The notes below the pieces were generated by a model that saw only the letters and a program-made list of their open reading frames with translations, was not told where the DNA came from and made no database searches. This document shows positions 1-64,000 of a stretch of 64,000 nucleotides of DNA, piece after piece. This DNA comes from a virus (lineage: Duplodnaviria > Caudoviricetes). Where the stretch lies: positions 1 through 64,000 of IMG/VR virus record IMGVR_UViG_3300026549_000056. One strand, 5' to 3'. Numbering within the stretch: the stretch's first letter is position 1; each line of letters starts with the position of its first letter. The position numbers and the translations under genes were made by a program.

Positions 1-15
1 GCAGATCAGGTTGTA

Positions 16-291
16 TTGCATGAAATGACGCATTTTATCATTACTACTAAGACAGGTACAAAGCATGGCCACGATGAAGTCTTTAAGGCTTTAAACCTCA
101 AACTTGGTGGCAATGGCAGAGCAACCGTAGAAATTGACAGATCTGAGATGCGTCCTAAATATACTGTCTATTGTAACGAGTGTGGTAAGGTGGTTGGTCA
201 TTATTTCAGAGCTGGTTGGGTTGTTAAACATCCTGAATTGTTTTTATCTAAATGCTGTCAGGAAACCTTAAGAGTGGAGCAGAATTACTAA
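16..291 (+). CDS. SprT-like zinc metalloprotease, C-terminal part (probably starts before the window)
   Basis: HEMTH (HExxH), GHDEVFK and YTVYCNECG zinc-ribbon motifs. Confidence 0.65.
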   Translation: MHEMTHFIITTKTGTKHGHDEVFKALNLKLGGNGRATVEIDRSEMRPKYTVYCNECGKVVGHYFRAGWVVKHPELFLSKCCQETLRVEQNY

Positions 292-494
292 TTGACTATA
301 TTAGAGAGGTAATGTAATGGAAAATGTAAAAGATAAAGAATATCGTGTTGTTAGACGCGATGGAGACAAAATTCTCGTATGTTGTATTTGCCAGTCTTTT
401 TCTATGGCTATTGCTCGAAAGAAACTATTTGATCGACATTTTCAGTCACCTTGTTTCATCCAGGTAGTTAAAAAGCAAAAGGAGGATAAGTAAT

Positions 495-797
495 ATGGTA
501 ATGGCAGTTAGAAATGCAGTTAATTTAGTTGTTGATTGGCTTGAGTTGAATTATTCTCCTTGTGATACAGACACTATTGAAGCCGAAGTGCAGTCTTGGT
601 ACGACCACAGCGATATCGTAGAACCTGAGATGCTTGCGGCCGCGGTTCTTGAATGGGGTTGGTGGAGGATGGTAGCATACGAGGACTGGATTGACGCTAA
701 GAATAAATGGTTTGAAGAACCACCTATTCAGTATAGCGGAACTCCTAGCATCTGTGAAATTGAAGCTGCACAGCATGATATGATTTGGCAGGGGTGA
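495..797 (+). CDS. hypothetical protein
   Basis: 100-aa ORF with GGAGG RBS upstream. Confidence 0.6.
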   Translation: MVMAVRNAVNLVVDWLELNYSPCDTDTIEAEVQSWYDHSDIVEPEMLAAAVLEWGWWRMVAYEDWIDAKNKWFEEPPIQYSGTPSICEIEAAQHDMIWQG

Positions 798-977
798 TTT
801 GGCATGAGTATGTTGACAATTTTTGGCTTGTTAGCCAATTCAGCGGAGTACCATTATTTTGTTCATGATAACAATAGCAGCGTCAGTTTATTTGGCAAGT
901 TCTTCATTTGGTATATTGTAACGCTGCTCGGCTTGATTAGAAGTGTGTGCGCGGCGATCTGTATGTAATACTTCCAA

Positions 978-1009
978 AGGAAGGTCAGAGATAATTCTGA
1001 CCTTCCTTT
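978..1009 (+). terminator. intrinsic terminator hairpin
   Basis: AAAGGAAGGTCAGA-gataat-TCTGACCTTCCTTT followed by a T-run. Confidence 0.7.
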
Positions 1010-1056
1010 ATTTTTTATAAAATTTTTAATATAATTGTTTTATAAGAAAGAGAGAG

Positions 1057-1938
1057 GTGATACTCATGGAAGAAAAAATTTATCTTGCTAAAATCTATAG
1101 TAATGCTAAGATCATAGGCGAGCCTTATACTAATTCTAAGGGCAAACAGTATGTAAAAATTCATATGCCTTGTCCTCGTTGTGGCGGATCTGGATTGTAT
1201 GGTCCCATTTCAGTTAATAATGGTATGTGTTTTTGGTGCGGTGGATCTGGGAATATTACTAAGGATGTCCGTGCTTATACTGCAAAAGAAAAAGCAGCTA
1301 TGGATAATGCGGCTGAGCGTCGCCGTCAGAAGAAGCAGGAAGAGCACGATGCTTTAATCAGGTCTCGTATTGATAACAAGGATCAGCTCATGAAGGACTG
1401 GTTTGCAAAGCACGCCTTCAACGAGAATGGTATCACTTATATAGCCGCAGATAACGATACTTATTCTATTAAGGAAGATTTAAAGGCAGCTGGTTACAAA
1501 TATGACTCAGTTCTGGGATGGCATGCAGCGGCTGCCGCAGGTTTTAAGACAATTGAAGTGGCTTTTGATACCATTTATGATTGGAATGTACTCGCGGCAG
1601 ACGCTGAGTATAAAGTCGGAGCGGCTGATAAAATTGATGATCTCAAAAAATCTGCTTGGATTTCTGAGAGCCGCGGAGAATTTGTCGGGACTATAAAAGA
1701 GCGTCTCAAGAATTTAACACTAAAGCTGTCTAGTAAACGTGAAATTGATGGGATTTATACTTCAATTTTGTATGTTTTTCTGGATACTGCTACAGGCAAT
1801 GCTTTTGAGTGGTTTAGTTCTTCTGATAAGGGATTAGAAGTTGGCGAGACTTATACAATAGATGGAACGGTTAAGGATTTCAAATCATATCGTGGAATCA
1901 ATTACACTATTCTTACAAGATGCAAGGTGATTGTATAG
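1057..1938 (+). CDS. Zn-finger (CxxCxGxG repeats) protein with OB-fold-like C-terminus
   Basis: CPRCGGSG and CFWCGGSG motifs; ends at TAG just before a hairpin. Confidence 0.6.
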   Translation: MILMEEKIYLAKIYSNAKIIGEPYTNSKGKQYVKIHMPCPRCGGSGLYGPISVNNGMCFWCGGSGNITKDVRAYTAKEKAAMDNAAERRRQKKQEEHDALIRSRIDNKDQLMKDWFAKHAFNENGITYIAADNDTYSIKEDLKAAGYKYDSVLGWHAAAAAGFKTIEVAFDTIYDWNVLAADAEYKVGAADKIDDLKKSAWISESRGEFVGTIKERLKNLTLKLSSKREIDGIYTSILYVFLDTATGNAFEWFSSSDKGLEVGETYTIDGTVKDFKSYRGINYTILTRCKVIV

Positions 1939-1967
1939 GGTAAAGGTGCGGTGATGAATCGCACCTA

Positions 1968-1996
1968 TTGATTTCTTGAATTATTTATGATATAAT
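1968..1996 (+). promoter_or_regulatory. sigma-A/70-type early promoter, representative of about 12 copies (also near 3011, 4507, 6974, 7277, 8197, 10047, 11441, 13272, 15165, 19411, 27833)
   Basis: TTGAnn-N17-TATAAT repeated upstream of + strand genes and tRNA groups. Confidence 0.7.
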
Positions 1997-2027
1997 TTTT
2001 ATATAAAGTAAGGAGAGAATAATTCTT

Positions 2028-2735
2028 ATGCGATATAACAGAAATGAGATTTATGGTAGAATTCTGAAGAACATCGAGATTGATCGTGATGAATTCAATT
2101 GCGATTATGTAGATGAAAGAGATTTTTCTGATTTTCTTCCAGATGATTGTGCCTACGCTTACGGGGCAAGCAAGTTTGTTATTATTCCAAAGCATCGTGA
2201 TTATGTGATCAAGATTCCATTCAGTGTCCAGACTTATCGAAATGGATATTGGGAAGGGGATGATTATATTGAGGATTATGGTCCTTTTATCCCCTTCTCA
2301 GGAGCTGTTTATCCTATTGAGGGCACTACTGGTTGGGATTATTGCAGAGCGGAGGCCGAGTATTACAAGTTAGCAAGTGCAGCTGGTCTTGGTCAGTTTT
2401 TTGCAAAGACTAAGTTTATAGGTAAGATGAGAGGTTTTCCTGTTTATGTACAGGAAAAGTGTGAGATGTATGAGGATGTCTGCCTCCATCATACTATTGC
2501 AGAAAGGGAAGATACTCTGAAGCGAGCAAGTTCATTAACAAATTCGTGTATGGCACTTCATCTCAGTTATGATTTCTTAATTGAATTGATGAAGAACGTA
2601 GATTTGCATAAGATTGATGAGTTGTTTAACTTTATCGAAAAGTACAACATTACTGATCTAAGATCTTATAATTATGGATTTAGAATTAAGGATCACAGTC
2701 CAGTATTTACAGATTATTCATCGTATGATGATTAA
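2028..2735 (+). CDS. protein-kinase-like fold protein
   Basis: GASK...VIKIP...VQE...DLRSYNYG...FTDY resemble kinase subdomains I, II, VIb and VII. Confidence 0.55.
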   Translation: MRYNRNEIYGRILKNIEIDRDEFNCDYVDERDFSDFLPDDCAYAYGASKFVIIPKHRDYVIKIPFSVQTYRNGYWEGDDYIEDYGPFIPFSGAVYPIEGTTGWDYCRAEAEYYKLASAAGLGQFFAKTKFIGKMRGFPVYVQEKCEMYEDVCLHHTIAEREDTLKRASSLTNSCMALHLSYDFLIELMKNVDLHKIDELFNFIEKYNITDLRSYNYGFRIKDHSPVFTDYSSYDD

Positions 2736-2750
2736 AAGAAAGGAGACCGA

Positions 2751-3014
2751 ATGTTTTTTAAGTATAAGGTAGATTATTTCAATGAGGTAACAGACACAGA
2801 TGATGTCGCTTTCGGTTTTGTTTATGGTGATAATTATAGTGACGCCGCAGATAAGGTGTATCACGCATACTTTGACTGTATCATTGATATGACTTTATAT
2901 GAAATGGACGGCACTGATGACGGCATTCTTGAGTATGATACTGATTTTCACGATGATAAGGCTCTTTTCACTGTGACTATAGAGGAATCTAGTCCAGTAA
3001 AAAGCAAGAGTTGA
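2751..3014 (+). CDS. acidic hypothetical protein
   Basis: ORF with AAGGAG RBS. Confidence 0.6.
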   Translation: MFFKYKVDYFNEVTDTDDVAFGFVYGDNYSDAADKVYHAYFDCIIDMTLYEMDGTDDGILEYDTDFHDDKALFTVTIEESSPVKSKS

Positions 3015-3113
3015 AAACCTAGAAAATTTTTTATATAATATCTTATGTAAGGTAAAAAGATAAAGAACCTTCACACACAAAACATACAAACGAGATATAA
3101 GGAGAGAAAACTT

Positions 3114-3491
3114 ATGACAAAGAGAGAAGCATTTGAGAAGATTAAGGCTGATTACGCTAACGATCAGGAGATGGTCGATTTTGCAGAGAGCGAGCTGGCG
3201 GCGTTGGATAAGAGAGCTGCGCAGGCGAAGGCTTATAAGGCAAAGAAGGCTGCTGCTTCTGATGAGCTGAAGGCGAAGATCGCAGCAACTCTGACTGGAG
3301 AGTTCCAGGATGCAGAGACTATTACTGAAGCTATTGCCAATGGTGATGAGTCTATCACTAAGGCAAAGGTTACTGCAAGACTGAGCCAGTTGGTTAAGGC
3401 TGAGGAGGCTGTTAAAAAGACTATTAAGGTTGATGGTCGCAGAGTCATGGGATATGCCGTTGCAGGTACTCCCGTTGATGACGTTGAGTAA
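3114..3491 (+). CDS. conserved phage protein, probable C-terminal winged HTH
   Basis: AAGGAG RBS; ITKAKVTARLSQLVK HTH-like segment; terminator at about 3516-3540. Confidence 0.6.
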   Translation: MTKREAFEKIKADYANDQEMVDFAESELAALDKRAAQAKAYKAKKAAASDELKAKIAATLTGEFQDAETITEAIANGDESITKAKVTARLSQLVKAEEAVKKTIKVDGRRVMGYAVAGTPVDDVE

Positions 3492-3563
3492 TATAAACTG
3501 ATCTGTTCCATACCAAGAGGGGCTGATGAAGCCCCTCTATTTTTAATTATAAGGAGAGATATT

Positions 3564-4526
3564 ATGGCAAAATTTGCTGTACGATACAGGACTGATAATT
3601 AGTATCTTTCTGAAGTCGATGAAATTATCATTAAATATCATCCCTCTAAGACACTGATTGATTTCTTAAAAGAGCATAGCAATCAGCGAATCATTATTTC
3701 AGTGGAAGACGGACAAGCTTTTTCAAAAGAAATGGGTGTGGGTATATTAACACTTATTAAGCAAAACTTAGAAGATCCTAAGAACTGGGTAGTGCGTTTA
3801 CCAAGTTTGTTCGATCAAGAGAAGGCGATACCGGAAAAGACTTTCAAGCAATTACAAGAAATGAAGATTCCATATTTCTTCAATGATTATGTTGATAGAT
3901 GGGATATCCTTTATGGCTTATTTGATCTTGGTGTAACCGATGTCTATGTTTGTAACGAGCTTGGTTTTGAGTTAGATAAAGTTGCGGCGGCCGCGCACAA
4001 GAGACACATCGGAATTAGAGTTTTTCCAAATATAGCTCAATCCGCATGGTATAAAACTTCAGATCTAAAAAAATTCTTCATCCGCCCCGAGGATATTGAA
4101 GACTATGAGCCTTTTGTTGATACCTTTGAAATCTTTGTAAATGAAGACGCTCCAACTAATGTAGATCAGACTCTATATAAAATTTATGCAAAAGATCAAA
4201 AATGGTTTGGCAAGTTAAATGAAATTATCAGCAATTTTGATAATGAATTAGATGGCAGATTTACTCATCCACTTTGGGTGTCAAATAGAATAAGTTGTGG
4301 TAAGAGATGTCTAAAGGGTGGCCACTGCCGCATGTGTGATACCATTGCCAATCTTGGTGATACACTGAAAAAAGTTGGTGTTACTGTCGAAAAGCCTGAT
4401 CCAGTAGAGCTGCCGACAGAAGAAGAACTTGATAATCTTGTTGATAAATATTATAAGGGTAAACAGGAACCGTTCAAATGGCCTTCTAAATAGAAACAAG
4501 AAGAATTGACTTCAAAGAAAAAATAA
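3564..4526 (+). CDS. U32-peptidase-like / Cys-cluster protein (TAG read-through at 3600 and 4491)
   Basis: AAGGAG RBS before ATG 3564, in frame with track ORF 3702 across one TAG; FFIRPEDI motif and C-terminal CGKRCLKGGHCRMC. Confidence 0.55.
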
Positions 4527-4563
4527 CATATAATATTTTTATGATAAAGAAAAGAGGTATTAT

Positions 4564-4869
4564 ATGGCGGCAAAAGGAACAGCAAGTAAGCAGATTATTT
4601 TCAACAAATTAAAGGAAGTATTTCCAAAGGCATTTATGGAATCTGATAAGATTATGAGGATTCCTTTGGAAGAGGATGGAACATCAATTGAAATTAAGGT
4701 ATCATTAACTGCAGCTAAGGATTTATTAGGCAATGTCGATGATAGTCCTAAGGCGGCTGCCGCAGATTTTAATTTTACAGATATGAATCCATCAGAGGGA
4801 GACCCAATTGAGCCAACAGCAGAAGAGAAAGCTGAGGTTAAATCCCTTTTAGGAGCGTTAGGCCTGTGA
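4564..4869 (+). CDS. hypothetical protein
   Basis: ORF behind promoter and GAGG RBS. Confidence 0.6.
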   Translation: MAAKGTASKQIIFNKLKEVFPKAFMESDKIMRIPLEEDGTSIEIKVSLTAAKDLLGNVDDSPKAAAADFNFTDMNPSEGDPIEPTAEEKAEVKSLLGALGL

Positions 4870-5171
4870 CGAAAAAGCTGTATAGAGCAACTGAATTTCA
4901 GTCTTCCACAGGAAGGTGGCACGCAGGAGATTATAATCATGTAGGAGCTAACAGTAGTGCATGGTATTATGTTCCTAGAATGTTGAATATGGAATTAACT
5001 GATTATATACGACTTCTAGTTGATACATACCATGTTACTTTAGACGGATACTATGAATATACTGATGGGCGGCCGCCGCTTCTTTTATATTCTTGGAAAA
5101 ATTATGATGATTGTCACAAATGGACATTAATGGTTAATCGAGAAGCTAAAAAAAGGAATTTCAAAATCTGA
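4866..5171 (+). CDS. hypothetical protein
   Basis: GTGA overlap with the upstream gene. Confidence 0.55.
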   Translation: MTKKLYRATEFQSSTGRWHAGDYNHVGANSSAWYYVPRMLNMELTDYIRLLVDTYHVTLDGYYEYTDGRPPLLLYSWKNYDDCHKWTLMVNREAKKRNFKI

Positions 5172-5269
5172 AAATATACTTGAAAGAAAAATGAGATACA
5201 CTAGAAGATGGTATGACTTTCTTGCTATTGCCGTGTCATTTTCTAAGAGTGGGGATACTCCTCACTTAT

Positions 5270-5340
5270 GGTGATGTCTTTCAATGGTAGGAAGAGCGTC
5301 TGATACGCGCTTAATGAAAGTTCGATTCTTTCCATCACTA
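5270..5340 (+). tRNA. tRNA-Ile(GAT)
   Basis: GGTGATG/CATCACT acceptor; AGCGT-CTGATAC-GCGCT; GAAAG-TTCGATT-CTTTC. Confidence 0.9.
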
Positions 5341-5600
5341 CTCCTCGAGGTCCTGACAACGAGGTTAAATAAAGTTCAGGCCCGTTTTGTAGGTGTCCGG
5401 GATAACCACCCGTTAGGAGCCAAAGTGTTTGATGGTCATAGCTTATTTTGATAAGCAACTGGTAAGGACAAGAGCCGTAAAGAAAAAGACCTGCGGCCGC
5501 CGCTGGCGCTTGAAAATTGGCAGAGTAGTGAGAAACCATCATTTTTATAGAAAGGAGACAATATCATGTGACTACTTTAACTAAAAGGAGGCTACATTTT

Positions 5601-6038
5601 ATGTCTAGAAGCTATAAAAAAAATCCATATGTGACTGATAACTCAAACGGCAGAAAAGGTCATGGTAGACCCATGAAAGTTTATGCTGCGAAGAAAGTCC
5701 GTCATTATAAGGATATGCCCACGACAGGCAGCAGAAGTTTTTACAAAAAAGTATTCTGTTCTTATGAGATCTGTGATTATAAATGGAGATTGACAAAAGA
5801 ACAGGCAATCTTGGATTGGCACGAAGAAGAAAAAGAATATCCTTGCTGGCATAGCTATTATATTCATAAGCCCAGCAAAGGTGAATCTTACGTAGACGAA
5901 TATGGAGTGTTACATGTCTCATCTTATGAAAGAGTTCTTGAGGAAGAATACATCGAGGTGGGACCGCTGCATAAGAAATACGGAACTTTAGAAAACTACT
6001 TAAATAAATACTGGAAAAAATGGTATTATAGGAAATGA
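5601..6038 (+). CDS. basic hypothetical protein
   Basis: AGGAGG RBS at about 5587 before ATG 5601. Confidence 0.55.
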   Translation: MSRSYKKNPYVTDNSNGRKGHGRPMKVYAAKKVRHYKDMPTTGSRSFYKKVFCSYEICDYKWRLTKEQAILDWHEEEKEYPCWHSYYIHKPSKGESYVDEYGVLHVSSYERVLEEEYIEVGPLHKKYGTLENYLNKYWKKWYYRK

Positions 6039-6118
6039 TTTAATAGGGAGAAATCGTTTTCTATTTTTCTCATCTAATAGAGTTCCAAGAACAACAGTAA
6101 GGAGAAGAAACAGAAACG

Positions 6119-6700
6119 ATGAAAAATAAAGTAATAAAAGGTATAATATGCGCGGCGGTTGGTATAGTAGCAGCAACGATGCCAGTTCAAGCAAGCGAAG
6201 CACCGGCCGCCGCAGACGTGGTATATACTACTACATATGTTAATGCAAGGACTGATTCAAAAGTAAGCAAAGATACATATGCTTTTACTCTTGAGCCGAA
6301 TGAAGAATTAGTAAGACTTGATGATGGTGAAGTTTGGGATCTTGTCCAAATCAATGGAGAAACTTATTTTATTTATGATAAGTATCTTTCTTCTCAACCT
6401 GTTACTATTAAATCAAATTGTTATTATTCAGCAAAAGATTTCAAGCGAATGGGTGTATTTAATTGGGACGGATGGAAATGGACTTGGTATAGCCAACGAA
6501 TCTTGCCTGGGAGCGCATTAAATATTCCAGGTCGTCATGTAGATGTTTCTGGATATATCTGTGATGAGAATGAGCGCATTGTCTTAGCTTGTGAATCATT
6601 AACAAAAGGAACAATAGTATAGACGCCATTGGGGAAAGAAGGGGTTGTACTTGATTCTTGTCCTACCTCTGGAGTAATTGATGTATATGTTTCGTGGTGA
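6119..6700 (+). CDS. secreted SH3 + 3D-like cell-wall hydrolase (TAG read-through at 6620)
   Basis: signal peptide, SH3-like segment; frame continues past TAG as TPLGKEGVVLDSCPTSGVIDVYVSW to TGA. Confidence 0.65.
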
Positions 6701-6899
6701 ATGATATAAAAAGATTTTGTGCAATAGTCATATTAAACATATTTATCTTACTATGCTTAATCCCGTTCTTGATTTAAGGGCATTTCTGATGAAGGGGCTT
6801 CACGAGAACTTCAAGATTCAGAGTATACAATTATATATAACAATGAAATTCCTTTAGGAATTGTTTGTGAATTTGGCTATTGAAAAATATAGCCAATAG

Positions 6900-6970
6900 G
6901 CAGCGATCGTTCAATGGTAGGATGGGGGTCTCCAAAACCTTTAATCTAGGTTCGAATCCTAGTCGCTGTG
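6900..6970 (+). tRNA. tRNA-Trp(CCA)
   Basis: cloverleaf with CTCCAAA loop and G73. Confidence 0.9.
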
Positions 6971-7501
6971 CTTTTGATTTTCATAAAAATTTTTATTATA
7001 ATTATTATGAAAGTTGAGGAAAGAAATATGATTTATTTCTTATGGATAGGTAAAAAGGCTGAAATGCCCAAAGTACCATATCTATACTGTTATAGGGCAA
7101 AGTCTTTTAATCAAGCAAAGTCTTTCGTTAAAGATTGTGTCAAACCTGGAGACTACTTGATTGTTAGTTCATCCAAAGAAAAGAAAGCTCAAAAATTCGT
7201 CAAACGACTCCAGAAGTATCACCAAGGTATAACTTCTTTTTTTGCTACACTAAACATAGATGTATTATAAGATCTTTTGATTTTTAAAAGAATTTTTATT
7301 ATAATATACCTATAAGATGAAGGGAGAAAATGATATGAGCGTTGTTTATTGCTATCAGGTAACTTATGTTGACTATTGCGGTAGAACCCATATTTTTTTC
7401 TGTCAGAATAAGAATGATGTGGATCATCTGCGTGATAATTATAATGTAAAGGAAGTTTTTCCGATACGTTATGTTGTAAATTCTGATTAATATATAATAA
7501 A

Positions 7502-7641
7502 AAGACGTTTACAGCAAAGCAAATACTTTCTTTTAGATATGATAACAAGAATCATTAAAAAGGGTTGAAATAGAGAGCCGTTAAGGGGATCGTGGTAAAT
7601 CGCCTTATCTAAGGAATGAAGAAACCCCCTAGTAGCGTCTT
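7502..7641 (+). ncRNA. ACAGCAA-motif RNA copy 1 (candidate Y-RNA-like)
   Basis: AAGACG...CGTCTT closing stem with TTTACAGCAA right after the 5' strand. Confidence 0.45.
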
Positions 7642-7646
7642 GATAT

Positions 7647-7717
7647 GCTCCTATCGTACAATGGTAGTACGCGACACCTGTAATGTCGTTATTCTGGTTC
7701 GAATCCGGATGGGAGCT
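7647..7717 (+). tRNA. tRNA-Thr(TGT), C33
   Basis: CGACA-CCTGTAA-TGTCG anticodon arm, full cloverleaf. Confidence 0.85.
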
Positions 7718-7914
7718 TTAGGTATAGGTTTCCACCTAAAGCCAAAAGTGAAACTGGTGTAGTATAACGCACTCATGAGTTATACCGTACTAGAACGAAA
7801 ACTGGCGTTAACTGCGAGAAAGTTTGAGCTTTAATTGATTTCCCAAATTGCAAATCATGCGGCGCATAGTTGCAAACCTCACGCCAGAGGGGTGGCTCCC
7901 ATGAGGTCTAGTAT

Positions 7915-7985
7915 GGAGCTGTAGTCCAAAGGTAGAACACCAGACTGTTAATCTGGGTACGAAGGATCGTTACCTTCCAGCTCCG
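7915..7985 (+). tRNA. tRNA-Asn(GTT)
   Basis: CCAGA-CTGTTAA-TCTGG; GGAGCTG/CAGCTCC. Confidence 0.9.
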
Positions 7986-8116
7986 CTTAATAAAAGAACT
8001 AGAGTAGTTAGTCACACCAACGGGAGCGGCTATCCGAAGCTGAGTGATGATAACACTTGTCAGCGGGCGCACCCAATGTTAAGATTTGCCTAGTTCAAGC
8101 TTTATCAGCAGGCGAT

Positions 8117-8188
8117 GGCTCTGTACGTCAAAGGTTAGACGGGTAGACTGTCGATCTACAGATCCGAGTTCAAGTCTCGGCGGAGTCG
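8117..8188 (+). tRNA. tRNA-Asp(GTC)
   Basis: GTAGA-CTGTCGA-TCTAC. Confidence 0.9.
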
Positions 8189-8399
8189 TTTATTACTTGA
8201 AAAGTAATAAAAATTTTATTATAATTATTATATAAGAAATGAGAAGTAAGCACGGAGACTAATTATGATTATTGGATTTATTGTTGGAGTGGTTGTTTGT
8301 ATCGCACTCTTTGATATTATCTTTATGATTGGTGCTAACGCAATCAAGGATGCCATTAATCAGTCCCTTGGCTATGATGATTATAATAGAATGTAATAT

Positions 8400-8474
8400 C
8401 GCTTTGTCGTCTAGTTCGGTTTAGGATAGTTGTTTCTCATGCAACAGACATTGGTTCAAATCCAATCAGAGTGA
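8400..8474 (+). tRNA. tRNA-Glu(CTC)
   Basis: GTTGT-TTCTCAT-GCAAC; C1-G72, A73. Confidence 0.75.
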
Positions 8475-8581
8475 TGTGAGACATAATGTCTCATGGTGTA
8501 CCGTCGTGGTCAATAGATTCGTCTGAGGATACGCTTAACAGTGACCACATAAATCTAAACAGCTAAGGAGTGTCCTCATAT

Positions 8582-8653
8582 GGCCCGTTAGGCAAGCGGC
8601 TAAGCCATTGCCCCTTCACGGCAAAGGCGCCAGTTCGACTCTGGCACGGGCTA
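8582..8653 (+). tRNA. tRNA-Glu(TTC), C33
   Basis: TTGCC-CCTTCAC-GGCAA; D arm TAGGCAAGCGGCTAAGCC. Confidence 0.9.
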
Positions 8654-8968
8654 TTAAAGGCAATATCAACTCGGGGCGGCCGCGTTAAAGAAACCCGAGA
8701 GAGTTGATCTGGTAGATCCAGAGCTGGGAGAGATACAGCATATACCCACTACCTTGATAGGGAGTCATGACCCTTCGAATTTCGGCTATAAAATTAAAAG
8801 GGAGCCGCCAATTGCAACAAAGCCTTTTCAATCATTGGTTTTTTCAATAGCGAGGTATAGACCGTTGCACTATTAAAGTTCTTTTAATCAAAAATTAAAT
8901 TAAAGGAAGTATAAACCGATGTTTTAATGATACCAGTTTGTGAGGGTCTGGCAAAAACCTCACTTTAT

Positions 8969-9044
8969 TGCAGAGTAGACTGGAGTCTGGTACCAGCTCT
9001 GGCTCATAACCAGATCTACGCGAGTTCGAATCTCGCCTCTGCTA
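8969..9044 (+). tRNA. tRNA-Met(CAT)
   Basis: TCTGG-CTCATAA-CCAGA. Confidence 0.85.
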
Positions 9045-9320
9045 TGCTACCAAGCAATAGCTAGGAATAGTTAAAAAGAACCTGCTGGCTTAAATCGTCC
9101 CGACGGCCATAAGAGAACAAGGTTGGGCGTCTTGTAATAGGGGAGGCCTAGGCTTGGTAATTTGTCCGCACTACCTGGCGGGGTATAAATATGGGACTAG
9201 CTCGCATCCCTAGTATAAATAAGATGCGCTTATCTCTTTCAGAGTCGCGTTATGTATGGCTCTTTTTAAATATATTCAAAAGAGGTAAAAGGAGCGCGGC
9301 CGCACTTATGGGCCGCAAAT

Positions 9321-9392
9321 GGGCCAGTCGTTCAATGGGAGGACTCTACACCTGCAATGTAGTAATGGGGGTTCAATTCCCCTCTGTGTCCA
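9321..9392 (+). tRNA. tRNA-Ala(TGC), C33
   Basis: CTACA-CCTGCAA-TGTAG; G3:U70; irregular acceptor. Confidence 0.75.
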
Positions 9393-9458
9393 CTTCACTT
9401 CCTATTTTCGTTTGCTAGTTATCTAGGAAGTAAAATTAGAGTAACTGGCTATTTTTAT

Positions 9459-9531
9459 GGACAGGTGGCAGATACGGTTATTGCGGGAGACTGAAAATCT
9501 CTAGGAGTTGGATCGACACCAACCCTGTCCA
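9459..9531 (+). tRNA. tRNA-Phe(GAA)
   Basis: GGAGA-CTGAAAA-TCTCT. Confidence 0.9.
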
Positions 9532-9533
9532 CT

Positions 9534-9596
9534 TAAGCGCGAACAGCAACTTTTACAAGGGATTGAATGGTAATCAATTAAACTTTAATGCGCTTA
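9534..9596 (+). ncRNA. ACAGCAA-motif RNA copy 2
   Basis: TAAGCGC/GCGCTTA stem followed by GAACAGCAA. Confidence 0.45.
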
Positions 9597-9610
9597 GAAC
9601 TTGTATCAAA

Positions 9611-9683
9611 GACGCTTACAGCAATTACTTTTATTCTTGTGCTTCGCGCCTACGGCGCTCAGTAAAATAATATAGGGGGCGTC
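9611..9683 (+). ncRNA. ACAGCAA-motif RNA copy 3
   Basis: GACGC/GCGTC stem followed by TTACAGCAA. Confidence 0.45.
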
Positions 9684-9685
9684 AT

Positions 9686-10066
9686 ATGACGATTACTTTA
9701 TTTATAACGATTCTTACAATAGGATCAATACTTAATATTCTAATGACGCAAGCGATTAAGCAGTGGTATAAAAATTAGGGAAAGATAGCTCCACCAAATA
9801 TGATAGCACTAATTAATAGTGTAGTATGTGGGGGCGGAGTAACAGCAGTTGTTTATATGTTGCTATCTATCCCGTGGACAGTCAATAATATCATATGTCT
9901 AGTGTGTGTGATATTCTTTAACTGGTTATCAGCAATGACTTCATACGATAAAGTTATACAAACTGTTGAGCAAATTGGCGTGGCCCTTGGTCAAAATATC
10001 ACTGATCCAGCGGAACCGAACGACTTAACGGGCGCCGCCGCTGACTTGAAAAATAAGAAAAATTAA
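9686..10066 (+). CDS. holin-like membrane protein (one in-frame TAG)
   Basis: ATG 9686 in frame with track ORF 9800 across TAG; three hydrophobic segments; C-terminal SYDKVIQTVEQI. Confidence 0.6.
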
Positions 10067-10218
10067 GATATAATAATTAAAGATACTGATGATAACCTTT
10101 ATCATTTTCATGAAAGACTTTCTTTCTGATGACGTGGCTAACGCCCACCACCTAGTACGTTAAGCTGGGGAACTCCAGGGTATGTTACTCTGCAAGGCCA
10201 GGTTGTGCTGGCCATTTA

Positions 10219-10300
10219 GTTGGCGTGATGGAACGTATACATCGAGGTCTTAAAAACCTCGGCCAGTAATGGATTGGGGGTGCAAGTCCCCTCGCCAACA
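10219..10300 (+). tRNA. tRNA-Leu(TAA)
   Basis: GAGGT-CTTAAAA-ACCTC with long variable arm. Confidence 0.85.
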
Positions 10301-10400
10301 CGAAAAAGGAGATAGATGAAGGTCATGTCTTCATTGAAAAGGTAACTCCATTCGCCTTCTCCTTTTATTCTTTTTGAATGGAGAGAAATGGAGATAATAA

Positions 10401-10550
10401 ATGATAGTTAATGGATATAAGATTATTGAGGATGGGTACTAGTATGTTCCTTCTACTAAAGGAACGTCGTTGTATGGACAAACCTTTGGGAAATTAATAG
10501 TAATAGGCAGCCCTTATAAAAGGGTTGGAGCAAAAAATACAAAAGCATAA
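10401..10550 (+). pseudogene. truncated homing-endonuclease-like ORF
   Basis: LYGQTFGKLIVI resembles the DLTGQRFGxLTV repeat of 22373-23278; ends after 49 codons; contains a TAG. Confidence 0.4.
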
Positions 10551-10570
10551 CTTATACAGTATAATATTTT

Positions 10571-10913
10571 GGGTCTGTAAATTTGGTATCGACAGGCATG
10601 GAAGATTCAGAGATAGCACGCGGTTGATGGTTAAGCCAACCTTAAAATTAACCAAAACAATAAACGCTGAAAATATTCAGATAGCTGCCTGAGCTTATCA
10701 GGTATCTTTAAGTAAGATCACTCTAGTAGCTTAAAGGTTCAATTACAGAGTTGCGTGAGGTGATTGACGCCCGCCCCACAAAGATAAGTCAAAGCGGCTT
10801 TAGATGGTTCGTCTATTGTTCACATCTATTGCGTCCATGAGATACAGTAGACTAAGCGTGTAGATTCTCTGATCGGAAATGTTTGGACGGGAGTTCGACC
10901 CTCCCCAGATCCA
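10571..10913 (+). ncRNA. ssrA: tmRNA, tag peptide (A)AENIQIAA*
   Basis: GGGTCTG...TCGAC 5' end; GGGAGTTCGACCCTCCC-CAGATCCA 3' tRNA-like domain with G3:U70; tag ORF 10666-10692 after ATAAAC, ending Ala-Ala-stop. Confidence 0.9.
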
Positions 10914-11365
10914 TTAGCTAGATGTAATATGAAATCAGGCGGGGTGAAAAGGCACCTCGTTAAACGTACTCGCATGGTGGCTGCTCCTGATGCTGAAGGC
11001 GCCCTTCTAGTACATAATTTGACATACTAAGGAAGTAGTCTACGGACTGGTGAAACGATATATCCCCTTAGACGTGCGGTATCGTAACCGATAGAATTAT
11101 GCGTAGTTTTAGTATTTTGAGTGTATACGATAAGTACACTACATCTTCTATTGAATAAAGAAATATTAATTGGAAATCCTAAAAAAATGGATATTCTGGT
11201 CATGTACTCATTTATGATAGAAGTATAGATGCCAAAGGAGACGCTGGAATATACCTGAGCGTATTTTGAAGCAAAGTAGGCAAGGAGTAGGATGAGGTGG
11301 GCAACGCAGTACCCATAAACGAATGTCTCGGCGTTGAGTAGCCCAAACGTGGATAAATACAATCT

Positions 11366-11440
11366 GCTTAACTATCCCAATTGGTAGAGGAGATAAGCTC
11401 AAACCTTATTTATGTCTCAGTTCGAATCTGAGGTTAAGCA
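11366..11440 (+). tRNA. tRNA-Leu(CAA), short variable arm
   Basis: ATAAG-CTCAAAC-CTTAT. Confidence 0.85.
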
Positions 11441-11498
11441 TTGCATTTTCAATAAATTTATTATATAATATATACATAAAGAGTTGAGAAAGAAATAT

Positions 11499-11535
11499 GG
11501 GTCGTTGGTGTAATGGTAACATATGCGCCTCCAAA
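11499..11535 (+). pseudogene. 5' half of a tRNA (Trp/Gly-like), 3' half missing
   Basis: GGGTCGT-TG-GTGT-AATGGTA-ACAT-A-TGCGC-CTCCAAA, then AT-rich sequence with no T arm. Confidence 0.55.
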
Positions 11536-11559
11536 TTTTGTAAAATAATTTTTATATAT

Positions 11560-11633
11560 AGCGGGATGGAGCAGTTTGGTAGCTCGCGTGGCTCATAACC
11601 ACGAGGTCGGTAGTTCAAATCTACCTCCCGCAA
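11560..11633 (+). tRNA. initiator-type tRNA-Met(CAT)
   Basis: 1:72 mismatch; GCGGGATGGAGCAGTTTGGTAGCTCG; CTCATAA loop. Confidence 0.9.
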
Positions 11634-11976
11634 CTTCTAGCGCAGTAATACCTGAATTGACAGGTTATATCCGAGCAGCATTGACATGCAAAATTCATGA
11701 CAATGCTAGCGATTGACTCCGGGAGAGCGGTAGCGCTGAGGATGACTTACTCCGACAGGACTAATAAAGTAAGTAGAACAACCTGCTGCTGTAGATAGCT
11801 CGAAGGCTATGAAAAGACAATATTTGACTTAAGCATTAGGGACAGATGAATACTTCTATGCAACCCTATTAAGTCAGCCGTTAAACTCGGCAGGCAGCAC
11901 TTTCAGAGTGGTCGTGTTGGGTTGTAGATGCCATTTATGAGAATAATATGCAAGCGCAACTAGACCACTCTGATAT

Positions 11977-12051
11977 GCCCTTGTAGCCCAATTGGTAGGA
12001 GGCAACTGACTTAGGATCAGTACAGTGCAAGTTCGAATCTTGTCAAGGGTA
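11977..12051 (+). tRNA. tRNA-Leu(TAG), short variable arm
   Basis: ACTGA-CTTAGGA-TCAGT. Confidence 0.85.
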
Positions 12052-12195
12052 TGAACCGTCTAGAGAAAACTTCAGTCACTCTCTAGAAAAAACTTAGCCA
12101 AGGTCAATAGTAAGTCTGAAGTGCTATTGAATATTGTGGTGTGTAAAGGTTAGGCTAAATTGGTTAGACTCCGCCACATATTTCTTAATTAAATG

Positions 12196-12333
12196 CACGT
12201 CTTAGGCAAGCGGTCTAAGCCGACGGTCTCCAGTCCTTAGTTTACAGGAAACTAGCTTTTAGCTAATTCGAGGGCAGCACTCGAAGGATTGTTAAAACCG
12301 TAGACACCAGTTCAAATCTGGTAGACGTGACCA
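12196..12333 (+). tRNA. Glu-type tRNA body with a 62-nt insert in the anticodon loop; candidate amber suppressor after splicing
   Basis: CACGTCT/AGACGTG-A-CCA; D arm almost identical to tRNA-Glu(TTC); ACGGT/ACCGT stem enclosing CTC[insert]TAAA. Confidence 0.7.
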
Positions 12334-12384
12334 CCTCCTTTCTTACTAGTGTTCTAGGAGGCTAAATTAGAAACACTAGATAAT

Positions 12385-12470
12385 GGAGTCGATCCGGCTA
12401 GATGAGGAAGCTGTCCTGAAAACAGTTGGGCGCGATGAGCGCCTTGTGGGTGCAAGTCCTACCGGCTCCG
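12385..12470 (+). tRNA. tRNA-Ser(TGA), C33
   Basis: GCTGT-CCTGAAA-ACAGT, long variable arm, G73. Confidence 0.85.
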
Positions 12471-12670
12471 CTTGGTGGAACTACCCGCCAACTGTAAATA
12501 AGGGATTGCAACCCAGTAGAAAAATATCTGACTCTAGGCTTAAAGAGGGTAAACATACAGCAGGTCGGGGATGCGATCGGTTACATGGCTGTTGCAAGTA
12601 AAGAAGAGAAGCAGATACTCGCAAGGGTGTCGCGGGGCAGCTCTACAGCTACATTCCACAAGCCCCATTA

Positions 12671-12761
12671 GCGTCAATACTCAAGTCTGGTGAAGAGGGG
12701 GCACTGCTAACGCCCTAGGCCGAGGAAACTCGACGCGGAGGTTCGAATCCTTCTTGGCGCG
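12671..12761 (+). tRNA. tRNA-Ser(GCT)
   Basis: CTGCTAA loop, long variable arm. Confidence 0.85.
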
Positions 12762-12763
12762 CT

Positions 12764-12882
12764 GCGACAAGTAGCTCAATAGGTAGAGCACAGTATATAG
12801 GTTGTCTAGACCTAGACACGAACAGCTACTTTTTTCTGGCATATGGGGCCTGGTGTTGTAGGTTCGAATCCTACCTTGTCGC
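12764..12882 (+). ncRNA. tRNA-mimic RNA (YrlA-like) with extended arm replacing the anticodon arm
   Basis: canonical D arm (GCTCAATAGGTAGAGC), T arm (GTAGGTTCGAATCCTAC) and acceptor, but a roughly 60-nt arm carrying CTAGACACGAACAGCTA. Confidence 0.6.
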
Positions 12883-12909
12883 CTGTCTAAAAAATAGGAG
12901 GGTTATGAT

Positions 12910-13266
12910 ATGAGTGGAACTTTACCTCGTTATAGACGTAAGAGCGTAATGACTGATGATTATTCTGGCGATTAGGTCTTAGGATTAAATGACCAGATTA
13001 CCATAGTTGATGACATTGTTTATATCGGTGGTGTATCAACTGGAATAAATGTCCGTGGTAGTGAAGGAAAATCCGCTTACCAAATAGCAGTAGAACATGG
13101 CTTTACTGGAACTGAAGAACAATGGCTAGCTTCTCTACAGGCAAAAGATGGTCAGACTTGCTGGGAAAGAGCGCAACAGGTTGTACCTAATATTCTTTCT
13201 GAAGCAGGTATTACTACAGAAGAAGAATTTTATAAACAGATACTACAGAATATTGATACATTTTAA
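12910..13266 (+). CDS. virion-protein-like ORF (GKSAYxIA...GFTGTEEQWLASL motif), one in-frame TAG
   Basis: AGGAGG RBS; motif typical of phage fibre/collagen-like proteins; missed by the track because of the TAG. Confidence 0.6.
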
Positions 13267-13484
13267 TTTTCTTTACTTTATTCAAAAATTAATATATAAT
13301 ATATACATAAAGAATTGAGAAAGAAACAATCATTACCGAGGATCCTACCAAGTGGCAACAGGCTTGAGTGCGCGCTATATAGCCTGAGATTCCTGTAAAT
13401 AGGGAGTAGAAGAGTGCATTAACCTCCCCGTGTTCTTAATTTGGCCGATTGAGATAGACCGAATGGATGAAGGTAGGTATATAT

Positions 13485-13556
13485 CGAGATCGTAGTGTAA
13501 TGGTTAGCACCCCTCGCTTGGGACGAGGTAGAGGCGTTCGAATCGCACGATTTCGA
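13485..13556 (+). tRNA. tRNA-Pro(TGG)
   Basis: CCTCG-CTTGGGA-CGAGG; imperfect T stem. Confidence 0.75.
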
Positions 13557-13859
13557 TTTAAATTAAGTGGTCTTATTTGCTGTCGATGCTAGACTTTTAG
13601 CAGCAAGATAAGTGTAGGAAACATCATTCTAATATGATGAAAAAAGATGCCAACAAAAGTATCCAATACTACTCCGATCCCTAGAGCATCTTGGCGCGGG
13701 AGACGTCCCGATGACCTTCTTGGAGAAGCAGCAACTAGATACAAGCCTAGTATAAAAAGATGCCGCGCCGATAGACCGCAGGTTCGCAATAGTCTATCAA
13801 ATTTTAATTAAGAAGTGAGTCTACGAAGAATAGAGGTTAGGCTCCGAAGGAGAATTAAA

Positions 13860-14165
13860 ATGAGAACTATTTATGAAGCAGAAGATGGTAAGCAGTATGA
13901 GTCCGAGGACGAAGCAAGAGAAGCTGATAAGCAGTATCTTGCAACCCGAAAGAAGGAAGAACTCGAAAAGACTGAGCGGAAGGAAGCAGCGGCCAAGGTG
14001 ACTGATGCATTTAAGGCAGCTGCGAAGGCAAAGAGAGAGGCTAATGAAGAGATGCAGAAGTTTCTTGATAAGTACGGCAGCTTTCACGAGACATTCCGAG
14101 AGGATGAGGCGAAGGACTTCTTTGAAGATCCAATCGATGTGTTCTTCAATCACTTCTTCTTCTAA
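13860..14165 (+). CDS. coiled-coil hypothetical protein
   Basis: AAGGAG RBS before ATG 13860. Confidence 0.65.
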   Translation: MRTIYEAEDGKQYESEDEAREADKQYLATRKKEELEKTERKEAAAKVTDAFKAAAKAKREANEEMQKFLDKYGSFHETFREDEAKDFFEDPIDVFFNHFFF

Positions 14166-14474
14166 TGGCGCGGCGGCTGCTTGAAGGTACCTCAACCTTA
14201 TCGTGAAGAGACCTAAGGCATGGTCGCCGCCAGTCATTGTTCCTTTTGATGGTATGAGGAACTCAAAGATGCAAATCATATAGGATAGATCTGTAGTCCT
14301 CTTGTTATGAACAAGTTGGTTAAATGCAGCACACTCATTCAGCCGAAGAAGGAGTAATAAATAAACGGACGGGTTCCACTTGACCTCTAGGAAAGAGCCT
14401 AGTTGATAAAATAAGTGCGTAAACGATTTCCGCGTTTAGCCTAGCCGCGGTTTTATAAAATAGCTAGGCTGTAT

Positions 14475-14546
14475 AGCGGTATAGAATAGTGGTGAGTTCG
14501 CATGGCCTTGACCCATGAAGCCCCAGTCCGATTCTGGGTACCGCCG
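14475..14546 (+). tRNA. tRNA-Gln(TTG), C33
   Basis: CATGG-CCTTGAC-CCATG; weak 1:72 pair. Confidence 0.8.
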
Positions 14547-14552
14547 CTATTT

Positions 14553-14624
14553 TGGGGATTCGTACAACGGTCAATATGACTGGCTCTGAACCAGTAGATA
14601 GAAGTTCGACTCTTCTATCCCCAG
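14553..14624 (+). tRNA. tRNA-Gln(CTG)
   Basis: U1-A72; ACTGG-CTCTGAA-CCAGT. Confidence 0.9.
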
Positions 14625-14783
14625 TTATGTATATGATCGGAAACCATATACAGAATGTTTGCCTTGAAGGTTGCCCTAGTCGGGAATGTGTACACCCCTC
14701 TAAAGTAGTGAATCTAGATTCTTTGGGAATATATCCACACAAGGCCGGTTGTAAGAGGTAAACCGTATAAAACCTCTTATTTT

Positions 14784-14855
14784 GTTTCTATAGGCTAATA
14801 GATAGACCATAGCACTACAGATGCTAGAATGAGCGTGCAAATCGTTCTAGAGACA
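14784..14855 (+). tRNA. Arg(ACG)-like tRNA with ACA anticodon
   Basis: TAGCA-CTACAGA-TGCTA; Arg-like D loop (GATA). Confidence 0.6.
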
Positions 14856-14858
14856 TAT

Positions 14859-14932
14859 GGTGATCGTGTCCGAATTAGCTAAGAAACAGATCATGATTCT
14901 GTCATATGTGAATTCGAGTCTCACCGATCACC
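14859..14932 (+). tRNA. His-like tRNA with ATG anticodon (possibly degenerate)
   Basis: G-1:C73; ACAGA-TCATGAT-TCTGT. Confidence 0.6.
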
Positions 14933-14933
14933 C

Positions 14934-15004
14934 ACGGGTATGATGTAATAGTAGCATTTACCCCCTCCAAGAATAAGGTGTGGGCACACATCCCATTATC
15001 CGTT
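14934..15004 (+). pseudogene. degenerate tRNA-Gly(TCC)
   Basis: CCTCCAA loop, broken anticodon stem, aberrant T loop CACACAT. Confidence 0.55.
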
Positions 15005-15008
15005 TGAT

Positions 15009-15079
15009 GTTCTTGTCGTTTAATAGTAGGATGACTGGTCGCAACCCAGTAGATCTTGGTGCAATTCCATGCAAGAACT
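15009..15079 (+). tRNA. tRNA-Cys(GCA), C33
   Basis: ACTGG-TCGCAAC-CCAGT; U73. Confidence 0.75.
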
Positions 15080-15088
15080 TAAATAAAT

Positions 15089-15161
15089 GCTTCCGTAGCC
15101 CAATGGAAAAGGCAACGTTCTTCTAAAGCGTAGATTGGGCGTTCGAGCCGCCCCGGAAGCA
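15089..15161 (+). tRNA. tRNA-Arg(TCT)
   Basis: ACGTT-CTTCTAA-AGCGT. Confidence 0.85.
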
Positions 15162-16041
15162 CGCTTGATTTCCTTATAAATTTTAAGTATAATATATTTA
15201 CAAAGAAATGAATTATTAGCTGTCTATAAGGTCATAAATACCTTTTGGAAAGCATTTAAGGAAGATGCTTCCGGCATCAGGTCAGATGATGTTTGGGTTA
15301 TGGACATGCTGACGCGATATGACCGGATCTGCAACGAATACTCCGAGGGGCCGTTAAAAGAGTTCACATTGGATCTGAGCAAGACGTTTGTAAGAGAGCT
15401 GGAAAGACTGTTTAAAGAGAAAAACGGCTATTAAGGCATAAACTAACGCCGAAAACATAATAGTGCGGAAATGACGCAAAATTTTGCCATTTCTAGGCAC
15501 TACAAGAGAGGTGGATAACATGGACGAACACATAAGGGATTGCAAGAAAAAAGCCGCTATCAAGCTGAGAAGGAAAGCAATTGCACTAAACGGTTTGGCT
15601 GAAATATTAAAAAGCACGAATGATTATGATGACTGGGGATGTTTGCTGGGAGAAATCTATGATGGGATGCTGGATTTGATCGATGAACTCGAGGAGTGCG
15701 AAGGATGAGGATTGCATTAATCATTATTTTTGTGATCGCAGCAGGCGTGCTGATCACCGTCATAGCGGCATCGGAGGCAATCAGTGTCGCAGCGGCGTTT
15801 ATGGAAAACGATGTATGTTGCGGGAACTGTAAATATCACGTCCACGACGACAACGGCGACGGAATGTGCGTAAACGCAGACAGCGATGCGTGCGCAGATT
15901 GGACGGACGACAGCGATATTTGCGGAGAATGGTCAGATAGAGAGAATTAACGTGATAAATCTGAGCACATATCGGAAAGAATCCGAAGCTGTGATTACGC
16001 ATTGATGCAGGGGAAGTACCGAAGATTGAGAGGATAGATAA

Positions 16042-16302
16042 ATGAAAGAGACAACACTTTGGGTTTGCGAAATTTGCGGCACAAGGTACGACAGCATAAC
16101 AGAAGCTGAGAACTGCGAAGCGGCACACATCAAACCAAAGAGGCTGACGAAAACCATGAAATTCCACCCGTATAAGTGCGGGGGAGATCCGATCCTTACA
16201 GGATATAAAGTATCCCAGTACCCTGACTGGATAGACATCGAGATGCAGGATGGAAAAACGGTTAGATACAAGCTCGATGAAACACTGAAGAGGATAAAAT
16301 GA
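16042..16302 (+). CDS. small Zn-binding hypothetical protein (GC-rich block)
   Basis: CEICG...CEAAH; ATGA-type coupling with the next gene. Confidence 0.6.
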   Translation: MKETTLWVCEICGTRYDSITEAENCEAAHIKPKRLTKTMKFHPYKCGGDPILTGYKVSQYPDWIDIEMQDGKTVRYKLDETLKRIK

Positions 16303-16916
16303 AGATTGAAAGGATGACAGAAATTGAAACAACGGATATCCAGATCGGAGACAGAATCCATGTCGGTCACTACACGGCGACCTGTCAGGACATCACGCCG
16401 AAGGGCGCAATCTTCCTCTTGGATCAGTACCTCGACCGGCCCATGCCGATGAACAAAAAGAACACGAACCACGGCGGCTACGACAATAGCGATCTCAGGA
16501 AATATCTCCAGAGCGACACCGTCCTGAGCGATTTCGAGGAGATCCGCCCCTACATGAAACCGTGGAACAACGGCGATCTGCTCCGGATCCCATACTACGG
16601 CGAAATGTTCGACAACAACGATCGCGACGATTTTGTCGAGCCTGACAGTAATGAACAGTGGCCGCTCATGAAAGACGCGCACAACCGCATGGCGTCAAGG
16701 TGCGGAGAACCCGAATGGGGATGGCTCGCGAATACGGCTCGCGACTCCTCGACATATTTCTGCAATGACAACAACGACGGCGGTGCGGGCATCTGGGACG
16801 CCTCGGACGTCCTCGGGGTCCGCCCGGCTTTCCTAATCGCGCGAGTCGATACTGGACTAGAAGGTCCACCTGATAAAGTCAACGGGCAATACGCTCTATG
16901 TGAGCCTGATGTGTAG
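16299..16916 (+). CDS. DUF6273/CLec-like protein, DGR-target-like C-terminus
   Basis: GGYDNSDLRKYL and WGWLAN...STYFCNDNNDGGAGIWDASDVLGVRPAF. Confidence 0.6.
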   Translation: MKIERMTEIETTDIQIGDRIHVGHYTATCQDITPKGAIFLLDQYLDRPMPMNKKNTNHGGYDNSDLRKYLQSDTVLSDFEEIRPYMKPWNNGDLLRIPYYGEMFDNNDRDDFVEPDSNEQWPLMKDAHNRMASRCGEPEWGWLANTARDSSTYFCNDNNDGGAGIWDASDVLGVRPAFLIARVDTGLEGPPDKVNGQYALCEPDV

Positions 16917-16919
16917 GGA

Positions 16920-17609
16920 ATGATGAATAACTTAATCAACAGAAAAGCATTGTGCGATTACGCACTGAATCAAAAGGACAAGAGCGTTACACCGAATGAT
17001 ATTATGCGGTTTCCTTCCGCACAGCCAGAACAGCGGTGGATACCGTGCAGTGAGAGGCTGCCGAAAGTAGGGCAAGACATACTGATGTCTGTCGGTGGGA
17101 TGTACACGGCAGAAGGATGCTTGAGAGAAGACGGCGATTGGGCACAGTTCCGATGGGACACAATCCAGAGAAAAGATATGGTTGGTGCATGGATGCCGTT
17201 ACCAAAGCCGTTCGAAGGGGGTGTTAAAATTGACGCACAGGAAGGCGCAACTTCCGACATGATTAGCAGGTAGGCGGCGATTGAGGCGCTATGGAAAGCA
17301 CTTTATGAATACGAGGACGAGACTGAGCAGAAATTTCAAGCATCTGACGAATTAAATACCGATGATTGGTTTATGCACAGAATTTTTGTCCAGAACATGA
17401 GTGACATAGACAGGCAGACGATTCTTAATTTGCCATCCGCTCAGCCAGAACCGTTATCCGATGCCTATACGAAAGCAGTATGGACAAAACCAAATATCAG
17501 TTATCAAACACAATGTTGCAGCAACTGTCATCGCACTTTCATTAGCAGACCTGATGAAACGATACAATTTTGCCCTCATTGCGGCGCAAAGATGGAGGTG
17601 ACAACATGA
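16920..17609 (+). CDS. DUF551-like mosaic protein (continuous if TAG 17271 is read through)
   Basis: WIPCSERLP...WMPLP; ISR*AAIEAL; track ORF 17373 is in the same frame. Confidence 0.5.
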
Positions 17610-18172
17610 CAGATGAAATGAGAGCGAGAGAAAAAGCAATTTGCGAGGTGGCAAAAGTCAAAGATATAGGCGAGGTGTCTGATGGATTCCACACATTTAA
17701 CGGACTGTATGAACAGAGAATGATCCTGTTTGCGGTTCTGGTAAAGGCATATAAAGACAAAGCATGGAAATCATACAGACATGAGGATGGTGAGTACTGC
17801 TTTGGCGGCGGTTGGTTTATCGTTGGAATTGATACGCCCGAAGGCAGTTATACATACCACTACGAAAATAAGTATTGGGATATGTTTGATTGCGTTGATT
17901 TGCCGAGAGCGAAGCACTGGGATGGACACACCGAGGCAGACGCAGAAACAAGGCTTATGTCGTTAAAGCCTGTGCGGAAGAAAGGATGGTGGCAAGAGAT
18001 AACAGCATCAGATTGCAGTGGGTATGACCCTACTCTTGCAGGATATGATGACCCTGTGGTTGGGTGTATCTGTTCTGTGTGTAGAGAAGGTTACGAAAAA
18101 GAATTGATGGGCGAAGTGTATTGGAACTACTGCCCTAACTGCGGAGCAGATATGAGAGGTGAACAGGAATGA
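17606..18172 (+). CDS. conserved phage protein (SDGFHTF...WDGH motifs) with C-terminal Zn ribbon
   Basis: GGAGGTG RBS; YCPNCGADMR C-terminus. Confidence 0.65.
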   Translation: MTDEMRAREKAICEVAKVKDIGEVSDGFHTFNGLYEQRMILFAVLVKAYKDKAWKSYRHEDGEYCFGGGWFIVGIDTPEGSYTYHYENKYWDMFDCVDLPRAKHWDGHTEADAETRLMSLKPVRKKGWWQEITASDCSGYDPTLAGYDDPVVGCICSVCREGYEKELMGEVYWNYCPNCGADMRGEQE

Positions 18173-18277
18173 TTGAGGCAATCAAAACAGCCCTAGCCAT
18201 CATCGGCGGGCTGACAGTCGCGTCCGCGGTGGCAATGGCGATTATTATTTTTAAACGATAAACGATAGAACAAGAAA

Positions 18278-19414
18278 ATGAAAGTTATTAAAAGTGGTAC
18301 TGAACTCCGTTTATATTCAGACAATCTTGAGACATTTGATAAGATTCCTGCGGGATTCTATTCTATTTCTTTTGGAACCATGACTGGATGGTCACTAGAG
18401 GTCGCGCCAGCACTTGAAGTTAAGGAAAAGGTATATGGAGTCAATAGCGACAAAGTAAGTAAGGTGCTTAAAGCTTTCAAAAGAAGCAATAAGAACCTCG
18501 GAGTTATTTTGTCTGGCGACAAGGGCATCGGCAAATCCCTCACAGCACGGATGATTTCTATTAAGGCGGCCGCCCTTGGATATCCTGTAATTATTGTATC
18601 GACTTATATTCCAGGTATTGCAAGTTTTCTCAATTCTATTGAACAGGAATGTGTTGTCCTTATGGACGAATTTGATAAGACCTTCGGCAGTAGAGATGAG
18701 GATTCTAATACTATAAGTGATCCTCAGACAGAGATGCTGAGTCTTTTTGACGGGATATCTTCTGGTAAGAAGCTTTTCATTGTAACTTGCAATGACCTCT
18801 ATGGTGTATCTTCTTTCCTTGTAAATCGTCCTGGTAGATTTCATTATCATTTCAGATTTGATTATCCTACCGCAGATGGCATTTATGAGTATCTGCATGA
18901 TAAAGGGATTACAGATAAAAAAATCCGCAAAGTAATTGAGTTTTCCCATAAGGTTCAGCTTAATTACGATTGTCTTCATGCTATTGCTTTTGAGCTTGAA
19001 GATGGTGGTGAGTTCGAGGACGCTATTAATGATTTAAATATTATTAACATGAATGCGCAGATATATAATATCACTGTATACTTTACTGACGGTGCAATGC
19101 TTAGAGCAAAGGAAAAACTTAATCTATTTTCAAGTGAGGAAACTTCGACCTACTTTTTTGATAAGGAGCATCGTGCTATTGGACGAATTACTTATGTTCC
19201 TTCTGATGTAAGTGATTTTAATGGGAAAGAAGTTCTTACTCCTAGCCATTGTACGTGGGATATTGATGATGATTTAAAATCTGCTTTGAATACTAAAAAT
19301 AATGACTTCTTGACTCCAGCAGCACGTGAGAGCGCTGAGTTCTGGAGTAAGCAAAAACTTGATCACGTTGAGTTTATGTTTTCCGAATCTAGAAATTATA
19401 AATACACCGTTTGA
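18278..19414 (+). CDS. AAA+ ATPase
   Basis: Walker A GDKGIGKS, Walker B VLMDEFDK, RPGRF arginine finger. Confidence 0.9.
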   Translation: MKVIKSGTELRLYSDNLETFDKIPAGFYSISFGTMTGWSLEVAPALEVKEKVYGVNSDKVSKVLKAFKRSNKNLGVILSGDKGIGKSLTARMISIKAAALGYPVIIVSTYIPGIASFLNSIEQECVVLMDEFDKTFGSRDEDSNTISDPQTEMLSLFDGISSGKKLFIVTCNDLYGVSSFLVNRPGRFHYHFRFDYPTADGIYEYLHDKGITDKKIRKVIEFSHKVQLNYDCLHAIAFELEDGGEFEDAINDLNIINMNAQIYNITVYFTDGAMLRAKEKLNLFSSEETSTYFFDKEHRAIGRITYVPSDVSDFNGKEVLTPSHCTWDIDDDLKSALNTKNNDFLTPAARESAEFWSKQKLDHVEFMFSESRNYKYTV

Positions 19415-19471
19415 AAATAATCAAAAATTTTTATATAATATATGTATAAGAAATGAGGAAAGGATAAAAGA

Positions 19472-19711
19472 ATGGAAAAGAATAACAAGTGGAAGCATAC
19501 TAACAGTAAGAATAGACGAATTACCAAGTTCGAGATGAGCAATGGTATTATGTGGTTCCCACCCGAGCTTGAGCACGGAATGCCTGAGCAGAAGAGAGCG
19601 TATCGGGCGGCAATAGATAAGAGATGGCGGCGAGCTATGGCAAAGCTGTCTACCAATAGCAAGACAGAGAAGCGGGCGCCACTTCATAAGGACGAGAAGA
19701 AAGCTAAGTAA
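19472..19711 (+). CDS. basic hypothetical protein
   Basis: ORF after promoter at 19411. Confidence 0.5.
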   Translation: MEKNNKWKHTNSKNRRITKFEMSNGIMWFPPELEHGMPEQKRAYRAAIDKRWRRAMAKLSTNSKTEKRAPLHKDEKKAK

Positions 19712-19821
19712 TATATCCTGGTTGTAGTTAGCTACTCGAAAGGAATACCGCAAGTTCCTTGAAGTATTTCCCTAAAATACCTCCTTCCATAGCGCGGCGG
19801 CCGCTATAAGTCCGCCAACTT

Positions 19822-19892
19822 GCCCGTTAATATAATGGTTTAGTATGCGAGTTACCAAACTTGAGATCTAGGTTCGATTCCCAGGACGGGCT
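19822..19892 (+). pseudogene. atypical tRNA, Gly-like, 6-nt loop TACCAA
   Basis: GCCCGTT/GACGGGC-U73 acceptor, D and T arms present, anticodon loop short. Confidence 0.5.
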
Positions 19893-19895
19893 TTA

Positions 19896-19972
19896 AAGAC
19901 TTGGACAGCAAAACATAACATAACAACATAAATTCTGCTTTAAATAGTTGAATTGAATTGCACATGAGTCTT
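19896..19972 (+). ncRNA. ACAGCAA-motif RNA copy 4
   Basis: AAGACTT/GAGTCTT stem followed by GGACAGCAA. Confidence 0.45.
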
Positions 19973-20175
19973 GACTTTTCATTTTCCTTTCCTTTCTTAT
20001 ATATGGAGAAGCGTTCAGCAATATAATAAAACAACTTTATGAAAATTCTTCCAGAACAAAACACAACTACTTGGTCAGTAGTTTCGCTTCTCGACATAAA
20101 AAACGAACTCTAAGGAAAGTGTTTTGATGGGGCGACATATAGTTGCCCCATTTTTTGACTCAAAAGGAGAAATAT

Positions 20176-20427
20176 ATGTATGCAGTTATTGATAGCCAAA
20201 CTAACCAGTATTTTTCTCACAATGGAGCTGTAATTTTGTTTGATAGCATTGACCAAGCTGTTACCATTGCTCAGCAATTTTGTGGGTATGCAATGGCACG
20301 GATGATGACTGAAAATCTTGGTCGAATATCTGAGGTGATTGGCTTTAAAAACGCTTTGCAGATAGAAGAGTGGAATTATGAAACTACAGCCGCAGCGACT
20401 GTTTTATTTACCGATTTACAGAAATGA
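20176..20427 (+). CDS. hypothetical protein
   Basis: AAGGAG RBS. Confidence 0.55.
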   Translation: MYAVIDSQTNQYFSHNGAVILFDSIDQAVTIAQQFCGYAMARMMTENLGRISEVIGFKNALQIEEWNYETTAAATVLFTDLQK

Positions 20428-20588
20428 AAAATATTCAACGTAAACCTAAGCCATCAGCTGGTACTGGTTGGAGGTAGATGGCTGCTGGTGGTGTCATAGA
20501 AAAGATAGACATGGATGTGGTTCATGCAAATCTTTAAGAAAATTTAAACGAGACTACAAGGATAAGAAAGAAAAGGAGAAATTTAACT

Positions 20589-21032
20589 ATGACAAATAGC
20601 TTTATGAACGCTCTGAAGAATGATGCTAATTTTACATACACTGAGAATGGGGCGGTAACACATAAGACCACAAACTCAGACGTATATGATATGTTTGCTC
20701 TTGGTGGAGCTTATAGAGACAGGACAGACGAGGATGTTATTCTTCTATTTAAGAACGCACTTGACGAGAACCGCGATCTTGCAATGAAGTGTTTATTTTA
20801 TCTTCGTGACATTTTAGAGGGGCAAGGAGAAAGACGATTTTTTAAAGTAGCTTTTCATTGGTTAGCAATTAATTATCCAGAGATAGCAAGAAAAAACTAT
20901 AAATTAATTCCTCTTTATGGCAGGTATGATGATCTTTATTGTCTTGTAGATACTCCTTTGGAAAAAGAAATGTTTAGTTTTATGAAGCATGAAGTTGCGG
21001 AAGGATTAAAAATTTTAAATGCAGTAAAATAA
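20589..21032 (+). CDS. DUF2828-type (TROVE/Ro60-like) protein, N-terminal half
   Basis: TYTENGA...LFYLRDI..GQGERRFF...YGRYDDL. Confidence 0.8.
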   Translation: MTNSFMNALKNDANFTYTENGAVTHKTTNSDVYDMFALGGAYRDRTDEDVILLFKNALDENRDLAMKCLFYLRDILEGQGERRFFKVAFHWLAINYPEIARKNYKLIPLYGRYDDLYCLVDTPLEKEMFSFMKHEVAEGLKILNAVK

Positions 21033-21166
21033 TAAAAAATTTTTAGTTTATATGCACAAACTTAAATTAGATAGAAGAGTCTACATAGGACAAACATGTA
21101 TGTCTTAAAACAGCTTTTGGTTATCATTGGAAATATCTTGAAAAAGATAATAAGGAGATTTTATGA
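21019..21166 (+). pseudogene. GIY-YIG homing endonuclease remnant (start and end only)
   Basis: KFLVYMHKLKLDRRVYIGQT followed by NUMOD1-like KTAFGYHWKY. Confidence 0.65.
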
Positions 21167-22272
21167 ATAATTATAATACTGGATTAATTTTTAAATGGTT
21201 GAAATCTGAAAACGCTTCTTCAACTGAAACTAAGAAACTTGCAAAAAAGACTCGTGAAGCTTTTAATATGACTGCTCGTGAATATAGAAAACTTCTTTCC
21301 TACGGAAGAGAAAAGACTAAAGTTCTTGAGCGTTTAATGTCAGCAAATGAATGGGATAAAATTGATTTTTCAAAAATTCCTTCCAAGGCAGGACTTGTTT
21401 ATCGAAATGCTTTCGCTCGCCGCGACATTCTTGCTAAGAAGTATGAAGCCTTTGCTAAGAGCAAGGATACCAAGGTAAATGCAGATGCACTGTATCCGCA
21501 TGATGTTGCTCACAGAGCTTTTGCAATGCGTTACAACACAAACCTTGAAGATCCTACTCGTCTTATGCTTCAGAAGTATTGGGATAATCTCAAGGACTTC
21601 TACAATGGCAGAGAAGAGAATGGCATCGCGGTTGTTGATGTGTCTGGCTCTATGACTGGTACTCCGATGGAAGCTGCGGTTTCTATGGGTGCTTATATTG
21701 CAGACAAGGCACATGGCCCGTTCGCAAATCACTTCATCACTTTCTCAGCTCATCCTGAGCTGGTAAGATTTGAGGGAGTCGATATTGTCGATAAGCTCAA
21801 TCGTTGCGTTCAGGCGGACTGGGGTATGAATACCAACGTACAGGCGGTATTTGATATGCTTCTGAACACCGCTATGAAACAGGGTGTAAAGGCTGAAGAT
21901 ATGCCGACCAGAATCTACATCTTCTCCGACATGGAGTTTGATGAGTGTGTATCTTTTGATCGTACCTCTAAGCGTTCTCGTAGCTCTTGGAGTAGATGGG
22001 ATGATTGCCGTACCGTCAATTCTGTTGATGAGGTAAACTCTGATCTTGAGAACATTAAACTGGAGTGGGCACGTCATGGATACCAGATGCCTCAGGTAAT
22101 CTTCTGGAATTTAGCATCACGGCAGAATAGAATCCCTGCGATTGGAGAAGGCTTTAGCTATGTCAGCGGTTTTTCTCCCGTTATGATTGAGAATATTCTT
22201 TCGGGAAAAGACGGTTATAGTTTAATGCTTGATAAACTCCTAAGTTCGCGGTACGATGCCGTTGTAGCTTAA
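21163..22272 (+). CDS. DUF2828-type protein, C-terminal half with vWA domain
   Basis: KWLKSENASS, MIDAS DVSGSM, IFSDMEFD, VIFWN, VSGFS; own AAGGAG RBS. Confidence 0.85.
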   Translation: MNNYNTGLIFKWLKSENASSTETKKLAKKTREAFNMTAREYRKLLSYGREKTKVLERLMSANEWDKIDFSKIPSKAGLVYRNAFARRDILAKKYEAFAKSKDTKVNADALYPHDVAHRAFAMRYNTNLEDPTRLMLQKYWDNLKDFYNGREENGIAVVDVSGSMTGTPMEAAVSMGAYIADKAHGPFANHFITFSAHPELVRFEGVDIVDKLNRCVQADWGMNTNVQAVFDMLLNTAMKQGVKAEDMPTRIYIFSDMEFDECVSFDRTSKRSRSSWSRWDDCRTVNSVDEVNSDLENIKLEWARHGYQMPQVIFWNLASRQNRIPAIGEGFSYVSGFSPVMIENILSGKDGYSLMLDKLLSSRYDAVVA

Positions 22273-22372
22273 AAATAATTTTTATATGCTGGGACAAAAG
22301 TGTTAAATTGTTCCAGCATATTTTTTATATATAATAGCAGGGATAGAATTTAAATATACGGAGGTTTTTATT

Positions 22373-23278
22373 ATGGCAAAAATAGATTTAACTGGACAAC
22401 GTTTTGGAATGTGGACAGTTTTAGAAGAAACCGCAGAACGTGATTCAAGTAGAAATATTATGTGGAAATGTAAATGTGATTGTGGAACAATTAGAAATGT
22501 TTCTGGTCATAGTTTACGACGTGGAAAAAGTTTATCTTGTGGATGCACTCAATTAAATAGAAGTGTCGATATGATTGGACAAAAATTTGGAATGTTGACA
22601 GTTCTTAAACGAGTTTTTGATCCTAATGTTAAAGAAATTTTGTGGGAGTGTAAATGTGATTGTGGAAATACTTGTGTTCGTTCTACGAGTGCTTTAAAAA
22701 GAAAAACCTTTTCTAATTGTGGATGTTATAATATTTCTCTATTAACAAAAGACTTAGAAGATTTAACCAATCAACATTTTGGAAAATTAACAGTATTAAA
22801 GTTATCCCCTGATCGAAATAAATTTGGAGCAAGAATGTGGGAGTGTCAATGTGAATGTGGAAATAAAATTAAAGTAGATACTAAATCTCTTAAATCTGGC
22901 AATACCACTTCTTGCGGTTGTATTAATTACTCAATTGGAGAAAAAAATATTAATGATGTTTTAACTAAAAATAATATCATTTTCTCTTCTCAATATACAG
23001 AACCATCTTTAAATAAAAAGAAGTTTGATTTTGCAATATATGATAATAATAAAGTAATTCGTTTAATTGAATTTGATGGGATTCAACATTTCAATGGAAC
23101 TCACGGGATGTGGGACTCTACAGAAACAGTAGAAGATATACAAGCAAGAGACCGAATTAAAGATCTTTGGGCAAAAGAACATAATATTCCTTTAGTTCGC
23201 ATTCCATATTGGGAGAGAGATAATATTACATTAGATATGCTATTAGGCGATCAATATCTTATAAAAGGAGATGCGTAA
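22373..23278 (+). CDS. free-standing homing endonuclease (Zn repeats plus PD-(D/E)XK/Vsr-like domain)
   Basis: three (D)LxGQxFGxLTV..WxCxCDCG-type repeats; FDFAI...LIEFDGIQH...DxxKD. Confidence 0.75.
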   Translation: MAKIDLTGQRFGMWTVLEETAERDSSRNIMWKCKCDCGTIRNVSGHSLRRGKSLSCGCTQLNRSVDMIGQKFGMLTVLKRVFDPNVKEILWECKCDCGNTCVRSTSALKRKTFSNCGCYNISLLTKDLEDLTNQHFGKLTVLKLSPDRNKFGARMWECQCECGNKIKVDTKSLKSGNTTSCGCINYSIGEKNINDVLTKNNIIFSSQYTEPSLNKKKFDFAIYDNNKVIRLIEFDGIQHFNGTHGMWDSTETVEDIQARDRIKDLWAKEHNIPLVRIPYWERDNITLDMLLGDQYLIKGDA

Positions 23279-23478
23279 GCATCTCCTTCTTTTTTGTATA
23301 TGCAAAAATTTCCTAGAACCTGATGAATAGATCTCAGAGGCGGCTCGGCCCGCAGACACCTGGGGCAGGATGGTCAGTTACACTTAATATCCCAATGTTT
23401 AAGGGCGATGAAGGTAGAAATTTTATAGAAAGATATATCTATGTGAATGAATAAAAAATAAAAGGGGTTGGTGTAGAT

Positions 23479-23646
23479 TCACCAACCCCTTGACTATTTA
23501 ACCCCATCATAATTAAAACTCGTTATCTGATGGAATTCTTCTTTTGTTAAATATTTAATTGAAACTAATTTAAACACATCGTATAGAGAGTAAACACCTT
23601 CAGAATATTTACTGGCTACAATAGCTTTTGAATCTTGTTGTTTCAT
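23479..23646 (-). CDS. XkdX-like small protein (TAG read-through)
   Basis: LTKEEFHQIT motif; ends VK*SRGW-TGA. Confidence 0.45.
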
Positions 23647-24101
23647 ATAAATATACCCCTATATATAAAAAATTTTATACAGATATATTTAATAAGTTCT
23701 GCCCAGGTGCATAAAAAAATGAGGGAATCCTTACGGTTCCCTCAAATCACTATAGCAACAACTACACTAGCTGGTTTTTGAACTGCATAAAATGTAACTG
23801 TTTTAGTAGAAGTATCTGCTGCTGCATAATTAATACAATCAAAAGCCGTTTGTAAAGAGGCCCCGAGCAAATACATGCCCGAGGCCATCAGAATCATTCG
23901 CGCTGCGGCACGTATGGTTCTCTCACTGCTCACACGCCGGCTTATGCCAGCTCCTCGATCAGTGTTTCGCACAGCCTGCTCAACGCGGTATTAGTTTCGG
24001 CAATCTTGATAATAATGTCATACCGCATCCCGTATCTCCTGCTTTTCCTCTTCGGACAGCTTTGGCCATCCAGCAAGTATTGACTATCAGCTAGAATGTA
24101 C

Positions 24102-26231
24102 TTATGCTATGCGTCGCCACATGTACACCGCTAAGTATGGTGGCATGTTGTTGTGTGGTTGAGAACCGCCTGTTTCTCTTATGTTCAGTGTAAATAATCT
24201 TCCCTGTGGGCCACTTGCAATGGCACTCATATCAGATTCAACTGCCCCGTTGTTAAGACCAATTTTCCAATTCTTAGATGAATCCATATCAAAATAATAG
24301 TCATGGCTATGTCTTGGCATCTCATCTATTGTCAGTGTATGCTGTGCCTCGCCGCCTGTGCTCCCTGCCGCATATGCATCACCAGCAGCCAGCAGGAACC
24401 GGTCTTTGATCCGTTCCCACGTGCCGCCAATAAATGTACCCGGATTGGTATCGTTGACCGACAGGTAGATGGAACCGACTGGGTATAACTTCGCTATACT
24501 CTGATTAACGCTGTTTATGGATTTAACAATGTCTCTCAGCAGATCCGGCAGATCACGAATCTGTTCTTCCAGTGTATCCAGTTTTGCCTTATCAGCTTTT
24601 GACATTAATCCATTAGCTGACGAGGTAGCAGTTGCTCCAGAGTACGATGTTGCGGATATTCCCTCTTGGAATGTTGTCTTCCCATACACAGTCCCACCGG
24701 CAACATCCAAAGCTCCGAGTGCTTCAGCGGGTGAGAATGACGGTCGTGAATCAAGTAGACGCATTCCAGCTATTTCGAGCTGATTATATCCAAAATCTCC
24801 ACTCTTTGTTGAGTATGGAGTAGCTGCATAAATGGTAATACGAATCCCCTTGATCCATAAATAGCTCAAGCCATCATCTTTATAGGGATTTAATCCGCAC
24901 CATAAGCAGTTTATACTATCTGACACATTTGTTCTTTCAAATACAGTTAGCCAATCCCCACCCTTCCAAGTATGGTTTGTATAATCAGGACTATTGGGAC
25001 CGTATGCCATAATTTCCAGCTTCCAATGCTTCAGTCTTGCATTAGATTGCCATCCCCTATGTTCGTAAAATATTAATGTTAAAACATCTGTCGTTGTAAT
25101 TTCATGTCTTCTTACAATCGTTAATATTGCGGGATCCGATTCCGAAATAAGATTAGTTGCAATAGTACAATCAGATGATAAATCTGCCGTAAAAAGCCCA
25201 GCTATATTGGAAAAATGTTGGGTTGTTGTAATTGTATAATCTGATTTTTTATGGGCTAAATAAAAATAATCTCCCTCTCCTGACGCCGCATAAAAATTTT
25301 TGATTTTATATAATGAGCGAGAAGCATCATTGAAATCAAAGTGTCCAACTTCATTTGTATTTGTTGCCGTTTGCCCGATCAATTTGTAATACGGTTTATC
25401 GACATCGGAAGTATTATCGACATTCCCCAGACCGACATCCGCCTTGCTCAGTGACACTGCGCCCGTTTTGCCGTTGACAGACTTGACGTTCGACCCTGCG
25501 CCGATGCCGTCGAGCTTCGATTTATCCGCAGCGCTCATCAGGCCATCTGTACTGGAGGTAGCAATGCCGTACGTGGTATTGGTATCTTGCTGCGTAAAGG
25601 TACTGGTAGTCCCATCCAATGCCGTTGCTGTAAATGTCGTACCACTTCGTGTAATACTCTTAATTGCTTTGGACTGGTCAAGGTTTGCAACATTGCCAAG
25701 GCCTACTTGTGCTGGTGTATGTGTATGACTTGCAGGGGCGGCGCCAATTTCACTTGCACTATAACTTGGCTTTTTGGCGGCCTTGGCCCATGCGTAAACG
25801 TCACTAGCTGGCCTGGCGTTACTTAATCTACTATCACTAGTAGTTACATAGTTAGACAAATCAACATTAGAACCTAGAGCATCCCATGTTGTACCATTCC
25901 AAGCAACATTCATACCCGCCTTACCATAAGAACTATCATTAGTAATATTATAAACATCGCCAACTACTTGTCCAGAGGTAGGAAGCTTGTCTGCTGTCAC
26001 ACTACCTTTATATTTATAAGTAGATGCAACAGCAGCATTAATTTTTGTATCTGTTTCGCTCTTGGTATAAGCACCAACATCGCCCGCGCCAAGAGAAATA
26101 TTACTAGATAATGCTTTTCCATTAACTGTTCTAGTATTAGGAACTGCACTGTTTGCCGCATTTCTAGCTGTAGTATCTTTTAAATTATAAGTAGTTCCAT
26201 TAGGAAGTTTTATTGCACCTATATCAGCCAT
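24102..26231 (-). CDS. tail fibre protein
   Basis: GLMSAADKSKLD repeats, VKSVNGKTGAV, C-terminal YPVGSIY...HNNMPPYLAVYMWRR. Confidence 0.8.
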   Translation of the reverse strand: MADIGAIKLPNGTTYNLKDTTARNAANSAVPNTRTVNGKALSSNISLGAGDVGAYTKSETDTKINAAVASTYKYKGSVTADKLPTSGQVVGDVYNITNDSSYGKAGMNVAWNGTTWDALGSNVDLSNYVTTSDSRLSNARPASDVYAWAKAAKKPSYSASEIGAAPASHTHTPAQVGLGNVANLDQSKAIKSITRSGTTFTATALDGTTSTFTQQDTNTTYGIATSSTDGLMSAADKSKLDGIGAGSNVKSVNGKTGAVSLSKADVGLGNVDNTSDVDKPYYKLIGQTATNTNEVGHFDFNDASRSLYKIKNFYAASGEGDYFYLAHKKSDYTITTTQHFSNIAGLFTADLSSDCTIATNLISESDPAILTIVRRHEITTTDVLTLIFYEHRGWQSNARLKHWKLEIMAYGPNSPDYTNHTWKGGDWLTVFERTNVSDSINCLWCGLNPYKDDGLSYLWIKGIRITIYAATPYSTKSGDFGYNQLEIAGMRLLDSRPSFSPAEALGALDVAGGTVYGKTTFQEGISATSYSGATATSSANGLMSKADKAKLDTLEEQIRDLPDLLRDIVKSINSVNQSIAKLYPVGSIYLSVNDTNPGTFIGGTWERIKDRFLLAAGDAYAAGSTGGEAQHTLTIDEMPRHSHDYYFDMDSSKNWKIGLNNGAVESDMSAIASGPQGRLFTLNIRETGGSQPHNNMPPYLAVYMWRRIA

Positions 26232-26252
26232 ATTTTAACTCCCTTCTACTTA

Positions 26253-27038
26253 TTATTCTACTGTAACTGTAACGGCCTCGCCAGTGAATGTAGGCTGAGA
26301 AACAGTCCCTTTTGGAGTAAAATTACCAGTAGAAGTAGTTGCTTCTCCAGTAAATGAACCAGTCAGTTGAACGCCTGTTCCAGAGAATGAACCTGTTGCT
26401 GTTGCACTCTTAACACCAGTTGCTACAGAAGTATCCGCTCCCTTAGTAGGAAGAGCACCTGCATTCCAACCGATAGTAAGAGTTTCATCGCTGACCGATG
26501 TAGTAAGAGAAGGAAGCGTGCCGACCCCAGTAATAGAATTAACAGTAGTAGTATTCATTGTAACGGTAGGGGTAACACTCACTGAACCAGAAGGTGTATA
26601 GTTAGCTGTACCTGTACCAGTAGCAATAGATACAGAACCCTTTGGAGTACCACTTACACTTACAGAACCTGCTTCACCTTGAAAACTAGGTTTAGAAACA
26701 GTACCAGCCGCCGCTACATTGCCCGTTGCAAAATCTTTGTATGCAAGTTTTCCATGGTCACTAGTATCACCAAATTTATGCCATACATTATCCTGTCCAA
26801 CTACAAATTCTGCTGCACCACGAGTTACAAATTGGCCTGCAACAGGGGTGGTTGTTGAAGTTTCACCATTATATAATACGGTAATCTCTGCAATAGCAGC
26901 GCCATCTGTAATAGCCGTTTGAGATTCACCGATATAGATTTTAGATGCAGACATAGCTGCAATATCGCTTCTAGCCTTAGCATCTTTTATATTATACGTT
27001 GTGCCAGAAGGCAACGTAATTTTACTAATATCTGCCAT
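26253..27038 (-). CDS. Ser/Thr/Gly-rich fibre-associated protein
   Basis: N-terminus paralogous to that of 24102-26231; GTVSxPxFxG repeats. Confidence 0.65.
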   Translation of the reverse strand: MADISKITLPSGTTYNIKDAKARSDIAAMSASKIYIGESQTAITDGAAIAEITVLYNGETSTTTPVAGQFVTRGAAEFVVGQDNVWHKFGDTSDHGKLAYKDFATGNVAAAGTVSKPSFQGEAGSVSVSGTPKGSVSIATGTGTANYTPSGSVSVTPTVTMNTTTVNSITGVGTLPSLTTSVSDETLTIGWNAGALPTKGADTSVATGVKSATATGSFSGTGVQLTGSFTGEATTSTGNFTPKGTVSQPTFTGEAVTVTVE

Positions 27039-27056
27039 AATTATTCCCTTTCTTTA

Positions 27057-27521
27057 TTAGCTAACTAATGAAAGAACTAAATTTTCATCAGTTGATTTAG
27101 CATCCGCTGTGATAGCTTTATTCCATTTTGTTCGTTCTTCTGCTGTAATGTGAATATCAGTATCAGTGATATGTTTCATGTAAATAGTATCAACAAAAGG
27201 TAAATCAACTACATAAGCTAATCCATCGCCGATTTTAATACCTGGAATATTTTTTCCATCATCGGTTTGATGATCGGTATATACATAGATGACATCTTTT
27301 TCACTTGTTAATGAGGTCTGTTGTGCCCATTCTGCTGTCGTAGCACTTTTTACTTTACCAGTGGTATCAGCAGTAGGATTGATTAGAGTACGTTTCAATA
27401 TTCCATCTACTAAAGCATCAATATAGAATTTTCCATCATCTGTTGTGAAATAAGCATATCCATCGTGCATATCGGTAGGAAGATTTACGGCTTTACCTTT
27501 GAAAATTTTGAATAGACTCAA
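27057..27521 (-). CDS. fibre-associated protein
   Basis: IKIGDG..LPF motif. Confidence 0.6.
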   Translation of the reverse strand: MSLFKIFKGKAVNLPTDMHDGYAYFTTDDGKFYIDALVDGILKRTLINPTADTTGKVKSATTAEWAQQTSLTSEKDVIYVYTDHQTDDGKNIPGIKIGDGLAYVVDLPFVDTIYMKHITDTDIHITAEERTKWNKAITADAKSTDENLVLSLVS

Positions 27522-27629
27522 AATATTTATCCCCCTTTATATGCGTCTCTGACTGTCCATACAAAAAGAGTGGGCGGACCGCATTAAACGAGCCGCGCCC
27601 CTTCTATATAATATTTAAATCAGATTAAA

Positions 27630-27757
27630 TTAAAAAGATCCCCAAGTTAAGGATTCTTCGATCAGACTATCTGCGTACTTCTTAGCACCTGCAATTGTCT
27701 TAGATTCAGCAGTATCAGTATCTCCACCTTCGAGAGCTGTCTTAACTGTATCAAATG
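27630..27757 (-). pseudogene. orphan C-terminal fragment of a virion protein
   Basis: ...KTIAGAKKYADSLIEESLTWGSF* with no start codon or RBS. Confidence 0.45.
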
Positions 27758-27938
27758 TATTTCAACTATCGTTATTATTTAAAAATAGTTCACGGAGGTT
27801 CAATAAGTTTTGTCCAACAACATTTAAGGATATTGATATCTTATAAAAAATATAATATAATATACTTACAAAAGATAAGAGAGATACAATGAGGCGCGGC
27901 AGCAGGTTATAAGCTTCCAAAAAAGAGGTAATATAATA

Positions 27939-29156
27939 ATGTTAGATAAAAATGGCACCAGACAATTAGCATACGTTGTAGTTGTTGATACGGTAACTCC
28001 TATTGAGGGGTATGATCGAGTTGAGCTTGCTCATGTTGGCGGCTGGACTATTGTTGTTGGTAAAGGCGAGTTCCATGCGGGCGATCCTGCTATTTATTTT
28101 GAAATTGACTCTAAACTGCCTGAAGTAGAGCCGTTTATTAATATGGAGTTCCTTGCTAAGAAGCATTACAAAATCAAGACTCAGAAGATGTGCAAATCTT
28201 TATCTCAGGGGCTTCTTATGTCCGCCGCGAATTTCGGATGGACGATGGCCGATGGAGCAATCCTTGATTTAGATGGAAACAGACATAGTATTAACGATGA
28301 GTCTCGTTTTCTTACTGCCCAGCTTGGCGTAACTTATGCAGAACCTGGCGATAACAAGAGAAAGGCTACCTCTGTAGATAAGTATAAGAAGATGACGCAG
28401 CGGAATGGTAAACTTTTTAAGCACCAGCCTTTCCGTTGGCTAATGAAGCGGGAGTGGGGCAGAAAAATTCTGTTTGTTTTTTTTGGAAGGAAGCGGGATA
28501 AGAAGAGCAGTTGGCCTAGTTGGGTGTCGAAAACAGACGAGGAGCGTGTTGAGAACATACCTAGCGTATTGATGGATAAGACTGAATGGATAGCGACTGA
28601 GAAGTTAGATGGTACATCTACAACAGCTACTGTTCGAAGAGGTAAGTTTGGTAAATTTGATTATTACATTTGCTCTAGGAACGTAGTTTTCGATAAACCT
28701 GGAAAAAATTGCTTCTACGAGAAAAATGTTTATACTATGATGTCAGAGAAGTATCAGTTCGAGAAGGTTCTGATTGATCTCTGCAAGAAGTACAATCTGG
28801 AGTGGGCAACTCTTCAGGGCGAGACCTTTGGAGGCACTAATCCTCTAATTCAGAAAAACACTTATGATATGAAAGCTTGTGATTTCAGAGGTTTCAATCT
28901 TATCTTTTCTGACAGAGGTAGATTAAATTCTGTTGAGGCTGCGAAGATCATGGCTGAGTATGGAATTAAGTGGGTTCCGATTCTGGATGAGCATTATGTA
29001 CTTCCAGATACTATTGACGAGCTTCGTGCTTATGTTAATAGCCAGCCTTCCACTATCAACGGTAAGATCAAAGAGGGCATCGTTTTTAGATATCAGGATG
29101 GCTCTAAGTCCTTTAAGTGTGTAAGTCCTGAGTATCTGTTGAAATATCATCAGTAA
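27939..29156 (+). CDS. RNA ligase, Rnl2/DRB0094-like
   Basis: motifs TEKLDGTS, LQGE, FRGFNL, KEGIV, FKCVS; N-terminal tRNA-binding-like domain. Confidence 0.85.
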   Translation: MLDKNGTRQLAYVVVVDTVTPIEGYDRVELAHVGGWTIVVGKGEFHAGDPAIYFEIDSKLPEVEPFINMEFLAKKHYKIKTQKMCKSLSQGLLMSAANFGWTMADGAILDLDGNRHSINDESRFLTAQLGVTYAEPGDNKRKATSVDKYKKMTQRNGKLFKHQPFRWLMKREWGRKILFVFFGRKRDKKSSWPSWVSKTDEERVENIPSVLMDKTEWIATEKLDGTSTTATVRRGKFGKFDYYICSRNVVFDKPGKNCFYEKNVYTMMSEKYQFEKVLIDLCKKYNLEWATLQGETFGGTNPLIQKNTYDMKACDFRGFNLIFSDRGRLNSVEAAKIMAEYGIKWVPILDEHYVLPDTIDELRAYVNSQPSTINGKIKEGIVFRYQDGSKSFKCVSPEYLLKYHQ

Positions 29157-29167
29157 AGGAGAAGAAT

Positions 29168-29392
29168 ATGAAAGTAATGACAGTAAGAATAAGAGGGGTG
29201 GCAGATGCCGCAACTCTTGTTGAGCATGCAAAAGAGATCAATACAGATGTTACGATCCGGCACGGCAAATTCTGCATAGATGGAAAATCTATCCTTGGAG
29301 TCCTATCACTTGATATGTCAGATGGAGTTCAGGTAGAATACGATGAGGATGAAACAGAGTTTGAAAATTGGCTAAGGAGGTTTGAAGTTTAA
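29168..29392 (+). CDS. HPr-family protein lacking the His15 region
   Basis: IDGKSILGVLSL (Ser46 motif). Confidence 0.75.
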   Translation: MKVMTVRIRGVADAATLVEHAKEINTDVTIRHGKFCIDGKSILGVLSLDMSDGVQVEYDEDETEFENWLRRFEV

Positions 29393-29480
29393 TGAGCTAT
29401 TACGAAGAAAGAGCAAAACATGAAGCCGAAGAGAAAACTAAACAGGCAGCGCTCGCTAAGACAGATTCTGAATAAATACA

Positions 29481-29517
29481 AAAAAGGCAGGTACTTTAAT
29501 TAGTACCTGCCTTTTTT
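29481..29517. terminator. bidirectional terminator
   Basis: AAAAAGGCAGGTACT-ttaatt-AGTACCTGCCTTTTT between convergent genes. Confidence 0.75.
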
Positions 29518-29603
29518 GTAGTCAGTTGAAGGGATGGAAGAATCTTGAGCGGCCTGGATTCGGTCGCATTTCAAGACTAAAATCACCTTTTGACTTTTTT
29601 AGC

Positions 29604-30158
29604 TCAGATTTTTTCTTTGAGCTTGGATTTATATTTCTTATGCAATTCTTTCTGATCCTAGTTAATTACAGTTAAATCAAAAGCAACAGATTTCAAATGA
29701 ATAAGGTGTCTTTCTGCATTTTTTATTTCTTCGTCTACATCACAGATATACTACTTAATAAAAAATGCGGCGGCCGCGTCTCCAAGTGACATTAGATCTT
29801 GATAAGCCTTCGTATAAACCTAGCGACTACGTTTCTACCACTTTACCCAAAAGCTAAGACTCTATTTAACTGCGGCAGCCTTGCTCTAAGGATCTACCTA
29901 TTCTCGTGTGGCACTATACATAGACTACGGTATAACATCAATTTTGGCGGGTGCCGCATGTAAAATCTTCCCGCAGTGATTAATATAATAGCTTTCAAGC
30001 TTTCTATATGCACATATTTCCTATTGAAAGTGATATTCTTGACATTTCTTATAGCCATGAAGATTTAGAAAATCATAATAATTAGCCAAGTCCTCATGCA
30101 TCATTAATCCTTGAAGTTGTCTTTCTGCTATTGATTTAAAAACTTCTTCTACTGTCAT
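29604..30158 (-). CDS. ferritin-like four-helix protein with 9 in-frame TAG codons
   Basis: continuous 184-codon frame; MHEDLANYYDFL...HFQ*E...KW*K...DVDEE. Confidence 0.65.
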
Positions 30159-30370
30159 TGTTCAAGTCTCTCCAATCTTTGTAAAATTTGTTGTAGCATA
30201 GCGTTTTGTTTATCTAAGTCTAACTATAATTGACTAACTATAGCACTTTGTTTTTGGTTCAGTTCTTCTATCACATCATCAGAAGTAGACTGCTCTAAAT
30301 TTTCTTTATAGTTGACAAGAGTAAGAGCAACGCTTAAAATTGTTAGAAAGTCTAAATATTTATCATTCAT
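30155..30370 (-). CDS. small coiled-coil protein (one TAG)
   Basis: ATGA-coupled to its neighbour. Confidence 0.55.
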
Positions 30371-30783
30371 TAACAAATTTTAGTAACTACAACATCAATA
30401 GCATCATATGTTGCAGGTTCTCCCGCGTTAATGATATTTACATTAGTCGGAGCTGCACATACGTTACAGGGGCAATTATTATGACCTACTTGAACAAGAG
30501 TGGTAAAACTTAACGGGTATATTGTTGAAGTATCTGCGGCGGTCGCTGTGGAAACGCTATTAGGTTGCAGCACGTCGTCTTTTTGAAGCTGGATTGTGAT
30601 ATCTCCAGCGGTTTCCGCATTTGCAGATGCAGAAACGCAGACTTCATATATACCACATTTATTGAATTGAAGTGTAGCAGTCCCTTGCTTTTCTACCGTA
30701 GCTCCTTTTAAGAGAGCTACATTATTAAGCGGAATTGGTGTATTCGCTGCTACAGTGATATTTCTACTATATGTTTCAATCAT
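30370..30783 (-). CDS. beta-rich hypothetical protein
   Basis: AGGAG RBS; part of the 29.6-32.2 kb cassette. Confidence 0.65.
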   Translation of the reverse strand: MIETYSRNITVAANTPIPLNNVALLKGATVEKQGTATLQFNKCGIYEVCVSASANAETAGDITIQLQKDDVLQPNSVSTATAADTSTIYPLSFTTLVQVGHNNCPCNVCAAPTNVNIINAGEPATYDAIDVVVTKIC

Positions 30784-30885
30784 TTTCTTCTCCTATTGCG
30801 GCAGCCCTACCAAATCTAGTATTTTATGGTTAGTTTTTTACCAGATTTAGTGACCTGCCGCGCTCATCTACATGGTCTATTAGGA

Positions 30886-31584
30886 TTACATATTTGCGGC
30901 GGCGCAGCCACATCCACAGAAAGGATTAACCCCTGCAAAATATGTGGATGCAGATGGATAACGTACCACACCAGCGACTGCATTTTGAAGCTGTAAAGCG
31001 TTCACTTGCTGTTGTAGATCAGCAATTCTGTTACCCTGAATTGCATCAAGAATCTTTTGAGTCTGTGCAGTAGTGTTTTCATTGATGCTTGCAGTATTAA
31101 GGGCAGCTTCATATCTATTTTGCTGAATTGCATTAGTAATGCCTGCGCCCTGTTGTGCAATCTGCATCTTTGTATCACAGCAGCACTGGTTCTGATTTGC
31201 CAGTGCATTAGCCTGACCAACAGCAAGACCAGCCACATCTCTCTGAAGCTCGGAATATTTATCAGAAAGTGCGTTTACGGTGTCGTGGAAAGTCTGGTTT
31301 GTTGCAGCAATAGACTGAGCTGTCCCGCTATTGACTGCGGCGAGAATTTCTCTCTCATTAGCCATTGTATTCTGGTTATCAAAGCCTCTCTGAACTTCAT
31401 TAGAGGTTGCAAGGTTCTCATAACCAATTGCATTTGCGAAGTTATTATTACCCCAGCCTCCGAAGCCGCCACCTGCGAGAAGTAGTAATGCGAAAACCCA
31501 GAAGAATCCGCTATCTCCACCCCACATACTATCTTTATTACCATTGAGTAATGCAATATCGGCAGCACTTAAATTTGTATCCAT
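30886..31584 (-). CDS. Gly-rich TM + coiled-coil protein of a conserved gut-phage cassette
   Basis: GGGFGGWG, QCCCDTK, TQKILD, GCGC motifs. Confidence 0.7.
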   Translation of the reverse strand: MDTNLSAADIALLNGNKDSMWGGDSGFFWVFALLLLAGGGFGGWGNNNFANAIGYENLATSNEVQRGFDNQNTMANEREILAAVNSGTAQSIAATNQTFHDTVNALSDKYSELQRDVAGLAVGQANALANQNQCCCDTKMQIAQQGAGITNAIQQNRYEAALNTASINENTTAQTQKILDAIQGNRIADLQQQVNALQLQNAVAGVVRYPSASTYFAGVNPFCGCGCAAANM

Positions 31585-31585
31585 A

Positions 31586-31846
31586 TTAATCTCCTTTTAA
31601 CATATTTAAGATTTCATTAGGATCGACACCACGCTAATCTGCTAATTTATAAAAAGCAGACTTAGCATCTCCACCGTTCTGATTAATAAAGTCCATTACT
31701 TGTTTCATTTGAGGATTTTGCATCATCATATTCTATATCAACATTTGTGGATTTTTAGCATTTTTAAACATATTAGCCATTTGCTTTATTTGATTCAGGT
31801 TTGATGGTAGTGATCTTCCTAGTTGATTTAACATCGGATTGTTCAT
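31586..31846 (-). CDS. Met/Gln-rich small protein (two TAG)
   Basis: GGDAKSAFYKLAD*RGVDPNEIL. Confidence 0.55.
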
Positions 31847-32150
31847 TAATTATTTCCTCCAATCTAGCGATTCGTGCCTACAACGACTTGGTGTCAACTG
31901 GTTTCTATGGCTCATATGGCGCAATAGTATAGGGAGTACATGTCTTGTATCCAGCCCCATCTGATTGAACTAACCAGACAAGAGGAGCTGATACGTCTAA
32001 GAGCAACGCGCTACTATTAGGCGCCAGCTGGTACGCCTGAGCACCATTCTGTCCATTGATACGAACAACTTCTTGTTTCATCATAGACCCAGATGAATAA
32101 GGCAATTGAGTGGCGGCCGCGCCGTTGAAGTAAGGACTATAGTTATACAA
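31773..32150 (-). CDS. hypothetical protein (two TAG)
   Basis: frame continues EP*KPVDTKSL*ARIARLEE to TAA. Confidence 0.55.
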
Positions 32151-32323
32151 TTTCTTTCACTCCTTTACAAAATAATTAATTTCCTTTCCTTTCTATTGTA
32201 ATAGGAGTTTTATCGTTGATAATTTAATCCTTGGCGTTGGAAGATTATTATGAATACAAAAGCTTTTAATGCACAAAAAAATAGGGGAGCGCTGAAATAT
32301 GCACTCCCCTATATCTATGTCAA

Positions 32324-32473
32324 TTATGCAACGTAATCTTCACCAGTAATTTCTTTATACTCGGCTTCGGTAATTCCGAGTTTACGACCTACTAGATTAT
32401 GGAGTTTATCCTTAGAAATCATTCCAAGATCATAGTAACTTTTCCACATTTCAAATTTCTTACTGTGATTCAT
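32324..32473 (-). CDS. XkdX-family protein
   Basis: KSYYDLG...ITEAEYKEITGEDY. Confidence 0.7.
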   Translation of the reverse strand: MNHSKKFEMWKSYYDLGMISKDKLHNLVGRKLGITEAEYKEITGEDYVA

Positions 32474-32486
32474 ACTTTACTCCTTA

Positions 32487-32840
32487 TCAAAGTTCAACAT
32501 CATTCATTGCTGCAATATATTCAATGTTTGCCTTGTTTTTAAGCACGTCTGCCGCCAATTCTGTCCCTCTTGTTAGAGTGAGCTTGTAGCAGTTTACATT
32601 TCCGCCCTCTGTTGCAATAGGGAGTTCTTTAATTTCATTGTTTTTTAAAGTAGTGAAATTAAGAACTGTTTTAATAATAGAACCATCATCATTTTTTAGT
32701 GATACTTTTGGCTGATTAATTACTTGTTTTGCTAAAGTATCTTTATTAGCAGCTTCCTGTGGAATATATACATCTAATTCAGTGTCAGTCACACCATAGT
32801 TTAATACCTTATATTGATTAGAACCAAAAACTACTACCAT
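32487..32840 (-). CDS. tail-fibre chaperone-like protein
   Basis: C-terminal ANIEYIAAMNDVEL; adjacent to XkdX-family gene. Confidence 0.55.
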   Translation of the reverse strand: MVVVFGSNQYKVLNYGVTDTELDVYIPQEAANKDTLAKQVINQPKVSLKNDDGSIIKTVLNFTTLKNNEIKELPIATEGGNVNCYKLTLTRGTELAADVLKNKANIEYIAAMNDVEL

Positions 32841-32854
32841 TGATTGTTCTCCTT

Positions 32855-33062
32855 TTAGTCAATTGATTGGACTAGCGAGGCTTGATGGTCTATCAAACCG
32901 TACACAAAGTCTCTATAAAAATCATCATCTACATGATGAAGTGTATCCTAATTATTGAATTGTGTCAATCTGCCTCTGAATGACATATAGCTTTGTCCGC
33001 CTTGGTGTAAAGTCATTGTTCCTTCTGATATTCTTGCTCCAAGTTTATGTAAAAATCTACTG
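32855..33062 (-). pseudogene. DGR reverse transcriptase, C-terminal remnant
   Basis: RFLHKLGARISEGTMTLHQGGQSYMSFRGRLTQFNN*DTLHHVDDDFYRDF resembles the DGR-RT C-terminus. Confidence 0.6.
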
Positions 33063-33186
33063 ATCTAATTTTATCTTTTACTCCAAAATTTCTTAATGCT
33101 AATTGAATAAGGGATTGATCTGCCATTACAGCATCGTAATGGTAGTCAATCTCAGATTCAGACCTATTTCTTATAGGAACTGACAT
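33063..33186 (-). pseudogene. avd: DGR accessory (Avd-like) gene, 5' remnant
   Basis: AAGGAG RBS; MSVPIRNRSES...LALRNFGVKDKIR. Confidence 0.6.
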
Positions 33187-33248
33187 ATATATTCTCCTTT
33201 TAACTCATTTTTATATCTATTATTTGGTAGTACCATTTGGTACCTGAA

Positions 33249-34067
33249 TTATCCAAAGAGTACCTTAGGCACAACGCCAATAGTATCCGACGCGGCACGG
33301 TAGTCGGCATAGCCACGGCCGGCGACATGAGCAAAAAGCGTAGAACTCGCCACCGCACAAAGCCACCAGTCGCAGCGGCTATTATCTTCTGGATTAAGTT
33401 TAACTAAAAGTTCTGGATTCATTGCAAAACCAGGCAGTTGTCTATTAGATTCACCGACATCATGAGCATTGCCCCAAATAGATGAGCCATATACGTCAAC
33501 TTCACTTAGAAGTCTGCAATTGGTATCCGTCCAACACCAGGTAGAAGTGCAACCTGACCATCCGCTATATCCAGCAGCAGTAGCAGTTGTATTAATACTA
33601 TTCGATATTAAGCTTCTCCACGTTAAAATATGAGAATCTAAAGCGGTAGAAATTTTGGTAGCAAATTCTGGAAGGTGAGTCTTAAACATCTCTGATTCCA
33701 GATAGGCACCTTCTGTAGTATTTGTGCCATTCATCTGAGCAGTTCCAAGTATATCCTTAGGTACAAGAACAAGATGATGACTAGTTAACTACGTATCATC
33801 ATCATGAATATACCAATCAATAGCCATAACTATAAACCTAACTAGTTTGCTATCAATATTTACTCTGATCTCATCACCAACATAAATATCAGAGAAATTG
33901 CCTGCATTAACTAGAGCTTGAAGTTGTGAAAGTGTATAAGGCGCAGTTCCTCCAGTTGTATCAACTAGAACCTTACCTCTGTAAATAGCATTGTGGCTCG
34001 CAACTTGCTGATAGGCATCTGTCACAATATTCTTTTCATTTTTGACAATATTAGCTAAACCTGCCAT
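33249..34067 (-). CDS. DGR target protein (CLec/DUF6273-like), TAG at 33789
   Basis: two track ORFs in one frame; GC-rich 3' variable region WWL...FAHV..G.A...AS...GV.P with a run of NNY codons. Confidence 0.75.
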
Positions 34068-34087
34068 TTAAATTTATCTCCTTTTAC

Positions 34088-34675
34088 TCAATTCTTCACA
34101 CAAATTACAAAAGGTGTATTGATCTTAACTTTAGAGTAAAGTGTTAAAGCTGTATCATTTGCAACAATAAAATCAACATCGTTAAATGCTTCCCTTTGCG
34201 CTGCGCTAGGTACTGTATTACTTCCACCCGGAATTAGCATGATAGTAGGGTGATCTCCATGACCAGCTGACATAGTTACAGATTTGCTATAATAAGCACC
34301 ATCATCGCCAGTCAGAGTGGTAGTTGTAGTAGACCAAGTTGCTGTAATTTCTACAGACTCACTAGAACTAAGTGCTTGTGTGATAGCCGCCTGTGTCATA
34401 GTACCATCCGTATTACTACCAGTAGAAGTATATACTTTAGTCACGCCCGCGACAGTTGGGGACGCAGTATTGATTGTGGTCTTGGCGTTATCAATAGCTT
34501 GTGTGATAGCCGCCTGTGTCATAGTACCATCAGTATTACTACCAGTAGAAGTATACGCCTTCAGAATACCTGCAATAGTGGCGCTAGCTTCTTTAACAGT
34601 AGAACCGATTGGGTAAGGAGTAGACCAGCCTCCATCTTTCGTGTAAACAGAAATAGCTGTTATTTTTTTAGCCAT
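34088..34675 (-). CDS. virion protein with internal duplication
   Basis: YTSTGSNTDGTMTQAAITQA occurs twice. Confidence 0.65.
   Translation of the reverse strand: MAKKITAISVYTKDGGWSTPYPIGSTVKEASATIAGILKAYTSTGSNTDGTMTQAAITQAIDNAKTTINTASPTVAGVTKVYTSTGSNTDGTMTQAAITQALSSSESVEITATWSTTTTTLTGDDGAYYSKSVTMSAGHGDHPTIMLIPGGSNTVPSAAQREAFNDVDFIVANDTALTLYSKVKINTPFVICVKN
34374..34555. repeat. direct repeat, two copies of about 59 nt, 123-nt period
   Basis: 34374-34432 and 34497-34555 differ at one base. Confidence 0.8.
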
Positions 34676-34844
34676 CTGGTTATATCCTCCTTATTACTCC
34701 TAGTTCACATCCTTGATAACAAACCAGACTGATCCATCAGAAAAATCGGTCTGATTAACATTTGGAGCCTCAGCCCCAGGTTTCTTCTAAGCTACGATAT
34801 ATTCTCTATTTTCTAGCTCAGACATTAATTCTTTCAGATTCATA

Positions 34845-35051
34845 TTAATCCTCCGTCACAACAAACCACATTGATCCAGGAGAAAAAATACCATTAGTAT
34901 GATTAGCAGGAGCATTACCAGTAAAATACTCATTCTTTAAATTACTATCAAGAATGGTATGTCTATGAAGCACTTCCACTGCTCTTCTCTCTAAATCAAC
35001 ATAATCTTTTATTTGCTTAGTAGCAATTACTTCCTCAGGCCAAGCGCTCAT
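34845..35051 (-). CDS. small tail-module protein
   Basis: AGGAGG RBS; GSMWFVV C-terminus similar to neighbours. Confidence 0.55.
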   Translation of the reverse strand: MSAWPEEVIATKQIKDYVDLERRAVEVLHRHTILDSNLKNEYFTGNAPANHTNGIFSPGSMWFVVTED

Positions 35052-35428
35052 GATAATACCTCCTGGATATTAAACCCATTACTGTTCTCTTTTATAGAAA
35101 TCTGCTTTGACTTTTTTAACGTTTCTTGCCCATTCTCTACCCAATAGAGTCTTTGAGTAATGGAATCGGCATCTGTATTAATATTAGTTTTAACTCTATA
35201 AAATTTTAATGCACTAGGCGTTGCATAATCCTCAACAATAGTAATGCTCTCATCATCATTCTAAATAATATTAACGGCATGGTCTTGCCCTAGTTTTAAT
35301 TCTCTCTCTAGAGTAAGACCACTAAGCATATCAACATACTCGCCATCAACACCAAAAGGAAGATAATCAGAGAATGAGTTACTACCAGTCTTTTGTCTTT
35401 CGCCCTTAATCGTTCTAATAGTAGCCAT
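35048..35428 (-). CDS. tail-module protein (TAG read-through)
   Basis: AAGGAG RBS; ATGA-coupled to 34845-35051. Confidence 0.55.
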
Positions 35429-35449
35429 ATATCTCCTTTTCCTCAGTTA

Positions 35450-35761
35450 TCAGCATCCTACAATATTGATAATTGTACTCTAGGGTGCGTCTTTATTAAA
35501 CACGATTGAACTAATATATAATCCTTGGTCAGATTCATACATACAACTACGCCCCATCTGTATTGTAGCAGTATTAGTCGGCCCAGTTATGACAAAAGAA
35601 AAACCCTATTCACCCTTACTAAGAGGTAGCCAATCTCTCGTGTCAATAGAGATACCAATTCTTACTTTTCCTGCCCCGCCAGCTTTATCGAGAAGACTTG
35701 CGATTGCATTTTCTCCAGCTTTGAAAGGGCCTTTAACTTGATATATCGCAGCCTATTTCAT
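35450..35761 (-). CDS. tail-module protein (TAG read-through)
   Basis: continuous frame only if TAG is sense; IQMGRSCMYE. Confidence 0.55.
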
Positions 35762-38169
35762 TAGTCTTCCCTCGTACTTACTATAAACCAGTATCCATTC
35801 ACATTTAAGTTATTATTCTACTTGTCTGGCGGAACAGCGTTGCTACCTTCCTTGGGCTAGCTAACAAGTAGTGTCCAATTAGGACTAATGCTCTTAGCTT
35901 TTAGGTTTTGTAGTTCATACCATGTGTTCTTACGATAGTCATAAGCGTAAGTTGTAATCTGATCACTTGCATCTTTAATTGTCGCAAGCCAGCCCGCCCT
36001 ATCTGCCATTCGAGGCACTTCTTTACCTGTTGTGTCTTTGTCAAAACCGTAAGGATATTCAGTCTGTAACTGTTTTAGTGAATCAAAACTACTAAAAACA
36101 TGATTACTCTGATAAGCTGCACCAAGATTAATCCAATATAAATTACCTTCGCCATCATCATTACCAGTCGTATTAGTATATTCTGGAATATCATAAAGAG
36201 TGTTCTTCAAAGCATAATCAGAACCAGCTTTATATAGCTTCTTACGAACATCTGGGTCAGAATATAATACAATAATATTATCTCCATACAACTGAATAGA
36301 AGCAATATTATTTAAAGGCAGTTTATTGAATGTATCACTCTGCTTAACTCCATTAACTTTATTATTGTAATTGACTTTTAAATACTTATTAGAATCAAGT
36401 CTACCTTCATTAGTAATTTCAACAGATTCAATAGTCCTCATGAGGGCTAATTCTGTAGAAGTACCATCGTTATAATAAGCAGTTACGATCTTAGTATCGG
36501 GATCACATTCAATTCTATCAACAAACTTGAATTGCTCGTCAATCCACTGAATATCACGACCTTCGTCATCTGTAGTAGGATAAATTTCTTGCCCACTAGC
36601 GTTGATAGAAAAGTCTTTATCAATTACTACATTACCTTGATTATCATGTTTAAACGTATTATAGACAATTCTAATCTTGTCAACCACATGAGATTTACCA
36701 TTGCTATCAACCCATGGCGTATCTACATAGTCTATACGTAAGATACCTGGTGCAGTACCAAGATATACCTGGGCCGCCCCATCAGAATATTTTACATAGA
36801 ATCTACCAGTATTTTCATCATAGATGATATCATCAACAACTCTAATAGCAACAGTCTCATTATCACCATGAGTAAAGTGAACCGTAATTAAATTAGGAGT
36901 GACAATCTCATCATTTACAACCTGCCAAATAACAGTGCCATCTAAAACTGTATTATATCCTGGCGCTATTGTCTTACTCTCAAGACCAGTCAATTCTGCA
37001 CTACCAGTAATACCACTTTGAGTACATTGTAGACATAATCCATTTCCTAGACCGTCAGCAGTTACTCGCTGCCCGACACCATATGTAGTATTTCTAGTAA
37101 CTTTATTTAGCACATTTAGTCCGCGCCCATTATCTGTGATCTTATGGATGGCTCTATTATAGCCATCAATATAAGTCTTAGTGGTCTCGCCCTCTGCGCT
37201 CTTTTCATAGTTCCTAGTAACATAATAATACTGATAATTATGATCACTTTGATCTACATCATTACCATCATTTAAAGTCTTACCAGTTAACTCAAGACCA
37301 AATTTCTCTAGATCTTGACCTCTTACTCCTTTTGGTACTTTAACATCATACTGCCAATAGTAAGGATGAGTTTTAGAAATATCATCTTCCTTAATTAAAT
37401 TAGTATACTTCCAAACCTTTTCAGTTTCATCATAAGCGGCATAACCAGTGTCATAAGGTTCAATACTTTCAGCATGATATTTAAATACATTAGACGGAAT
37501 ATCAACAGAAATAGTAACTCCTGTAATATTTCCATCCTTATCTTTTACATTTACATAACCATACTTAATAACATCAACAATCTCAGACTCTTTAACATTA
37601 CCATTCTCATCAAACGTGGCGGCGGCGATCGGTTTAATATCTGAGCTAGCTTTCTTGCCGTCTCCTGCCTCGTACTCTTTCAGAAATGTTTTCCAATCAA
37701 CTACAGATAATTCGGTCGCCACGCCCTGTGGTCCAACTATCTGGCCAACATATTCAGCACCGCCGCCAGGATTAGTAACAAACTCATTAAATGCAAGTCT
37801 AAACTTATTTGCGTTAAATACTTTATTAGTATTTCCGTCTTTATCAGTAGTAATGTCGTAATATCTTTCAACACCGCTACTATCTTTATCATTCTTTTCT
37901 ATTGAATAGTCACTATTGACATTCAAATTATTAGGATTGAAAGGTTCAAGATAATTCAATCCTCTTCGGTAAATAATACCATTCTAAGGGCTATTATAGT
38001 GATTCTTATTGGCTATTGTATCAATAATAACATACTCACCATAGTTTACAGTATTATAACTACCACCCTTCTGGAAGGCATCGACCATTTCCTTGATACT
38101 ATCGTAGTGTGCGACTAGTCTATAAGTGGTACCTGGCTTGCCACCATACATACTATATTGAAGTGCCAT
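35761..38169 (-). CDS. large tail/baseplate protein (802 aa with TAG read-through)
   Basis: track ORFs 37984-38169 and 35857-37959 share a frame, separated only by TAG. Confidence 0.7.
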
Positions 38170-38519
38170 TATTTACTCTCCTTCCATCTCCAATGCTTGC
38201 CCGCAGCTGTCTTACATTTCACTTTGCAAACTGAAGAAATCATTGAAATAGAAATATGATTTTCTTCCGCTGCCTCAGTCATCGTTCTGTAAACTTTTCC
38301 TGTTTCTATACAAATAACTGATTTGGGGCAACCACCGCCTCGATGATAATCTTTATATTTTTCAGACATTTCTTCTAAATCTATATCTTCTATATTAGCA
38401 GTATCTACATACGCCCAATGTAAAGGATTTCCACCACTTTGACCAATGTATATTTTGCCATTAATCTTATTAATATGGGTATATATAAGAAAATGCCTGT
38501 CTTTATTCTAGTCTTCCAT
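38169..38519 (-). pseudogene. GIY-YIG/NUMOD1 endonuclease with in-frame deletion of the catalytic core
   Basis: IYTHINKINGKIYIGQS joined directly to GNPLHWAY, then KSVICIETGKVY...KTAAGKHW. Confidence 0.6.
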
Positions 38520-38530
38520 ATATACCCTCC

Positions 38531-39301
38531 TTAGGCTTCATCCCACGCATAATCTAGAATGAACTGATCTATATTACTAGCTGATGATCCATTCGGATTA
38601 GCAAAACCTACAAATGTAATTGGAACGCCATTATTAATTTCCCACGTTCCTGTCCTACCTATTCTAATTGGTTCTCTATTAACACAAATTAATGATCCAG
38701 GTCTACTTTGAATACCAATTTTATCCACAGATGATCTAGGTAAGATATTATTAACAATCGCAATGTCGCCATTTTCTCCAAAATCAATATTGGCCCTAAT
38801 ATCATCACGCGGCACCGCCTCTAGATAATCATAAGTTGTTCTACTAAGAATAAATCCAAGATAAGGATAAATTGCATTAGAAGTGAACATAGTTTCAAAA
38901 GAAAAGTATTCTGTATTAACTCCAGGAATATAAGGTTCAACTGCGATACTATTTTCAATAATTTGATAAGTACCTCTCTCATATTCGCCATTAGAACTAG
39001 ACCCATCATGCTTAAGAAGCTCTAACTTAATAACCATTTCTCTTGGATCGTTGCTATCTTTAGTCATTGGATAAGTAGTAGCACTAAACCTAGGATCGTT
39101 ATATGGAATTCGTTTAATAGAAAATCTTAAATAATAAGTATTATTAGTATTAAAATTGCCATTATTACTTAATCTAATGGCATAATCTTCAAATAACTTT
39201 ACCGCATATCCTTCTGTCTTTACTGTCGTAGCAGACCAAGACAGATCAGTTAGATATGAAGTTGTATTGTTCTTCCTTAATTGGCCTATCTTATATGACA
39301 T
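38531..39301 (-). CDS. baseplate/tail protein
   Basis: KIGIQSRPGSLICVNREPIRIGRTG motif; position in tail module. Confidence 0.65.
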   Translation of the reverse strand: MSYKIGQLRKNNTTSYLTDLSWSATTVKTEGYAVKLFEDYAIRLSNNGNFNTNNTYYLRFSIKRIPYNDPRFSATTYPMTKDSNDPREMVIKLELLKHDGSSSNGEYERGTYQIIENSIAVEPYIPGVNTEYFSFETMFTSNAIYPYLGFILSRTTYDYLEAVPRDDIRANIDFGENGDIAIVNNILPRSSVDKIGIQSRPGSLICVNREPIRIGRTGTWEINNGVPITFVGFANPNGSSASNIDQFILDYAWDEA

Positions 39302-39321
39302 GTCAAACTCCTTTTATCTCG

Positions 39322-41430
39322 TTAAATCTTCTGCTTGCATTGATATGCTGATATATTCATGCTAGACTCAACGTCAAGTGGCAACGAAATACTAGAAATC
39401 ATAAACTAGCCATTAATTCCGGCAGCATCATCGCGGACAGTTATTCTAGTATTTGGCTCAAGATAATAGATAGGAATCGCGCTAATTGTAATAGACTGAT
39501 TCATATTCGTATATTGATATAACATATCACAAATACGTTCATAACAAGAATTCTGACTGCCACCGATAGTCAATAGACTATAGATAGTGGAGTCAACCTG
39601 TACCCAATCTTGTCCTGCTGCATCACACTCTCTCTTTTCCTATTGTATATCTGCTTCATTTTGATTAATATCAATGAATACTAAATCTGGCACTTCCTGT
39701 TCAAATACACAATTAATCTAGTCCTATTGTACAACTACACCGCGGCGCCCAATATTATCAACACTGTATTCACCGACTTCAGCAGTATCATCAATCATAT
39801 CAAGCCAAAAATCTATACCACTTGGATTTTCCTTTACACTATCATAGAATTGCTGTGTTTTTAAATTAAATAGCTTAGGCCATTCATTTAATAACTCAGC
39901 AAAATAATAAGGTTGGTCAGTACCAGTATCTTGAGCTTCGATCCCCTCATAGTAGAGTTCCTATCTCCAATCTACTGTTGTGACCATACAATCGTCTTGT
40001 TTAACTTGATAATATCCTCTATCCTTGCTCCACCTATAAAATTGTCTATTATCTAAATTGCCAACAATATATAAAGTAGCTTCTGCTCCTGGATTAGGAA
40101 ACTCAGATGTACTGTTGTAGGTGAACGTAAACTCGGCGCCCGCCCTTGTAATTCCATAATTGTCCTCGTAAAAATTCACATAGTGTTCTTGTCCTATTTC
40201 AGGTTTATGGTCAATAGCAAGGTGATAGCGAACAGGTATTTCAGTCTCACCATCTGCGCTTTTTCTTACACCCCATACCATATAATCGTTTTTGACATTA
40301 CTATATGCAGGGGCATTTGTAACAGCACTAATTAACTTAGTTCCTTCAAAAGTGTAGACTGACTTACCACTTGAAAAGTCAACATCATAACTAGGACTTT
40401 CATTTAATTTATTCATTACTGTTGTGGTATAAGTAGTATTTAGATAGTTTTTGATCTCTTGAAAATGAAAATTGCCATAGACATCATAAAAATATTCAAA
40501 ATTACCTAATACAGCAATAATTTTATCAAGCACGCTTGTGACTGTATCTCCAGGATTGCATGTTAATTCTCCTGGATAGACAAAATCGGTGAGAACAAAA
40601 CCTATATCATCACCATATTCAAAAGTGACTATATCTGATTCATCCTGACCAGTGGCGGCGGCCGCGTTAAGTGCTTCGGTTTGATCTAGGAAGAACCGAC
40701 GTGTTGTAACTGTTCCCCCTGTCGTCTCTAAGTAATAGATAGGATTACTACCAGTATATTTCATAACTTGTTTAATTTTATCATCAATATCTTCGATGAC
40801 AATCTTCGCCGCGTCCTCCGCCCCAAAGTGATTAACAAGCTAGAAAATAATCTGACTAATTAAAGGCTTCTAAATATCGCCATTACTATCTTCTTTTTCT
40901 GAGAAAGTGACTGAGGCAGGAATGACTCCACCTGCATCTCCATTTAATAAGCACATTTTATCTTTTAGCGAGATAGAAATAGTTACACCTTGTTGCACTT
41001 GATGTGAAATACTTGGATCAAAGATTACAAATATTCCAAGTGGAAACCATATAATATCTCCATACAACTCTTTATAATTGACATAATGATGAGTAATCTC
41101 GTGAGTCTTCTCATCTCTTGTATCATACATATAAGTAGGCACAGTATTTCTAAAACCGATCTCTAGTTTTACTTTTCTATTGATAGACAAATCCTGGTCA
41201 ATATGGCTAAGATCATTCTCCTTCTATTCTGCGAACATAGTAAAACTTGCAGTTCTACGCACAGAAGAAGTACCATCTAGGGTAAGCGAACCAGATATAG
41301 CTTTCCCTTGTATTTCTGATACAGCTTCCTCAGTCCAAGATAAAACAGTTAGACGAACAAACTGTTCTTTTAATCTAAGTTCGTCTAACTGTTTGAGGAA
41401 ATACTGATCCTTTAAAAAATCATAGGTCAT
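39322..41430 (-). CDS. baseplate hub/Tal-like protein (702 aa with TAG read-through)
   Basis: three track ORFs plus unlisted segments in one frame; GNFEYFYDVYGNFHFQEIKNY. Confidence 0.7.
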
Positions 41431-41445
41431 AATCTCCTCCTATCA

Positions 41446-44148
41446 TTAGTAAATTCCGCGTTCTGTCTGGATATAATATTCAACAATGGCTGGGACTTCA
41501 ATTGGGATATCGTAGCTTGCACCATTATCTTGCTCTGTTCCTAAGTACCAATCTCCATTATAGAAGATGTGGGTGCCAGTTTTATCTGTATATCTGTCTA
41601 GCTAAGAAGGATCACTAGGCTGGGCCGCGCCCCTATCTTTCGTCCAGCGTTTTTCAATATTTCTACCGTAAAAATAAGCCTAAGTGATATAGCCAGAATC
41701 TATACCAGGATCAATAAACAATATTCCAGACTCATCAACTACTAATCGCTGGACTTCGGTATTTGCATTTGAAGATACATATAATACCGTACCTGGATCC
41801 GCCTCAATATTCAAATTATAAATAACCTGAACTCGTAAGTAGTATGGCTGCTCTACATTCTTAGATTGATAAAGATCAAGATAATACTTTCTTTTAATAC
41901 GAGTGCAGAGACTTTGCTCTGAGGAAAAGGTATCTACTAGCTGCCCCACCACGCTCTTATAAATTAAAGTAGTAGCAATAACAGAATTATCATTTTGCTT
42001 TGATAGGTTGGCTACAAAGTCAACAACCATTTGAGTATCTTTTAAAGGCGTAATATTCTAACTCGAACCTATATGAACATTACTACCTTTCATTTCATAT
42101 ATTCTATTAGGATATTCAATCAATATAGTTGTTCCACAAATATTAACCAAAGTACCTAATAATGTTTCCGCATTAACTACATCTTCAGTAGGTTCAACAT
42201 CATCAAGAGGAACTAATGTGCCATTTAAATTTTTAATTAAGTAAGGCGGTGAATCAATTTCGATTCTCAAGTATGACAGATATAAATCAGCAACAATAAT
42301 ATTATCAATAGACTGACCCCAATGGAATGTACTCTTGATTGTAGGAATTGTACCTTGTTCTCCAGTATCTCCCATCAGATTAAAATTAGCTGGATAATAA
42401 CTTTCAATAGTAGTAAGATGATTATTATCTGCCTAGTCTCTTCTAAATCTATTTAACTGGCCAATCTTGACTTCATTAAATACGATATTAGGACTATAAG
42501 TACCGATATGCTGAATACCATACTTATCAATATTTTTTAGTGTAGGCTCGTCAATTTCGTATGCAGTAGCATCAACAGAATAAAGCATGCGACTAAGATC
42601 TTGATTAGGCGTAAGTGAAATATCCATCAACTTAATAAGCATATTTCCTTCAGTACCTGATCGGAAGAGCTTGACTTGATTATTATATAAAAATGTCTCA
42701 ACCTTACGTCTGAATTCTCTCTGGTAAGTATAATCATACCTTCCGCTTTCAACAGTAAGAGAATTAGTACCGTAGGCTTGTCTATAAAGATCAGTCTAGT
42801 TATCTCTTAGCTCTTTCTCTGTTGCAAATAAATGACTATTATCTGTCTATGCAGCAATTAAGAATGAAATAGGGAAACTATGATAATACATATTACCATT
42901 GCGTCTGATAAATGGATACTTTGAACCAATTGTATCAGTCTTCGCTTCACCTACATTAATTACGCTATTTGAAATAGCCATATTAAATCTAATCTTTAGT
43001 TGAAATGCGTCATCAAGGCTGCCGCCTTTTTCTGTAAGGAAAGCATCCTCAAATTCTCCCATCTATTTATCAGATTTTATTGATGCACTGCGGCGACCCC
43101 TGTTATCTCTAGTCTGGGCGGCGTACTGATAGAAGACACCTGACTCTATAGTAAAATCATCAAACTACCAATCCAAAGAACTATTTTCAAATGTTTTATT
43201 AGCTATATCTTCCCATACCATGAAATTACTTTTAGATGAGGTCCTTCTAATTGTAACATTAGTATGTACAATCTACCCATCACCAGTTAGTTTTACTCTT
43301 GCATATCCATCTTCTTCGTTTATTGATAAGTTTAAGGAAGCATTAATCGTACCAGTAGAAAATGACATTGCAGTAAATGCATAATCTCTAGTTTGAGTAT
43401 AACCATTTCTAGTTTCTATATCAAAAACTAAATGATATAAAGTGTTATTACTCATTACATATTGCATCTAGCACTAGAAACTAAATCTACCATTGTCGGC
43501 TTCATATGGATTAGCTTGTTGAATACCAGAATCAGCATAAAGCTATGTTTTAGACTGGTTGTATAATCTCATTCGCCAGCTCTTTAATGACTCTCTTTCA
43601 TCAACTGGCACATAAACTCCTGTAAATACAGGCTCAATAGATGAATAGACAACCGCGACATCCTCACCAAGCTATTGATCCATTGTTACAGCTCCGCCTA
43701 ACTCTAGTATATAAAAGTTAGGTATTTCAATAGGCTTAAGTAAGCACACCGTAGACCATTCTGAAGCGGTGCTTGAAAGATTGGCGGCGCTGCTCTGTGA
43801 CGACCATGATCTAGTACTAAAGCGGATCTGTACCTTATATAATAAAGTTGGATCGAACTTGCCTTCTACTAGATCACCTGGCTAGAGTTCAACATAATAG
43901 CGCGCGGCCATGGATGCTATAGTCTCATCTTGCCGTGGCGTAACCTCTGTTATAGGACAGCACTTGATCTTGTTAGGATACTTTGTGGTATCCATCGCAT
44001 TTCGGTTATTCTTCTGGAAGCGCACTGTCAATTGCGCTTGTGCTATATCACCGAGACTATTATAAGTAGATATAGCAAAATAAATCCTCACACTCTGCTT
44101 ATAATCAAACGCGGGCATGGAAGACGCCAGTATAGGCGGATACAACAT
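41446..44148 (-). CDS. tail/distal-tail-like protein (900 aa with TAG read-through)
   Basis: six track ORFs in one frame; DTIGSKYPFIRRNG and KLFRSGTEGN motifs. Confidence 0.7.
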
Positions 44149-44189
44149 ATCCAGTCCCCTCCTTTTATCTCATCGAAGTACGCGACTCC

Positions 44190-44780
44190 TCAATCATGAG
44201 CCGCGCCATTCATTCTCTTCATAAACTATTTCTAATCAATAACTTCCCAATCAGCCATAGCAGGAACCACCTTCGAGTGAATGAATGAATTTCCCCCTGC
44301 ATCTTCATAGACTGTAATCAATTCTTTAAGGATCTCTTCTTCATTCTATGTAATAAATGGCAGACCATTATTAATTTTAGCTCGCTGCATATAAGTTTTA
44401 TAAGCGTGCTAAATCCGGTCTTTCAAATCAGCTATATCTTTAGACTTTTGATAATCTGAGAGTTTCTGCTGACCTACTTGAAGTCCTTTAATAGATTCAT
44501 TAACATTTTCAATCTTACTAATGATCTATTTATCTCTGTCTTCGAGAGCATCAAAATGTTCTTTATAAATTTTCTTATTCTATTCACTAGTTTGCTGAAG
44601 AGTTTTTATTGCATCAGAATTATCTTTTGTTTCCTGCTTAGTCTCTTCATACTCGTTTCTAGTCTTTCTATATTTCTAAGCCCACTTGTAAACAGTTACA
44701 GCAGCTAAGATGATGGCAACTATCCATCCTAGAACAGTTCCTGCGGAAACTGAGCCTAATAGTGTAATTAAACCCTACAT
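44190..44780 (-). CDS. holin-like membrane protein (several TAG)
   Basis: N-terminal TM segment, coiled coil, YEDAGGNSFIHS; second codon is TAG. Confidence 0.6.
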
Positions 44781-44877
44781 AACATACCTCTCCTTGCATT
44801 GAGTAGTTTCCTATCTATAATACATTTGAAAAGTATGAATATAAGGTTAAAAAATTTAGGCCAAAAATAAAGGGTGG

Positions 44878-45105
44878 TCAGCTTTCGCTGCCACCCTCAT
44901 CTTTATTTTTAGAGTCGTCTTTAACAGTAGAAGATCCCTACTGAATTTTCTAATTTGCAATAAGAATTTTATATTGAGAATCTACTTCTGCATTAATATC
45001 TTTAATGATGTAGTAAACAACAATACCTGGAAGTTTAGATTCTGTAATTAAATTCAAAATTTTATTTTTAAAGTCCTCACCCTCAAGATTAATATTCATT
45101 CCCAT
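44878..45105 (-). CDS. small hypothetical protein (two TAG)
   Basis: LITESKLPGIVVYYIIKDI. Confidence 0.5.
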
Positions 45106-45110
45106 AATTA

Positions 45111-48100
45111 TCAGCTTTCTGCATCCAGCAACAATACATTATAATGCATTGAACTAATATTTATATTAGTACAAACACGTGTAGTCTTTGTATCTCCATC
45201 AATGCTGGTTAAATAAGTTATATATTCCCACTTTGGCTGTATGTCGTAATAACCAGTAATTTTATAACGTCCAATTGAGATAGGATGTCCTTGATATGTC
45301 AACTTATTTAAACTTAAAGAACCAATATTAGCATCAGCTACAGTTAGATGACCATTTGAAAGGACGCAATCTCCAATACTTCCGCTGCCTTTTACATTGA
45401 CGTTGCCGCTTGTACTAAAATTCCCGCTAGAACTTAAATTTCCTCCAAACTTAGCTGAGCCTCTAGATGTTAAATTACCAGAAGTGTCAAGACTAAAACC
45501 GGTTCCATAATTAAATGCTTGCGGAGTAATCTGAATCCCAGCTCCTTTAAATCCGCTACTATCCAGTGTCCATCCGCCAATTTTACCAGATAATGCGTGC
45601 ATACGACCAATTCCATCTACACCAAAATTAGGTCCCCAATCAAGAGTAGAACTAGAATTAGGACTTGATATTCTTACATCAGTAAATGTAGCAACACCAT
45701 TAGGTTGAATATTCCAGGCATCACTAATAATAGAACCGTTATTGTTTAGATCAATATGACCGCTTTCAGAACTTAGCTTTGTAGTTCCAATATGCCAACC
45801 ACCAATCTTGCCATCTATACTAGCCTGTAGATTGCGACAAGTAATAGTGCCATCAGAATTAAGAGTAGTGCCGCCACCAAACAAAGTAGTATCATTGATA
45901 GTCCAGCCACCAATATGACCACCAGTAGCCTTGATATTGCCATCTGAGTCAACAGAGAACTTATTATTAGCAGCTTTAAATTTACCATCACCATAAACTG
46001 TAAATCTACCATTACCGATACTCAATCTAGCTGCATCATCGCCACCTTCTGAGTATAAAGTAGTCTTACCATCTTGAGAAGTTAATTTATCATTGCTAAT
46101 TTTCCAGTTAGCAATTGTGCCGCCGCCTCGTGCAGTTAGATGACCTTCTGAGTTGACACTAAAATTACCAGACCCAAATAAAATACTTGGAGTCTAAAGA
46201 TCAATAAGCATACCAGCACCAGCTTGACTAGTCGGTCTTCCTGTCCTATCATGATTATAATAACTCCAAGAGAAGATAGAACCTGCGGGCGCTGCCCCAT
46301 ACTTATCTGGAGCTAGAACTATCTGTCCTTTACCTGGCAAACCGAACTGTGCCTTGCCAGTCTCTGCATCAAGGAATATACTGCGCGCGCCGCTAGCAAA
46401 TCCCATCAGACCAATTTCTCTTTGACCATTGCCATTCGCATTAAAGGATTTACCCATTGTAATACCAGTAAAGGTATTATCATCATTCTTCTGGCCAGCG
46501 CCAATTTGAGGAGCTAGAATATACTGGTCACCCTATGAATTCAGTTTAATAGATGTACCATCCCAGTCATTCATGGCTGACATACCATACCTATTTAAAT
46601 ATAAGTGAATAGATAAGATGACCTTGTAATCTCCATAAGTAATTACAATATAGTTATTTGTGCTCTCGCTATCATACATTGCAGGAGGCTCAATTTCTAC
46701 ATTATTTTTACCTTCCAATGCTGAATTCTTTTTACTTGTATACCAAGAAGTATACCAAAAAATTTGTGAATTGTCAAGCACTTGCTCTACATTCCCAACG
46801 AAAATCTTTAAAGTAAAAGGCTTTGTCTTGAACGCGCCTCTCGTACCATCACTATTGTACATACATTGAGTAAAGCCACCAGTAACAATAGCATGGCAAT
46901 CATTGTTAGGTGTTCTAACAACAGTAAGAGGATAAGTAGCAAAATACTTTTTTGCTTGTTGACTCAATTCATCAGTCTCTATTGTAGTTTTTACTACTGT
47001 AGAAACATTATTATATCCAGTAGCAGCAATAGCACCATTAGAATATACTTCTGCATTGTGAGTAGTATTTCTACCTACATCTACTAATTCCCAAGTTAAA
47101 CTAGCATTAATAGAAGATGTGTTGGTCTGGGAGTCATAGAGCGGGGCGGCCGCCCCATTCCACATCTGAGCGCGAAGTGGCTGATTGGTTGAGGCTTGTT
47201 GGAATACGTAAGTTTCTACATTCGTATATTCACCAGTTCTAGAGTTATAACTCTTACTTACTGTATCGTACCAGCCCTATATATGTCCATTCTATAGATA
47301 AATCTGCTTATAAATATCTCTAAATGGAACAAGTCTACTTACATATTTAGTGCCATTTGTACCTAATTCACCATCTTTTGTAAAGGTAAAGTTAGTTGAT
47401 GTTACTAGCGCATGACCTTGGAAATTGACTTCAAGTCTAATATTATTATCAGTTGCTTCGATATCATATCTATTAGCTATCTCAAAAGTAAGAGAAGGAG
47501 CATTTCGATAGACATGACGAAGTAGATTGCCATTAGTAGTAGGATTAACAATAGTGTCATCAGTCAAAGTAAATGTGGAGTGACGAAGCATTGTATAATC
47601 TTCATCTGGCCATATCCACTTTATATCACAGCTCTTAACTATCTCCTCCGGCGTCGGCGGTGTAACTAACTGGCCTTGATCGTTATAAATATCAAAAGTT
47701 AAAGTAGCTATGGTAATTTGATCCTCAGCTGAGTTACTTGCAGGACTTACACCTTCTTCATCGTACTTAAATACTTGAGTGCCATTATTGATAACTAAAG
47801 TGTATTCATTCTAAGGTACTCCATTAGTTAGAGTTAGGGCGGCGGCGCCTAAGTATGCTCCATTAGTTAGAACAGTACACTCATATGTCACGGTATCAGT
47901 AGCTTCTGCAATAGCTACATTGATTGATTTATCCTGGCTATCAATGGCAGTTAGCTCGCCGCCCGCAGTCCTGTATCCCCAATGATATGAAAGATTAGGG
48001 CTATCTGTAGTGACATTACATGTAAGAGTAGTCTTACCTGTATCAAAATAAAATTTAGTACCCGCGCTAGATGTAATAGAAATTCTAGTTTTTGATACCT

Positions 48101-49307
48101 TATTCTCTATGTCTATTGCTGCAGACAGAGTAGTCTTATCATATACAGCGACACACTTAAATGTGTTAATTGCGGCAGGCACCATAGAATAGATTAAATC
48201 TTTCCGCTATGACTCTGGGATAAACTGAGTTACTCCATTATAAGTTTTAGACTGATTTAAACATCTCCAACCTTCGCCCGCATAATTAGAGAACTTAGTT
48301 GAGTCTGTTGACTTTACTGTTGTATCTTTTATAAACCAGTAAAAATCAACATGCTGAGTATCATAATTAACTTTTCTACCCTTGATTTTCATTTCTGCAT
48401 ACATGTACTTTTGGTCATCATTTGCAGATGTTAGATAGGCGCCACGCGGGGTAAGGATCTTTAAAGATGAGCCATTAAGTTCTTCATCCGTCAGAGGCTC
48501 CATAAATTCTAACTAGAAATCAGAGAGGAATATATCTGCTGGCTATCCGCTCTTTGTAACTGGGAAACCAGTACAGAATACTTGAATATCAGATATCTCT
48601 TTTAAGTTATCTCCATCTATTGAAAAGATAGCATATTGACGATTCTTGAGTGTATATTTATAAGGCTGCCCTTGCATATTATTTACGTCAAGAACATATG
48701 TTCTGGTGACGAGATCTGCATCAGATTGCACATCTTGACTCTTATAGGCTGTATTATAGTATTTTGCTTGAACAATTAAGCCATAATTACCACCAGAAAC
48801 CTGCTGCTCGGTAGGAAGAGCAGTTCTTACATTCATCCCAAGAAGAATATATTTTCTCTATTTTTTATAAGTAGACAGAGCTACAGAGTCTACAGCTATA
48901 ATATTTTTAATACTTCTCTGTTGTTGTCCACTATATGAACATAACTATACTGCCTAGGTACTGTTGAATATATTACTACCTATAGTGGTCATCTTCCCCT
49001 AGGCGGTTACAGCATCTATATACTTAGTACCCAGCTATTTTACAGATCCTACAATTAGCTTTATCTTCTTGTAATCGCTAGAAGGAATCTATACATAAAC
49101 TTGATCATCTGTATCATAGGACGCATCTGAATCCGCTGAAAAAGCATCGAAAATGGAGTTCTGATATCTAACTCTATATTTTCCTATACTCTAGTCTATT
49201 ATAGATACAATAGTAGCTCTAACTGTCTTATCGAAATCCAACTGTGAAACACGTTTATTCAGAAGGATCTCAATAGAATCAAGGATTGATTGCTATATCT
49301 TTGACAT
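45111..49307 (-). CDS. large tail spike/central fibre protein (1398 aa with TAG read-through)
   Basis: AAGGAG RBS; seven track ORFs in one frame; GxIGGW repeats. Confidence 0.75.
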
Positions 49308-49501
49308 TTTTACTCCTTCTTGGCGGCGCCCGCTATTCCGAGCGATACAGTAAGACATAAGTATCACCGACCTCGGCCGCCGCGCCTCTTTATAACATTA
49401 ACTACTATAATAACTAGAATTTTTGATAAAGTAGATTATTTTATTTAGACCGTAGATATAAAAAATATGAGGAGCAATTAAGCTCCCCATAAATAAACTA
49501 A

Positions 49502-52500
49502 TCAATAAGTACGTCTGTTTCCAGCGGCTCTTTGACTAGCGGCATTAACGAGATTGTTGAAGGCTTTCTCGATTTCCTGACTAGATGAAACATTCGGGAA
49601 GGTAGCACTAATCTCGACTTTTTGCTGAACACTATTATCTGCATTTCTATTGTTATTAGTAAGAATATTACTAATTTCACGACCTGCAATTAAGTTATTC
49701 AGTATATTGCTTCCTAAACCAGCTACACTACTAATGATGCCACTTGCAATTTTAACGGCTGCAAGTGTATTTTTAGTATCTTTCTGATTAAGAACTAGCT
49801 CTTTTTGATGCAAGAAAGCTAACTTACCAGATTTATCATTCCACTCACCAGTATAACCACCAGTATCCATCTTAACTACTTGGTATCTAGTCTGATAACC
49901 TTCAAATTCTGTCTGTGCTTTACCACCATTGAAGTATTTATCCAAACGAGATTCTGCATAATTCTTACTAGTCGTACCAGTACGATCAGAGTTCATCAAA
50001 TCTGCATCTCTCGTAGTCTCCCAGTGGCCACTCTTATTAGTCTGTTGGACGATCTTATATCTAGCTTGCTCTGTAGGCTTAGATGGAGTAGAAGAAGGTT
50101 CTCTTCCGTTATTTCTACTTCTACTTCCAGTGCTACCACTAGCGTTATTATTTCCCCTATTTGTGGTAGTTTTAGCTGGCTCAGAATGTGAAGTATCTAT
50201 ATTACCGCCACCATAATAATGTTGACCGCCGCTGTATACATCACCAATTGTACGACCTTGTACAGCCGCCCAATACTTCAAAGCTGCGTTGGCCGCGTCT
50301 ATAGCTGCTGCTTCTGCATTACCGTATTGACTAACCAAACCTTTAATAGCCTGATATACTGAATTAACTGCGTTGACTTCATTATTATAGCTATCAACCA
50401 ATGTATCATTATCTTGGATGAGTGCTTGTGTATAACCAATTGTAGTATCAATTCCATTAACTACGTTTTGGAAACTAATACCTGCTGCCTATTGTACTGC
50501 ATCTAGACTCTGAATATAAGTTCCATTAGCGTCAATCATAGCTTGCATGCAAGGGATAATCACTTCTCCTGTCATAGCTATATAGTTTTCAGCCATGTCA
50601 CCTATAGCAGTATTCCAAGAAGGATCCAAACCAGTATCCTTACCAAATAGTAAGTCCTGATTTGCTTCAGTCATGAGATTAAAATTCTTTAAATAAGTAT
50701 CATTAATAAAAGCGTCGAATAAAGTGGGGATTGCACCACCCTCGCCAATAAGAGCTTGGATACTAGCCCATACTGCTTGATCGTTCTCATCATCGCCATT
50801 TAAACCTAAGAAGGCTTGTAGCTCATCGCCCATCTCAGTTAATAGATTACCAAACTCAACACCAGTAAGATTAATTAACTCAGACTGCATGTTATGGTAG
50901 TCTTGACCAAGAACCGTAATATAACCATCATCGCCAAAATACTCTTCTTGCAGTTCAAGTAGCTTCTCTTGCAGAGTTTCTTGATCGTCATAATAAGTCT
51001 GGCTTAACTCTTGAGCCTTCTCAAAGAAATCCTATAATTTATCTTGCACCTCATCAATAGTATCAGATACATCTTTTTTTGCGAGTTGCCTTAACTCTTC
51101 TATAGAATCTCTTAGATCAGTTTGTGCAGATTGTGTCTGATCTTCATCTGCGACATACTGATAGGTATAATTGCCTTGACTATCACGGCGTAATCTCATT
51201 TGAGTTTTTGCGTTCTGTATATCTTCAAGTACGATTTGCTTCTGTAATACTTCTAACTTTTTATTAGCGATGTCTAGATCAATTTGTCTTAAATTAGCAA
51301 TACTATTTAGATCATTAACCTCTTTATCCAAGAAATCAGATAACTGCTTTTGAACACGAGGTGACTGATTATTCATGGCATTATTGACATTATCAACGAA
51401 GTCTAATACTCCAGTGGCGCGACTCGCTTTATCTAGATAGCGACTATCATTCCACTTAGCTTTATCCCATTCGTCCATAGCTTTTTGCCAGTCGCCGCCC
51501 ATTAATTGATCTTTAGTAGTTCTAACAATCTTTGTGATTGTATTGTTATACTTATCAATCAAATTCTGAACAGCATCTTCGACAGCACTATTTAAGTTGC
51601 TGAGCGAATCCATCCAGTTATCTCTGAACTTCTTCCATTCTTCAGTTCCAACTTCAGCAGCATCCATCTGCTGCTTCCACATATCAGTCTACTTGCGATA
51701 GAATTCAAGCTCTTGATTATTATACTTTTCTCTTAAATTATAGTATTTATCAAGCTAATCTTCATTATTAACAGGTTTTAATAATTGAACAAGATTAATA
51801 TCATGCTCAAGGATATCACTCATTTGATCATAAGCATCAGCTTGATCATCATAAGCATCCTTTAACTTGTCAATAGTATCAAGAACTAGATCATGGATAT
51901 CTTTCAGAATCTACTGTGAATCTTCAAGATTCTGCATAAGATCATCAGTATATTTCTTTAGATCTTCAAGAGCCTGCTCCTCATTGTTACCATAGACATC
52001 ACTCCAGCCAGTGTTTTCAATAGACTCTAGTTCTGCTTTAGTTTTATTAACATGATCTGTTAGCTGTTGGATAATACCATTACCATTCTCGTCATAGTAA
52101 CTAAAGAAATCTTGCATCCTCGCTTTAGCTTGACCAAGGTAATCATTATCCTTAATCTTATCAATAACCTACTTCTTAAACTTATTCCAATCTCGTTTAG
52201 CGTCTGCGATATCAAGATCAGTATCAATCTGAATCTTGAACTTCTCAATCTTCAGCTCTTGTTCTTTATCGACAATGTCTTGAACTTTATCATAAGTATC
52301 TTGAAGAGTGTCCTGAAGCTTTTCATAAGAATCCATTGCCGCTTTAAGATTCTCATATCTTTGCTTCGCGGCCTCCGCTTGTTTGAGAATAACGTCTTGC
52401 GCTTCCGCGTCAGCTATACCAGCAGCTTCTCTTAACAAGTTATTATACTCGTTCTGGAACTGGATAGCTAAATTGGTATAGTTAATGATATTGCCTTGAG

Positions 52501-55500
52501 CATCAAACTGAACTTCATATCCAGCTAACATTGACTTTAGGTTAGTTTGCTGTTGAGCAAGATCTTTCTGCATTAAATCAATCTTGTTTTCATACAAAGC
52601 TTTCTCTTTTTCAAGAGCTTCAACCTAATTATCAATAGATTGCTCTCTACCTTTACGAATAGATTTATCAGTTAATTTATCTAAACGATCAATCTAATCA
52701 TTAATATCTTTCAGGCTACGATCAATTTCATGATATTTATCAATATCAGAGTCTTTAATGAGATTTTTTAGAACTTCAGTTTCTGTCTTAGGCTTCTTAG
52801 AACGACCTTTACTACCGCCACCTTTTTTAGACTTCTTAGTCTTGCTAGGTGTATAGGATTCTCCATTGGCGACATTGGTAATGCCTTCTGCAACACCATT
52901 TGCGGTAGCACCAAGGATTTGAAGATTATCTCTCTCTTTAGCAATACTCTTATCAATTTCATTAGCTGCTTTAGTAGCTGCATCAGCAATAGCCTGATAG
53001 CCTTCTTGAACATTCTCAAATTGATTAACATAGTCATCAATAGCAGAGCCAGAATCAAGATTACTAAGATCAGCACTACTTGAACTTGTTTGTCCTGCTG
53101 TAGTTTTTGATCCTTGATAGGTTGAACTAATAGTCACACCCTTAGCATCCTTGCCATGCTTAGAATATTCGCCAGTTTCCATTGCCTGATGCGCAGCTGC
53201 CATTGCTTGACCAGCTTTGTTAGCACTATCAATAGCAGAATTAGCCCATGCAGCAACTGAAACTGAAGCTGATGATGCAGATGAAGCTGCATTTGATGCA
53301 ATAGCACTGAATTTCTAATCGGCATCTGAAGCGACCTTTTGATGATCTGTCATCTACATATTAGATGCCATCTGAGAATCATCAATTCTGACTTGCTTTA
53401 CAGCATTGGAAATTGCTTCTTTAGCTTTACCAGCTTGGCCTTCAGTATTGACCTAACTAGAAGCCATTGTCTGTGCGGCCGCCGCTATGGCACGATACTG
53501 CTCTTCCTTATCCTCCATCAGAGCAATGTTTTGTTCAATACGGGCTGCTACGCTTTGTGCATTGGCTGAAGTTTCTGCGGTCGCCGCACCGATAGCATTA
53601 TTAACAATGTCTTGATTTAACCGATAACTGCCATCAGATACTTCCTGCATCCCTTGCAAAATACCAGGAAATGCATCGCTAAGAGTCGAAAGATCTTTTG
53701 CAGCAACAACAAAGTTGTCACCAATTTTACTTGCCGCACCTGCGATAGTATCAAACTTACTCTGAACGTCACCAATGGCTTCATCCATGTTAGTTTGAAT
53801 ATTGACATCAATTTCATGCTCTGCATCGAGATAGTCATCAAAGTTCTGTTCAAAGCGTTCTACGGCTTCATCGCTGATATCAACCTTAATAGTGGCACCT
53901 AGGGACTCCATGCCAGTCATATCTTCAATGAATTTATCAGCAGCATCTTGTGCAGCTTGTAAAGTATTCTCAAACTGAGCTTCTGAAATGGCGTCCTCAA
54001 TTTCCTTTACGGCATCAGCATATGCACTAGCAGAAACGGCGCCGCCACTCATCTTCTCACTTACGATATCTATTGAACGAGCGAGATCTGGATACTGCTC
54101 TCCTAATAGAGCTAACTCAGAAGATAATGCCTCGGTATTATCATCAGTCAGCTTAGTTCCTTTGGTAAGCTTATTAATAGCATCCTCAGCAGCTTTCGCA
54201 CCTATGTCAATCTGCTTTATTAGTTCAGCGGGATCAAGCTTCTCTTGGGCCTCATCTGCCGCATCTTCCACTTTCATTAATTCAGTAGGGATCTTGTCAA
54301 GATCAGTAACAAGAGTTTCTAATGAAATGCCTAACGAATCTGAAATAGCCTTTAAGGTTTCAAACTTATCAGAGCCAATGAGATTCTAAAGCTTACTTGT
54401 ATCAAGGCCTTGCCCCTACTTGACAAGATCAGCAATTGAATCTTTAACACTATCTATCTAATCTTTATTTAATCCAACACTTTGCCAAGCAGAGGAAACT
54501 CTATCTTCAAGCTGTCCAGAATCTTTATAATACTGCTCGATAACACCTTCAAGTTTAGAAATCAGTTCATTGTCTTGAGTAGCAAGCGCCGCAGGTAAAG
54601 CATCTTGAGCCTGAGACATCTTAGCAGCTTCATCTTTTATAACCTGCTAATAATTGCCTTCCCACTCATCAATTTCTGCTTGAATATCTTTTGGGATCTA
54701 TCCGTCATTAGCGGCCTAAACAGCTCTTTTATAGGCTTCTTCACTTTTTTTATCGAATTGATCTATAAAAAGTAAGCTTTCAGTCTCGCCATTAGCTGTC
54801 CCTACCGCTTTTGCAGCATCAACATCTTGATCATGATAGTTGACATTACGGTCGGCCATATCAAAGCTACCAGATTTAAACGCGGTTCTAGTATCTTTGT
54901 TAGTCTATTCAGCCTTTAATTCATTTAGACGCTTTTGGTTATCAATCTCTGCTTTTAATTCTTCGTTTTGAGCCTTTAAATTAGCTAATTCTTGAGCATC
55001 GGTTAAAGTAATGGTACCTTGGTCTTGAATCTATTTAATTTTATCCTGAATATCTGTTAATTGATTATTCAATGATTCAAGATCATCCTGCCCTTGACTA
55101 TATTCTTTAATGCTATCCTCTAAAGCTTCTTTAGCTTCTTGAGCAGAGACATGCATCTAATCAACAACTTTAATGACAACTGGAATCGCCGCTGAAATAG
55201 CACCAACTAAAACTCCAATTGGGCCTAACGCTGCATATAGACTAGCAAAGCCGCTAATTACCATTGGTAAGCTCATTGCCGCAGAGGACAAGAATTGAGT
55301 AATTCTTTCTCCAGCTGTTAATGATTCGTCTCCAAGATTCGCAATCATATTTGTAAGATTGGAAACACCCATTGTGACTGTACCAAGAGACGAAATGGTA
55401 TTGGTAACTTTCTGAATCTAGGCAGTCCTTTCAGCTTGAGCACGATTCTCTTTTATAGCTTCTGTAACAGCTTTTACAGCATTTGCATACTTTTGCCATT

Positions 55501-57706
55501 CTTGTGCAGTATTGCCATAATTCTCACTTGCAGTAGAAGCATCATTGATAACTCCAATTAGGTTAAATAAATCACCTTGAACTGTTGCAATTTGAGCATC
55601 TGAAATCTGGCCTGTCGCGCTAACCTCAACTTTGATTTTTTGAATATCATTAAGCAAAGTCTGTAATGGAGCAAATTCCGCAGGATTAGCAAAATTCTTA
55701 GCTAAATCATTAGCAATATTATCTAATACAACAAAACGTTGGTTATTATCACCAGTATTAGAAATTTGATCTAAAGTAGTACGAATCAAGTCGAAAGACT
55801 TCTGAACTCTTTCAACATCAGCTTGCCATTTCTATGTTGCAGCTTCTGATTTTAATTCACCTTCATTAATACCAGATAATGCTTTAGCACAATTATCAAT
55901 TGTATTTAACTGTGCTCTTAACTCTTGAGCTTTTTGTGCTTCGGTACCAAGTTGTTTAAGCAACTCATTGTGATAATTTTGTTGCTCTTGAGTCATTAAA
56001 CGATAAACTGGCAAGGTCTACTGTTGCTGATCAACCATTGCTTTTACAGCTTCATTGTTCTGAATTCCCGCAGTGCCTGCTAGAGCCTTCGCAGTTGCTT
56101 GGGCCTGAGCAATAATATTTTTATCACTAAAAGTATTTTGAATATTCGTTGCAATATTACTAATCTAAGTAGCAATATTTTTACTAAAAACTCTGGTTAA
56201 AATAGCACCAAAACTAAGAAGCGCGTTACCGCCACCACCAATAGCATCAACTAATTGAGTAAATATATTTAAAAAATTGGTTCCTATATCAACCAATCCC
56301 TTAAAGCTATCTGTATCAGAAAACGCCTGGATGAATCCTTCTTGCGCAGCTGTTAATTCATTCAAATGAGCTTTTAATGAATCCATATAGATATCATTTT
56401 TCTCATTTAACTCATTATTAGCTGAAAGAGAAGTATTTAATTCTTTTGTATAAGTATTCCAGTTATCGAATAACGCAATTAAGTTATTCATCTGGCGCTG
56501 GCCAGCCATTGTCTGAGCAAGATAAATCTGTTGCTCTCTTGTCATTGACCCCCATTTTTCACCAATTTCGGTCATGACATCACCAGTATCTCTTAGTTCA
56601 CCATTAGCATCAAGAACATCAATGCCAAGCTTTGCCATCTTACCAGTGTAATTACCAAGAGAAACTTCTGCATCATCTGTACCAGCTTTAATATCATTAA
56701 TACGGGCATAGATAGTCTTTAAAGCATTACCAGTTGTCTCAGGAGCCTGCCTTGTTACCTGAGTAATTGTGGCAATCTGAGCAGCTAACTGGTCAATGGT
56801 AACGCCCATATTGTTAGCGATAGATGCAGACTTAGACATCGCAGTAGCCAATTCAGACATATCAGATGCAGATGTATCTGCCACAGCCGCTAACTTAGAA
56901 ACAGCCTACTCAGTGTCTTGAGCCTGAATCTTGAAGCCGTTCCACACAGCGGTAAGATCATTTGCCATATCCGCAACGTCTGCTCCAGTGATGTTGGCGG
57001 CTTTTAATGTCGCTTCAGTACGAGCTTCTCTATCTGATGCTCCTAAACCTTGCTGAGCAAATGTTAAATAAGCATTTGTATATTCTTTGGTTTGACGACC
57101 TAATGCGGCAGCTGCGCTATTTGCAGACTCAGCAAACTTATCCATCTGCTCTCTAGAATCACCAGTAACAACTCTAATATCTGTTAAAGACGCATCTAGA
57201 ACTTTTACATAATTATAAGCACTTTGAATTGCACTTGTAAAACCATTAATGACACTTGAAGAAATGTTCCACTTGACAGTATTAATAAGTGTTTCTCCCA
57301 TCTTGTCAAGAATGGTCTGAGTGTTTTTAAGAGTAGTGTTTGTAGTTAAAATTTCAGCTGATAGCTTCGTAAAAGCCCGCTGACCAACATCCCCTACCTG
57401 AGAAAAATCTTTATAGATTTGTTCAAGAGTAAGTCCAGAGTTAGCTAGTTCAGTATTAAACTTTGTAATATTAACAGTATTCAGCTTTGGGTTAAATGCT
57501 TTTGTTAAAGCTTCTTCAACCTTACCTGCCGTATTCTATATTTCTGTTAATCTTGCCCTAGCATCTGTTATAGACTTAGCATCTATAATACTGCTAGGCT
57601 TGGTTGCGTAAATCTGGTCGATAGCTTTTTTAAGGTCATTTAGTTCAGACTTATCAACATTAAATCCAACGCCAAAGTTGATTTGTCCACCATTTCCTTT
57701 AGCCAT
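49502..57706 (-). CDS. tape measure protein (2734 aa with TAG read-through)
   Basis: AAGGAGG RBS; twelve track ORFs all in frame with ATG 57706; TP901-type core (GNALKTIYARI, AGQRQ); C-terminal DTGGYTG...LAFLHQKELVLN. Confidence 0.9.
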
Positions 57707-57862
57707 ATAGACGCTAACCTCCTTTTATATCAGTTTTATGCGGCTGCCGCTCATCCGATCGGAGAACCAAACGCCGCAGATTTTAAGCATAAAAAAATTG
57801 TTCCATTCTACAAGAAATTGTAGAATGGAACAATTAGATTATCTTGCTTCGTCCAAACTCGA

Positions 57863-58447
57863 TTACTTCTCTGGAGTCGGCATCTGTACGACTTTACTAG
57901 GATTATTCATGCCAGTCTTATCAGCGATCTGAGCGAGTCTTCTAGCTTCCTCAAACTGCTCTGGCTTGATATTGTTTAAAATGTCTACGGCCTGGCTCAT
58001 CTGACTAGGTAGATCCTGGATGAAACTTCTAAGCACGGCCGCCGCGCTATTTCCATATACCAATCTGTTCTCTTTTGTCTTTTCCAAATACTCAAGTAGC
58101 TGACTGTACTCATCTTGATCCATGTTAGTAATAACAGCATCAATCAGACCAGAGCACTGAAGTTTATCATATAACTCAGACTCGTCCTCTTTCTGCTTGT
58201 CAGTGAATGAAATATTAGTATAAAGATAAATCAGATTCAGATTAAAATACATCTCCAAAGCTACATCATTATAGTTCCCATTCTGTTCTGCCTTTTGAAG
58301 AGCAACCTCAATAAGGTCATTCTTTTCAGAAATAGGAAGATACTTCAATACATCAATGCTGTACGTAGCTCCGTTATATTCAAAATCAAAGGTATTTACA
58401 TTTGTATCTACCTTAAGTTTCATACTTGCAAATGATACTTTTGTCAT
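57863..58447 (-). CDS. tail assembly chaperone-like protein
   Basis: lies between tail tube and tape measure genes. Confidence 0.55.
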   Translation of the reverse strand: MTKVSFASMKLKVDTNVNTFDFEYNGATYSIDVLKYLPISEKNDLIEVALQKAEQNGNYNDVALEMYFNLNLIYLYTNISFTDKQKEDESELYDKLQCSGLIDAVITNMDQDEYSQLLEYLEKTKENRLVYGNSAAAVLRSFIQDLPSQMSQAVDILNNIKPEQFEEARRLAQIADKTGMNNPSKVVQMPTPEK

Positions 58448-59789
58448 ATTTATTTCTCCTTTTGCCTCTTGAACTAATTATATTATATATAAAAATTCTA
58501 GGAATGTCAAATTGTAATTTTAACTTCGCTTGGGACCTATTCTAATGCTGCTCGTTCAACAATATTTCTTAAACCTTTTCTTCCGCTCATCTTAACAGGG
58601 TCTTTATACTGTTTCTTTAAAGACATCTATTTTAGTTCTTCCGCAGTTTTAATTTTATTATTAAGAATCTGAGTAGCTAGAGTAATCATTTGTCTAAAGC
58701 CAGGCAGGGAAGCATCTAAGGACTTTACTGCATAATCATATTCATCTGTTGATACATCAGATGTATATAGACCAGAGATACTATCAACATTTGCAACACC
58801 TTCTCGGATAAAATAATCCATATTTCTATTGTATAATTTTCCCAGAAACAACGTATTTGGATTCTATCCCTAACCGCCGCCGGTATAAAAGAAATAAGCA
58901 TAAGCTTCAGAGATATCGCCTTCTGCGCCACCAACAGTAAGCTTATACCAGATATCTTCAGTAGTTATTTTCCAGAATACGTGTGGTTTCCATTTTCTGT
59001 ACTCTTCCAAGGTTACATCATAGGCCTCATTTAATCCCTATAAAGACTCTGCTCCAATAATTGAATCTTTCCTAATAGCATTACTCAAGTTAGCTTTAAT
59101 TTTATCTACATCAAATTTTAAACGAGCAGATAATCTAGGCACTTTACCAGATGCAATATCAGATTTAATAGCAATACCAGTATCACCTTTAAACATTTCT
59201 TCAATTGGAATATCCATGATAATTGGCCCATCGCCTGAGTCTGGAATAGCAACACTAAGTCTGGTCTAGTGTCCAGTAATTACCTATAGAATACGACTAT
59301 TAAAAAGCATAGAAGCTTGATAAAAATCATCAAGTTGATACTACGATAGCTCCTTATACTGAATCTATTGCTTATACTACTGATAAGCCTAAACAATACT
59401 TGGATCTTTTTTATTTTTAGAATATCCAATAGCTTGTCTCTTTTGTTTTAGCAATTTGGCATTTTGTTCAATCTATTGAATTTGCTTTAAATTCTTTTGT
59501 ACAACTTTAATATAATCTAAAGCAATCTTTTTCAATAGCAAAGAGCAGTCATCACCGAGGGCTTTAAGCTATTCAGCACTCCTATCTCCTATAGCTTCAC
59601 TGATCCGCTATAAAGCCTCATCTGAGATATTTATGGAAAGCTTCGAAGCTGCCATAATAATAACCCCCTTATGTAAATCTAATAAAATTTATTTTATAAT
59701 ATAAATATAGAAAAAGTATACAAAAGCTTTCTTTGTAAGGCCGTTCCTGTTCGCGGGAATATGATTCCGAGCAGAGAAAGTGCAACAAT

Positions 59790-60134
59790 ATGTTTAATAA
59801 ACTTAGTAACTTTTTCTAGACTAACGATATATGTGATGAAAATGATATCATGTACATCGTTAAGACAAAAGGAACTCAGATCACAGAGTTCCATCTTACT
59901 GATGGCAGGACCATCACTAAATATATTTCTTTAAGAGATTGCAAAGCCGAATTGTCTTCAGATATATTTTATAATATCACCAAAGGTGTATTGATAAATA
60001 TCAATCATGTAAAATGTATCAATAGAAGAACTTACCACATGAAAGACGGCGAAGTCTTTGAAGGCAAGCTTAAAGGATATAAACTTCATCAATCTCTCAA
60101 AAAAAAAGTGCGGCGGCACTGTATGAAGATATAA
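59790..60134 (+). CDS. LytTR-domain DNA-binding protein (start extended across a TAG)
   Basis: FYNITKGVLININHVKCI resembles LytTR F.RIH.S.LVN..HV. Confidence 0.55.
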
Positions 60135-60247
60135 CCAGGCGGCCGCGCATACCAAAAAAAACGGGGAGATAGTTATACTACCTCCCCATAAAATTACTCT
60201 ATTAAAAATTAGCTGCCCTGTTTTTCTTCAGTCTCCAGCAGGAGTCT

Positions 60248-61321
60248 TTAGTCATTTACAACGTGGACTTTTTTACCTGCTTCGTCGACTTCATCCTTGA
60301 ACATACCTGCATTAGAAGCACCATCGAAGATATCGTTATAAACGCTCTCTTCATCATGCTCATGTCCCTCAGTATGAGGCATTACAGGCTCACCACGAGA
60401 AGCACTCTTTGTAGCATCCTCAACAATCTGAAGTACGCAAAGAACTTTCTTGGTCTTGTCAAAATATGTATAACCAGGGAATGCATCCATAGTAAACGTA
60501 AATGTACTAGGATCACCTGTGCCAGCCATTGTAATAGTAAAGTTAGACTGAATTTTAACATTCGGGAATGTTAAGTTAGCAGGCATATCTTTACCATCGC
60601 TCTGACGTCTGAACAGTGTATCAGCTTCAACATAATAGAAGCCAGCAAACATATCAGCAGTAAGATCAGCTTCATAAACCTGCTTGCCAGGAAGATCAAT
60701 ATAATAATCAACCATTACGTTTCTATTCTTAGCTTCAGTAAATCCGCTAATCACACTCTTGAATGTATATTGATCATTGTTAATAGAAGCCGTTCCATTA
60801 GCAACCTCTCCTTTGCTATCGGTGGACATATAAATCTTACCATTCAAAGAACCATCATCTTCGATACCCATAACATAAAGTGGAGCATCCTGTAAGCAGA
60901 TCTCAGCTTTACCTGTCTTAGCAGCTTCATCAACACCGAACTCAGCAAGAGCTTCAGTCAGGTCGATTGTACCATCTGCCTTAACAGTAGTCATGGTTGT
61001 CATGTGATAGTGAACCTTATCTGTTGAATCAGCAGCTTTTCTAAACAGACCTGCACCAGAAAGAATAGCAAAACCGATAGGTGAAAGAAGAGCATCCTCA
61101 ACTGTGAATGTTAAGGTCTTGTCACCTTCCCATGCGATCAGTCTTGGGTTGCCACGGCCGCCCTGTGCATATACTGAAGTAGTTGCTTGTTCAATAGAAG
61201 AGGTTGTTGCGGTATCAATATAAAGGACTGGCTGACCGACATGGAATGTGGTACTGCCAATCTGAGTTTCCTGCTTCGCGCGGAAAACGATATTTGCACA
61301 CTCGCGAATACCAAACTTCAT
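60248..61321 (-). CDS. major tail tube protein
   Basis: YAQGGRGNPRLIAWEG, GDPSTFTFTMDA; position; no TAG in 357 codons. Confidence 0.75.
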   Translation of the reverse strand: MKFGIRECANIVFRAKQETQIGSTTFHVGQPVLYIDTATTSSIEQATTSVYAQGGRGNPRLIAWEGDKTLTFTVEDALLSPIGFAILSGAGLFRKAADSTDKVHYHMTTMTTVKADGTIDLTEALAEFGVDEAAKTGKAEICLQDAPLYVMGIEDDGSLNGKIYMSTDSKGEVANGTASINNDQYTFKSVISGFTEAKNRNVMVDYYIDLPGKQVYEADLTADMFAGFYYVEADTLFRRQSDGKDMPANLTFPNVKIQSNFTITMAGTGDPSTFTFTMDAFPGYTYFDKTKKVLCVLQIVEDATKSASRGEPVMPHTEGHEHDEESVYNDIFDGASNAGMFKDEVDEAGKKVHVVND

Positions 61322-61340
61322 AGGTATTTTCCTCCTTAAA

Positions 61341-62108
61341 TTATTCTGAATCCGAATGAATATCTTTCATCCAGTTTTCAACTTCTTTGAGATCCTTAGC
61401 TCCAGCCATTTTTGCTTGAACATAGATATCTGATTCTTGCTTCAAGCAGAATCGCTAGAACTCATCAAATAATTGATAAACACTATATCCTAGTAAAGAA
61501 TTCATGTCTTTTTTTTCCCCTACAGCTAAAATTGAAATATATCGAGTTAAGATTGCTACTTTTTGTCCTTCTCCGCCCTGTTTCTTCATCTAAGCTAGCT
61601 TTTCATGATATTTTCTAAATTGCTATGCTAATCTTTCTGCTCTCTTGTCTCCTGGGTTATAATCTGTGCTGCTTTTAAAAAGACTCTTTAAGCAGAACAT
61701 CTGACTAAGAATACTCTGAAAAGCATCAAAATTTTCTTTAGTAATCTGGGATGCAGAAACACCTTTATCAGTTTGTTTTATCAGTATAATAGAATTAGGA
61801 GCAAAAGAAACTCGATAATCGGGGAACATAAGTAAAAGAACCATCTCTGCACAAGCTTTATTCTTTTGCACTACAGGATTAGGTTCCTTTATTATCGACA
61901 TTAATATATCAAAATTCGTTGCTTCACCTAAACGATTTTTGTCCTCAGAAGTTAGACTCTCTTTAGAAAGATTTAAGAACTGACACCCAATGAAAAATGA
62001 CTCTTCTCCAATGTATCCTATCTACTTTATTGAGGGCTGATGTACAACTAACTTGGCTTCTGTAAATGGTATGTCATTTTTTGACAATAGAAGTAAGTCA
62101 TTAAGCAT
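61341..62108 (-). CDS. conserved tail/neck protein (TAG read-through)
   Basis: continuous frame HQPSIK*IG...AKMAGAKDLKEVENW. Confidence 0.6.
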
Positions 62109-62724
62109 TTATTTTACCTAAATCCTCAGTAAAGTGAATCCCTCTATAAGAAAGAGTATACATTGAAATATCTTCGTTCAATACAGATAACTGACAACCT
62201 AAAAATTGATACTCACCAAAACCAGACATTTTAATATTATTTCCAGCAGAACCAAAATTAGCTTTATTCTTATTAGTACAGCTATTTAGTATTCCATCAA
62301 TATATCCACAAATCTTCAGCGGCCGCACCTGATAATCTTCTAGACACCATTCGTCCATATAACAAATGACATCAAAATTAATTGTGCAGTCCCTAAACTC
62401 TGGATTTTTACTTGGCGAGAAATTATCAAAAGATACAAGAATGTATGATCTGATATTATCAAACGTACCCCGTGCAATTTTTGGGTTCAGTCTTACATAC
62501 CCTTCATCTATCAATTGTCCTAGTGACTTATTGTCAACCATCTGTTGATATTCCTAATTACTTTTATCCAGACAATCTGGTTTATTAATAATCAAAAGCC
62601 TCTTTAGCATGTCACTATATGGGGCTGACTCAACAAATAATGACTTTAAAATCGTCTAAGTATCTTTTTCACATGATAGAAAAGAAGAATGTAAAGGCTA
62701 TAGCTTTATTAAATCTTTTCTCAT
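62101..62724 (-). CDS. tail-completion-like protein (TAG read-through)
   Basis: AAGGAG RBS; SSFLSCEKDT*TIL...RPLKICGYIDGIL. Confidence 0.6.
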
Positions 62725-62744
62725 GTTAACTCCTTTTATCTCAA

Positions 62745-63815
62745 TTATAGCGACTTAATTGTAATATGCTTAGTTATGTCGCCATACTTTATATCAAAAC
62801 CCTTTTTATAGGATTTACTTGTTTCCACATTTATAACAAGAGTATCTCCATCAATAGTATAAGAGATATATTTGTTCAAAGTTTCACCTGCGGCGGCCGC
62901 GGTCAGTTGTAACTTCCAGGTGCCGTCTGCCGCGTTCTTAACTACATATTTGATATTACGATCATATGGTGATAACACATCAGGACCTATAATAACCGCA
63001 TCTTGAGTTTGTTGTTCTTGTTTCATTTCTTTAATCTGCGTATCAGTATCAGTATAAGTCTCTTTTAAAGCTACTCTAATAATACCAGTATCTTTATTAC
63101 TTGAACTAGATCCATAATTATCATTAAAAGCCTGTACTTCCCAAGGCTGACCATTAATTTTAACTCTATCAAACCTCTTAAAGAATGCTTCTGTTGTCGA
63201 ATCTTTTGTAATATAAAGTTCTTTAGTATAATTTAGATCATTCCAAATTACGCCTTTCTTTACATTCCAAAATATACTAGTTTCATCTGGACCTGTTGTC
63301 CAACCATGATAAACCTGTTCAGTTTCAGTCCCATCATCTTCAACTTTAATAATAACAATCTAGTCATCAGCTTTACGAATCTAACCTCTAAAATAAGCTG
63401 TTTCTTCTGAATATTGTAGATAAACAATCCAATATGAATCTGGCGTCCATTCTGCTTTATTTCCATGTATCCACTTAAAAGTAGTCCCTGGAGTGAATCC
63501 AGTCTCTAACCAATCTTTATTGTCTTTAACGGGATCAATACTAACACTATTTTCCTCAAAAGGAATAGAGATTAATTTATCTTCATAATCAACTTTAAGT
63601 TTATCATGATTAATTAAACATCTGAAATATGGACTTGTCTGATTATTGCCCTAGCTTGCAATATATTTTTGTACAATTGCCGCCTGATAAGAATAATATA
63701 ACGCACCTTTCATGCTACGCAGTTTATCTTGCCTCATTCTAGTCCATTGATCGGCTGAACTAGCATCTCCTCGGAAGGCAACCCGAGCTTTCATTCTATC
63801 ATAGCTACTTGACAT
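62745..63815 (-). CDS. head-closure/adaptor-like protein (TAG read-through)
   Basis: single frame from ATG 63815 to TAA 62745 across TAGs. Confidence 0.6.
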
Positions 63816-64000
63816 TTTTATTCAAAAGATTTAGTAACCCAAGACACTCAAAGATAGTACGTCTATATTGTAAAAAATCTTCTTCTTGAGTTAGAGTAAA
63901 TAAACCTTCCAGCTTACAAAGAAGCGAAAAGAAAATTTCCTATTGTCCGATCAACAATTTGGACATCCCCTTTAACTCTTCCATTAATGTTTCAAGTGGC

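Follow-up and report, generated by a model that had tools for sequence, protein, structure and literature searches.

The locus at positions 12196-12333 raises the question of whether a phage tRNA gene in which 69 nt stand in place of the 7-nt anticodon loop can still yield a working tRNA and, if so, which codon this tRNA would read. The gene lies in a 64,000-nt stretch of DNA, here referred to as the window, which comprises positions 1 to 64,000 of the record IMGVR_UViG_3300026549_000056. This record derives from a phage of the cattle rumen and is 99,929 bp long and, as estimated with CheckV, only 64% complete. The acceptor, A73, the CCA end, the 4-nt variable loop, and the T arm claimed in the original prediction were all found. 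The acceptor strands CACGTCT (12196-12202) and AGACGTG (12323-12329) pair to give C1-G72, A73 is located at 12330, and CCA is encoded at 12331-12333; the variable loop reads AGAC (4 nt), the T arm reads ACCAG/TTCAAAT/CTGGT, and the stem ACGGT/ACCGT (12223-12227 / 12297-12301) closes over the 69 nt. The gene is missed by ARAGORN in its default mode, and in intron mode, the same program reports a 76-nt tRNA with a 62-nt intron at 12196-12333. When unspliced, the gene fails the Rfam tRNA model RF00005, with a 15-bit misalignment as the sole match; with the 62 nt set aside, it is recognized as a tRNA gene, both by ARAGORN in intron mode and by ARAGORN run on the joined exons. The exons and the arm that separates them are as follows.

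12196-12230, + strand: 5' exon, with the acceptor 5' strand, a Glu-type D arm, the anticodon stem 5' strand (12223-12227), and C32, U33, and C34 (from the sequence and ARAGORN intron mode)
12293-12333, + strand: 3' exon, with U35, A36, A37, and A38, the anticodon stem 3' strand (12297-12301), the 4-nt variable loop, the T arm, the acceptor 3' strand, A73, and CCA (from the sequence)
12223-12301, + strand: anticodon-arm cassette, 79 nt, the sole part that differs between alleles I1 and U1 described below (from allele comparison)

Among alleles, the exon changes preserve pairing: 12197 A>G turns an A-U pair into G.U, 12325 A>G keeps a U.G pair, and the T-stem pair 12306/12322 changes from A-U to G-C in a compensatory manner. 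We count these pairing-preserving and compensatory polymorphisms as evidence that the exons are probably under selection as a tRNA.

What lies between the exons had been described as an insert in a 69-nt loop that folds as a three-hairpin junction, and minimum-free-energy folds, computed for the whole gene and for the isolated loop, both gave this closing stem and its three hairpins. What the original prediction overlooked is that the junction has the shape of a miniature tRNA, with the end rules that this shape brings. The predicted parts of the insert are listed below.

12231-12292, + strand: mini-cloverleaf insert, 62 nt (from folds, the shuffle test, and allele comparison)
12231-12237 / 12285-12291, + strand: acceptor-like stem, 7 bp (from the fold)
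12238-12239, + strand: UA linker (from the fold)
12240-12252, + strand: D-like hairpin with a 4-bp arm and the loop ACAGG, which has GG in the loop (from the fold)
12253-12265, + strand: middle hairpin with a 3-nt loop (from the fold)
12266-12267, + strand: AU (from the fold)
12268-12284, + strand: T-like hairpin with 5 bp and a loop of 7 nt (GGCAGCA), followed without a gap by the 3' strand of the acceptor-like stem (from the fold)
12292, + strand: U in the discriminator position, with UAAA next

When the 69 nt were shuffled with dinucleotides preserved, three branches on a closing stem of 6 bp or more appeared in 8 of 3,000 shuffles; the last hairpin directly abutted the 3' strand in 2 of those 8, and in none was the 7-nt register also obtained. 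The insert is invariant at 60 of its 62 positions in the 17 contigs that carry it, the only changes being a loop substitution (12258 T>C) and one in the junction pair (12284 A>T). With a sequence this uniform, there is no covariation within the insert, and its fold is drawn from thermodynamics and the shuffle test only. In substrates of RNase P and RNase Z, the acceptor and T stems stack coaxially over about 12 bp, an elbow is present, and the discriminator is followed by a non-CCA trailer; cleavage falls at +1 and after N73. In the insert, the 7-bp and 5-bp stems would form one contiguous coaxial stack, and a C occupies the equivalent of T-loop position 56; the T-like loop GGCAGCA is noncanonical, and +1 is C, not G. 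The insert, a miniature cloverleaf, has the geometry of an RNase P and RNase Z substrate, and its recognition by either enzyme is plausible. Its cloverleaf fold, its near invariance, and the lack of a match to any Rfam family agree with the description of tRNA-shaped phage introns.

The established classes of intron do not account for the insert. A group I intron has a P3-P9 catalytic core, is usually at least 200 nt long, and is matched by RF00028; 62 nt are far too short for such a core, and RF00028 gave no match. A bulge-helix-bulge intron has two 3-nt bulges with a 4-bp helix between them and is cut by a splicing endonuclease (PF01974); here, two helices are separated in the fold by a 3x5 internal loop, no bulge-helix-bulge is seen, and PF01974 is absent from the record. 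On both counts, the Rfam search, the folds, and the PF01974 search bear out what had been proposed. Hammerhead, twister, hairpin, pistol, and hatchet ribozymes gave no match at E values up to 10, and the stems have no internal loops. Over positions 12150-12950, intron families were likewise absent at E values up to 10, except for an 11.7-bit group II fragment that lies elsewhere.

In light of the tRNA-like shape, the most likely route of removal would begin with the ordinary host enzymes that process tRNA ends, which would handle the insert like any tRNA. RNase P would then cut 5' of C12231 and RNase Z after the discriminator-like U12292, the exon ends, with a 3'-OH and a 5'-phosphate, would be kept together by the outer tRNA fold, and an ATP-dependent RNA ligase would join them. 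The spliced loop would read CU-CUA-AA, with GGTCTC joined to TAAAACC at the junction (junction word GACGGTCTCTAAAACCGTAG). Both RNase P and RNase Z are known to leave 3'-OH and 5'-phosphate ends, and since these are the substrates of Rnl-family ligases, Pnkp would not be needed. If the insert is removed at all, we consider removal by RNase P plus RNase Z to have a little better than an even chance. The obvious candidate for the sealing step is encoded in the window.

27939-29156, + strand: ATP-dependent RNA ligase of the Rnl5 type, candidate sealing enzyme (from Pfam, a structure match, and TIGR02306)

An RNA ligase gene had been noted here previously and is indeed present; its assignment to the Rnl2 type did not hold, as the predicted protein is of the NgrRnl/DraRnl-like Rnl5 type. 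It has an N-terminal OB domain (PF21189, residues 11-94) followed by a nucleotidyltransferase domain (PF09414, residues 216-394), which is the domain order of the Rnl5 group, and it matches the Naegleria gruberi RNA ligase structure 5cot with an E value of 8e-28; against TIGR02306, it scores 82.6 bits, below the equivalog cutoff of 151. Characterized Rnl5 ligases (NgrRnl and DraRnl) seal nicks in duplex RNA, and a break in an anticodon loop is not their shown substrate. A ligase with 85% identity is encoded on a contig with the intron-free allele, so that co-occurrence of the ligase does not discriminate between the alleles, and as the family is in addition very common, the link between this ligase and splicing is circumstantial. 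Given the RNase P and RNase Z route, we nevertheless regard it as fairly likely that this enzyme does the sealing.

The main competitor to removal by RNase P and RNase Z is removal by another route, through a phage or host endonuclease of a kind not yet known acting at the four-way junction or at the 3x5 internal loop, or through cryptic self-cleavage, which would leave a 2',3'-cyclic phosphate and a 5'-OH for a host ligase of the RtcB type. The noncanonical T-like loop and the C at +1 would sit well with such a route, as would the presence of the Rnl5 ligase outside intron-bearing strains and the fact that the introns of Lak phages do not obey a simple RNase P and RNase Z rule. Against this, the record encodes neither RtcB nor a tRNA-splicing endonuclease, and self-cleavage is disfavored because no ribozyme family matches, even at E values up to 10, and because the perfect, short stems offer no internal loops for a catalytic core. 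Moreover, the fit of the tRNA-end rules to a 7-nt loop with CUA would have to be a coincidence, and we therefore consider another route to be unlikely.

Whether the insert matters for the function of the gene can be judged from sister contigs. For this phage population, 28 contigs drawn from many samples and studies are informative; the gene is interrupted in 17 of them and is an uninterrupted tRNA(CUA) in the other 11. The two forms occupy one locus, between tRNA-Leu(UAG) and tRNA-Ser(GCU), and no contig has both forms or neither (0/28 in each case). Against the Rfam tRNA model, the gene without the insert reaches 53.8 bits. The uninterrupted allele U1 (4 contigs) is identical to the interrupted allele I1 (6 contigs) everywhere outside the anticodon arm, which in U1 reads CCTGG-CCCTAAC-CCAGG. 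The interrupted form is the commoner of the two and is found on contigs of 100-137 kb from several studies. The search for an insert-free allele in related phages that had been suggested was thus successful, and the anticodon arm carries the insert as an optional passenger that the code switch does not require. Since 11 of the 28 sibling contigs do without it, the proposal that splicing serves as a timed switch to the late code is weakened, and a role as a timer is unsupported.

With the covariance model R1, the 79-nt cassette was found once per contig and at this locus only, and neither a second copy nor a relative was detected in approximately 0.9 Mb of loci; there is hence no sign of mobility. 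Exact-pattern scans of IMG/VR, with the exon junctions and with the T arm plus acceptor of the window and of the commoner allele, gave no match. When metagenomes were scanned for a gene that keeps this anticodon stem but has no insert, nothing was returned, because the anticodon stem of the real intron-free allele is a different one, and a scan with the closing stem of the insert returned one contig (L049). Loci retrieved via a WDGH-domain protein were not syntenic, nothing was found via an AAA protein, and the relatives retrieved via a virion protein (G001, G003, and G004; 53-67% protein identity) contain no homologue of this tRNA. As a separate observation, other tRNAs in sister contigs of the phage contain long introns with homing-endonuclease-like ORFs.

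The same allelic pattern bears on the possibility that the interrupted gene stays unspliced, either as a dead allele or as a tRNA-like RNA, such as a decoy for an anticodon nuclease or a partner of a Ro60-like protein, with the reading of TAG left to a host factor or to a further suppressor encoded in the part of the genome that the record lacks. In favor of expression of the gene, RNA libraries from four studies contain the region, at uneven depth. Among the contigs of four metatranscriptome runs, none joins 12230 to 12293 and only the unspliced gene is seen; this is a weak negative, as rare forms are lost from contigs and the capture of mature tRNAs is poor. A joint from 12178 to 12302 in run X15 was considered as a splice and rejected, as it fits the replaced segment of the intron-free allele instead. 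An unspliced RNA would also agree with the limited completeness of the record, with a Ro60-like protein encoded by the phage (DUF2828/DUF7788, 21163-22272), with other odd tRNA-like genes in the phage, and with the relative G003, which is TAG recoded and in which no suppressor was detected. A further argument for a tRNA mimic, the relation of a motif in the gene to an ACAGCAA family, is weak, ACAGCAA being present in 15 copies in the window against 10.4 expected, a number reached in 12 of 100 shuffles. What speaks against an unspliced gene is that, in 28 contigs, one form always stands in place of the other at a single locus, that the alleles of one pair differ in nothing but the anticodon arm, that it is the interrupted form that is commoner and present on long contigs in several studies, that the exons keep tRNA pairing, and that the register yields exactly CUA. 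We therefore consider this reading to be quite improbable. That 12196-12333 is a functional suppressor gene and that its insert is removed appear to us very probable.

Which anticodon the product carries is ambiguous from the sequence alone, as had been pointed out: TTA, CTA, or CCA is allowed, and the joined forms of all three pass ARAGORN. The acceptor-like stem of the insert begins at 12231 and ends at 12291, and cuts at +1 and after N73 would leave 3 + 4 = 7 loop nucleotides that read CU-CUA-AA, with U33, the anticodon CUA, and A37. The end rules of RNase P and RNase Z thus choose the CTA register without further assumptions, and the intron-free allele has the anticodon CTA at the same locus. 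CUA is present only when 12231-12292 is removed, and with the register backed by both the end rules and the intron-free allele, the product of the gene should carry a CUA anticodon. The claim that a Glu-type tRNA would be spliced to CUA gains support from the uninterrupted tRNA(CUA) at this locus, one allele of which is identical outside the anticodon arm. Although ARAGORN prints TTA, by an arbitrary boundary call, and passes all three joined forms, a product with UUA (reading UAA and UAG) or with CCA (a second tRNA-Trp) is most improbable, as the allelic intron-free gene has CTA, the mini-tRNA end rules yield CUA, UUA would be harmful to late genes that end at TAA or TGA, and an intact tRNA-Trp(CCA) is already present at 6900.

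A suppressor would have clients in this phage. Comparison of ORF lists made with translation table 11 and with TAG as sense indicated that in-frame TAG is a sense codon in late genes, and with TAG read in this way, the traced late genes stop at TAA or TGA.

39322-63815, - strand: client genes of the suppressor, late and structural, with 3 to 26 in-frame TAG codons each (from ORF lists and alignments to relatives)

Consistent with the earlier statement that the window has no other CTA tRNA, no uninterrupted CTA or TTA tRNA was found in the window or, upon extension of the scan, in the 99,929-bp record, which is 64% complete.

The identity of the inserted amino acid can be approached from the tRNA body and from the codons that it would read. 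Among the tRNAs of this genome, the best pairwise match to the suppressor is tRNA-Glu.

8582-8653, + strand: tRNA-Glu(UUC), closest paralogue of the suppressor body (best pairwise match among the genome's tRNAs)

The D arms of the two, which had been described as nearly the same, are identical at 18 of 19 positions, and the T arm is similar, with a 4-nt variable loop. The hallmarks of a Glu-type body are a D stem of 3 bp with a mismatch at 13-22, a variable loop of 4 nt that lacks position 47, and a likeness to tRNA-Glu, and the suppressor has such a body. In alignments with three relatives, TAG positions correspond to glutamate in 47, 27, and 29 cases and to glutamine in 9 cases each, and E is ahead of Q in log-likelihood by 54, 16, and 27, respectively. 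Where both standard-code relatives agree, the columns are E in 13 cases, K in 3, D in 3, V in 1, and Q in none. Genetic code 15 (TAG = Gln) was therefore rejected, since TAG aligns with Glu and the conserved columns include 13 with E and 0 with Q. The alignment of TAG with Glu over Gln in three relatives agrees with the claimed insertion of glutamate and fits the Glu-type D arm and 4-nt variable loop; on these alignments, UAG in the late genes is most likely read as glutamate. The C1-G72 pair may in addition allow the tRNA to evade GatCAB. No phage GluRS was found in the record (64% complete), and we found no description of TAG-to-Glu reassignment in phages in the literature searched.

Taken together, the explanation that we put forward, with somewhat more belief than doubt, is that the locus encodes a working Glu-type amber suppressor that is split between C34 and U35 by a mini-tRNA intron and that this intron is removed by RNase P, RNase Z, and a ligase. 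The broader idea that bacteria and phages possess a protein-only form of tRNA splicing, with RNase P, RNase Z, and an Rnl-family ligase but with no dedicated endonuclease, and that it serves in this rumen lineage a Glu-type CUA tRNA and a TAG-to-glutamate code is one that we advance tentatively, as somewhat short of an even chance. If the RNase P, RNase Z, and ligase route is true, it would add another kind to those known for tRNA splicing, and bacteria would have no earlier example that works without a ribozyme or a splicing endonuclease. The Glu-type body and the Glu-aligned TAG point to a possible new phage code, TAG to Glu. Surveys have found suppressor tRNAs in only approximately 40% of TAG-recoded phages, and noncanonical tRNAs are suspected; the split suppressor described here fits this suspicion. 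Hidden suppressors that are split by introns would account for part of this gap, and their recognition would improve code prediction and annotation for phages. The two alleles also provide a near-isogenic natural pair, with the same tRNA body and either an intact or an interrupted arm, and a tRNA whose activity depends on the excision of a cassette shaped like a tRNA could be attractive for synthetic control of the genetic code.

Several known systems share parts of this arrangement. In mascRNA from MALAT1 and in mitochondrial tRNA punctuation, a tRNA fold is released from a longer transcript by cuts at +1 and after the discriminator. Those systems leave the flanks apart, whereas here, the flanks would need to be ligated to restore the anticodon loop. 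In an Rfam scan, one tRNA of this array was also listed as a weak look-alike of mascRNA-menRNA. In the anticodon-loop repair of phage T4 (Pnkp plus Rnl1), a phage ligase joins a 3'-OH and a 5'-phosphate in a broken tRNA, and the phage described here likewise encodes an ATP-dependent RNA ligase; in contrast to T4, where Rnl1 repairs damage rather than splices, the enzyme here is of the Rnl5 type, and Pnkp would be unneeded. Group I introns in the anticodon loops of bacterial and phage tRNAs, such as tRNA-Leu(UAA), and the bulge-helix-bulge introns of archaea and eukaryotes are similar in that an intron in the anticodon loop hides the gene from standard finders. In a study of TAG-recoded phages with code 15 and a CUA suppressor tRNA, only TAG to Gln and TGA to Trp were reported (Borges et al., bioRxiv 10.1101/2021.08.26.457843). 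As in those phages, a phage-encoded CUA tRNA would permit the translation of late genes with in-frame TAG, but the body of the tRNA here is Glu type, and TAG aligns with Glu and not with Gln.

The closest published case is that of the tRNA introns of Lak megaphages, which were termed "enigmatic" (Devoto et al. 2019, PMC6784885, Fig. 4 and Table S6); a survey of jumbo phages likewise remarked that tRNA introns "could encode another tRNA" (PMC13037316). The Lak introns are also short inserts in the anticodon loop of a phage tRNA, are themselves tRNA-like, and have no Rfam match; they are near-identical across samples, intron-free alleles exist, and the phages use an alternative code. To our knowledge, the mechanism is unpublished for both the Lak introns and the type of insert found here. 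A 9-mer, ACAGGAAAC, is also present in a Lak intron, but its structural context differs, and we set it aside as probably due to chance. The two cases differ in that the Lak introns of tRNA-Tyr and tRNA-Phe are 79-93 nt long and have approximately 26 extra nt 5' of the tRNA-like part, so that the simple RNase P and RNase Z rule fails, whereas the insert here has 62 nt and consists of the mini-cloverleaf and nothing else. Lak is a 540-kb megaphage of Prevotella, whereas the phage described here is a rumen phage of approximately 100-137 kb, and in the latter, the split tRNA is the amber suppressor itself.

The window spans positions 1 to 64,000 of a phage record of 99,929 bp, whose completeness is 64% (CheckV). 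In this record, a tmRNA and about 24 tRNA genes form an array of ~10 kb (ARAGORN, Rfam). Minus-strand genes between ~39 and 64 kb are fragmented under table 11, and reading TAG as a sense codon yields ORFs of 700 to 2734 codons, each with 3 to 26 in-frame TAGs. The phage thus requires an amber-reading tRNA. None was found by ARAGORN in default mode or by Rfam, and in its intron mode ARAGORN reported a tRNA of 76 nt, interrupted by an intron of 62 nt, at the following locus:

12196-12333, interrupted tRNA gene: 7-bp acceptor stem with C1-G72, A73 and encoded CCA; 4-nt variable loop; T arm

The D arm shares 18 of 19 positions with the D arm of the phage tRNA-Glu(UUC), and the ACGGT/ACCGT stem closes on 69 nt where 7 are expected; all of these parts had been listed in the original prediction and were found here. 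From the sequence alone, the splice register could give TTA, CTA, or CCA.

IMG/VR exact-pattern scans for the locus gave no matches, and no homologue of the gene was found in the more distant relatives. This stretch is, however, present in 20 runs from 13 studies, and the phage is common in cattle rumen data. About 35 sister contigs were collected from ENA and Logan assemblies with the downstream 118-aa gene (12910-13266) as the anchor, and one JGI contig was added through a pattern scan. The locus is covered by 28 contigs, the window among them; one more has an assembly gap there. The 138-nt interrupted gene is present in 17 of the 28, while the other 11 carry what the original prediction had suggested looking for in related phages, an insert-free allele: a 76-nt tRNA with the anticodon CTA (scored at 53.8 bits by the Rfam tRNA model), located at the same position between tRNA-Leu(UAG) and tRNA-Ser(GCU). 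Every one of the 28 contigs has exactly one of the two forms. An uninterrupted allele found in 4 contigs and an interrupted allele found in 6 do not differ at all outside the anticodon arm, where the former has CCTGG-CCCTAAC-CCAGG and the latter ACGGT-CTC[62 nt]TAAA-ACCGT. This near-isogenic natural pair indicates that the interrupted gene takes the functional place of a CUA suppressor and supports CUA as the splice register, as had been proposed. Exon variation among the interrupted alleles preserves pairing, with 12306/12322 changing from A-U to G-C and pairs being kept at 12197 (G.U) and 12325 (U.G). With this strong comparative support, the gene is very likely a Glu-type amber suppressor split by an intron.

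All ORFs in the record were translated with TAG as X, a position without alignment bias toward any residue, and aligned to three relatives, two of which (G004 and G001) use the standard code. The residues opposite TAG in the three relatives were E (47, 27, and 29), D (14, 17, and 10), K (12, 11, and 6), and Q (9, 9, and 9), and substitution profiles from the same alignments favored Glu over Gln by log-likelihoods of 54, 16, and 27. In columns where both standard-code relatives agree, E was found 13 times, K 3 times, D 3 times, V once, and Q never, in line with the earlier proposal that Glu is inserted. Glu at TAG would fit the Glu-type tRNA body and also the intron-free loop, CC-CTA-AC, which is the phage tRNA-Glu loop CC-TTC-AC with the anticodon changed. 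Taken together, the alignments point to a TAG-to-Glu code, both for 39322-63815 on the minus strand of the window and for the whole record. The recodings published for phages turn TAG into Gln and TGA into Trp (bioRxiv 10.1101/2021.08.26.457843), Glu alignments are mentioned in the Lak phage papers as occasional only, and we found no paper in the searchable literature describing a TAG-to-Glu code in phages. A phage GluRS is not encoded in the record; C1-G72 may keep GatCAB away, as had been suggested. Position 33, near-universally U, is C in both the phage tRNA-Glu(UUC) (8582-8653; loop CCTTCAC) and the intron-free suppressor (863-938 of contig L078; loop CCCTAAC); the interrupted gene is predicted to give U33 once spliced.

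The insert is predicted to be a miniature cloverleaf. RNAfold returned the closing stem and three hairpins whether the loop alone or the whole gene was folded, in agreement with the original prediction, which had overlooked the cloverleaf shape. Its parts are as follows:

12231-12237 / 12285-12291, acceptor-like 7-bp stem (RNAfold)
UA linker, in place of tRNA positions 8-9
First hairpin, 4 bp, loop ACAGG
Second hairpin, 5 bp, 3-nt loop, followed by the two nucleotides AU
Last hairpin, 5 bp, 7-nt loop, its 3' strand continuing directly into that of the closing stem
U12292, discriminator position, followed by UAAA and not CCA

The last hairpin stacks on the closing stem as a tRNA T arm does on the acceptor stem. 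When the 69 nt were dinucleotide-shuffled 3000 times, a cloverleaf-like junction was seen in 8 cases, an abutting last hairpin in 2 of these, and the 7-nt register in addition in none. The insert is polymorphic among interrupted alleles only at 12258 (loop) and 12284 (junction pair), so that there is no covariation and the fold is supported by energy and the shuffle test. As foreseen, it is neither a group I intron nor a bulge-helix-bulge intron: no Rfam family, including group I introns and small ribozymes, matched at E up to 10, and the latter motif is absent from the fold. Neither a splicing endonuclease nor RtcB is encoded in the 99,929-bp record. A covariance model of the 79-nt anticodon arm (12223-12301) matched once per contig and at no other place, and there is no sign of current mobility. 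The suggested likeness to the ACAGCAA family is weak; a terminal stem followed by this motif occurs at 7502-7641, 9534-9596, 9611-9683, and 19896-19972, and, with 15 copies in the window versus 10.4 expected, the bare motif shows no enrichment.

RNase P cleaves tRNA precursors before +1, and RNase Z cleaves after the discriminator in precursors without CCA. If the insert were processed like a tRNA precursor, RNase P would cut before 12231 and RNase Z after U12292, and the excised piece would be exactly 12231-12292. The loop left behind, CUC plus UAAA (C32 U33 C34 U35 A36 A37 A38), would then have seven nucleotides, U33, A37, and the anticodon CUA once an RNA ligase had resealed the exons. This putative route is the best fitting, and we did not find it described in the literature searched. 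A candidate ligase is encoded by the phage:

27939-29156, RNA ligase: N-terminal OB domain (PF21189) and nucleotidyltransferase domain (PF09414)

These domains and a match to the Naegleria gruberi RNA ligase (E = 8e-28) make it an Rnl5-type enzyme rather than the Rnl2 type originally named. Rnl5-family enzymes join a 3'-OH to a 5'-phosphate, which matches the ends expected from RNase P and RNase Z. However, characterized Rnl5 enzymes seal duplex nicks and not loop breaks, the family has >7000 close relatives in a protein collection from public metagenomes, and an 85%-identical ligase occurs with the intron-free allele on one 74.8-kb contig, so that the link to the insert is circumstantial. A Ro60-like protein (DUF2828 and DUF7788; 21163-22272) is likewise encoded near the tRNA array and could form an RNA-repair module with the ligase. 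The proposal that the insert is a timed switch is not upheld, since sister contigs lacking it show that it is not required for the code switch. Although it may slow suppressor maturation, its appearance is rather that of an optional passenger carried in the anticodon arm.

Contigs from four metatranscriptome runs in four studies cover the locus. The unspliced gene is seen on RNA contigs from runs X15 (12137-12305), X17 (12104-12360), and X19 (11900-12670), and the very uneven depth along the array speaks for RNA and against DNA carry-over. No 12230-12293 joint was present among these contigs, from which rare or short products escape, and hence they neither support nor refute splicing. An X15 contig skipping 12179-12301 is not a splice product, as it matches the replaced segment of the intron-free allele. 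Between two tRNA genes, 12512-12619 forms an RNA depth peak (200-320 in X15 versus about 18 in the flanks; 58-118 in X17) and may be an unannotated stable RNA.

The tRNA array is a mosaic of exchanged tRNA cassettes. A second interrupted tRNA-like gene (12764-12883), scored at 46.8 bits by the Rfam tRNA model, has an 8-bp acceptor stem including G-1:C73 and holds 56 nt in place of an expected 11. Its insert is not tRNA shaped, consisting of a hairpin (12798-12814), then ACAGCTAC, and then six T. Conservation of this gene across six sister contigs is 96-99%, and its anticodon according to ARAGORN differs among alleles (ctg, ctt, or ata). Other phage tRNAs, at 9093-9213 of contig L013 and at 20360-20999 of the distant relative G003 (IMGVR_UViG_3300032038_000010), have inserts whose end, TTTTTCT, immediately precedes the loop's 3' side. 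The latter gene has a ~570-nt split, within which lie a homing-endonuclease-like ORF and a complete tRNA-Lys(UUU). No suppressor tRNA was found in the TAG-recoded G003 by ARAGORN in intron mode. Long introns with endonuclease-like ORFs interrupt other array tRNAs of sister strains (L049, 1429-2203; L066, 3076-3811; also L060 and L068); one, of ~700 nt, lies in a tRNA found in place of window 12384-12470, and another, of 663 nt with a PDDEXK_5 ORF, in tRNA-Pro(UGG). In the window, 12384-12470 is a tRNA-like gene with a long variable arm and the anticodon loop CC-UGA-AA, missed by ARAGORN and given a score of only 30 bits by the tRNA-Sec model. Three further odd tRNAs (19822-19892, 14934-15004, and 14783-14856) comprise one that has an ACCA loop and receives no name from ARAGORN, a tRNA-like gene of 32 bits lacking a clear anticodon arm, and one with the anticodon ACA adjoining a normal tRNA-Cys(GCA) at 15009-15079.

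Introns resembling tRNAs have been noted before. Devoto et al. (2019; PMC6784885) described tRNA introns in Lak megaphages, one of which "may encode a tRNA"; these had no Rfam match, were identical across cohorts, and were termed enigmatic. A 2026 survey of jumbo phages (PMC13037316) repeated the observation; no mechanism is given in either study. In the Lak phages, the introns of the Tyr and Phe tRNAs have about 26 extra nt before the tRNA-like part and thus do not follow a simple model in which the tRNA-like ends set the cuts. The interrupted suppressor is a variant of this known, yet unexplained, type of element.

Follow-up and report, generated by a model that had tools for sequence, protein, structure and literature searches.

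Which amino acid does the amber codon specify in the late genes of a recoded phage? The window analysed here is a stretch of 64,000 nucleotides from a cattle rumen/gut phage, an SPbeta-like siphovirus (G000), whose record is about 64% complete; the missing portion amounts to about 37 kb, that is, about 36% of the genome, and a near-identical sequence of 137,154 bp exists. Phages with code 15, in which TAG is glutamine, include the crAss-like, Lak, Agate and phAss-1 groups (10.1101/2021.08.26.457843; PMC9523058; PMC10607447), and only TAG-to-Gln and TGA-to-Trp changes were described by Borges et al. in phages whose code is unlike that of the host (10.1101/2021.08.26.457843). We found no published report of TAG encoding glutamate in phages. 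The original prediction for this locus was that TAG may be glutamate rather than glutamine.

The SPbeta-like virion set is present (YomU, YomV, YomW, YonB and YonD, from precomputed Pfam matches on identical genes). The module of the YomU tube, YomV, YomW, YonB and YonD_N is common to this phage and the SPbeta-like siphoviruses (Bacillus SPbeta, Enterococcus EF1/VRE9, the Lactococcus 949 group). The cultured members, which show 30–37% identity in tblastn, use the standard code, whereas the rumen clade contains many TAG-recoded members. phAss-1 is a distant relative, with 48% identity in the tail tube.

Under table 11 the late region falls into fragments, and reading through TAG yields long ORFs. 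Between 29604 and 63815 there are 117 in-frame TAG codons in 16 long minus-strand ORFs, every one closed by TAA or TGA; in a tally of 79 ORFs, 48 terminate with TAA. Hence TAG is a sense codon here, although not throughout the late genes as had been proposed, since several of them have no TAG at all (e.g. 60248–61321, 38531–39301 and 24102–26231). The TAG-containing ORFs considered below are as follows.

29604–30158, minus strand: ferritin-fold protein, 184 aa; 9 TAG; at TAG 29835 (KW*K, the asterisk standing for TAG) Glu in 4/5 homologs
35761–38169, minus strand: 802-aa late ORF; 3 TAG; at TAG 37984 Glu 3/3
39322–41430, minus strand: 702-aa tail protein (phrog_1887/32343); 8 TAG; 40840 Glu 5/5, 41224 Glu 3/3, 39406 Asp 6/6
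41446–44148, minus strand: 900-aa late ORF; 14 TAG; Glu in relatives at TAG 43543 and 43474
44190–44825, minus strand: 211-aa ORF; 9 TAG; no relatives aligned
45111–49358, minus strand: 1415-aa late ORF; 16 TAG; hypervariable, so that the TAG columns are uninformative
49502–57706, minus strand: 2734-aa late ORF of tape-measure size; 26 TAG; columns mostly poorly conserved, Glu the commonest partner
58507–59655, minus strand: 382-aa late ORF; 14 TAG
61341–62108, minus strand: YomV-like virion protein (precomputed Pfam match YomV_2nd); 4 TAG; TAG 62022–62024 opposite an invariant Glu, 33/33
62101–62724, minus strand: YomW-like virion protein; 3 TAG; TAG 62656–62658 opposite Glu, 27/39
62745–63815, minus strand: 356-aa late ORF; 3 TAG; 63381 Glu 34/41, 63360 Glu 11/14

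The homolog of the 900-aa ORF in a related genome, G003, has 22 TAG codons. As in code-15 phages, in-frame TAG is concentrated in the late, structural and lysis genes, the replication genes are TAG-free, and both TAA and TGA are stops. In contrast to these phages, the TAG columns do not align with glutamine, and the residue at TAG appears to be glutamate.

This follows from tabulation of the residue opposite each TAG, the check suggested with the original prediction, which we ran at the DNA level. The ORFs were aligned, with X at TAG, to 89 related phage loci, and a Codetta-like test was applied. With 8 loci, the residues opposite TAG were Glu 107, Gln 34 and Asp 30, and the test with whole relatives gave log-likelihoods of −683.5 for Glu and −893.6 for Gln. 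With all 89 loci, out of 2153 cells opposite TAG, 948 contain Glu, 183 Asp and 111 Gln. Thus, the dominance of Gln in TAG columns, named in advance as the refuting outcome, is not seen. The log-likelihoods at a context of at least 4 are −2112.6 (Glu), −3373.6 (Asp) and −3526.6 (Gln). The result is retained when the subjects are limited to loci that look standard-code (Glu −1155, Asp −1732, Gln −1831) and when the genes are limited to 29604–63815 (Glu −883, Gln −1115).

Many TAG codons fall in variable columns without information. When each conserved column is counted once, TAG is opposite Glu in 12 columns, Asp in one and Gln in none, and the site-level log-likelihood is −4.8 for Glu against −50.1 for Gln. 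Invariant or near-invariant Glu columns are found at TAG 62022 (33/33), 69463 (71/71), 70338 (61/61) and 67810 (75/77). We are highly confident that TAG is glutamate in the late genes, as originally suggested; the evidence is entirely comparative, with no peptide data.

The individual contexts proposed as acidic mostly behave accordingly. The positions 39961, 37984, 29835, 6620, 44775 and 17271 are all exact, and all contexts that we checked are present; SL*ARIARLEE, with neither an aligned relative nor a coordinate, was not among them. In relatives, Glu is observed opposite TAG in PSIK*IG (33/33), CEKDT*TIL (27/39), FRG*IRK (34/41), ADD*IV (18), RLA*QF (21), IIF*LVNH (5/5) and NSP*N at 37984 (3/3). 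The column of VDWR*ELY (39961) has Glu in four relatives but Asn in two, and that of GING*FMI is acidic but contains Asp in six relatives rather than Glu.

The ferritin-like assignment of 29604–30158 is borne out at the fold level. The AlphaFold2 model (pLDDT 92.1) is a four-helix bundle of the ferritin fold, matching archaeal and bacterial ferritins in Foldseek with probability 1.0 and TM 0.74–0.77. Two of its nine TAG codons, in HFQ*E and KW*K, had been placed at helix positions of carboxylate ligands. For the di-iron ligand positions we have only the sequence alignment, without residue-level superposition. It agrees with an acidic residue at KW*K (29835), where four of five homologs have Glu, whereas the HFQ*E column is variable (K, H, C, T, E), Glu being conserved only at the position that follows it.

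The same pipeline returned Glu for all 29 other TAG-recoded relatives tested. Hence, as judged from the alignments, about 30 relatives read TAG as glutamate too, and the behaviour is clade-wide. One of them, G014, is a complete genome of 142 kb with direct terminal repeats and 445 TAG codons; 57 of its TAG columns are conserved and 50 of these have Glu, and the genome has a single tRNA(CUA), of the Glu type. In G003, which is 89% complete and also has TAG as Glu, no CUA tRNA was found. In neither of these genomes nor in G000 did we find a phage GluRS, GlnRS or release factor.

What, then, could decode TAG in this phage? As in code-15 phages, the phage encodes many tRNAs in an array, and relatives carry a suppressor tRNA gene of their own. 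The relevant genes are the following.

8399–8475, plus strand: phage tRNA-Glu(CUC)
8581–8654, plus strand: phage tRNA-Glu(UUC), with a D arm nearly the same as that of the interrupted gene below
12196–12333, plus strand: Glu-type tRNA gene with C1-G72, A73 and an encoded CCA, interrupted in the anticodon loop by a structured insert of 62 nt (about 12231–12292)
14475–14625, plus strand: two phage tRNA-Gln genes (UUG and CUG), each with a short D loop; the CUG gene has U1-A72
27939–29156, plus strand: RNA ligase (OB fold and PF09414), TAG-free

The interrupted gene forms a perfect cloverleaf with a 3-bp D stem, an 11-nt D loop (AAGCGGUCUAA) and a 4-nt variable loop, all of the Glu type, and its D arm exactly matches phage tRNA-Glu(UUC) genes in loci L056 and L057. 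The insert, a conserved four-way junction, is situated between anticodon-loop positions 34 and 35. Its removal in silico leaves the loop CUCUAAA with the anticodon CUA; a cut displaced by 1 nt would leave CUUUAAA (UUA). The G014 tRNA(CUA) has the same D loop, C1-G72 pair and 4-nt variable loop and is located at the same place, immediately upstream of tRNA-Ser(GCU). Contigs of related rumen phages carry Glu-type tRNA(CUA) genes without an interruption, adjoining tRNA-Glu(UUC) and tRNA-Glu(CUC).

The CUA tRNAs of the clade are closer to tRNA-Glu (identity 0.65–0.74) than to tRNA-Gln (0.51–0.63). They have a tRNA-Glu build, with a long D loop, a 4-nt variable loop and no U1-A72, unlike the tRNA-Gln build of code-15 suppressors. 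The phAss-1 suppressor is Gln-like (0.65 vs 0.47), starts with UGGGG and has G73. The 62-nt insert is another difference of our candidate from code-15 suppressors. With regard to bacterial tRNA-Glu and the indirect glutamine pathway (non-discriminating GluRS and GatCAB), the candidates share the D arm with genuine phage tRNA-Glu(UUC) genes, and their anticodon is neither UUC nor CUC but CUA, or UUA in the interrupted gene, depending on how the insert is taken out in silico. Glu charging is inferred.

The explanation that we strongly favour as a whole is that of an SPbeta-like rumen phage in which TAG stands for glutamate in the late genes of the virion and the lysis side, with TAA and TGA as stops and a Glu-type tRNA(CUA); decoding and charging are inferred. 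UAG would be read by a phage-encoded tRNA combining the tRNA-Glu body with the anticodon CUA, and this tRNA would be charged with glutamate by the host GluRS; we found no GluRS gene in the phage. The hosts, presumably Firmicutes, would be without GlnRS, and their GluRS would already accept both xUC and xUG anticodons and be tolerant at anticodon position 36. On the other hand, bases of the anticodon normally serve GluRS as identity elements, and therefore charging of a CUA tRNA remains an assumption. With C1-G72 or G1-C72 in place of U1-A72, and with a long Glu-type D loop, the charged tRNA would then escape amidation by GatCAB, which picks tRNA-Gln by the U1-A72 pair. The mechanism outlined in the original prediction fits in its logic of a host without GlnRS and with GatCAB, but its decoder does not, since the candidate is a tRNA-Glu-type gene, not a tRNA-Gln escaping GatCAB.

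In the phage itself, either the insert of 12196–12333 would be excised from the transcript or another suppressor would reside in the missing 37 kb or so. Whether the interrupted gene is a working suppressor is, in our estimate, an even question. A possible alternative, somewhat short of even, is that TAG is glutamate but this gene is a disabled or regulatory tRNA-like RNA, the real tRNA(CUA) being in the unassembled part or in a co-infecting relative. The incomplete record, together with the existence of the longer near-identical sequence, leaves room for it, and the relatives use an uninterrupted gene; no uninterrupted allele of 12196–12333 was found. No spliced joint across 12231–12292 is seen in the contigs of four RNA runs, where the unspliced form is present; such contigs miss rare and small RNAs. 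The insert matches no known ribozyme or intron family, and its 62 nt are far below the size of the self-splicing group I introns known in bacterial tRNA genes. Against it are the synteny with the G014 suppressor, the perfect cloverleaf with the encoded CCA, and the absence of CUA among the other 22 to 25 tRNA genes of the array (ARAGORN and Rfam). Moreover, in a divergent strain the gene is kept with a compensatory T-stem pair, and the insert has 0/62 changes compared to 12/252 in the spacers (P about 0.05).

If the insert is excised, the RNA ligase is a candidate sealer, by inference only. The phage could then have an RNA-level switch of code: 12196–12333 would be an inactive precursor until the insert was cut out and the ends were resealed by early, TAG-free enzymes of the phage, namely the ligase and a kinase and phosphoesterase near 72–73 kb, and the late TAG-containing genes would be translatable only after these enzymes had acted. 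We consider this unlikely.

More doubtful still is ambiguous decoding, a mixture of Glu and Gln arising from partial GatCAB amidation or from two suppressors of different identity. Glu–Gln exchanges at TAG between strains and Gln in relatives at some TAG columns are consistent with it, phAss-1 has suppressors of two different builds, and another suppressor may be in the missing part of the genome. However, TAG is observed at invariant Glu columns of several essential virion proteins, an argument for Glu as the major product at the least, and the clade CUA tRNAs have the features that would prevent amidation.

Ordinary code 15, with the Glu signal coming from an alignment artefact or from many tolerated Glu-to-Gln changes, is very improbable. 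One observation in its favour comes from strains that are 99.3–99.9% identical, where the polymorphisms at TAG are TAG–CAG (three), TAG–TGG (two) and TAG–GAG (none), which weakly favours Gln (rough likelihood ratio about 4). The absence of TAG–GAG carries little weight: with G–T changes as scarce as 14 in about 37 kb, no more than about 0.2 GAG–TAG events were expected. At one of the three TAG–CAG sites all relatives have an acidic residue. A conserved column at TAG 41602, in the 900-aa ORF, has Gln in three relatives. The two translations cannot be told apart by their PHROG profile scores, the tail protein 39322–41430 being marginally better with Gln (183.8 vs 180.7 bits). Gln also stands at TAG in the output of public gene callers, but this reflects the code table of the caller ('with_TAG=Q'), not data.

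On the opposite side, true Gln codons in the same site-level test fall on Gln columns in 71/92 cases and on Glu columns in 2/92, in contrast to TAG, and the log-likelihood gap exceeds 1000 nats by cells and equals 45 nats by sites. The same pipeline recovers Gln for phAss-1, published as TAG=Gln (PMC10607447), with a log-likelihood of −436, the runner-up residue having −507, and Gln in 198/451 cells. Finally, Glu plus TAG in the phage (5983) matches Glu in standard-code orthologs (6162), its Glu shortfall in orthologous regions being about its TAG count, whereas Gln (3634 vs 3361) together with TAG gives 4480, far too many, by about 1100 residues. Least probable of all is Asp or a modified amino acid standing in for Glu: although Asp is the second commonest partner (183/2153 cells) and column 39406 is all Asp, Asp is about 1260 nats worse, its share is the same as at true Glu codons (Glu 149, Asp 7), and the suppressor has a tRNA-Glu body with no dedicated synthetase found.

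Hence the comparisons support a reading of TAG that differs from the glutamine assumed for all recoded phages described so far. If true, clade-wide TAG=Glu would be a natural genetic code that is new among bacterial viruses, and the amino acid of a captured stop codon would depend on the host synthetase route that the suppressor uses, here GluRS/GatCAB in bacteria without GlnRS. NCBI table 30, the peritrich ciliate nuclear code, also has TAG as glutamate, together with TAA; here TAA stays a stop, and the system is viral/bacterial, is limited to a portion of the genome and would rely on a phage-encoded tRNA. Table 15 in public protein collections and gene callers writes Gln at every TAG of these phages, that is, a wrong residue at about 1/70 of late-protein positions, often at invariant Glu sites. 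Natural Glu-inserting amber suppressors are possible tools.

Three further contexts are less clear. M*GLITLL (44775) is not N-terminal, as its Met is internal, at residue 16 of the ORF call, and it has no aligned relatives. ISR*AAI (17271), given as a counter-example, does have Gln, but in one relative only. GTIV*TPLG (6620) is at the correct position, but the early gene that contains it has no other TAG and reaches its next stop just 25 codons further on, and this TAG may be the true stop of that gene.

Translated with the standard bacterial code (table 11), the late region on the minus strand is broken up; when TAG is read through, long ORFs appear, all of them closed by TAA or TGA. The interval 29604-63815 contains 117 TAG codons across 16 ORFs, the largest of which (2734 aa) has 26, and the total for the whole record is about 170-200. 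TAG is absent from the replication genes, from the RNA ligase and from several abundant virion proteins. The contexts of TAG quoted in the original prediction, which proposed Glu rather than Gln, are all present, and the positions that it stated are exact.

All ORFs were translated with X at TAG and compared by tblastn with the DNA of related phages; X favours no residue in the scoring, and the subject codon stays open to inspection. We relied on DNA instead of protein-database homologs because near-identical entries had been called with code 15 (TAG=Gln): database proteins 94-99% identical to those of the phage have Q at each TAG and are marked 'with_TAG=Q'. In public collections, Q stands at every TAG position of proteins P0001-P0052 and P0121 and loci L064-L069. 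If TAG is Glu, such entries are systematic E-to-Q mistranslations, which also contaminate homology-based code inference.

The likelihood of the residues opposite TAG was computed for 20 amino acids, with the substitution table taken from the same alignments. The first eight IMG/VR loci yield E 107 times, Q 34 times and D 30 times, and for five whole relatives the log-likelihood is -683.5 for E versus -893.6 for Q. The set of 89 loci, among them Enterococcus phage EF1 and Clostridium phage D-1873, provides 2153 cells opposite TAG (E 948, D 183, K 172, Q 111), with log-likelihoods of -2112.6 for E, -3373.6 for D and -3526.6 for Q. Since the relatives are not independent, each conserved column (at least five subjects, at least 70% agreement) was then counted once. 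Twelve conserved TAG columns are E, one is D and none is Q, the site-level log-likelihood being -4.8 for E versus -50.1 for Q; the genuine Gln codons of the phage fall on Q columns in 71 of 92 cases and on E columns in two of 92. Glu is opposite TAG at positions 62022 (33/33), 69463 (71/71), 70338 (61/61) and 67810 (75/77). The result is unchanged if only standard-code-looking subjects are retained, or only genes inside 29604-63815.

Other TAG-recoded loci, recovered via the portal-like protein, give Glu in 29 of 29 cases. The related genome G014 (IMGVR_UViG_3300021399_000006; 142,127 bp, direct terminal repeats, rated complete) encodes a portal-like protein with 60% identity and 11 TAG; it has 445 in-frame TAG, and its conserved TAG columns are E in 50 of 57 cases. 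As a control, phAss-1, a distant relative, was passed through the same pipeline and yielded Gln, the assignment made in the publication on this phage, where tRNA-Sup-CTA genes are described as well (PMC10607447).

A composition test, independent of single columns, was applied to regions aligned to standard-code orthologs. The phage has 5137 Glu and 846 TAG versus 6162 Glu in the orthologs, and its 3634 Gln already matches their 3361. This balance agrees with the putative assignment of TAG to Glu.

Some points may be cited for Gln. The conserved column 41602 is Gln in three relatives. In strains 99.3-99.9% identical, TAG alternates with CAG at three sites and with TGG at two, and never with GAG. 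At the observed ratio of transitions to transversions, 235:39, only about 0.2 GAG-TAG events are expected, and one of the three TAG-CAG sites has an acidic residue in every relative. These polymorphisms, being underpowered, would be at most weak evidence for Gln. The PHROG profile scores of the E and Q translations are at most 3 bits apart, in either direction, and do not discriminate; many TAGs lie within hypervariable tail proteins, where the columns carry no information. With the DNA-level tabulation against homologs giving Glu, as originally predicted, the assignment of TAG to Glu rather than Gln is strongly supported by comparative evidence and, in the absence of proteomics, we consider it highly probable.

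The gene at 29604-30158 had been described as ferritin-like, and a bundle is indeed predicted (pLDDT 92.1, TM 0.74-0.77 to ferritins). Its KW*K site (TAG at 29835), proposed to be Glu, corresponds to E in four of five homologs. The HFQ*E site, also claimed as an expected Glu position, did not hold: the column is variable, and the conserved Glu is the next residue.

Scanning the window with ARAGORN and Rfam yields 22 to 25 tRNAs and one tmRNA, and no CUA anticodon is found among them. With introns allowed, ARAGORN reports one candidate:

12196-12333, plus strand: interrupted tRNA gene of the Glu type, the anticodon stem ACGGU/ACCGU enclosing 69 nt instead of 7.

In-silico removal of the insert produces the loop CUCUAAA (anticodon CUA), and a cut shifted by one base produces CUUUAAA (UUA). 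The remaining sequence folds as a clean cloverleaf that encodes its CCA end and has C1-G72 and A73; its D stem is 3 bp long, its D loop reads AAGCGGUCUAA and its variable loop comprises 4 nt. Other phages have bona fide tRNA-Glu(UUC) genes with exactly this 19-nt D arm.

In rumen phage contigs, a pattern search for a Glu/Gln-type D arm followed by a CUA loop retrieved tRNA(CUA) genes that are not interrupted. Three of them directly follow tRNA-Glu(UUC) and tRNA-Glu(CUC), with neighbours homologous to genes of the phage. G014 has just one tRNA(CUA); it shares with 12196-12333 the D loop, C1-G72, a 4-nt variable loop and the location, immediately upstream of tRNA-Ser(GCU). Outside the anticodon, the CUA tRNAs of the clade have identity of 0.65-0.74 to tRNA-Glu and 0.51-0.63 to tRNA-Gln. 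Unlike them, the 75-nt suppressor of phAss-1 is Gln-like (0.65 vs 0.47), with the UGGGG start and G73. The existence of Glu-type CUA tRNAs in the clade is shown. A search for suppressor tRNAs in three other relatives, G003, G006 and G008, found none, and neither GluRS/GlnRS nor release factor genes were found in the phage itself (G000), G003 or G014.

The decoder of G000 is unresolved, and we give the interrupted gene an even chance of being it. The alternative is that a working suppressor sits in the approximately 37 kb missing from the record. The latter is a single contig of 99,929 bp (36.7% G+C), of which the window is the first 64 kb, with completeness of 64% by CheckV; a near-identical ENA contig, scaffold_34 of ERZ28613550, has 137,154 bp. 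An exact-protein search for the missing part produced nothing beyond short contigs. The interrupted gene, for its part, is kept in a divergent strain (JGI contig L267) and in RNA-run contigs, where its T stem has a compensatory A-U to G-C change and the insert has 0 changes in 62 positions versus 12 in 252 (4.8%) in the spacers (P about 0.05). A stronger claim, of conservation far above that of the surroundings, was rejected, as the 88% identity stemmed from a replaced neighbouring tRNA. Next to the interrupted gene, the tRNA-Leu(UAG) slot (L267 950-1030 vs window 11976-12052) differs at 48 of 85 positions, with flanks differing by about 5%; the tRNA array may thus exchange genes as cassettes.

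In the fold of the 62 additional nt, one stem closes three hairpins. Relatives of the insert sequence were limited to chance matches of 13-26 nt, and Rfam scans of the tRNA array and insert matched no ribozyme or intron family; two neighbouring tRNAs gave rise to a weak, spurious YrlA hit. In IMG/VR and JGI metagenomes, the search for an uninterrupted allele of this tRNA gave no match. No spliced joint was seen in the RNA-run contigs, which, being contigs only, are no evidence either way. If the interrupted gene is the decoder, the phage RNA ligase, kinase and phosphoesterase could, as a speculation, reseal the cut anticodon loop. The phage has a TAG-free RNA-repair-like set: an RNA ligase (window 27939-29156, PF09414 with an N-terminal OB fold), a DUF7788/DUF2828 protein (window 21163-22272) and, beyond the window, an AAA_33 kinase beside a Metallophos phosphoesterase (G000 72078-73099).

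At 12765-12882, another tRNA-like gene is interrupted in its anticodon region (Rfam tRNA 46.8 bits, 56 nt unaligned; ARAGORN Gln(CUG) with a 37-nt intron, the anticodon being uncertain). In the unrelated phage contig L055 (719-1315), a tRNA-Glu gene with the D arm of 12196-12333 is interrupted behind its anticodon by an ORF-containing insert of 522 nt. Unusual anticodon loops are seen at window 19822-19892 and 14783-14856 and at G014 9936-10007 and 141051-141126; in one such tRNA (Rfam 30.9 bits) the loop is 8 nt long and the anticodon call is four bases, 'acca', another carries the anticodon ACA (A34), and the G014 ones have comparable four-base calls, tttg and gcat.

Most Firmicutes lack GlnRS, and their GluRS charges both tRNA-Glu (xUC) and tRNA-Gln (xUG), and thus tolerates variation at anticodon position 36. 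Selection of tRNA-Gln by GatCAB depends on U1-A72 and a short D loop. By inference, the host GluRS would charge a Glu-type tRNA(CUA) with Glu and GatCAB would leave it alone, while in such a host a suppressor of the Gln type would result in code 15, as in phAss-1.

A full-text literature search on phage recoding retrieved only TAG=Gln, TGA=Trp and, with code-25 hosts, TGA=Gly. Among phages differing in code from the host, Borges et al. observed only TAG-to-Gln and TGA-to-Trp (10.1101/2021.08.26.457843). Peritrich ciliates (table 30) share the proposed TAG=Glu; however, they have TAA recoded as well, which is not so in the phage.

A GIY-YIG homing-endonuclease-like gene in the replication region beyond the window (G000 86670-87605) has the highest TAG density of the genome, 15 in 311 codons; in its alignment with I-TevI, which does not decide the residue, one TAG is opposite Asp and one opposite a gap. 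The early genes at 1066-1971 and 6119-6700 are TAG-free apart from a single TAG each, which precedes the next stop by 10 and 25 codons, respectively. Both may still be stops, so the codon may carry two meanings at different infection times. In G002 66573-68297 (L012), a homolog of 41446-44148, three in-frame TAA occur within the match, which could reflect several genes or another recoding.

The virion module contains SPbeta-type families (YomU tube, YomV, YomW, YonB, YonD_N). The tail-tube protein has 30-37% identity to those of cultured Enterococcus, Lactococcus, Bacillus and Clostridium phages and 48% to that of gut phage phAss-1. Metagenomes and metatranscriptomes of the bovine gut, from ten studies, contain the phage sequence, as do phage contigs binned into rumen MAGs labelled Lachnospiraceae, Erysipelotrichaceae, Bacilli and even Methanobrevibacter. 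As the scan of genome contigs yielded only such bins, and no cultured prophage, the host cannot be reliably assigned. The phage-encoded tmRNA (window 10571-10916, Rfam 114 bits) has the tag peptide AENIQIAA, and the related genome G004 likewise has a tmRNA, with the tag peptide ANNYALAA.

Follow-up and report, generated by a model that had tools for sequence, protein, structure and literature searches.

The window analyzed here, a stretch of 64,000 nucleotides, comprises the first 64 kb of an IMG/VR virus record of 99,929 bp; the completeness of this 99,929-bp contig is about 64% as estimated by CheckV. When TAG is read as a sense codon, long open reading frames (ORFs) open up on the minus strand of the window, including those for a 2,734-aa tape measure, tail proteins, and a virion structural protein. 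Judging from this predicted gene content, the locus belongs to a TAG-recoded, siphovirus-like (long-tailed) phage and occupies the distal end of its tail module. All translations were made with TAG as glutamine, and this choice affects no conclusion on the locus.

Downstream of the tape measure and the tail genes, the tail module closes with the target gene of a diversity-generating retroelement (DGR; minus strand, 33249..34067). It encodes 272 aa with an in-frame TAG at codon 93 and is intact over its full length, as the original prediction from the window sequence had stated. The gene upstream (minus strand, 34088..34675) encodes 195 aa with a sub-threshold match to the tail tip fibre family PF09327 (E = 0.016, 15.4 bits). 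Past the target gene, the minus strand carries a small palindrome, a chimeric 57-codon ORF, and, in another frame, the tail of a reverse transcriptase (RT) gene that ends at 32855, which is the order that had been predicted. The 57-codon ORF (minus strand, 33013..33186) consists of codons 1–46 of an accessory gene (33049–33186) followed by 11 codons that stem from RT DNA in a different frame and by a TGA stop. The RT remnant (minus strand, 32855..33052) retains codons 346–410 of 410 and the stop codon, and all catalytic motifs have been lost. Its frame is −1 relative to that of the 57-codon ORF, such that the accessory gene is indeed fused out of frame to the RT tail. Beyond the remnant, a 117-aa gene with no assigned function (minus strand, 32487..32840) forms the downstream flank of the cassette in deleted and intact genomes alike. 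As for the features of a functional cassette, the window has neither an RT with the [LIV]GxxxSQ and YxDD motifs nor a pair of template repeat (TR) and variable repeat (VR).

The target protein is colinear with relatives of 272–281 aa, and the variation among them is concentrated in the last 40 or so residues. In alignments of 11, 7, and 16 target relatives, the same C-terminal columns vary and the rest is nearly invariant. An AlphaFold2 model built on 43 homologs reached a pLDDT of 91.1. A structural search of this model against representatives with VIA-align returned 28 chains at Z ≥ 5, almost all of which are C-type-lectin-like domains, and Foldseek also gave a C-type-lectin-like result. The top structural match, at Z 14.2 and with an rmsd of 3.0 for 178 aligned residues, is 9qa6, the N-terminal domain of an IgA peptidase from Thomasclavelia ramosa. 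Other matches include Lcl (8q4e, Z 7.4) and the DGR variable proteins TvpA (2y3c, Z 5.5) and Mtd (1yu0, Z 4.7). The target is thus a DGR variable protein with a predicted C-type-lectin fold and the VR at its C-terminus. Its C-terminal half also weakly matches DUF6273 (PF19789), a Pfam family of Firmicutes surface and phage proteins that is present in some target relatives at 31–37% identity; with E = 0.036 and 14.4 bits against a cut-off of 23.5 bits, the target is not assignable as a member by sequence.

A locus search of IMG/VR with the target protein returned a single relative, hereafter L001. The same type of search, with the target protein or its alignment as the query, returned none in the JGI metagenomes and none among GenBank phages. 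Two BLASTN blocks connect L001 with the window: L001 1–9029 corresponds to window 42040–33041 at 97.4% identity, and L001 11059–14959 to window 33052–29154 at 99.3% identity. The approximately 2 kb of L001 between these blocks has no counterpart in the window. After the target gene, L001 carries an accessory gene (183 aa), a 112-nt TR that repeats the 3′ end of the target (L001 9598–9709), and a DGR-type RT gene of 410 aa (L001 10024–11253). The alignment thus supplies what the original prediction had taken to be deleted, namely the rest of the accessory gene, the TR, and most of the RT (345 codons). The RT of L001 passes the Pfam RVT_1 threshold (E = 3e-14; 53.6 bits against a cut-off of 29.6), aligns over its full length with Brt of Bordetella phage BPP-1 (E = 5e-10; IGSQISQ on IGSLTSQ and YMDD on YMDD), matches the solved bRT chain 8ub7 in the PDB, and has 604 homologs at E ≤ 1e-30 among cluster representatives.

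Base-by-base extension of the alignment between the window and L001 places the break precisely. L001 has two copies of the pentamer TTACA (9017–9021 and 11059–11063) that are 2,042 bp apart, the window has a single copy (minus strand, 33048..33052), and exactly 2,042 bp of L001 DNA between the two pentamers are absent from the window. The piece in question contains accessory codons 47–183, the TR with its spacer, and RT codons 1–345. A switch of frame had been predicted near 33060; the switch exists, but its true site is 33048–33052, 8–12 bases away. The claim that one deletion accounts for the structure is borne out, given that L001 holds the extra 2,042 bases exactly at the switch, with TTACA at both endpoints.

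The VR (minus strand, 33269..33380; 112 nt) covers the last 37 or so codons of the target gene and is homologous to the TR of L001. The adenine content is 9.3% in 33269–33375, compared with 30.5% in the remainder of the target gene. Over a 107-nt core, the TR and the own VR of L001 have 20 mismatches, and all 20 are at TR adenines. Over the same core, the window VR differs from the L001 TR at 24 of the 33 template adenines and at three of the 74 other positions (C>T, G>T, and G>A), and over the entire 112 nt, 74 of 77 non-adenine positions are identical. The three non-adenine changes are consistent with a background divergence of 2.6% in the upstream flank. Because the changes relative to the L001 TR are adenine-specific and the others are at the background level, these comparisons indicate that the window VR was written by a DGR of the L001 kind. 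A run of twelve consecutive NNY codons had been taken as the product of mutagenized AAY codons. These codons are present, within a run of 15, and eight of the twelve are AAC or AAT in the L001 TR. However, the run alone is weak evidence because 63% of all target codons are NNY and another NNY run of 10 exists in the gene. Permissive BLAST, an adenine-tolerant scan, and a scan of non-adenine positions only all found nothing above background that resembles a TR in the window or in the 99.9-kb contig. This contig, which is about 64% complete, also has no second VR and no Pfam RVT_1 match.

The homology between TR and VR ends at its 3′ side with GGCGTTGTGC (minus strand, 33269..33278), and the flanks of the VR and TR diverge beyond. 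By analogy with the BPP-1 model, this end would be the position where an initiation-of-mutagenic-homing (IMH) element lies. The 3′ end of the VR and its downstream flank differ by one base between the window and L001. The palindrome after the target stop codon (minus strand, 33230..33243; 5-bp stem and 4-nt loop) had also been singled out in the original prediction. The hairpin is present, but its significance could not be substantiated: the folding energy of −2.7 kcal/mol is within chance (z = −0.68, with 45 of 200 shuffled sequences equally stable), and the palindrome is broken by a mismatch in L001, which bears the intact cassette. It is probably not functional and was rejected as a homing element.

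The first 46 residues of the 183-aa accessory ORF of L001 are identical to those of the 57-codon ORF in the window. The prediction of an Avd-like N-terminus is correct with regard to the position of the gene; no similarity to Avd was found. Avd was defined here by a four-helix bundle and by the Pfam families bAvd (PF22296) or PF05635. In sequence and profile searches, the accessory protein has no match in Pfam (including bAvd), NCBIfam, PHROGs, or the PDB, and the chimeric ORF and the RT tail in the window match no family either. The comparison of the fragments with Avd profiles that had been suggested as a check accordingly found no Avd similarity, and hhalign gave a probability of 0.1% for the accessory protein against BPP-1 Avd. 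The accessory family is narrow, with seven clusters down to 64% identity. Its AlphaFold2 model is all-helical, but the pLDDT is 58; Foldseek found nothing significant with this model, and an Avd-family bundle (2rld) appeared at rank 35. The sole hint is a neighbor cluster in the ESM Atlas that is named ‘Avd-like’ (score 0.90). Based on these searches, the accessory product is not demonstrably Avd, and ‘Avd-like’ applies to its position only. Within the L001 accessory gene, two TAGs are found four codons apart (L001 9279–9293; codons 133 and 137). Under the standard code, the product would end at 132 aa, a length typical of Avd; on nine contigs, a separate ORF of 42 aa (MKTLPL...) has been called. 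The two TAGs and the separate 42-aa ORF raise the prospect that amber read-through may give two forms of the accessory protein.

The cassette itself had been predicted to be recoded, and this claim was confirmed: the RT remnant in the window has an in-frame TAG at 32948–32950, and the L001 cassette has 11 in-frame TAGs in the RT gene and two in the accessory gene. At the 11 TAG positions of the RT, Glu is the most frequent residue in 149 homologs (e.g., in 143 of 149 at position 73 and in 73 of 149 at position 68), and Tyr is found in 125 of 149 at position 144. The mean residue profile at the TAG positions (E 0.27, K 0.18) resembles that at the Glu codons of the same RT (E 0.25, K 0.15), whereas the profile at its Gln codons (Q 0.27) is unlike it; this supports the reading of TAG as Glu in this phage. 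ARAGORN found no suppressor tRNA with a CUA anticodon in the 99.9-kb contig. The plus strand of the window has an array of 20 tRNA genes and a tmRNA gene (10571–10913) in the region of 5270–15162, as well as an unusual tRNA-like gene at 19822–19892 whose anticodon has four bases (acca).

The same deletion is found in well over 100 public assemblies, in company with intact relatives. The exact 57-aa chimeric protein was recovered from 49 contigs of up to 102,442 nt, with JGI, Logan, and ENA as the sources. Single-residue variants with the same junction account for about 100 more contig records of up to 137,154 nt, and a 53-aa ORF of the RT tail (start MTLHQ) has been called separately on about 60 contigs. 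Exact 30-mer and 24-mer DNA strings of the junction were found neither in IMG/VR nor in the JGI metagenomes. As for the intact alleles, 29 contigs bear the exact 410-aa RT, alongside which 30 variants of the RT and 33 of the accessory protein are known. Deleted and intact alleles are thus about equally common in public assemblies. Furthermore, two truncated accessory ORFs in ENA/Logan have other junctions, namely P0234 (on a 1,931-nt contig), with a tail that maps to window 32896–32949, and P0235 (on a 3,525-nt contig), with a tail that maps to 32821–32850. These truncated ORFs indicate that larger deletions with other endpoints occur and that at least two, and probably three, different deletions have removed the cassette in this phage group.

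The junction ORF was paired with target alleles by identical longest-contig sizes across the protein tables and not by DNA. In this manner, the TTACA junction was linked to seven target alleles: P0001 (the window), P0097 (102,442-nt contig), P0119 (8,902-nt contig), P0125 (50,212-nt contig), P0113 (2,182-nt contig), P0127 (1,443-nt contig), and P0140 (280 aa; 11,206-nt contig). Each of these alleles has its own VR, and the alleles also differ by 7–20% outside of the VR. Distinct VRs on junction contigs argue against a simple history of one deletion and one frozen VR. In addition, the chimeric ORFs share N-terminal polymorphisms with different intact lineages (N7/D7, E10/K10, V22/A22, and I40/V40). 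It had been proposed that the deletion locks receptor specificity. In cis, this proposal probably stands, since the TR and the RT are gone from the contig and the VR would be frozen there, with the corresponding consequence for binding; at the population level the matter is more complicated, given that the deletion contigs carry many different VRs. Recombination, recurrent loss, and mutagenesis in trans are all possible explanations for these differences.

The deletion itself could be questioned in two ways. Metagenome assembly is known to suffer from hypervariable VRs (PMC8008677), and the true genome may have a full cassette that the assembler collapsed or skipped. Yet the two sides of the junction share just five identical bases, which is far below any assembler k-mer, and the chimeric protein, which is possible only with the junction, is found on 49 independent contigs from three independent sources. 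An assembly artifact is therefore effectively refuted, and we consider it extremely improbable. Alternatively, the two frames might be joined by a programmed −1 frameshift that yields a small functional fusion protein rather than marking a scar. The second frame is indeed displaced by −1 from the first, with a T run close to the switch. Nevertheless, this explanation was rejected, and its chances are close to nil: the comparison with L001 assigns the first frame to the beginning of one gene and the second to the terminal part of another gene 2 kb away, no slippery heptamer (X XXY YYZ) is present in frame, and neither piece matches any family. We are highly confident in the main reading, in which a single 2,042-bp deletion in a TAG-recoded, siphovirus-like phage reduced a DGR to a scar, with the target and VR untouched.

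Two further hypotheses concern the history and consequences of this deletion. The cassette may have been shed repeatedly at an imperfect repeat, AGNAGA...TTACA(C)TAAANTT, with the current VR being frozen each time. The junction peptide occurs on accessory N-termini that have the polymorphisms of different intact lineages, with V40 only six codons from the junction, and both target sublineages (272 aa and 280 aa) occur together with this junction; moreover, the two additional junctions (P0234 and P0235) imply that the cassette was lost more than once. However, the perfect repeat is only 5 bp, and with 1,537 pairs of 5-mers common to the accessory and RT genes, chance reuse of the same pair is expected to be rare. 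The extended homology around TTACA is weak, and recombination among near-identical phages gives the same pattern. We regard such a hotspot as possible but rather doubtful. The other hypothesis leaves the deletion as it is, concerns its consequence alone, and holds that the VR is not frozen. The deleted genomes, in which the VR and its homing boundary are intact, would still be diversified in trans: co-infecting DGR-proficient relatives would provide TR RNA, RT, and accessory protein, or a second DGR would reside in the third of the genome outside the contig. Under this hypothesis, the differences at template-adenine positions of the VR among contigs with the same junction (P0001, P0097, P0119, P0125, P0113, P0127, and P0140) are readily explained. 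Given that intact alleles are about as frequent as deleted ones, co-infection is plausible. The 3′ end of the VR and its flank are the same as in L001 except for the one base, and, with a contig that is only about 64% complete, the rest of the genome could hold a second DGR with a matching TR. On the other hand, the 99.9 kb available has no matching TR, the linkage was established from matching contig sizes and not from DNA, and the linked targets differ by 7–20% outside of the VR, such that whole-gene recombination or separate lineages would suffice. We consider diversification in trans unlikely.

Based on the high-confidence reading of the locus as a deletion scar, the following sequence of events may be proposed. 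In the intact relatives, the RT would copy the TR RNA with errors at adenines, and the resulting cDNA would overwrite the VR at the 3′ end of the gene for a tail protein with a C-type-lectin fold, thereby altering phage binding. In the genome of the window, one deletion between the TTACA pentamers took out accessory codons, TR with spacer, and RT codons together and left intact the target gene, the already diversified VR, and the 3′ boundary of the VR. Such a genome would no longer be able to re-diversify the VR by itself, and changes in binding would presumably be left to ordinary mutation, to recombination with DGR-proficient relatives, or to cDNA provided in trans during co-infection. A more speculative extension, which we consider improbable on balance, is a near-balanced polymorphism of DGR-proficient ‘mutator’ genomes and deleted genomes. 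The cassette would be shed repeatedly (through at least two or three junctions, perhaps at a hotspot), and the deleted genomes would acquire new VRs through the cDNA of relatives or through recombination. If true, the deleted genomes would be cheaters that use hypermutation without paying for it.

The gene order of L001 is that of the BPP-1 DGR, i.e., mtd, bbp7 (avd), TR, and brt. The two systems are also alike in the adenine-only mismatches between TR and VR of L001, in the RT, which aligns with Brt through IGxxxSQ and YMDD, and in a target with a C-type-lectin fold (predicted here), a C-terminal VR, and a location at the end of the tail module. In contrast to BPP-1, the window has no accessory gene body, no TR, and no RT catalytic domain. 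The accessory product of 183 aa (132 aa if the first TAG is a stop) has no detectable similarity to Avd, the RT of L001 is written with 11 TAGs, and no significant hairpin follows the VR of the window. DGRs have also been described from amber-recoded crAss-like gut phages, with amber codons in the RT genes, RTs with the GxxxSQ motif, and C-type-lectin tail fibre targets, and complete cassettes coexist with fragments in some crAss-like families (PMC12386605). Unlike these recoded phages (PMC12386605, its reference 31), the phage examined here is not crAss-like by what was seen, with a tape measure of 2,734 aa. Fragments of DGR cassettes in recoded gut phages have thus already been described, and the present case is an unusually well-resolved example in a different lineage; compared with that study, the present analysis documents the exact endpoints, a near-identical sister with an intact cassette, and how often the deleted allele occurs across assemblies. 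Quimbyvirus is another gut phage with a DGR, the target of which is downstream of tail fibre genes, and the activity of this DGR was inferred from adenine-specific differences among near-identical genomes (PMC8008677). The Quimbyvirus RT is encoded in three overlapping frames and was argued to be active (PMC8008677), whereas the RT in the window is truncated beyond repair.

A decayed DGR by itself is not surprising; the high frequency of the loss and its multiple junctions raise the interest of this case. The window and L001 represent a natural before/after pair, with genomes that are 97–99% identical, a mutagenic machinery that was lost precisely, and a target that was kept. This pair makes it possible to test the cost and gain of hypermutating a receptor-binding protein, as well as the servicing of a target in trans. 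It also illustrates that DGR finders that begin from the RT miss orphan VRs and RTs with 11 amber codons.

Two other regions of the window encode proteins related to tails or to the C-type-lectin fold. A 709-aa tail fibre/tail protein is encoded on the minus strand at 24102–26231, separate from the main tail module and within a stretch of 43.5% GC. This gene has zero TAG codons, and the C-terminal 130 residues of its product match several phage tail protein families. On the plus strand, 15900–17650 is a GC-rich island, with 48% GC in 16001–18000 compared with about 37% elsewhere and an AT skew of +0.22. A gene at approximately 16301–16917 in this island has a product that matches DUF6273 (E = 2e-5) and bears at its end a C-type-lectin-like tail, rich in Asn/Asp, that resembles a DGR target; at the nucleotide level, this gene has no similarity to the VR or TR. 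It is followed by genes with DUF551 and WDGH domains, and the TAG at about 16915 appears to be the real stop codon of this early gene.
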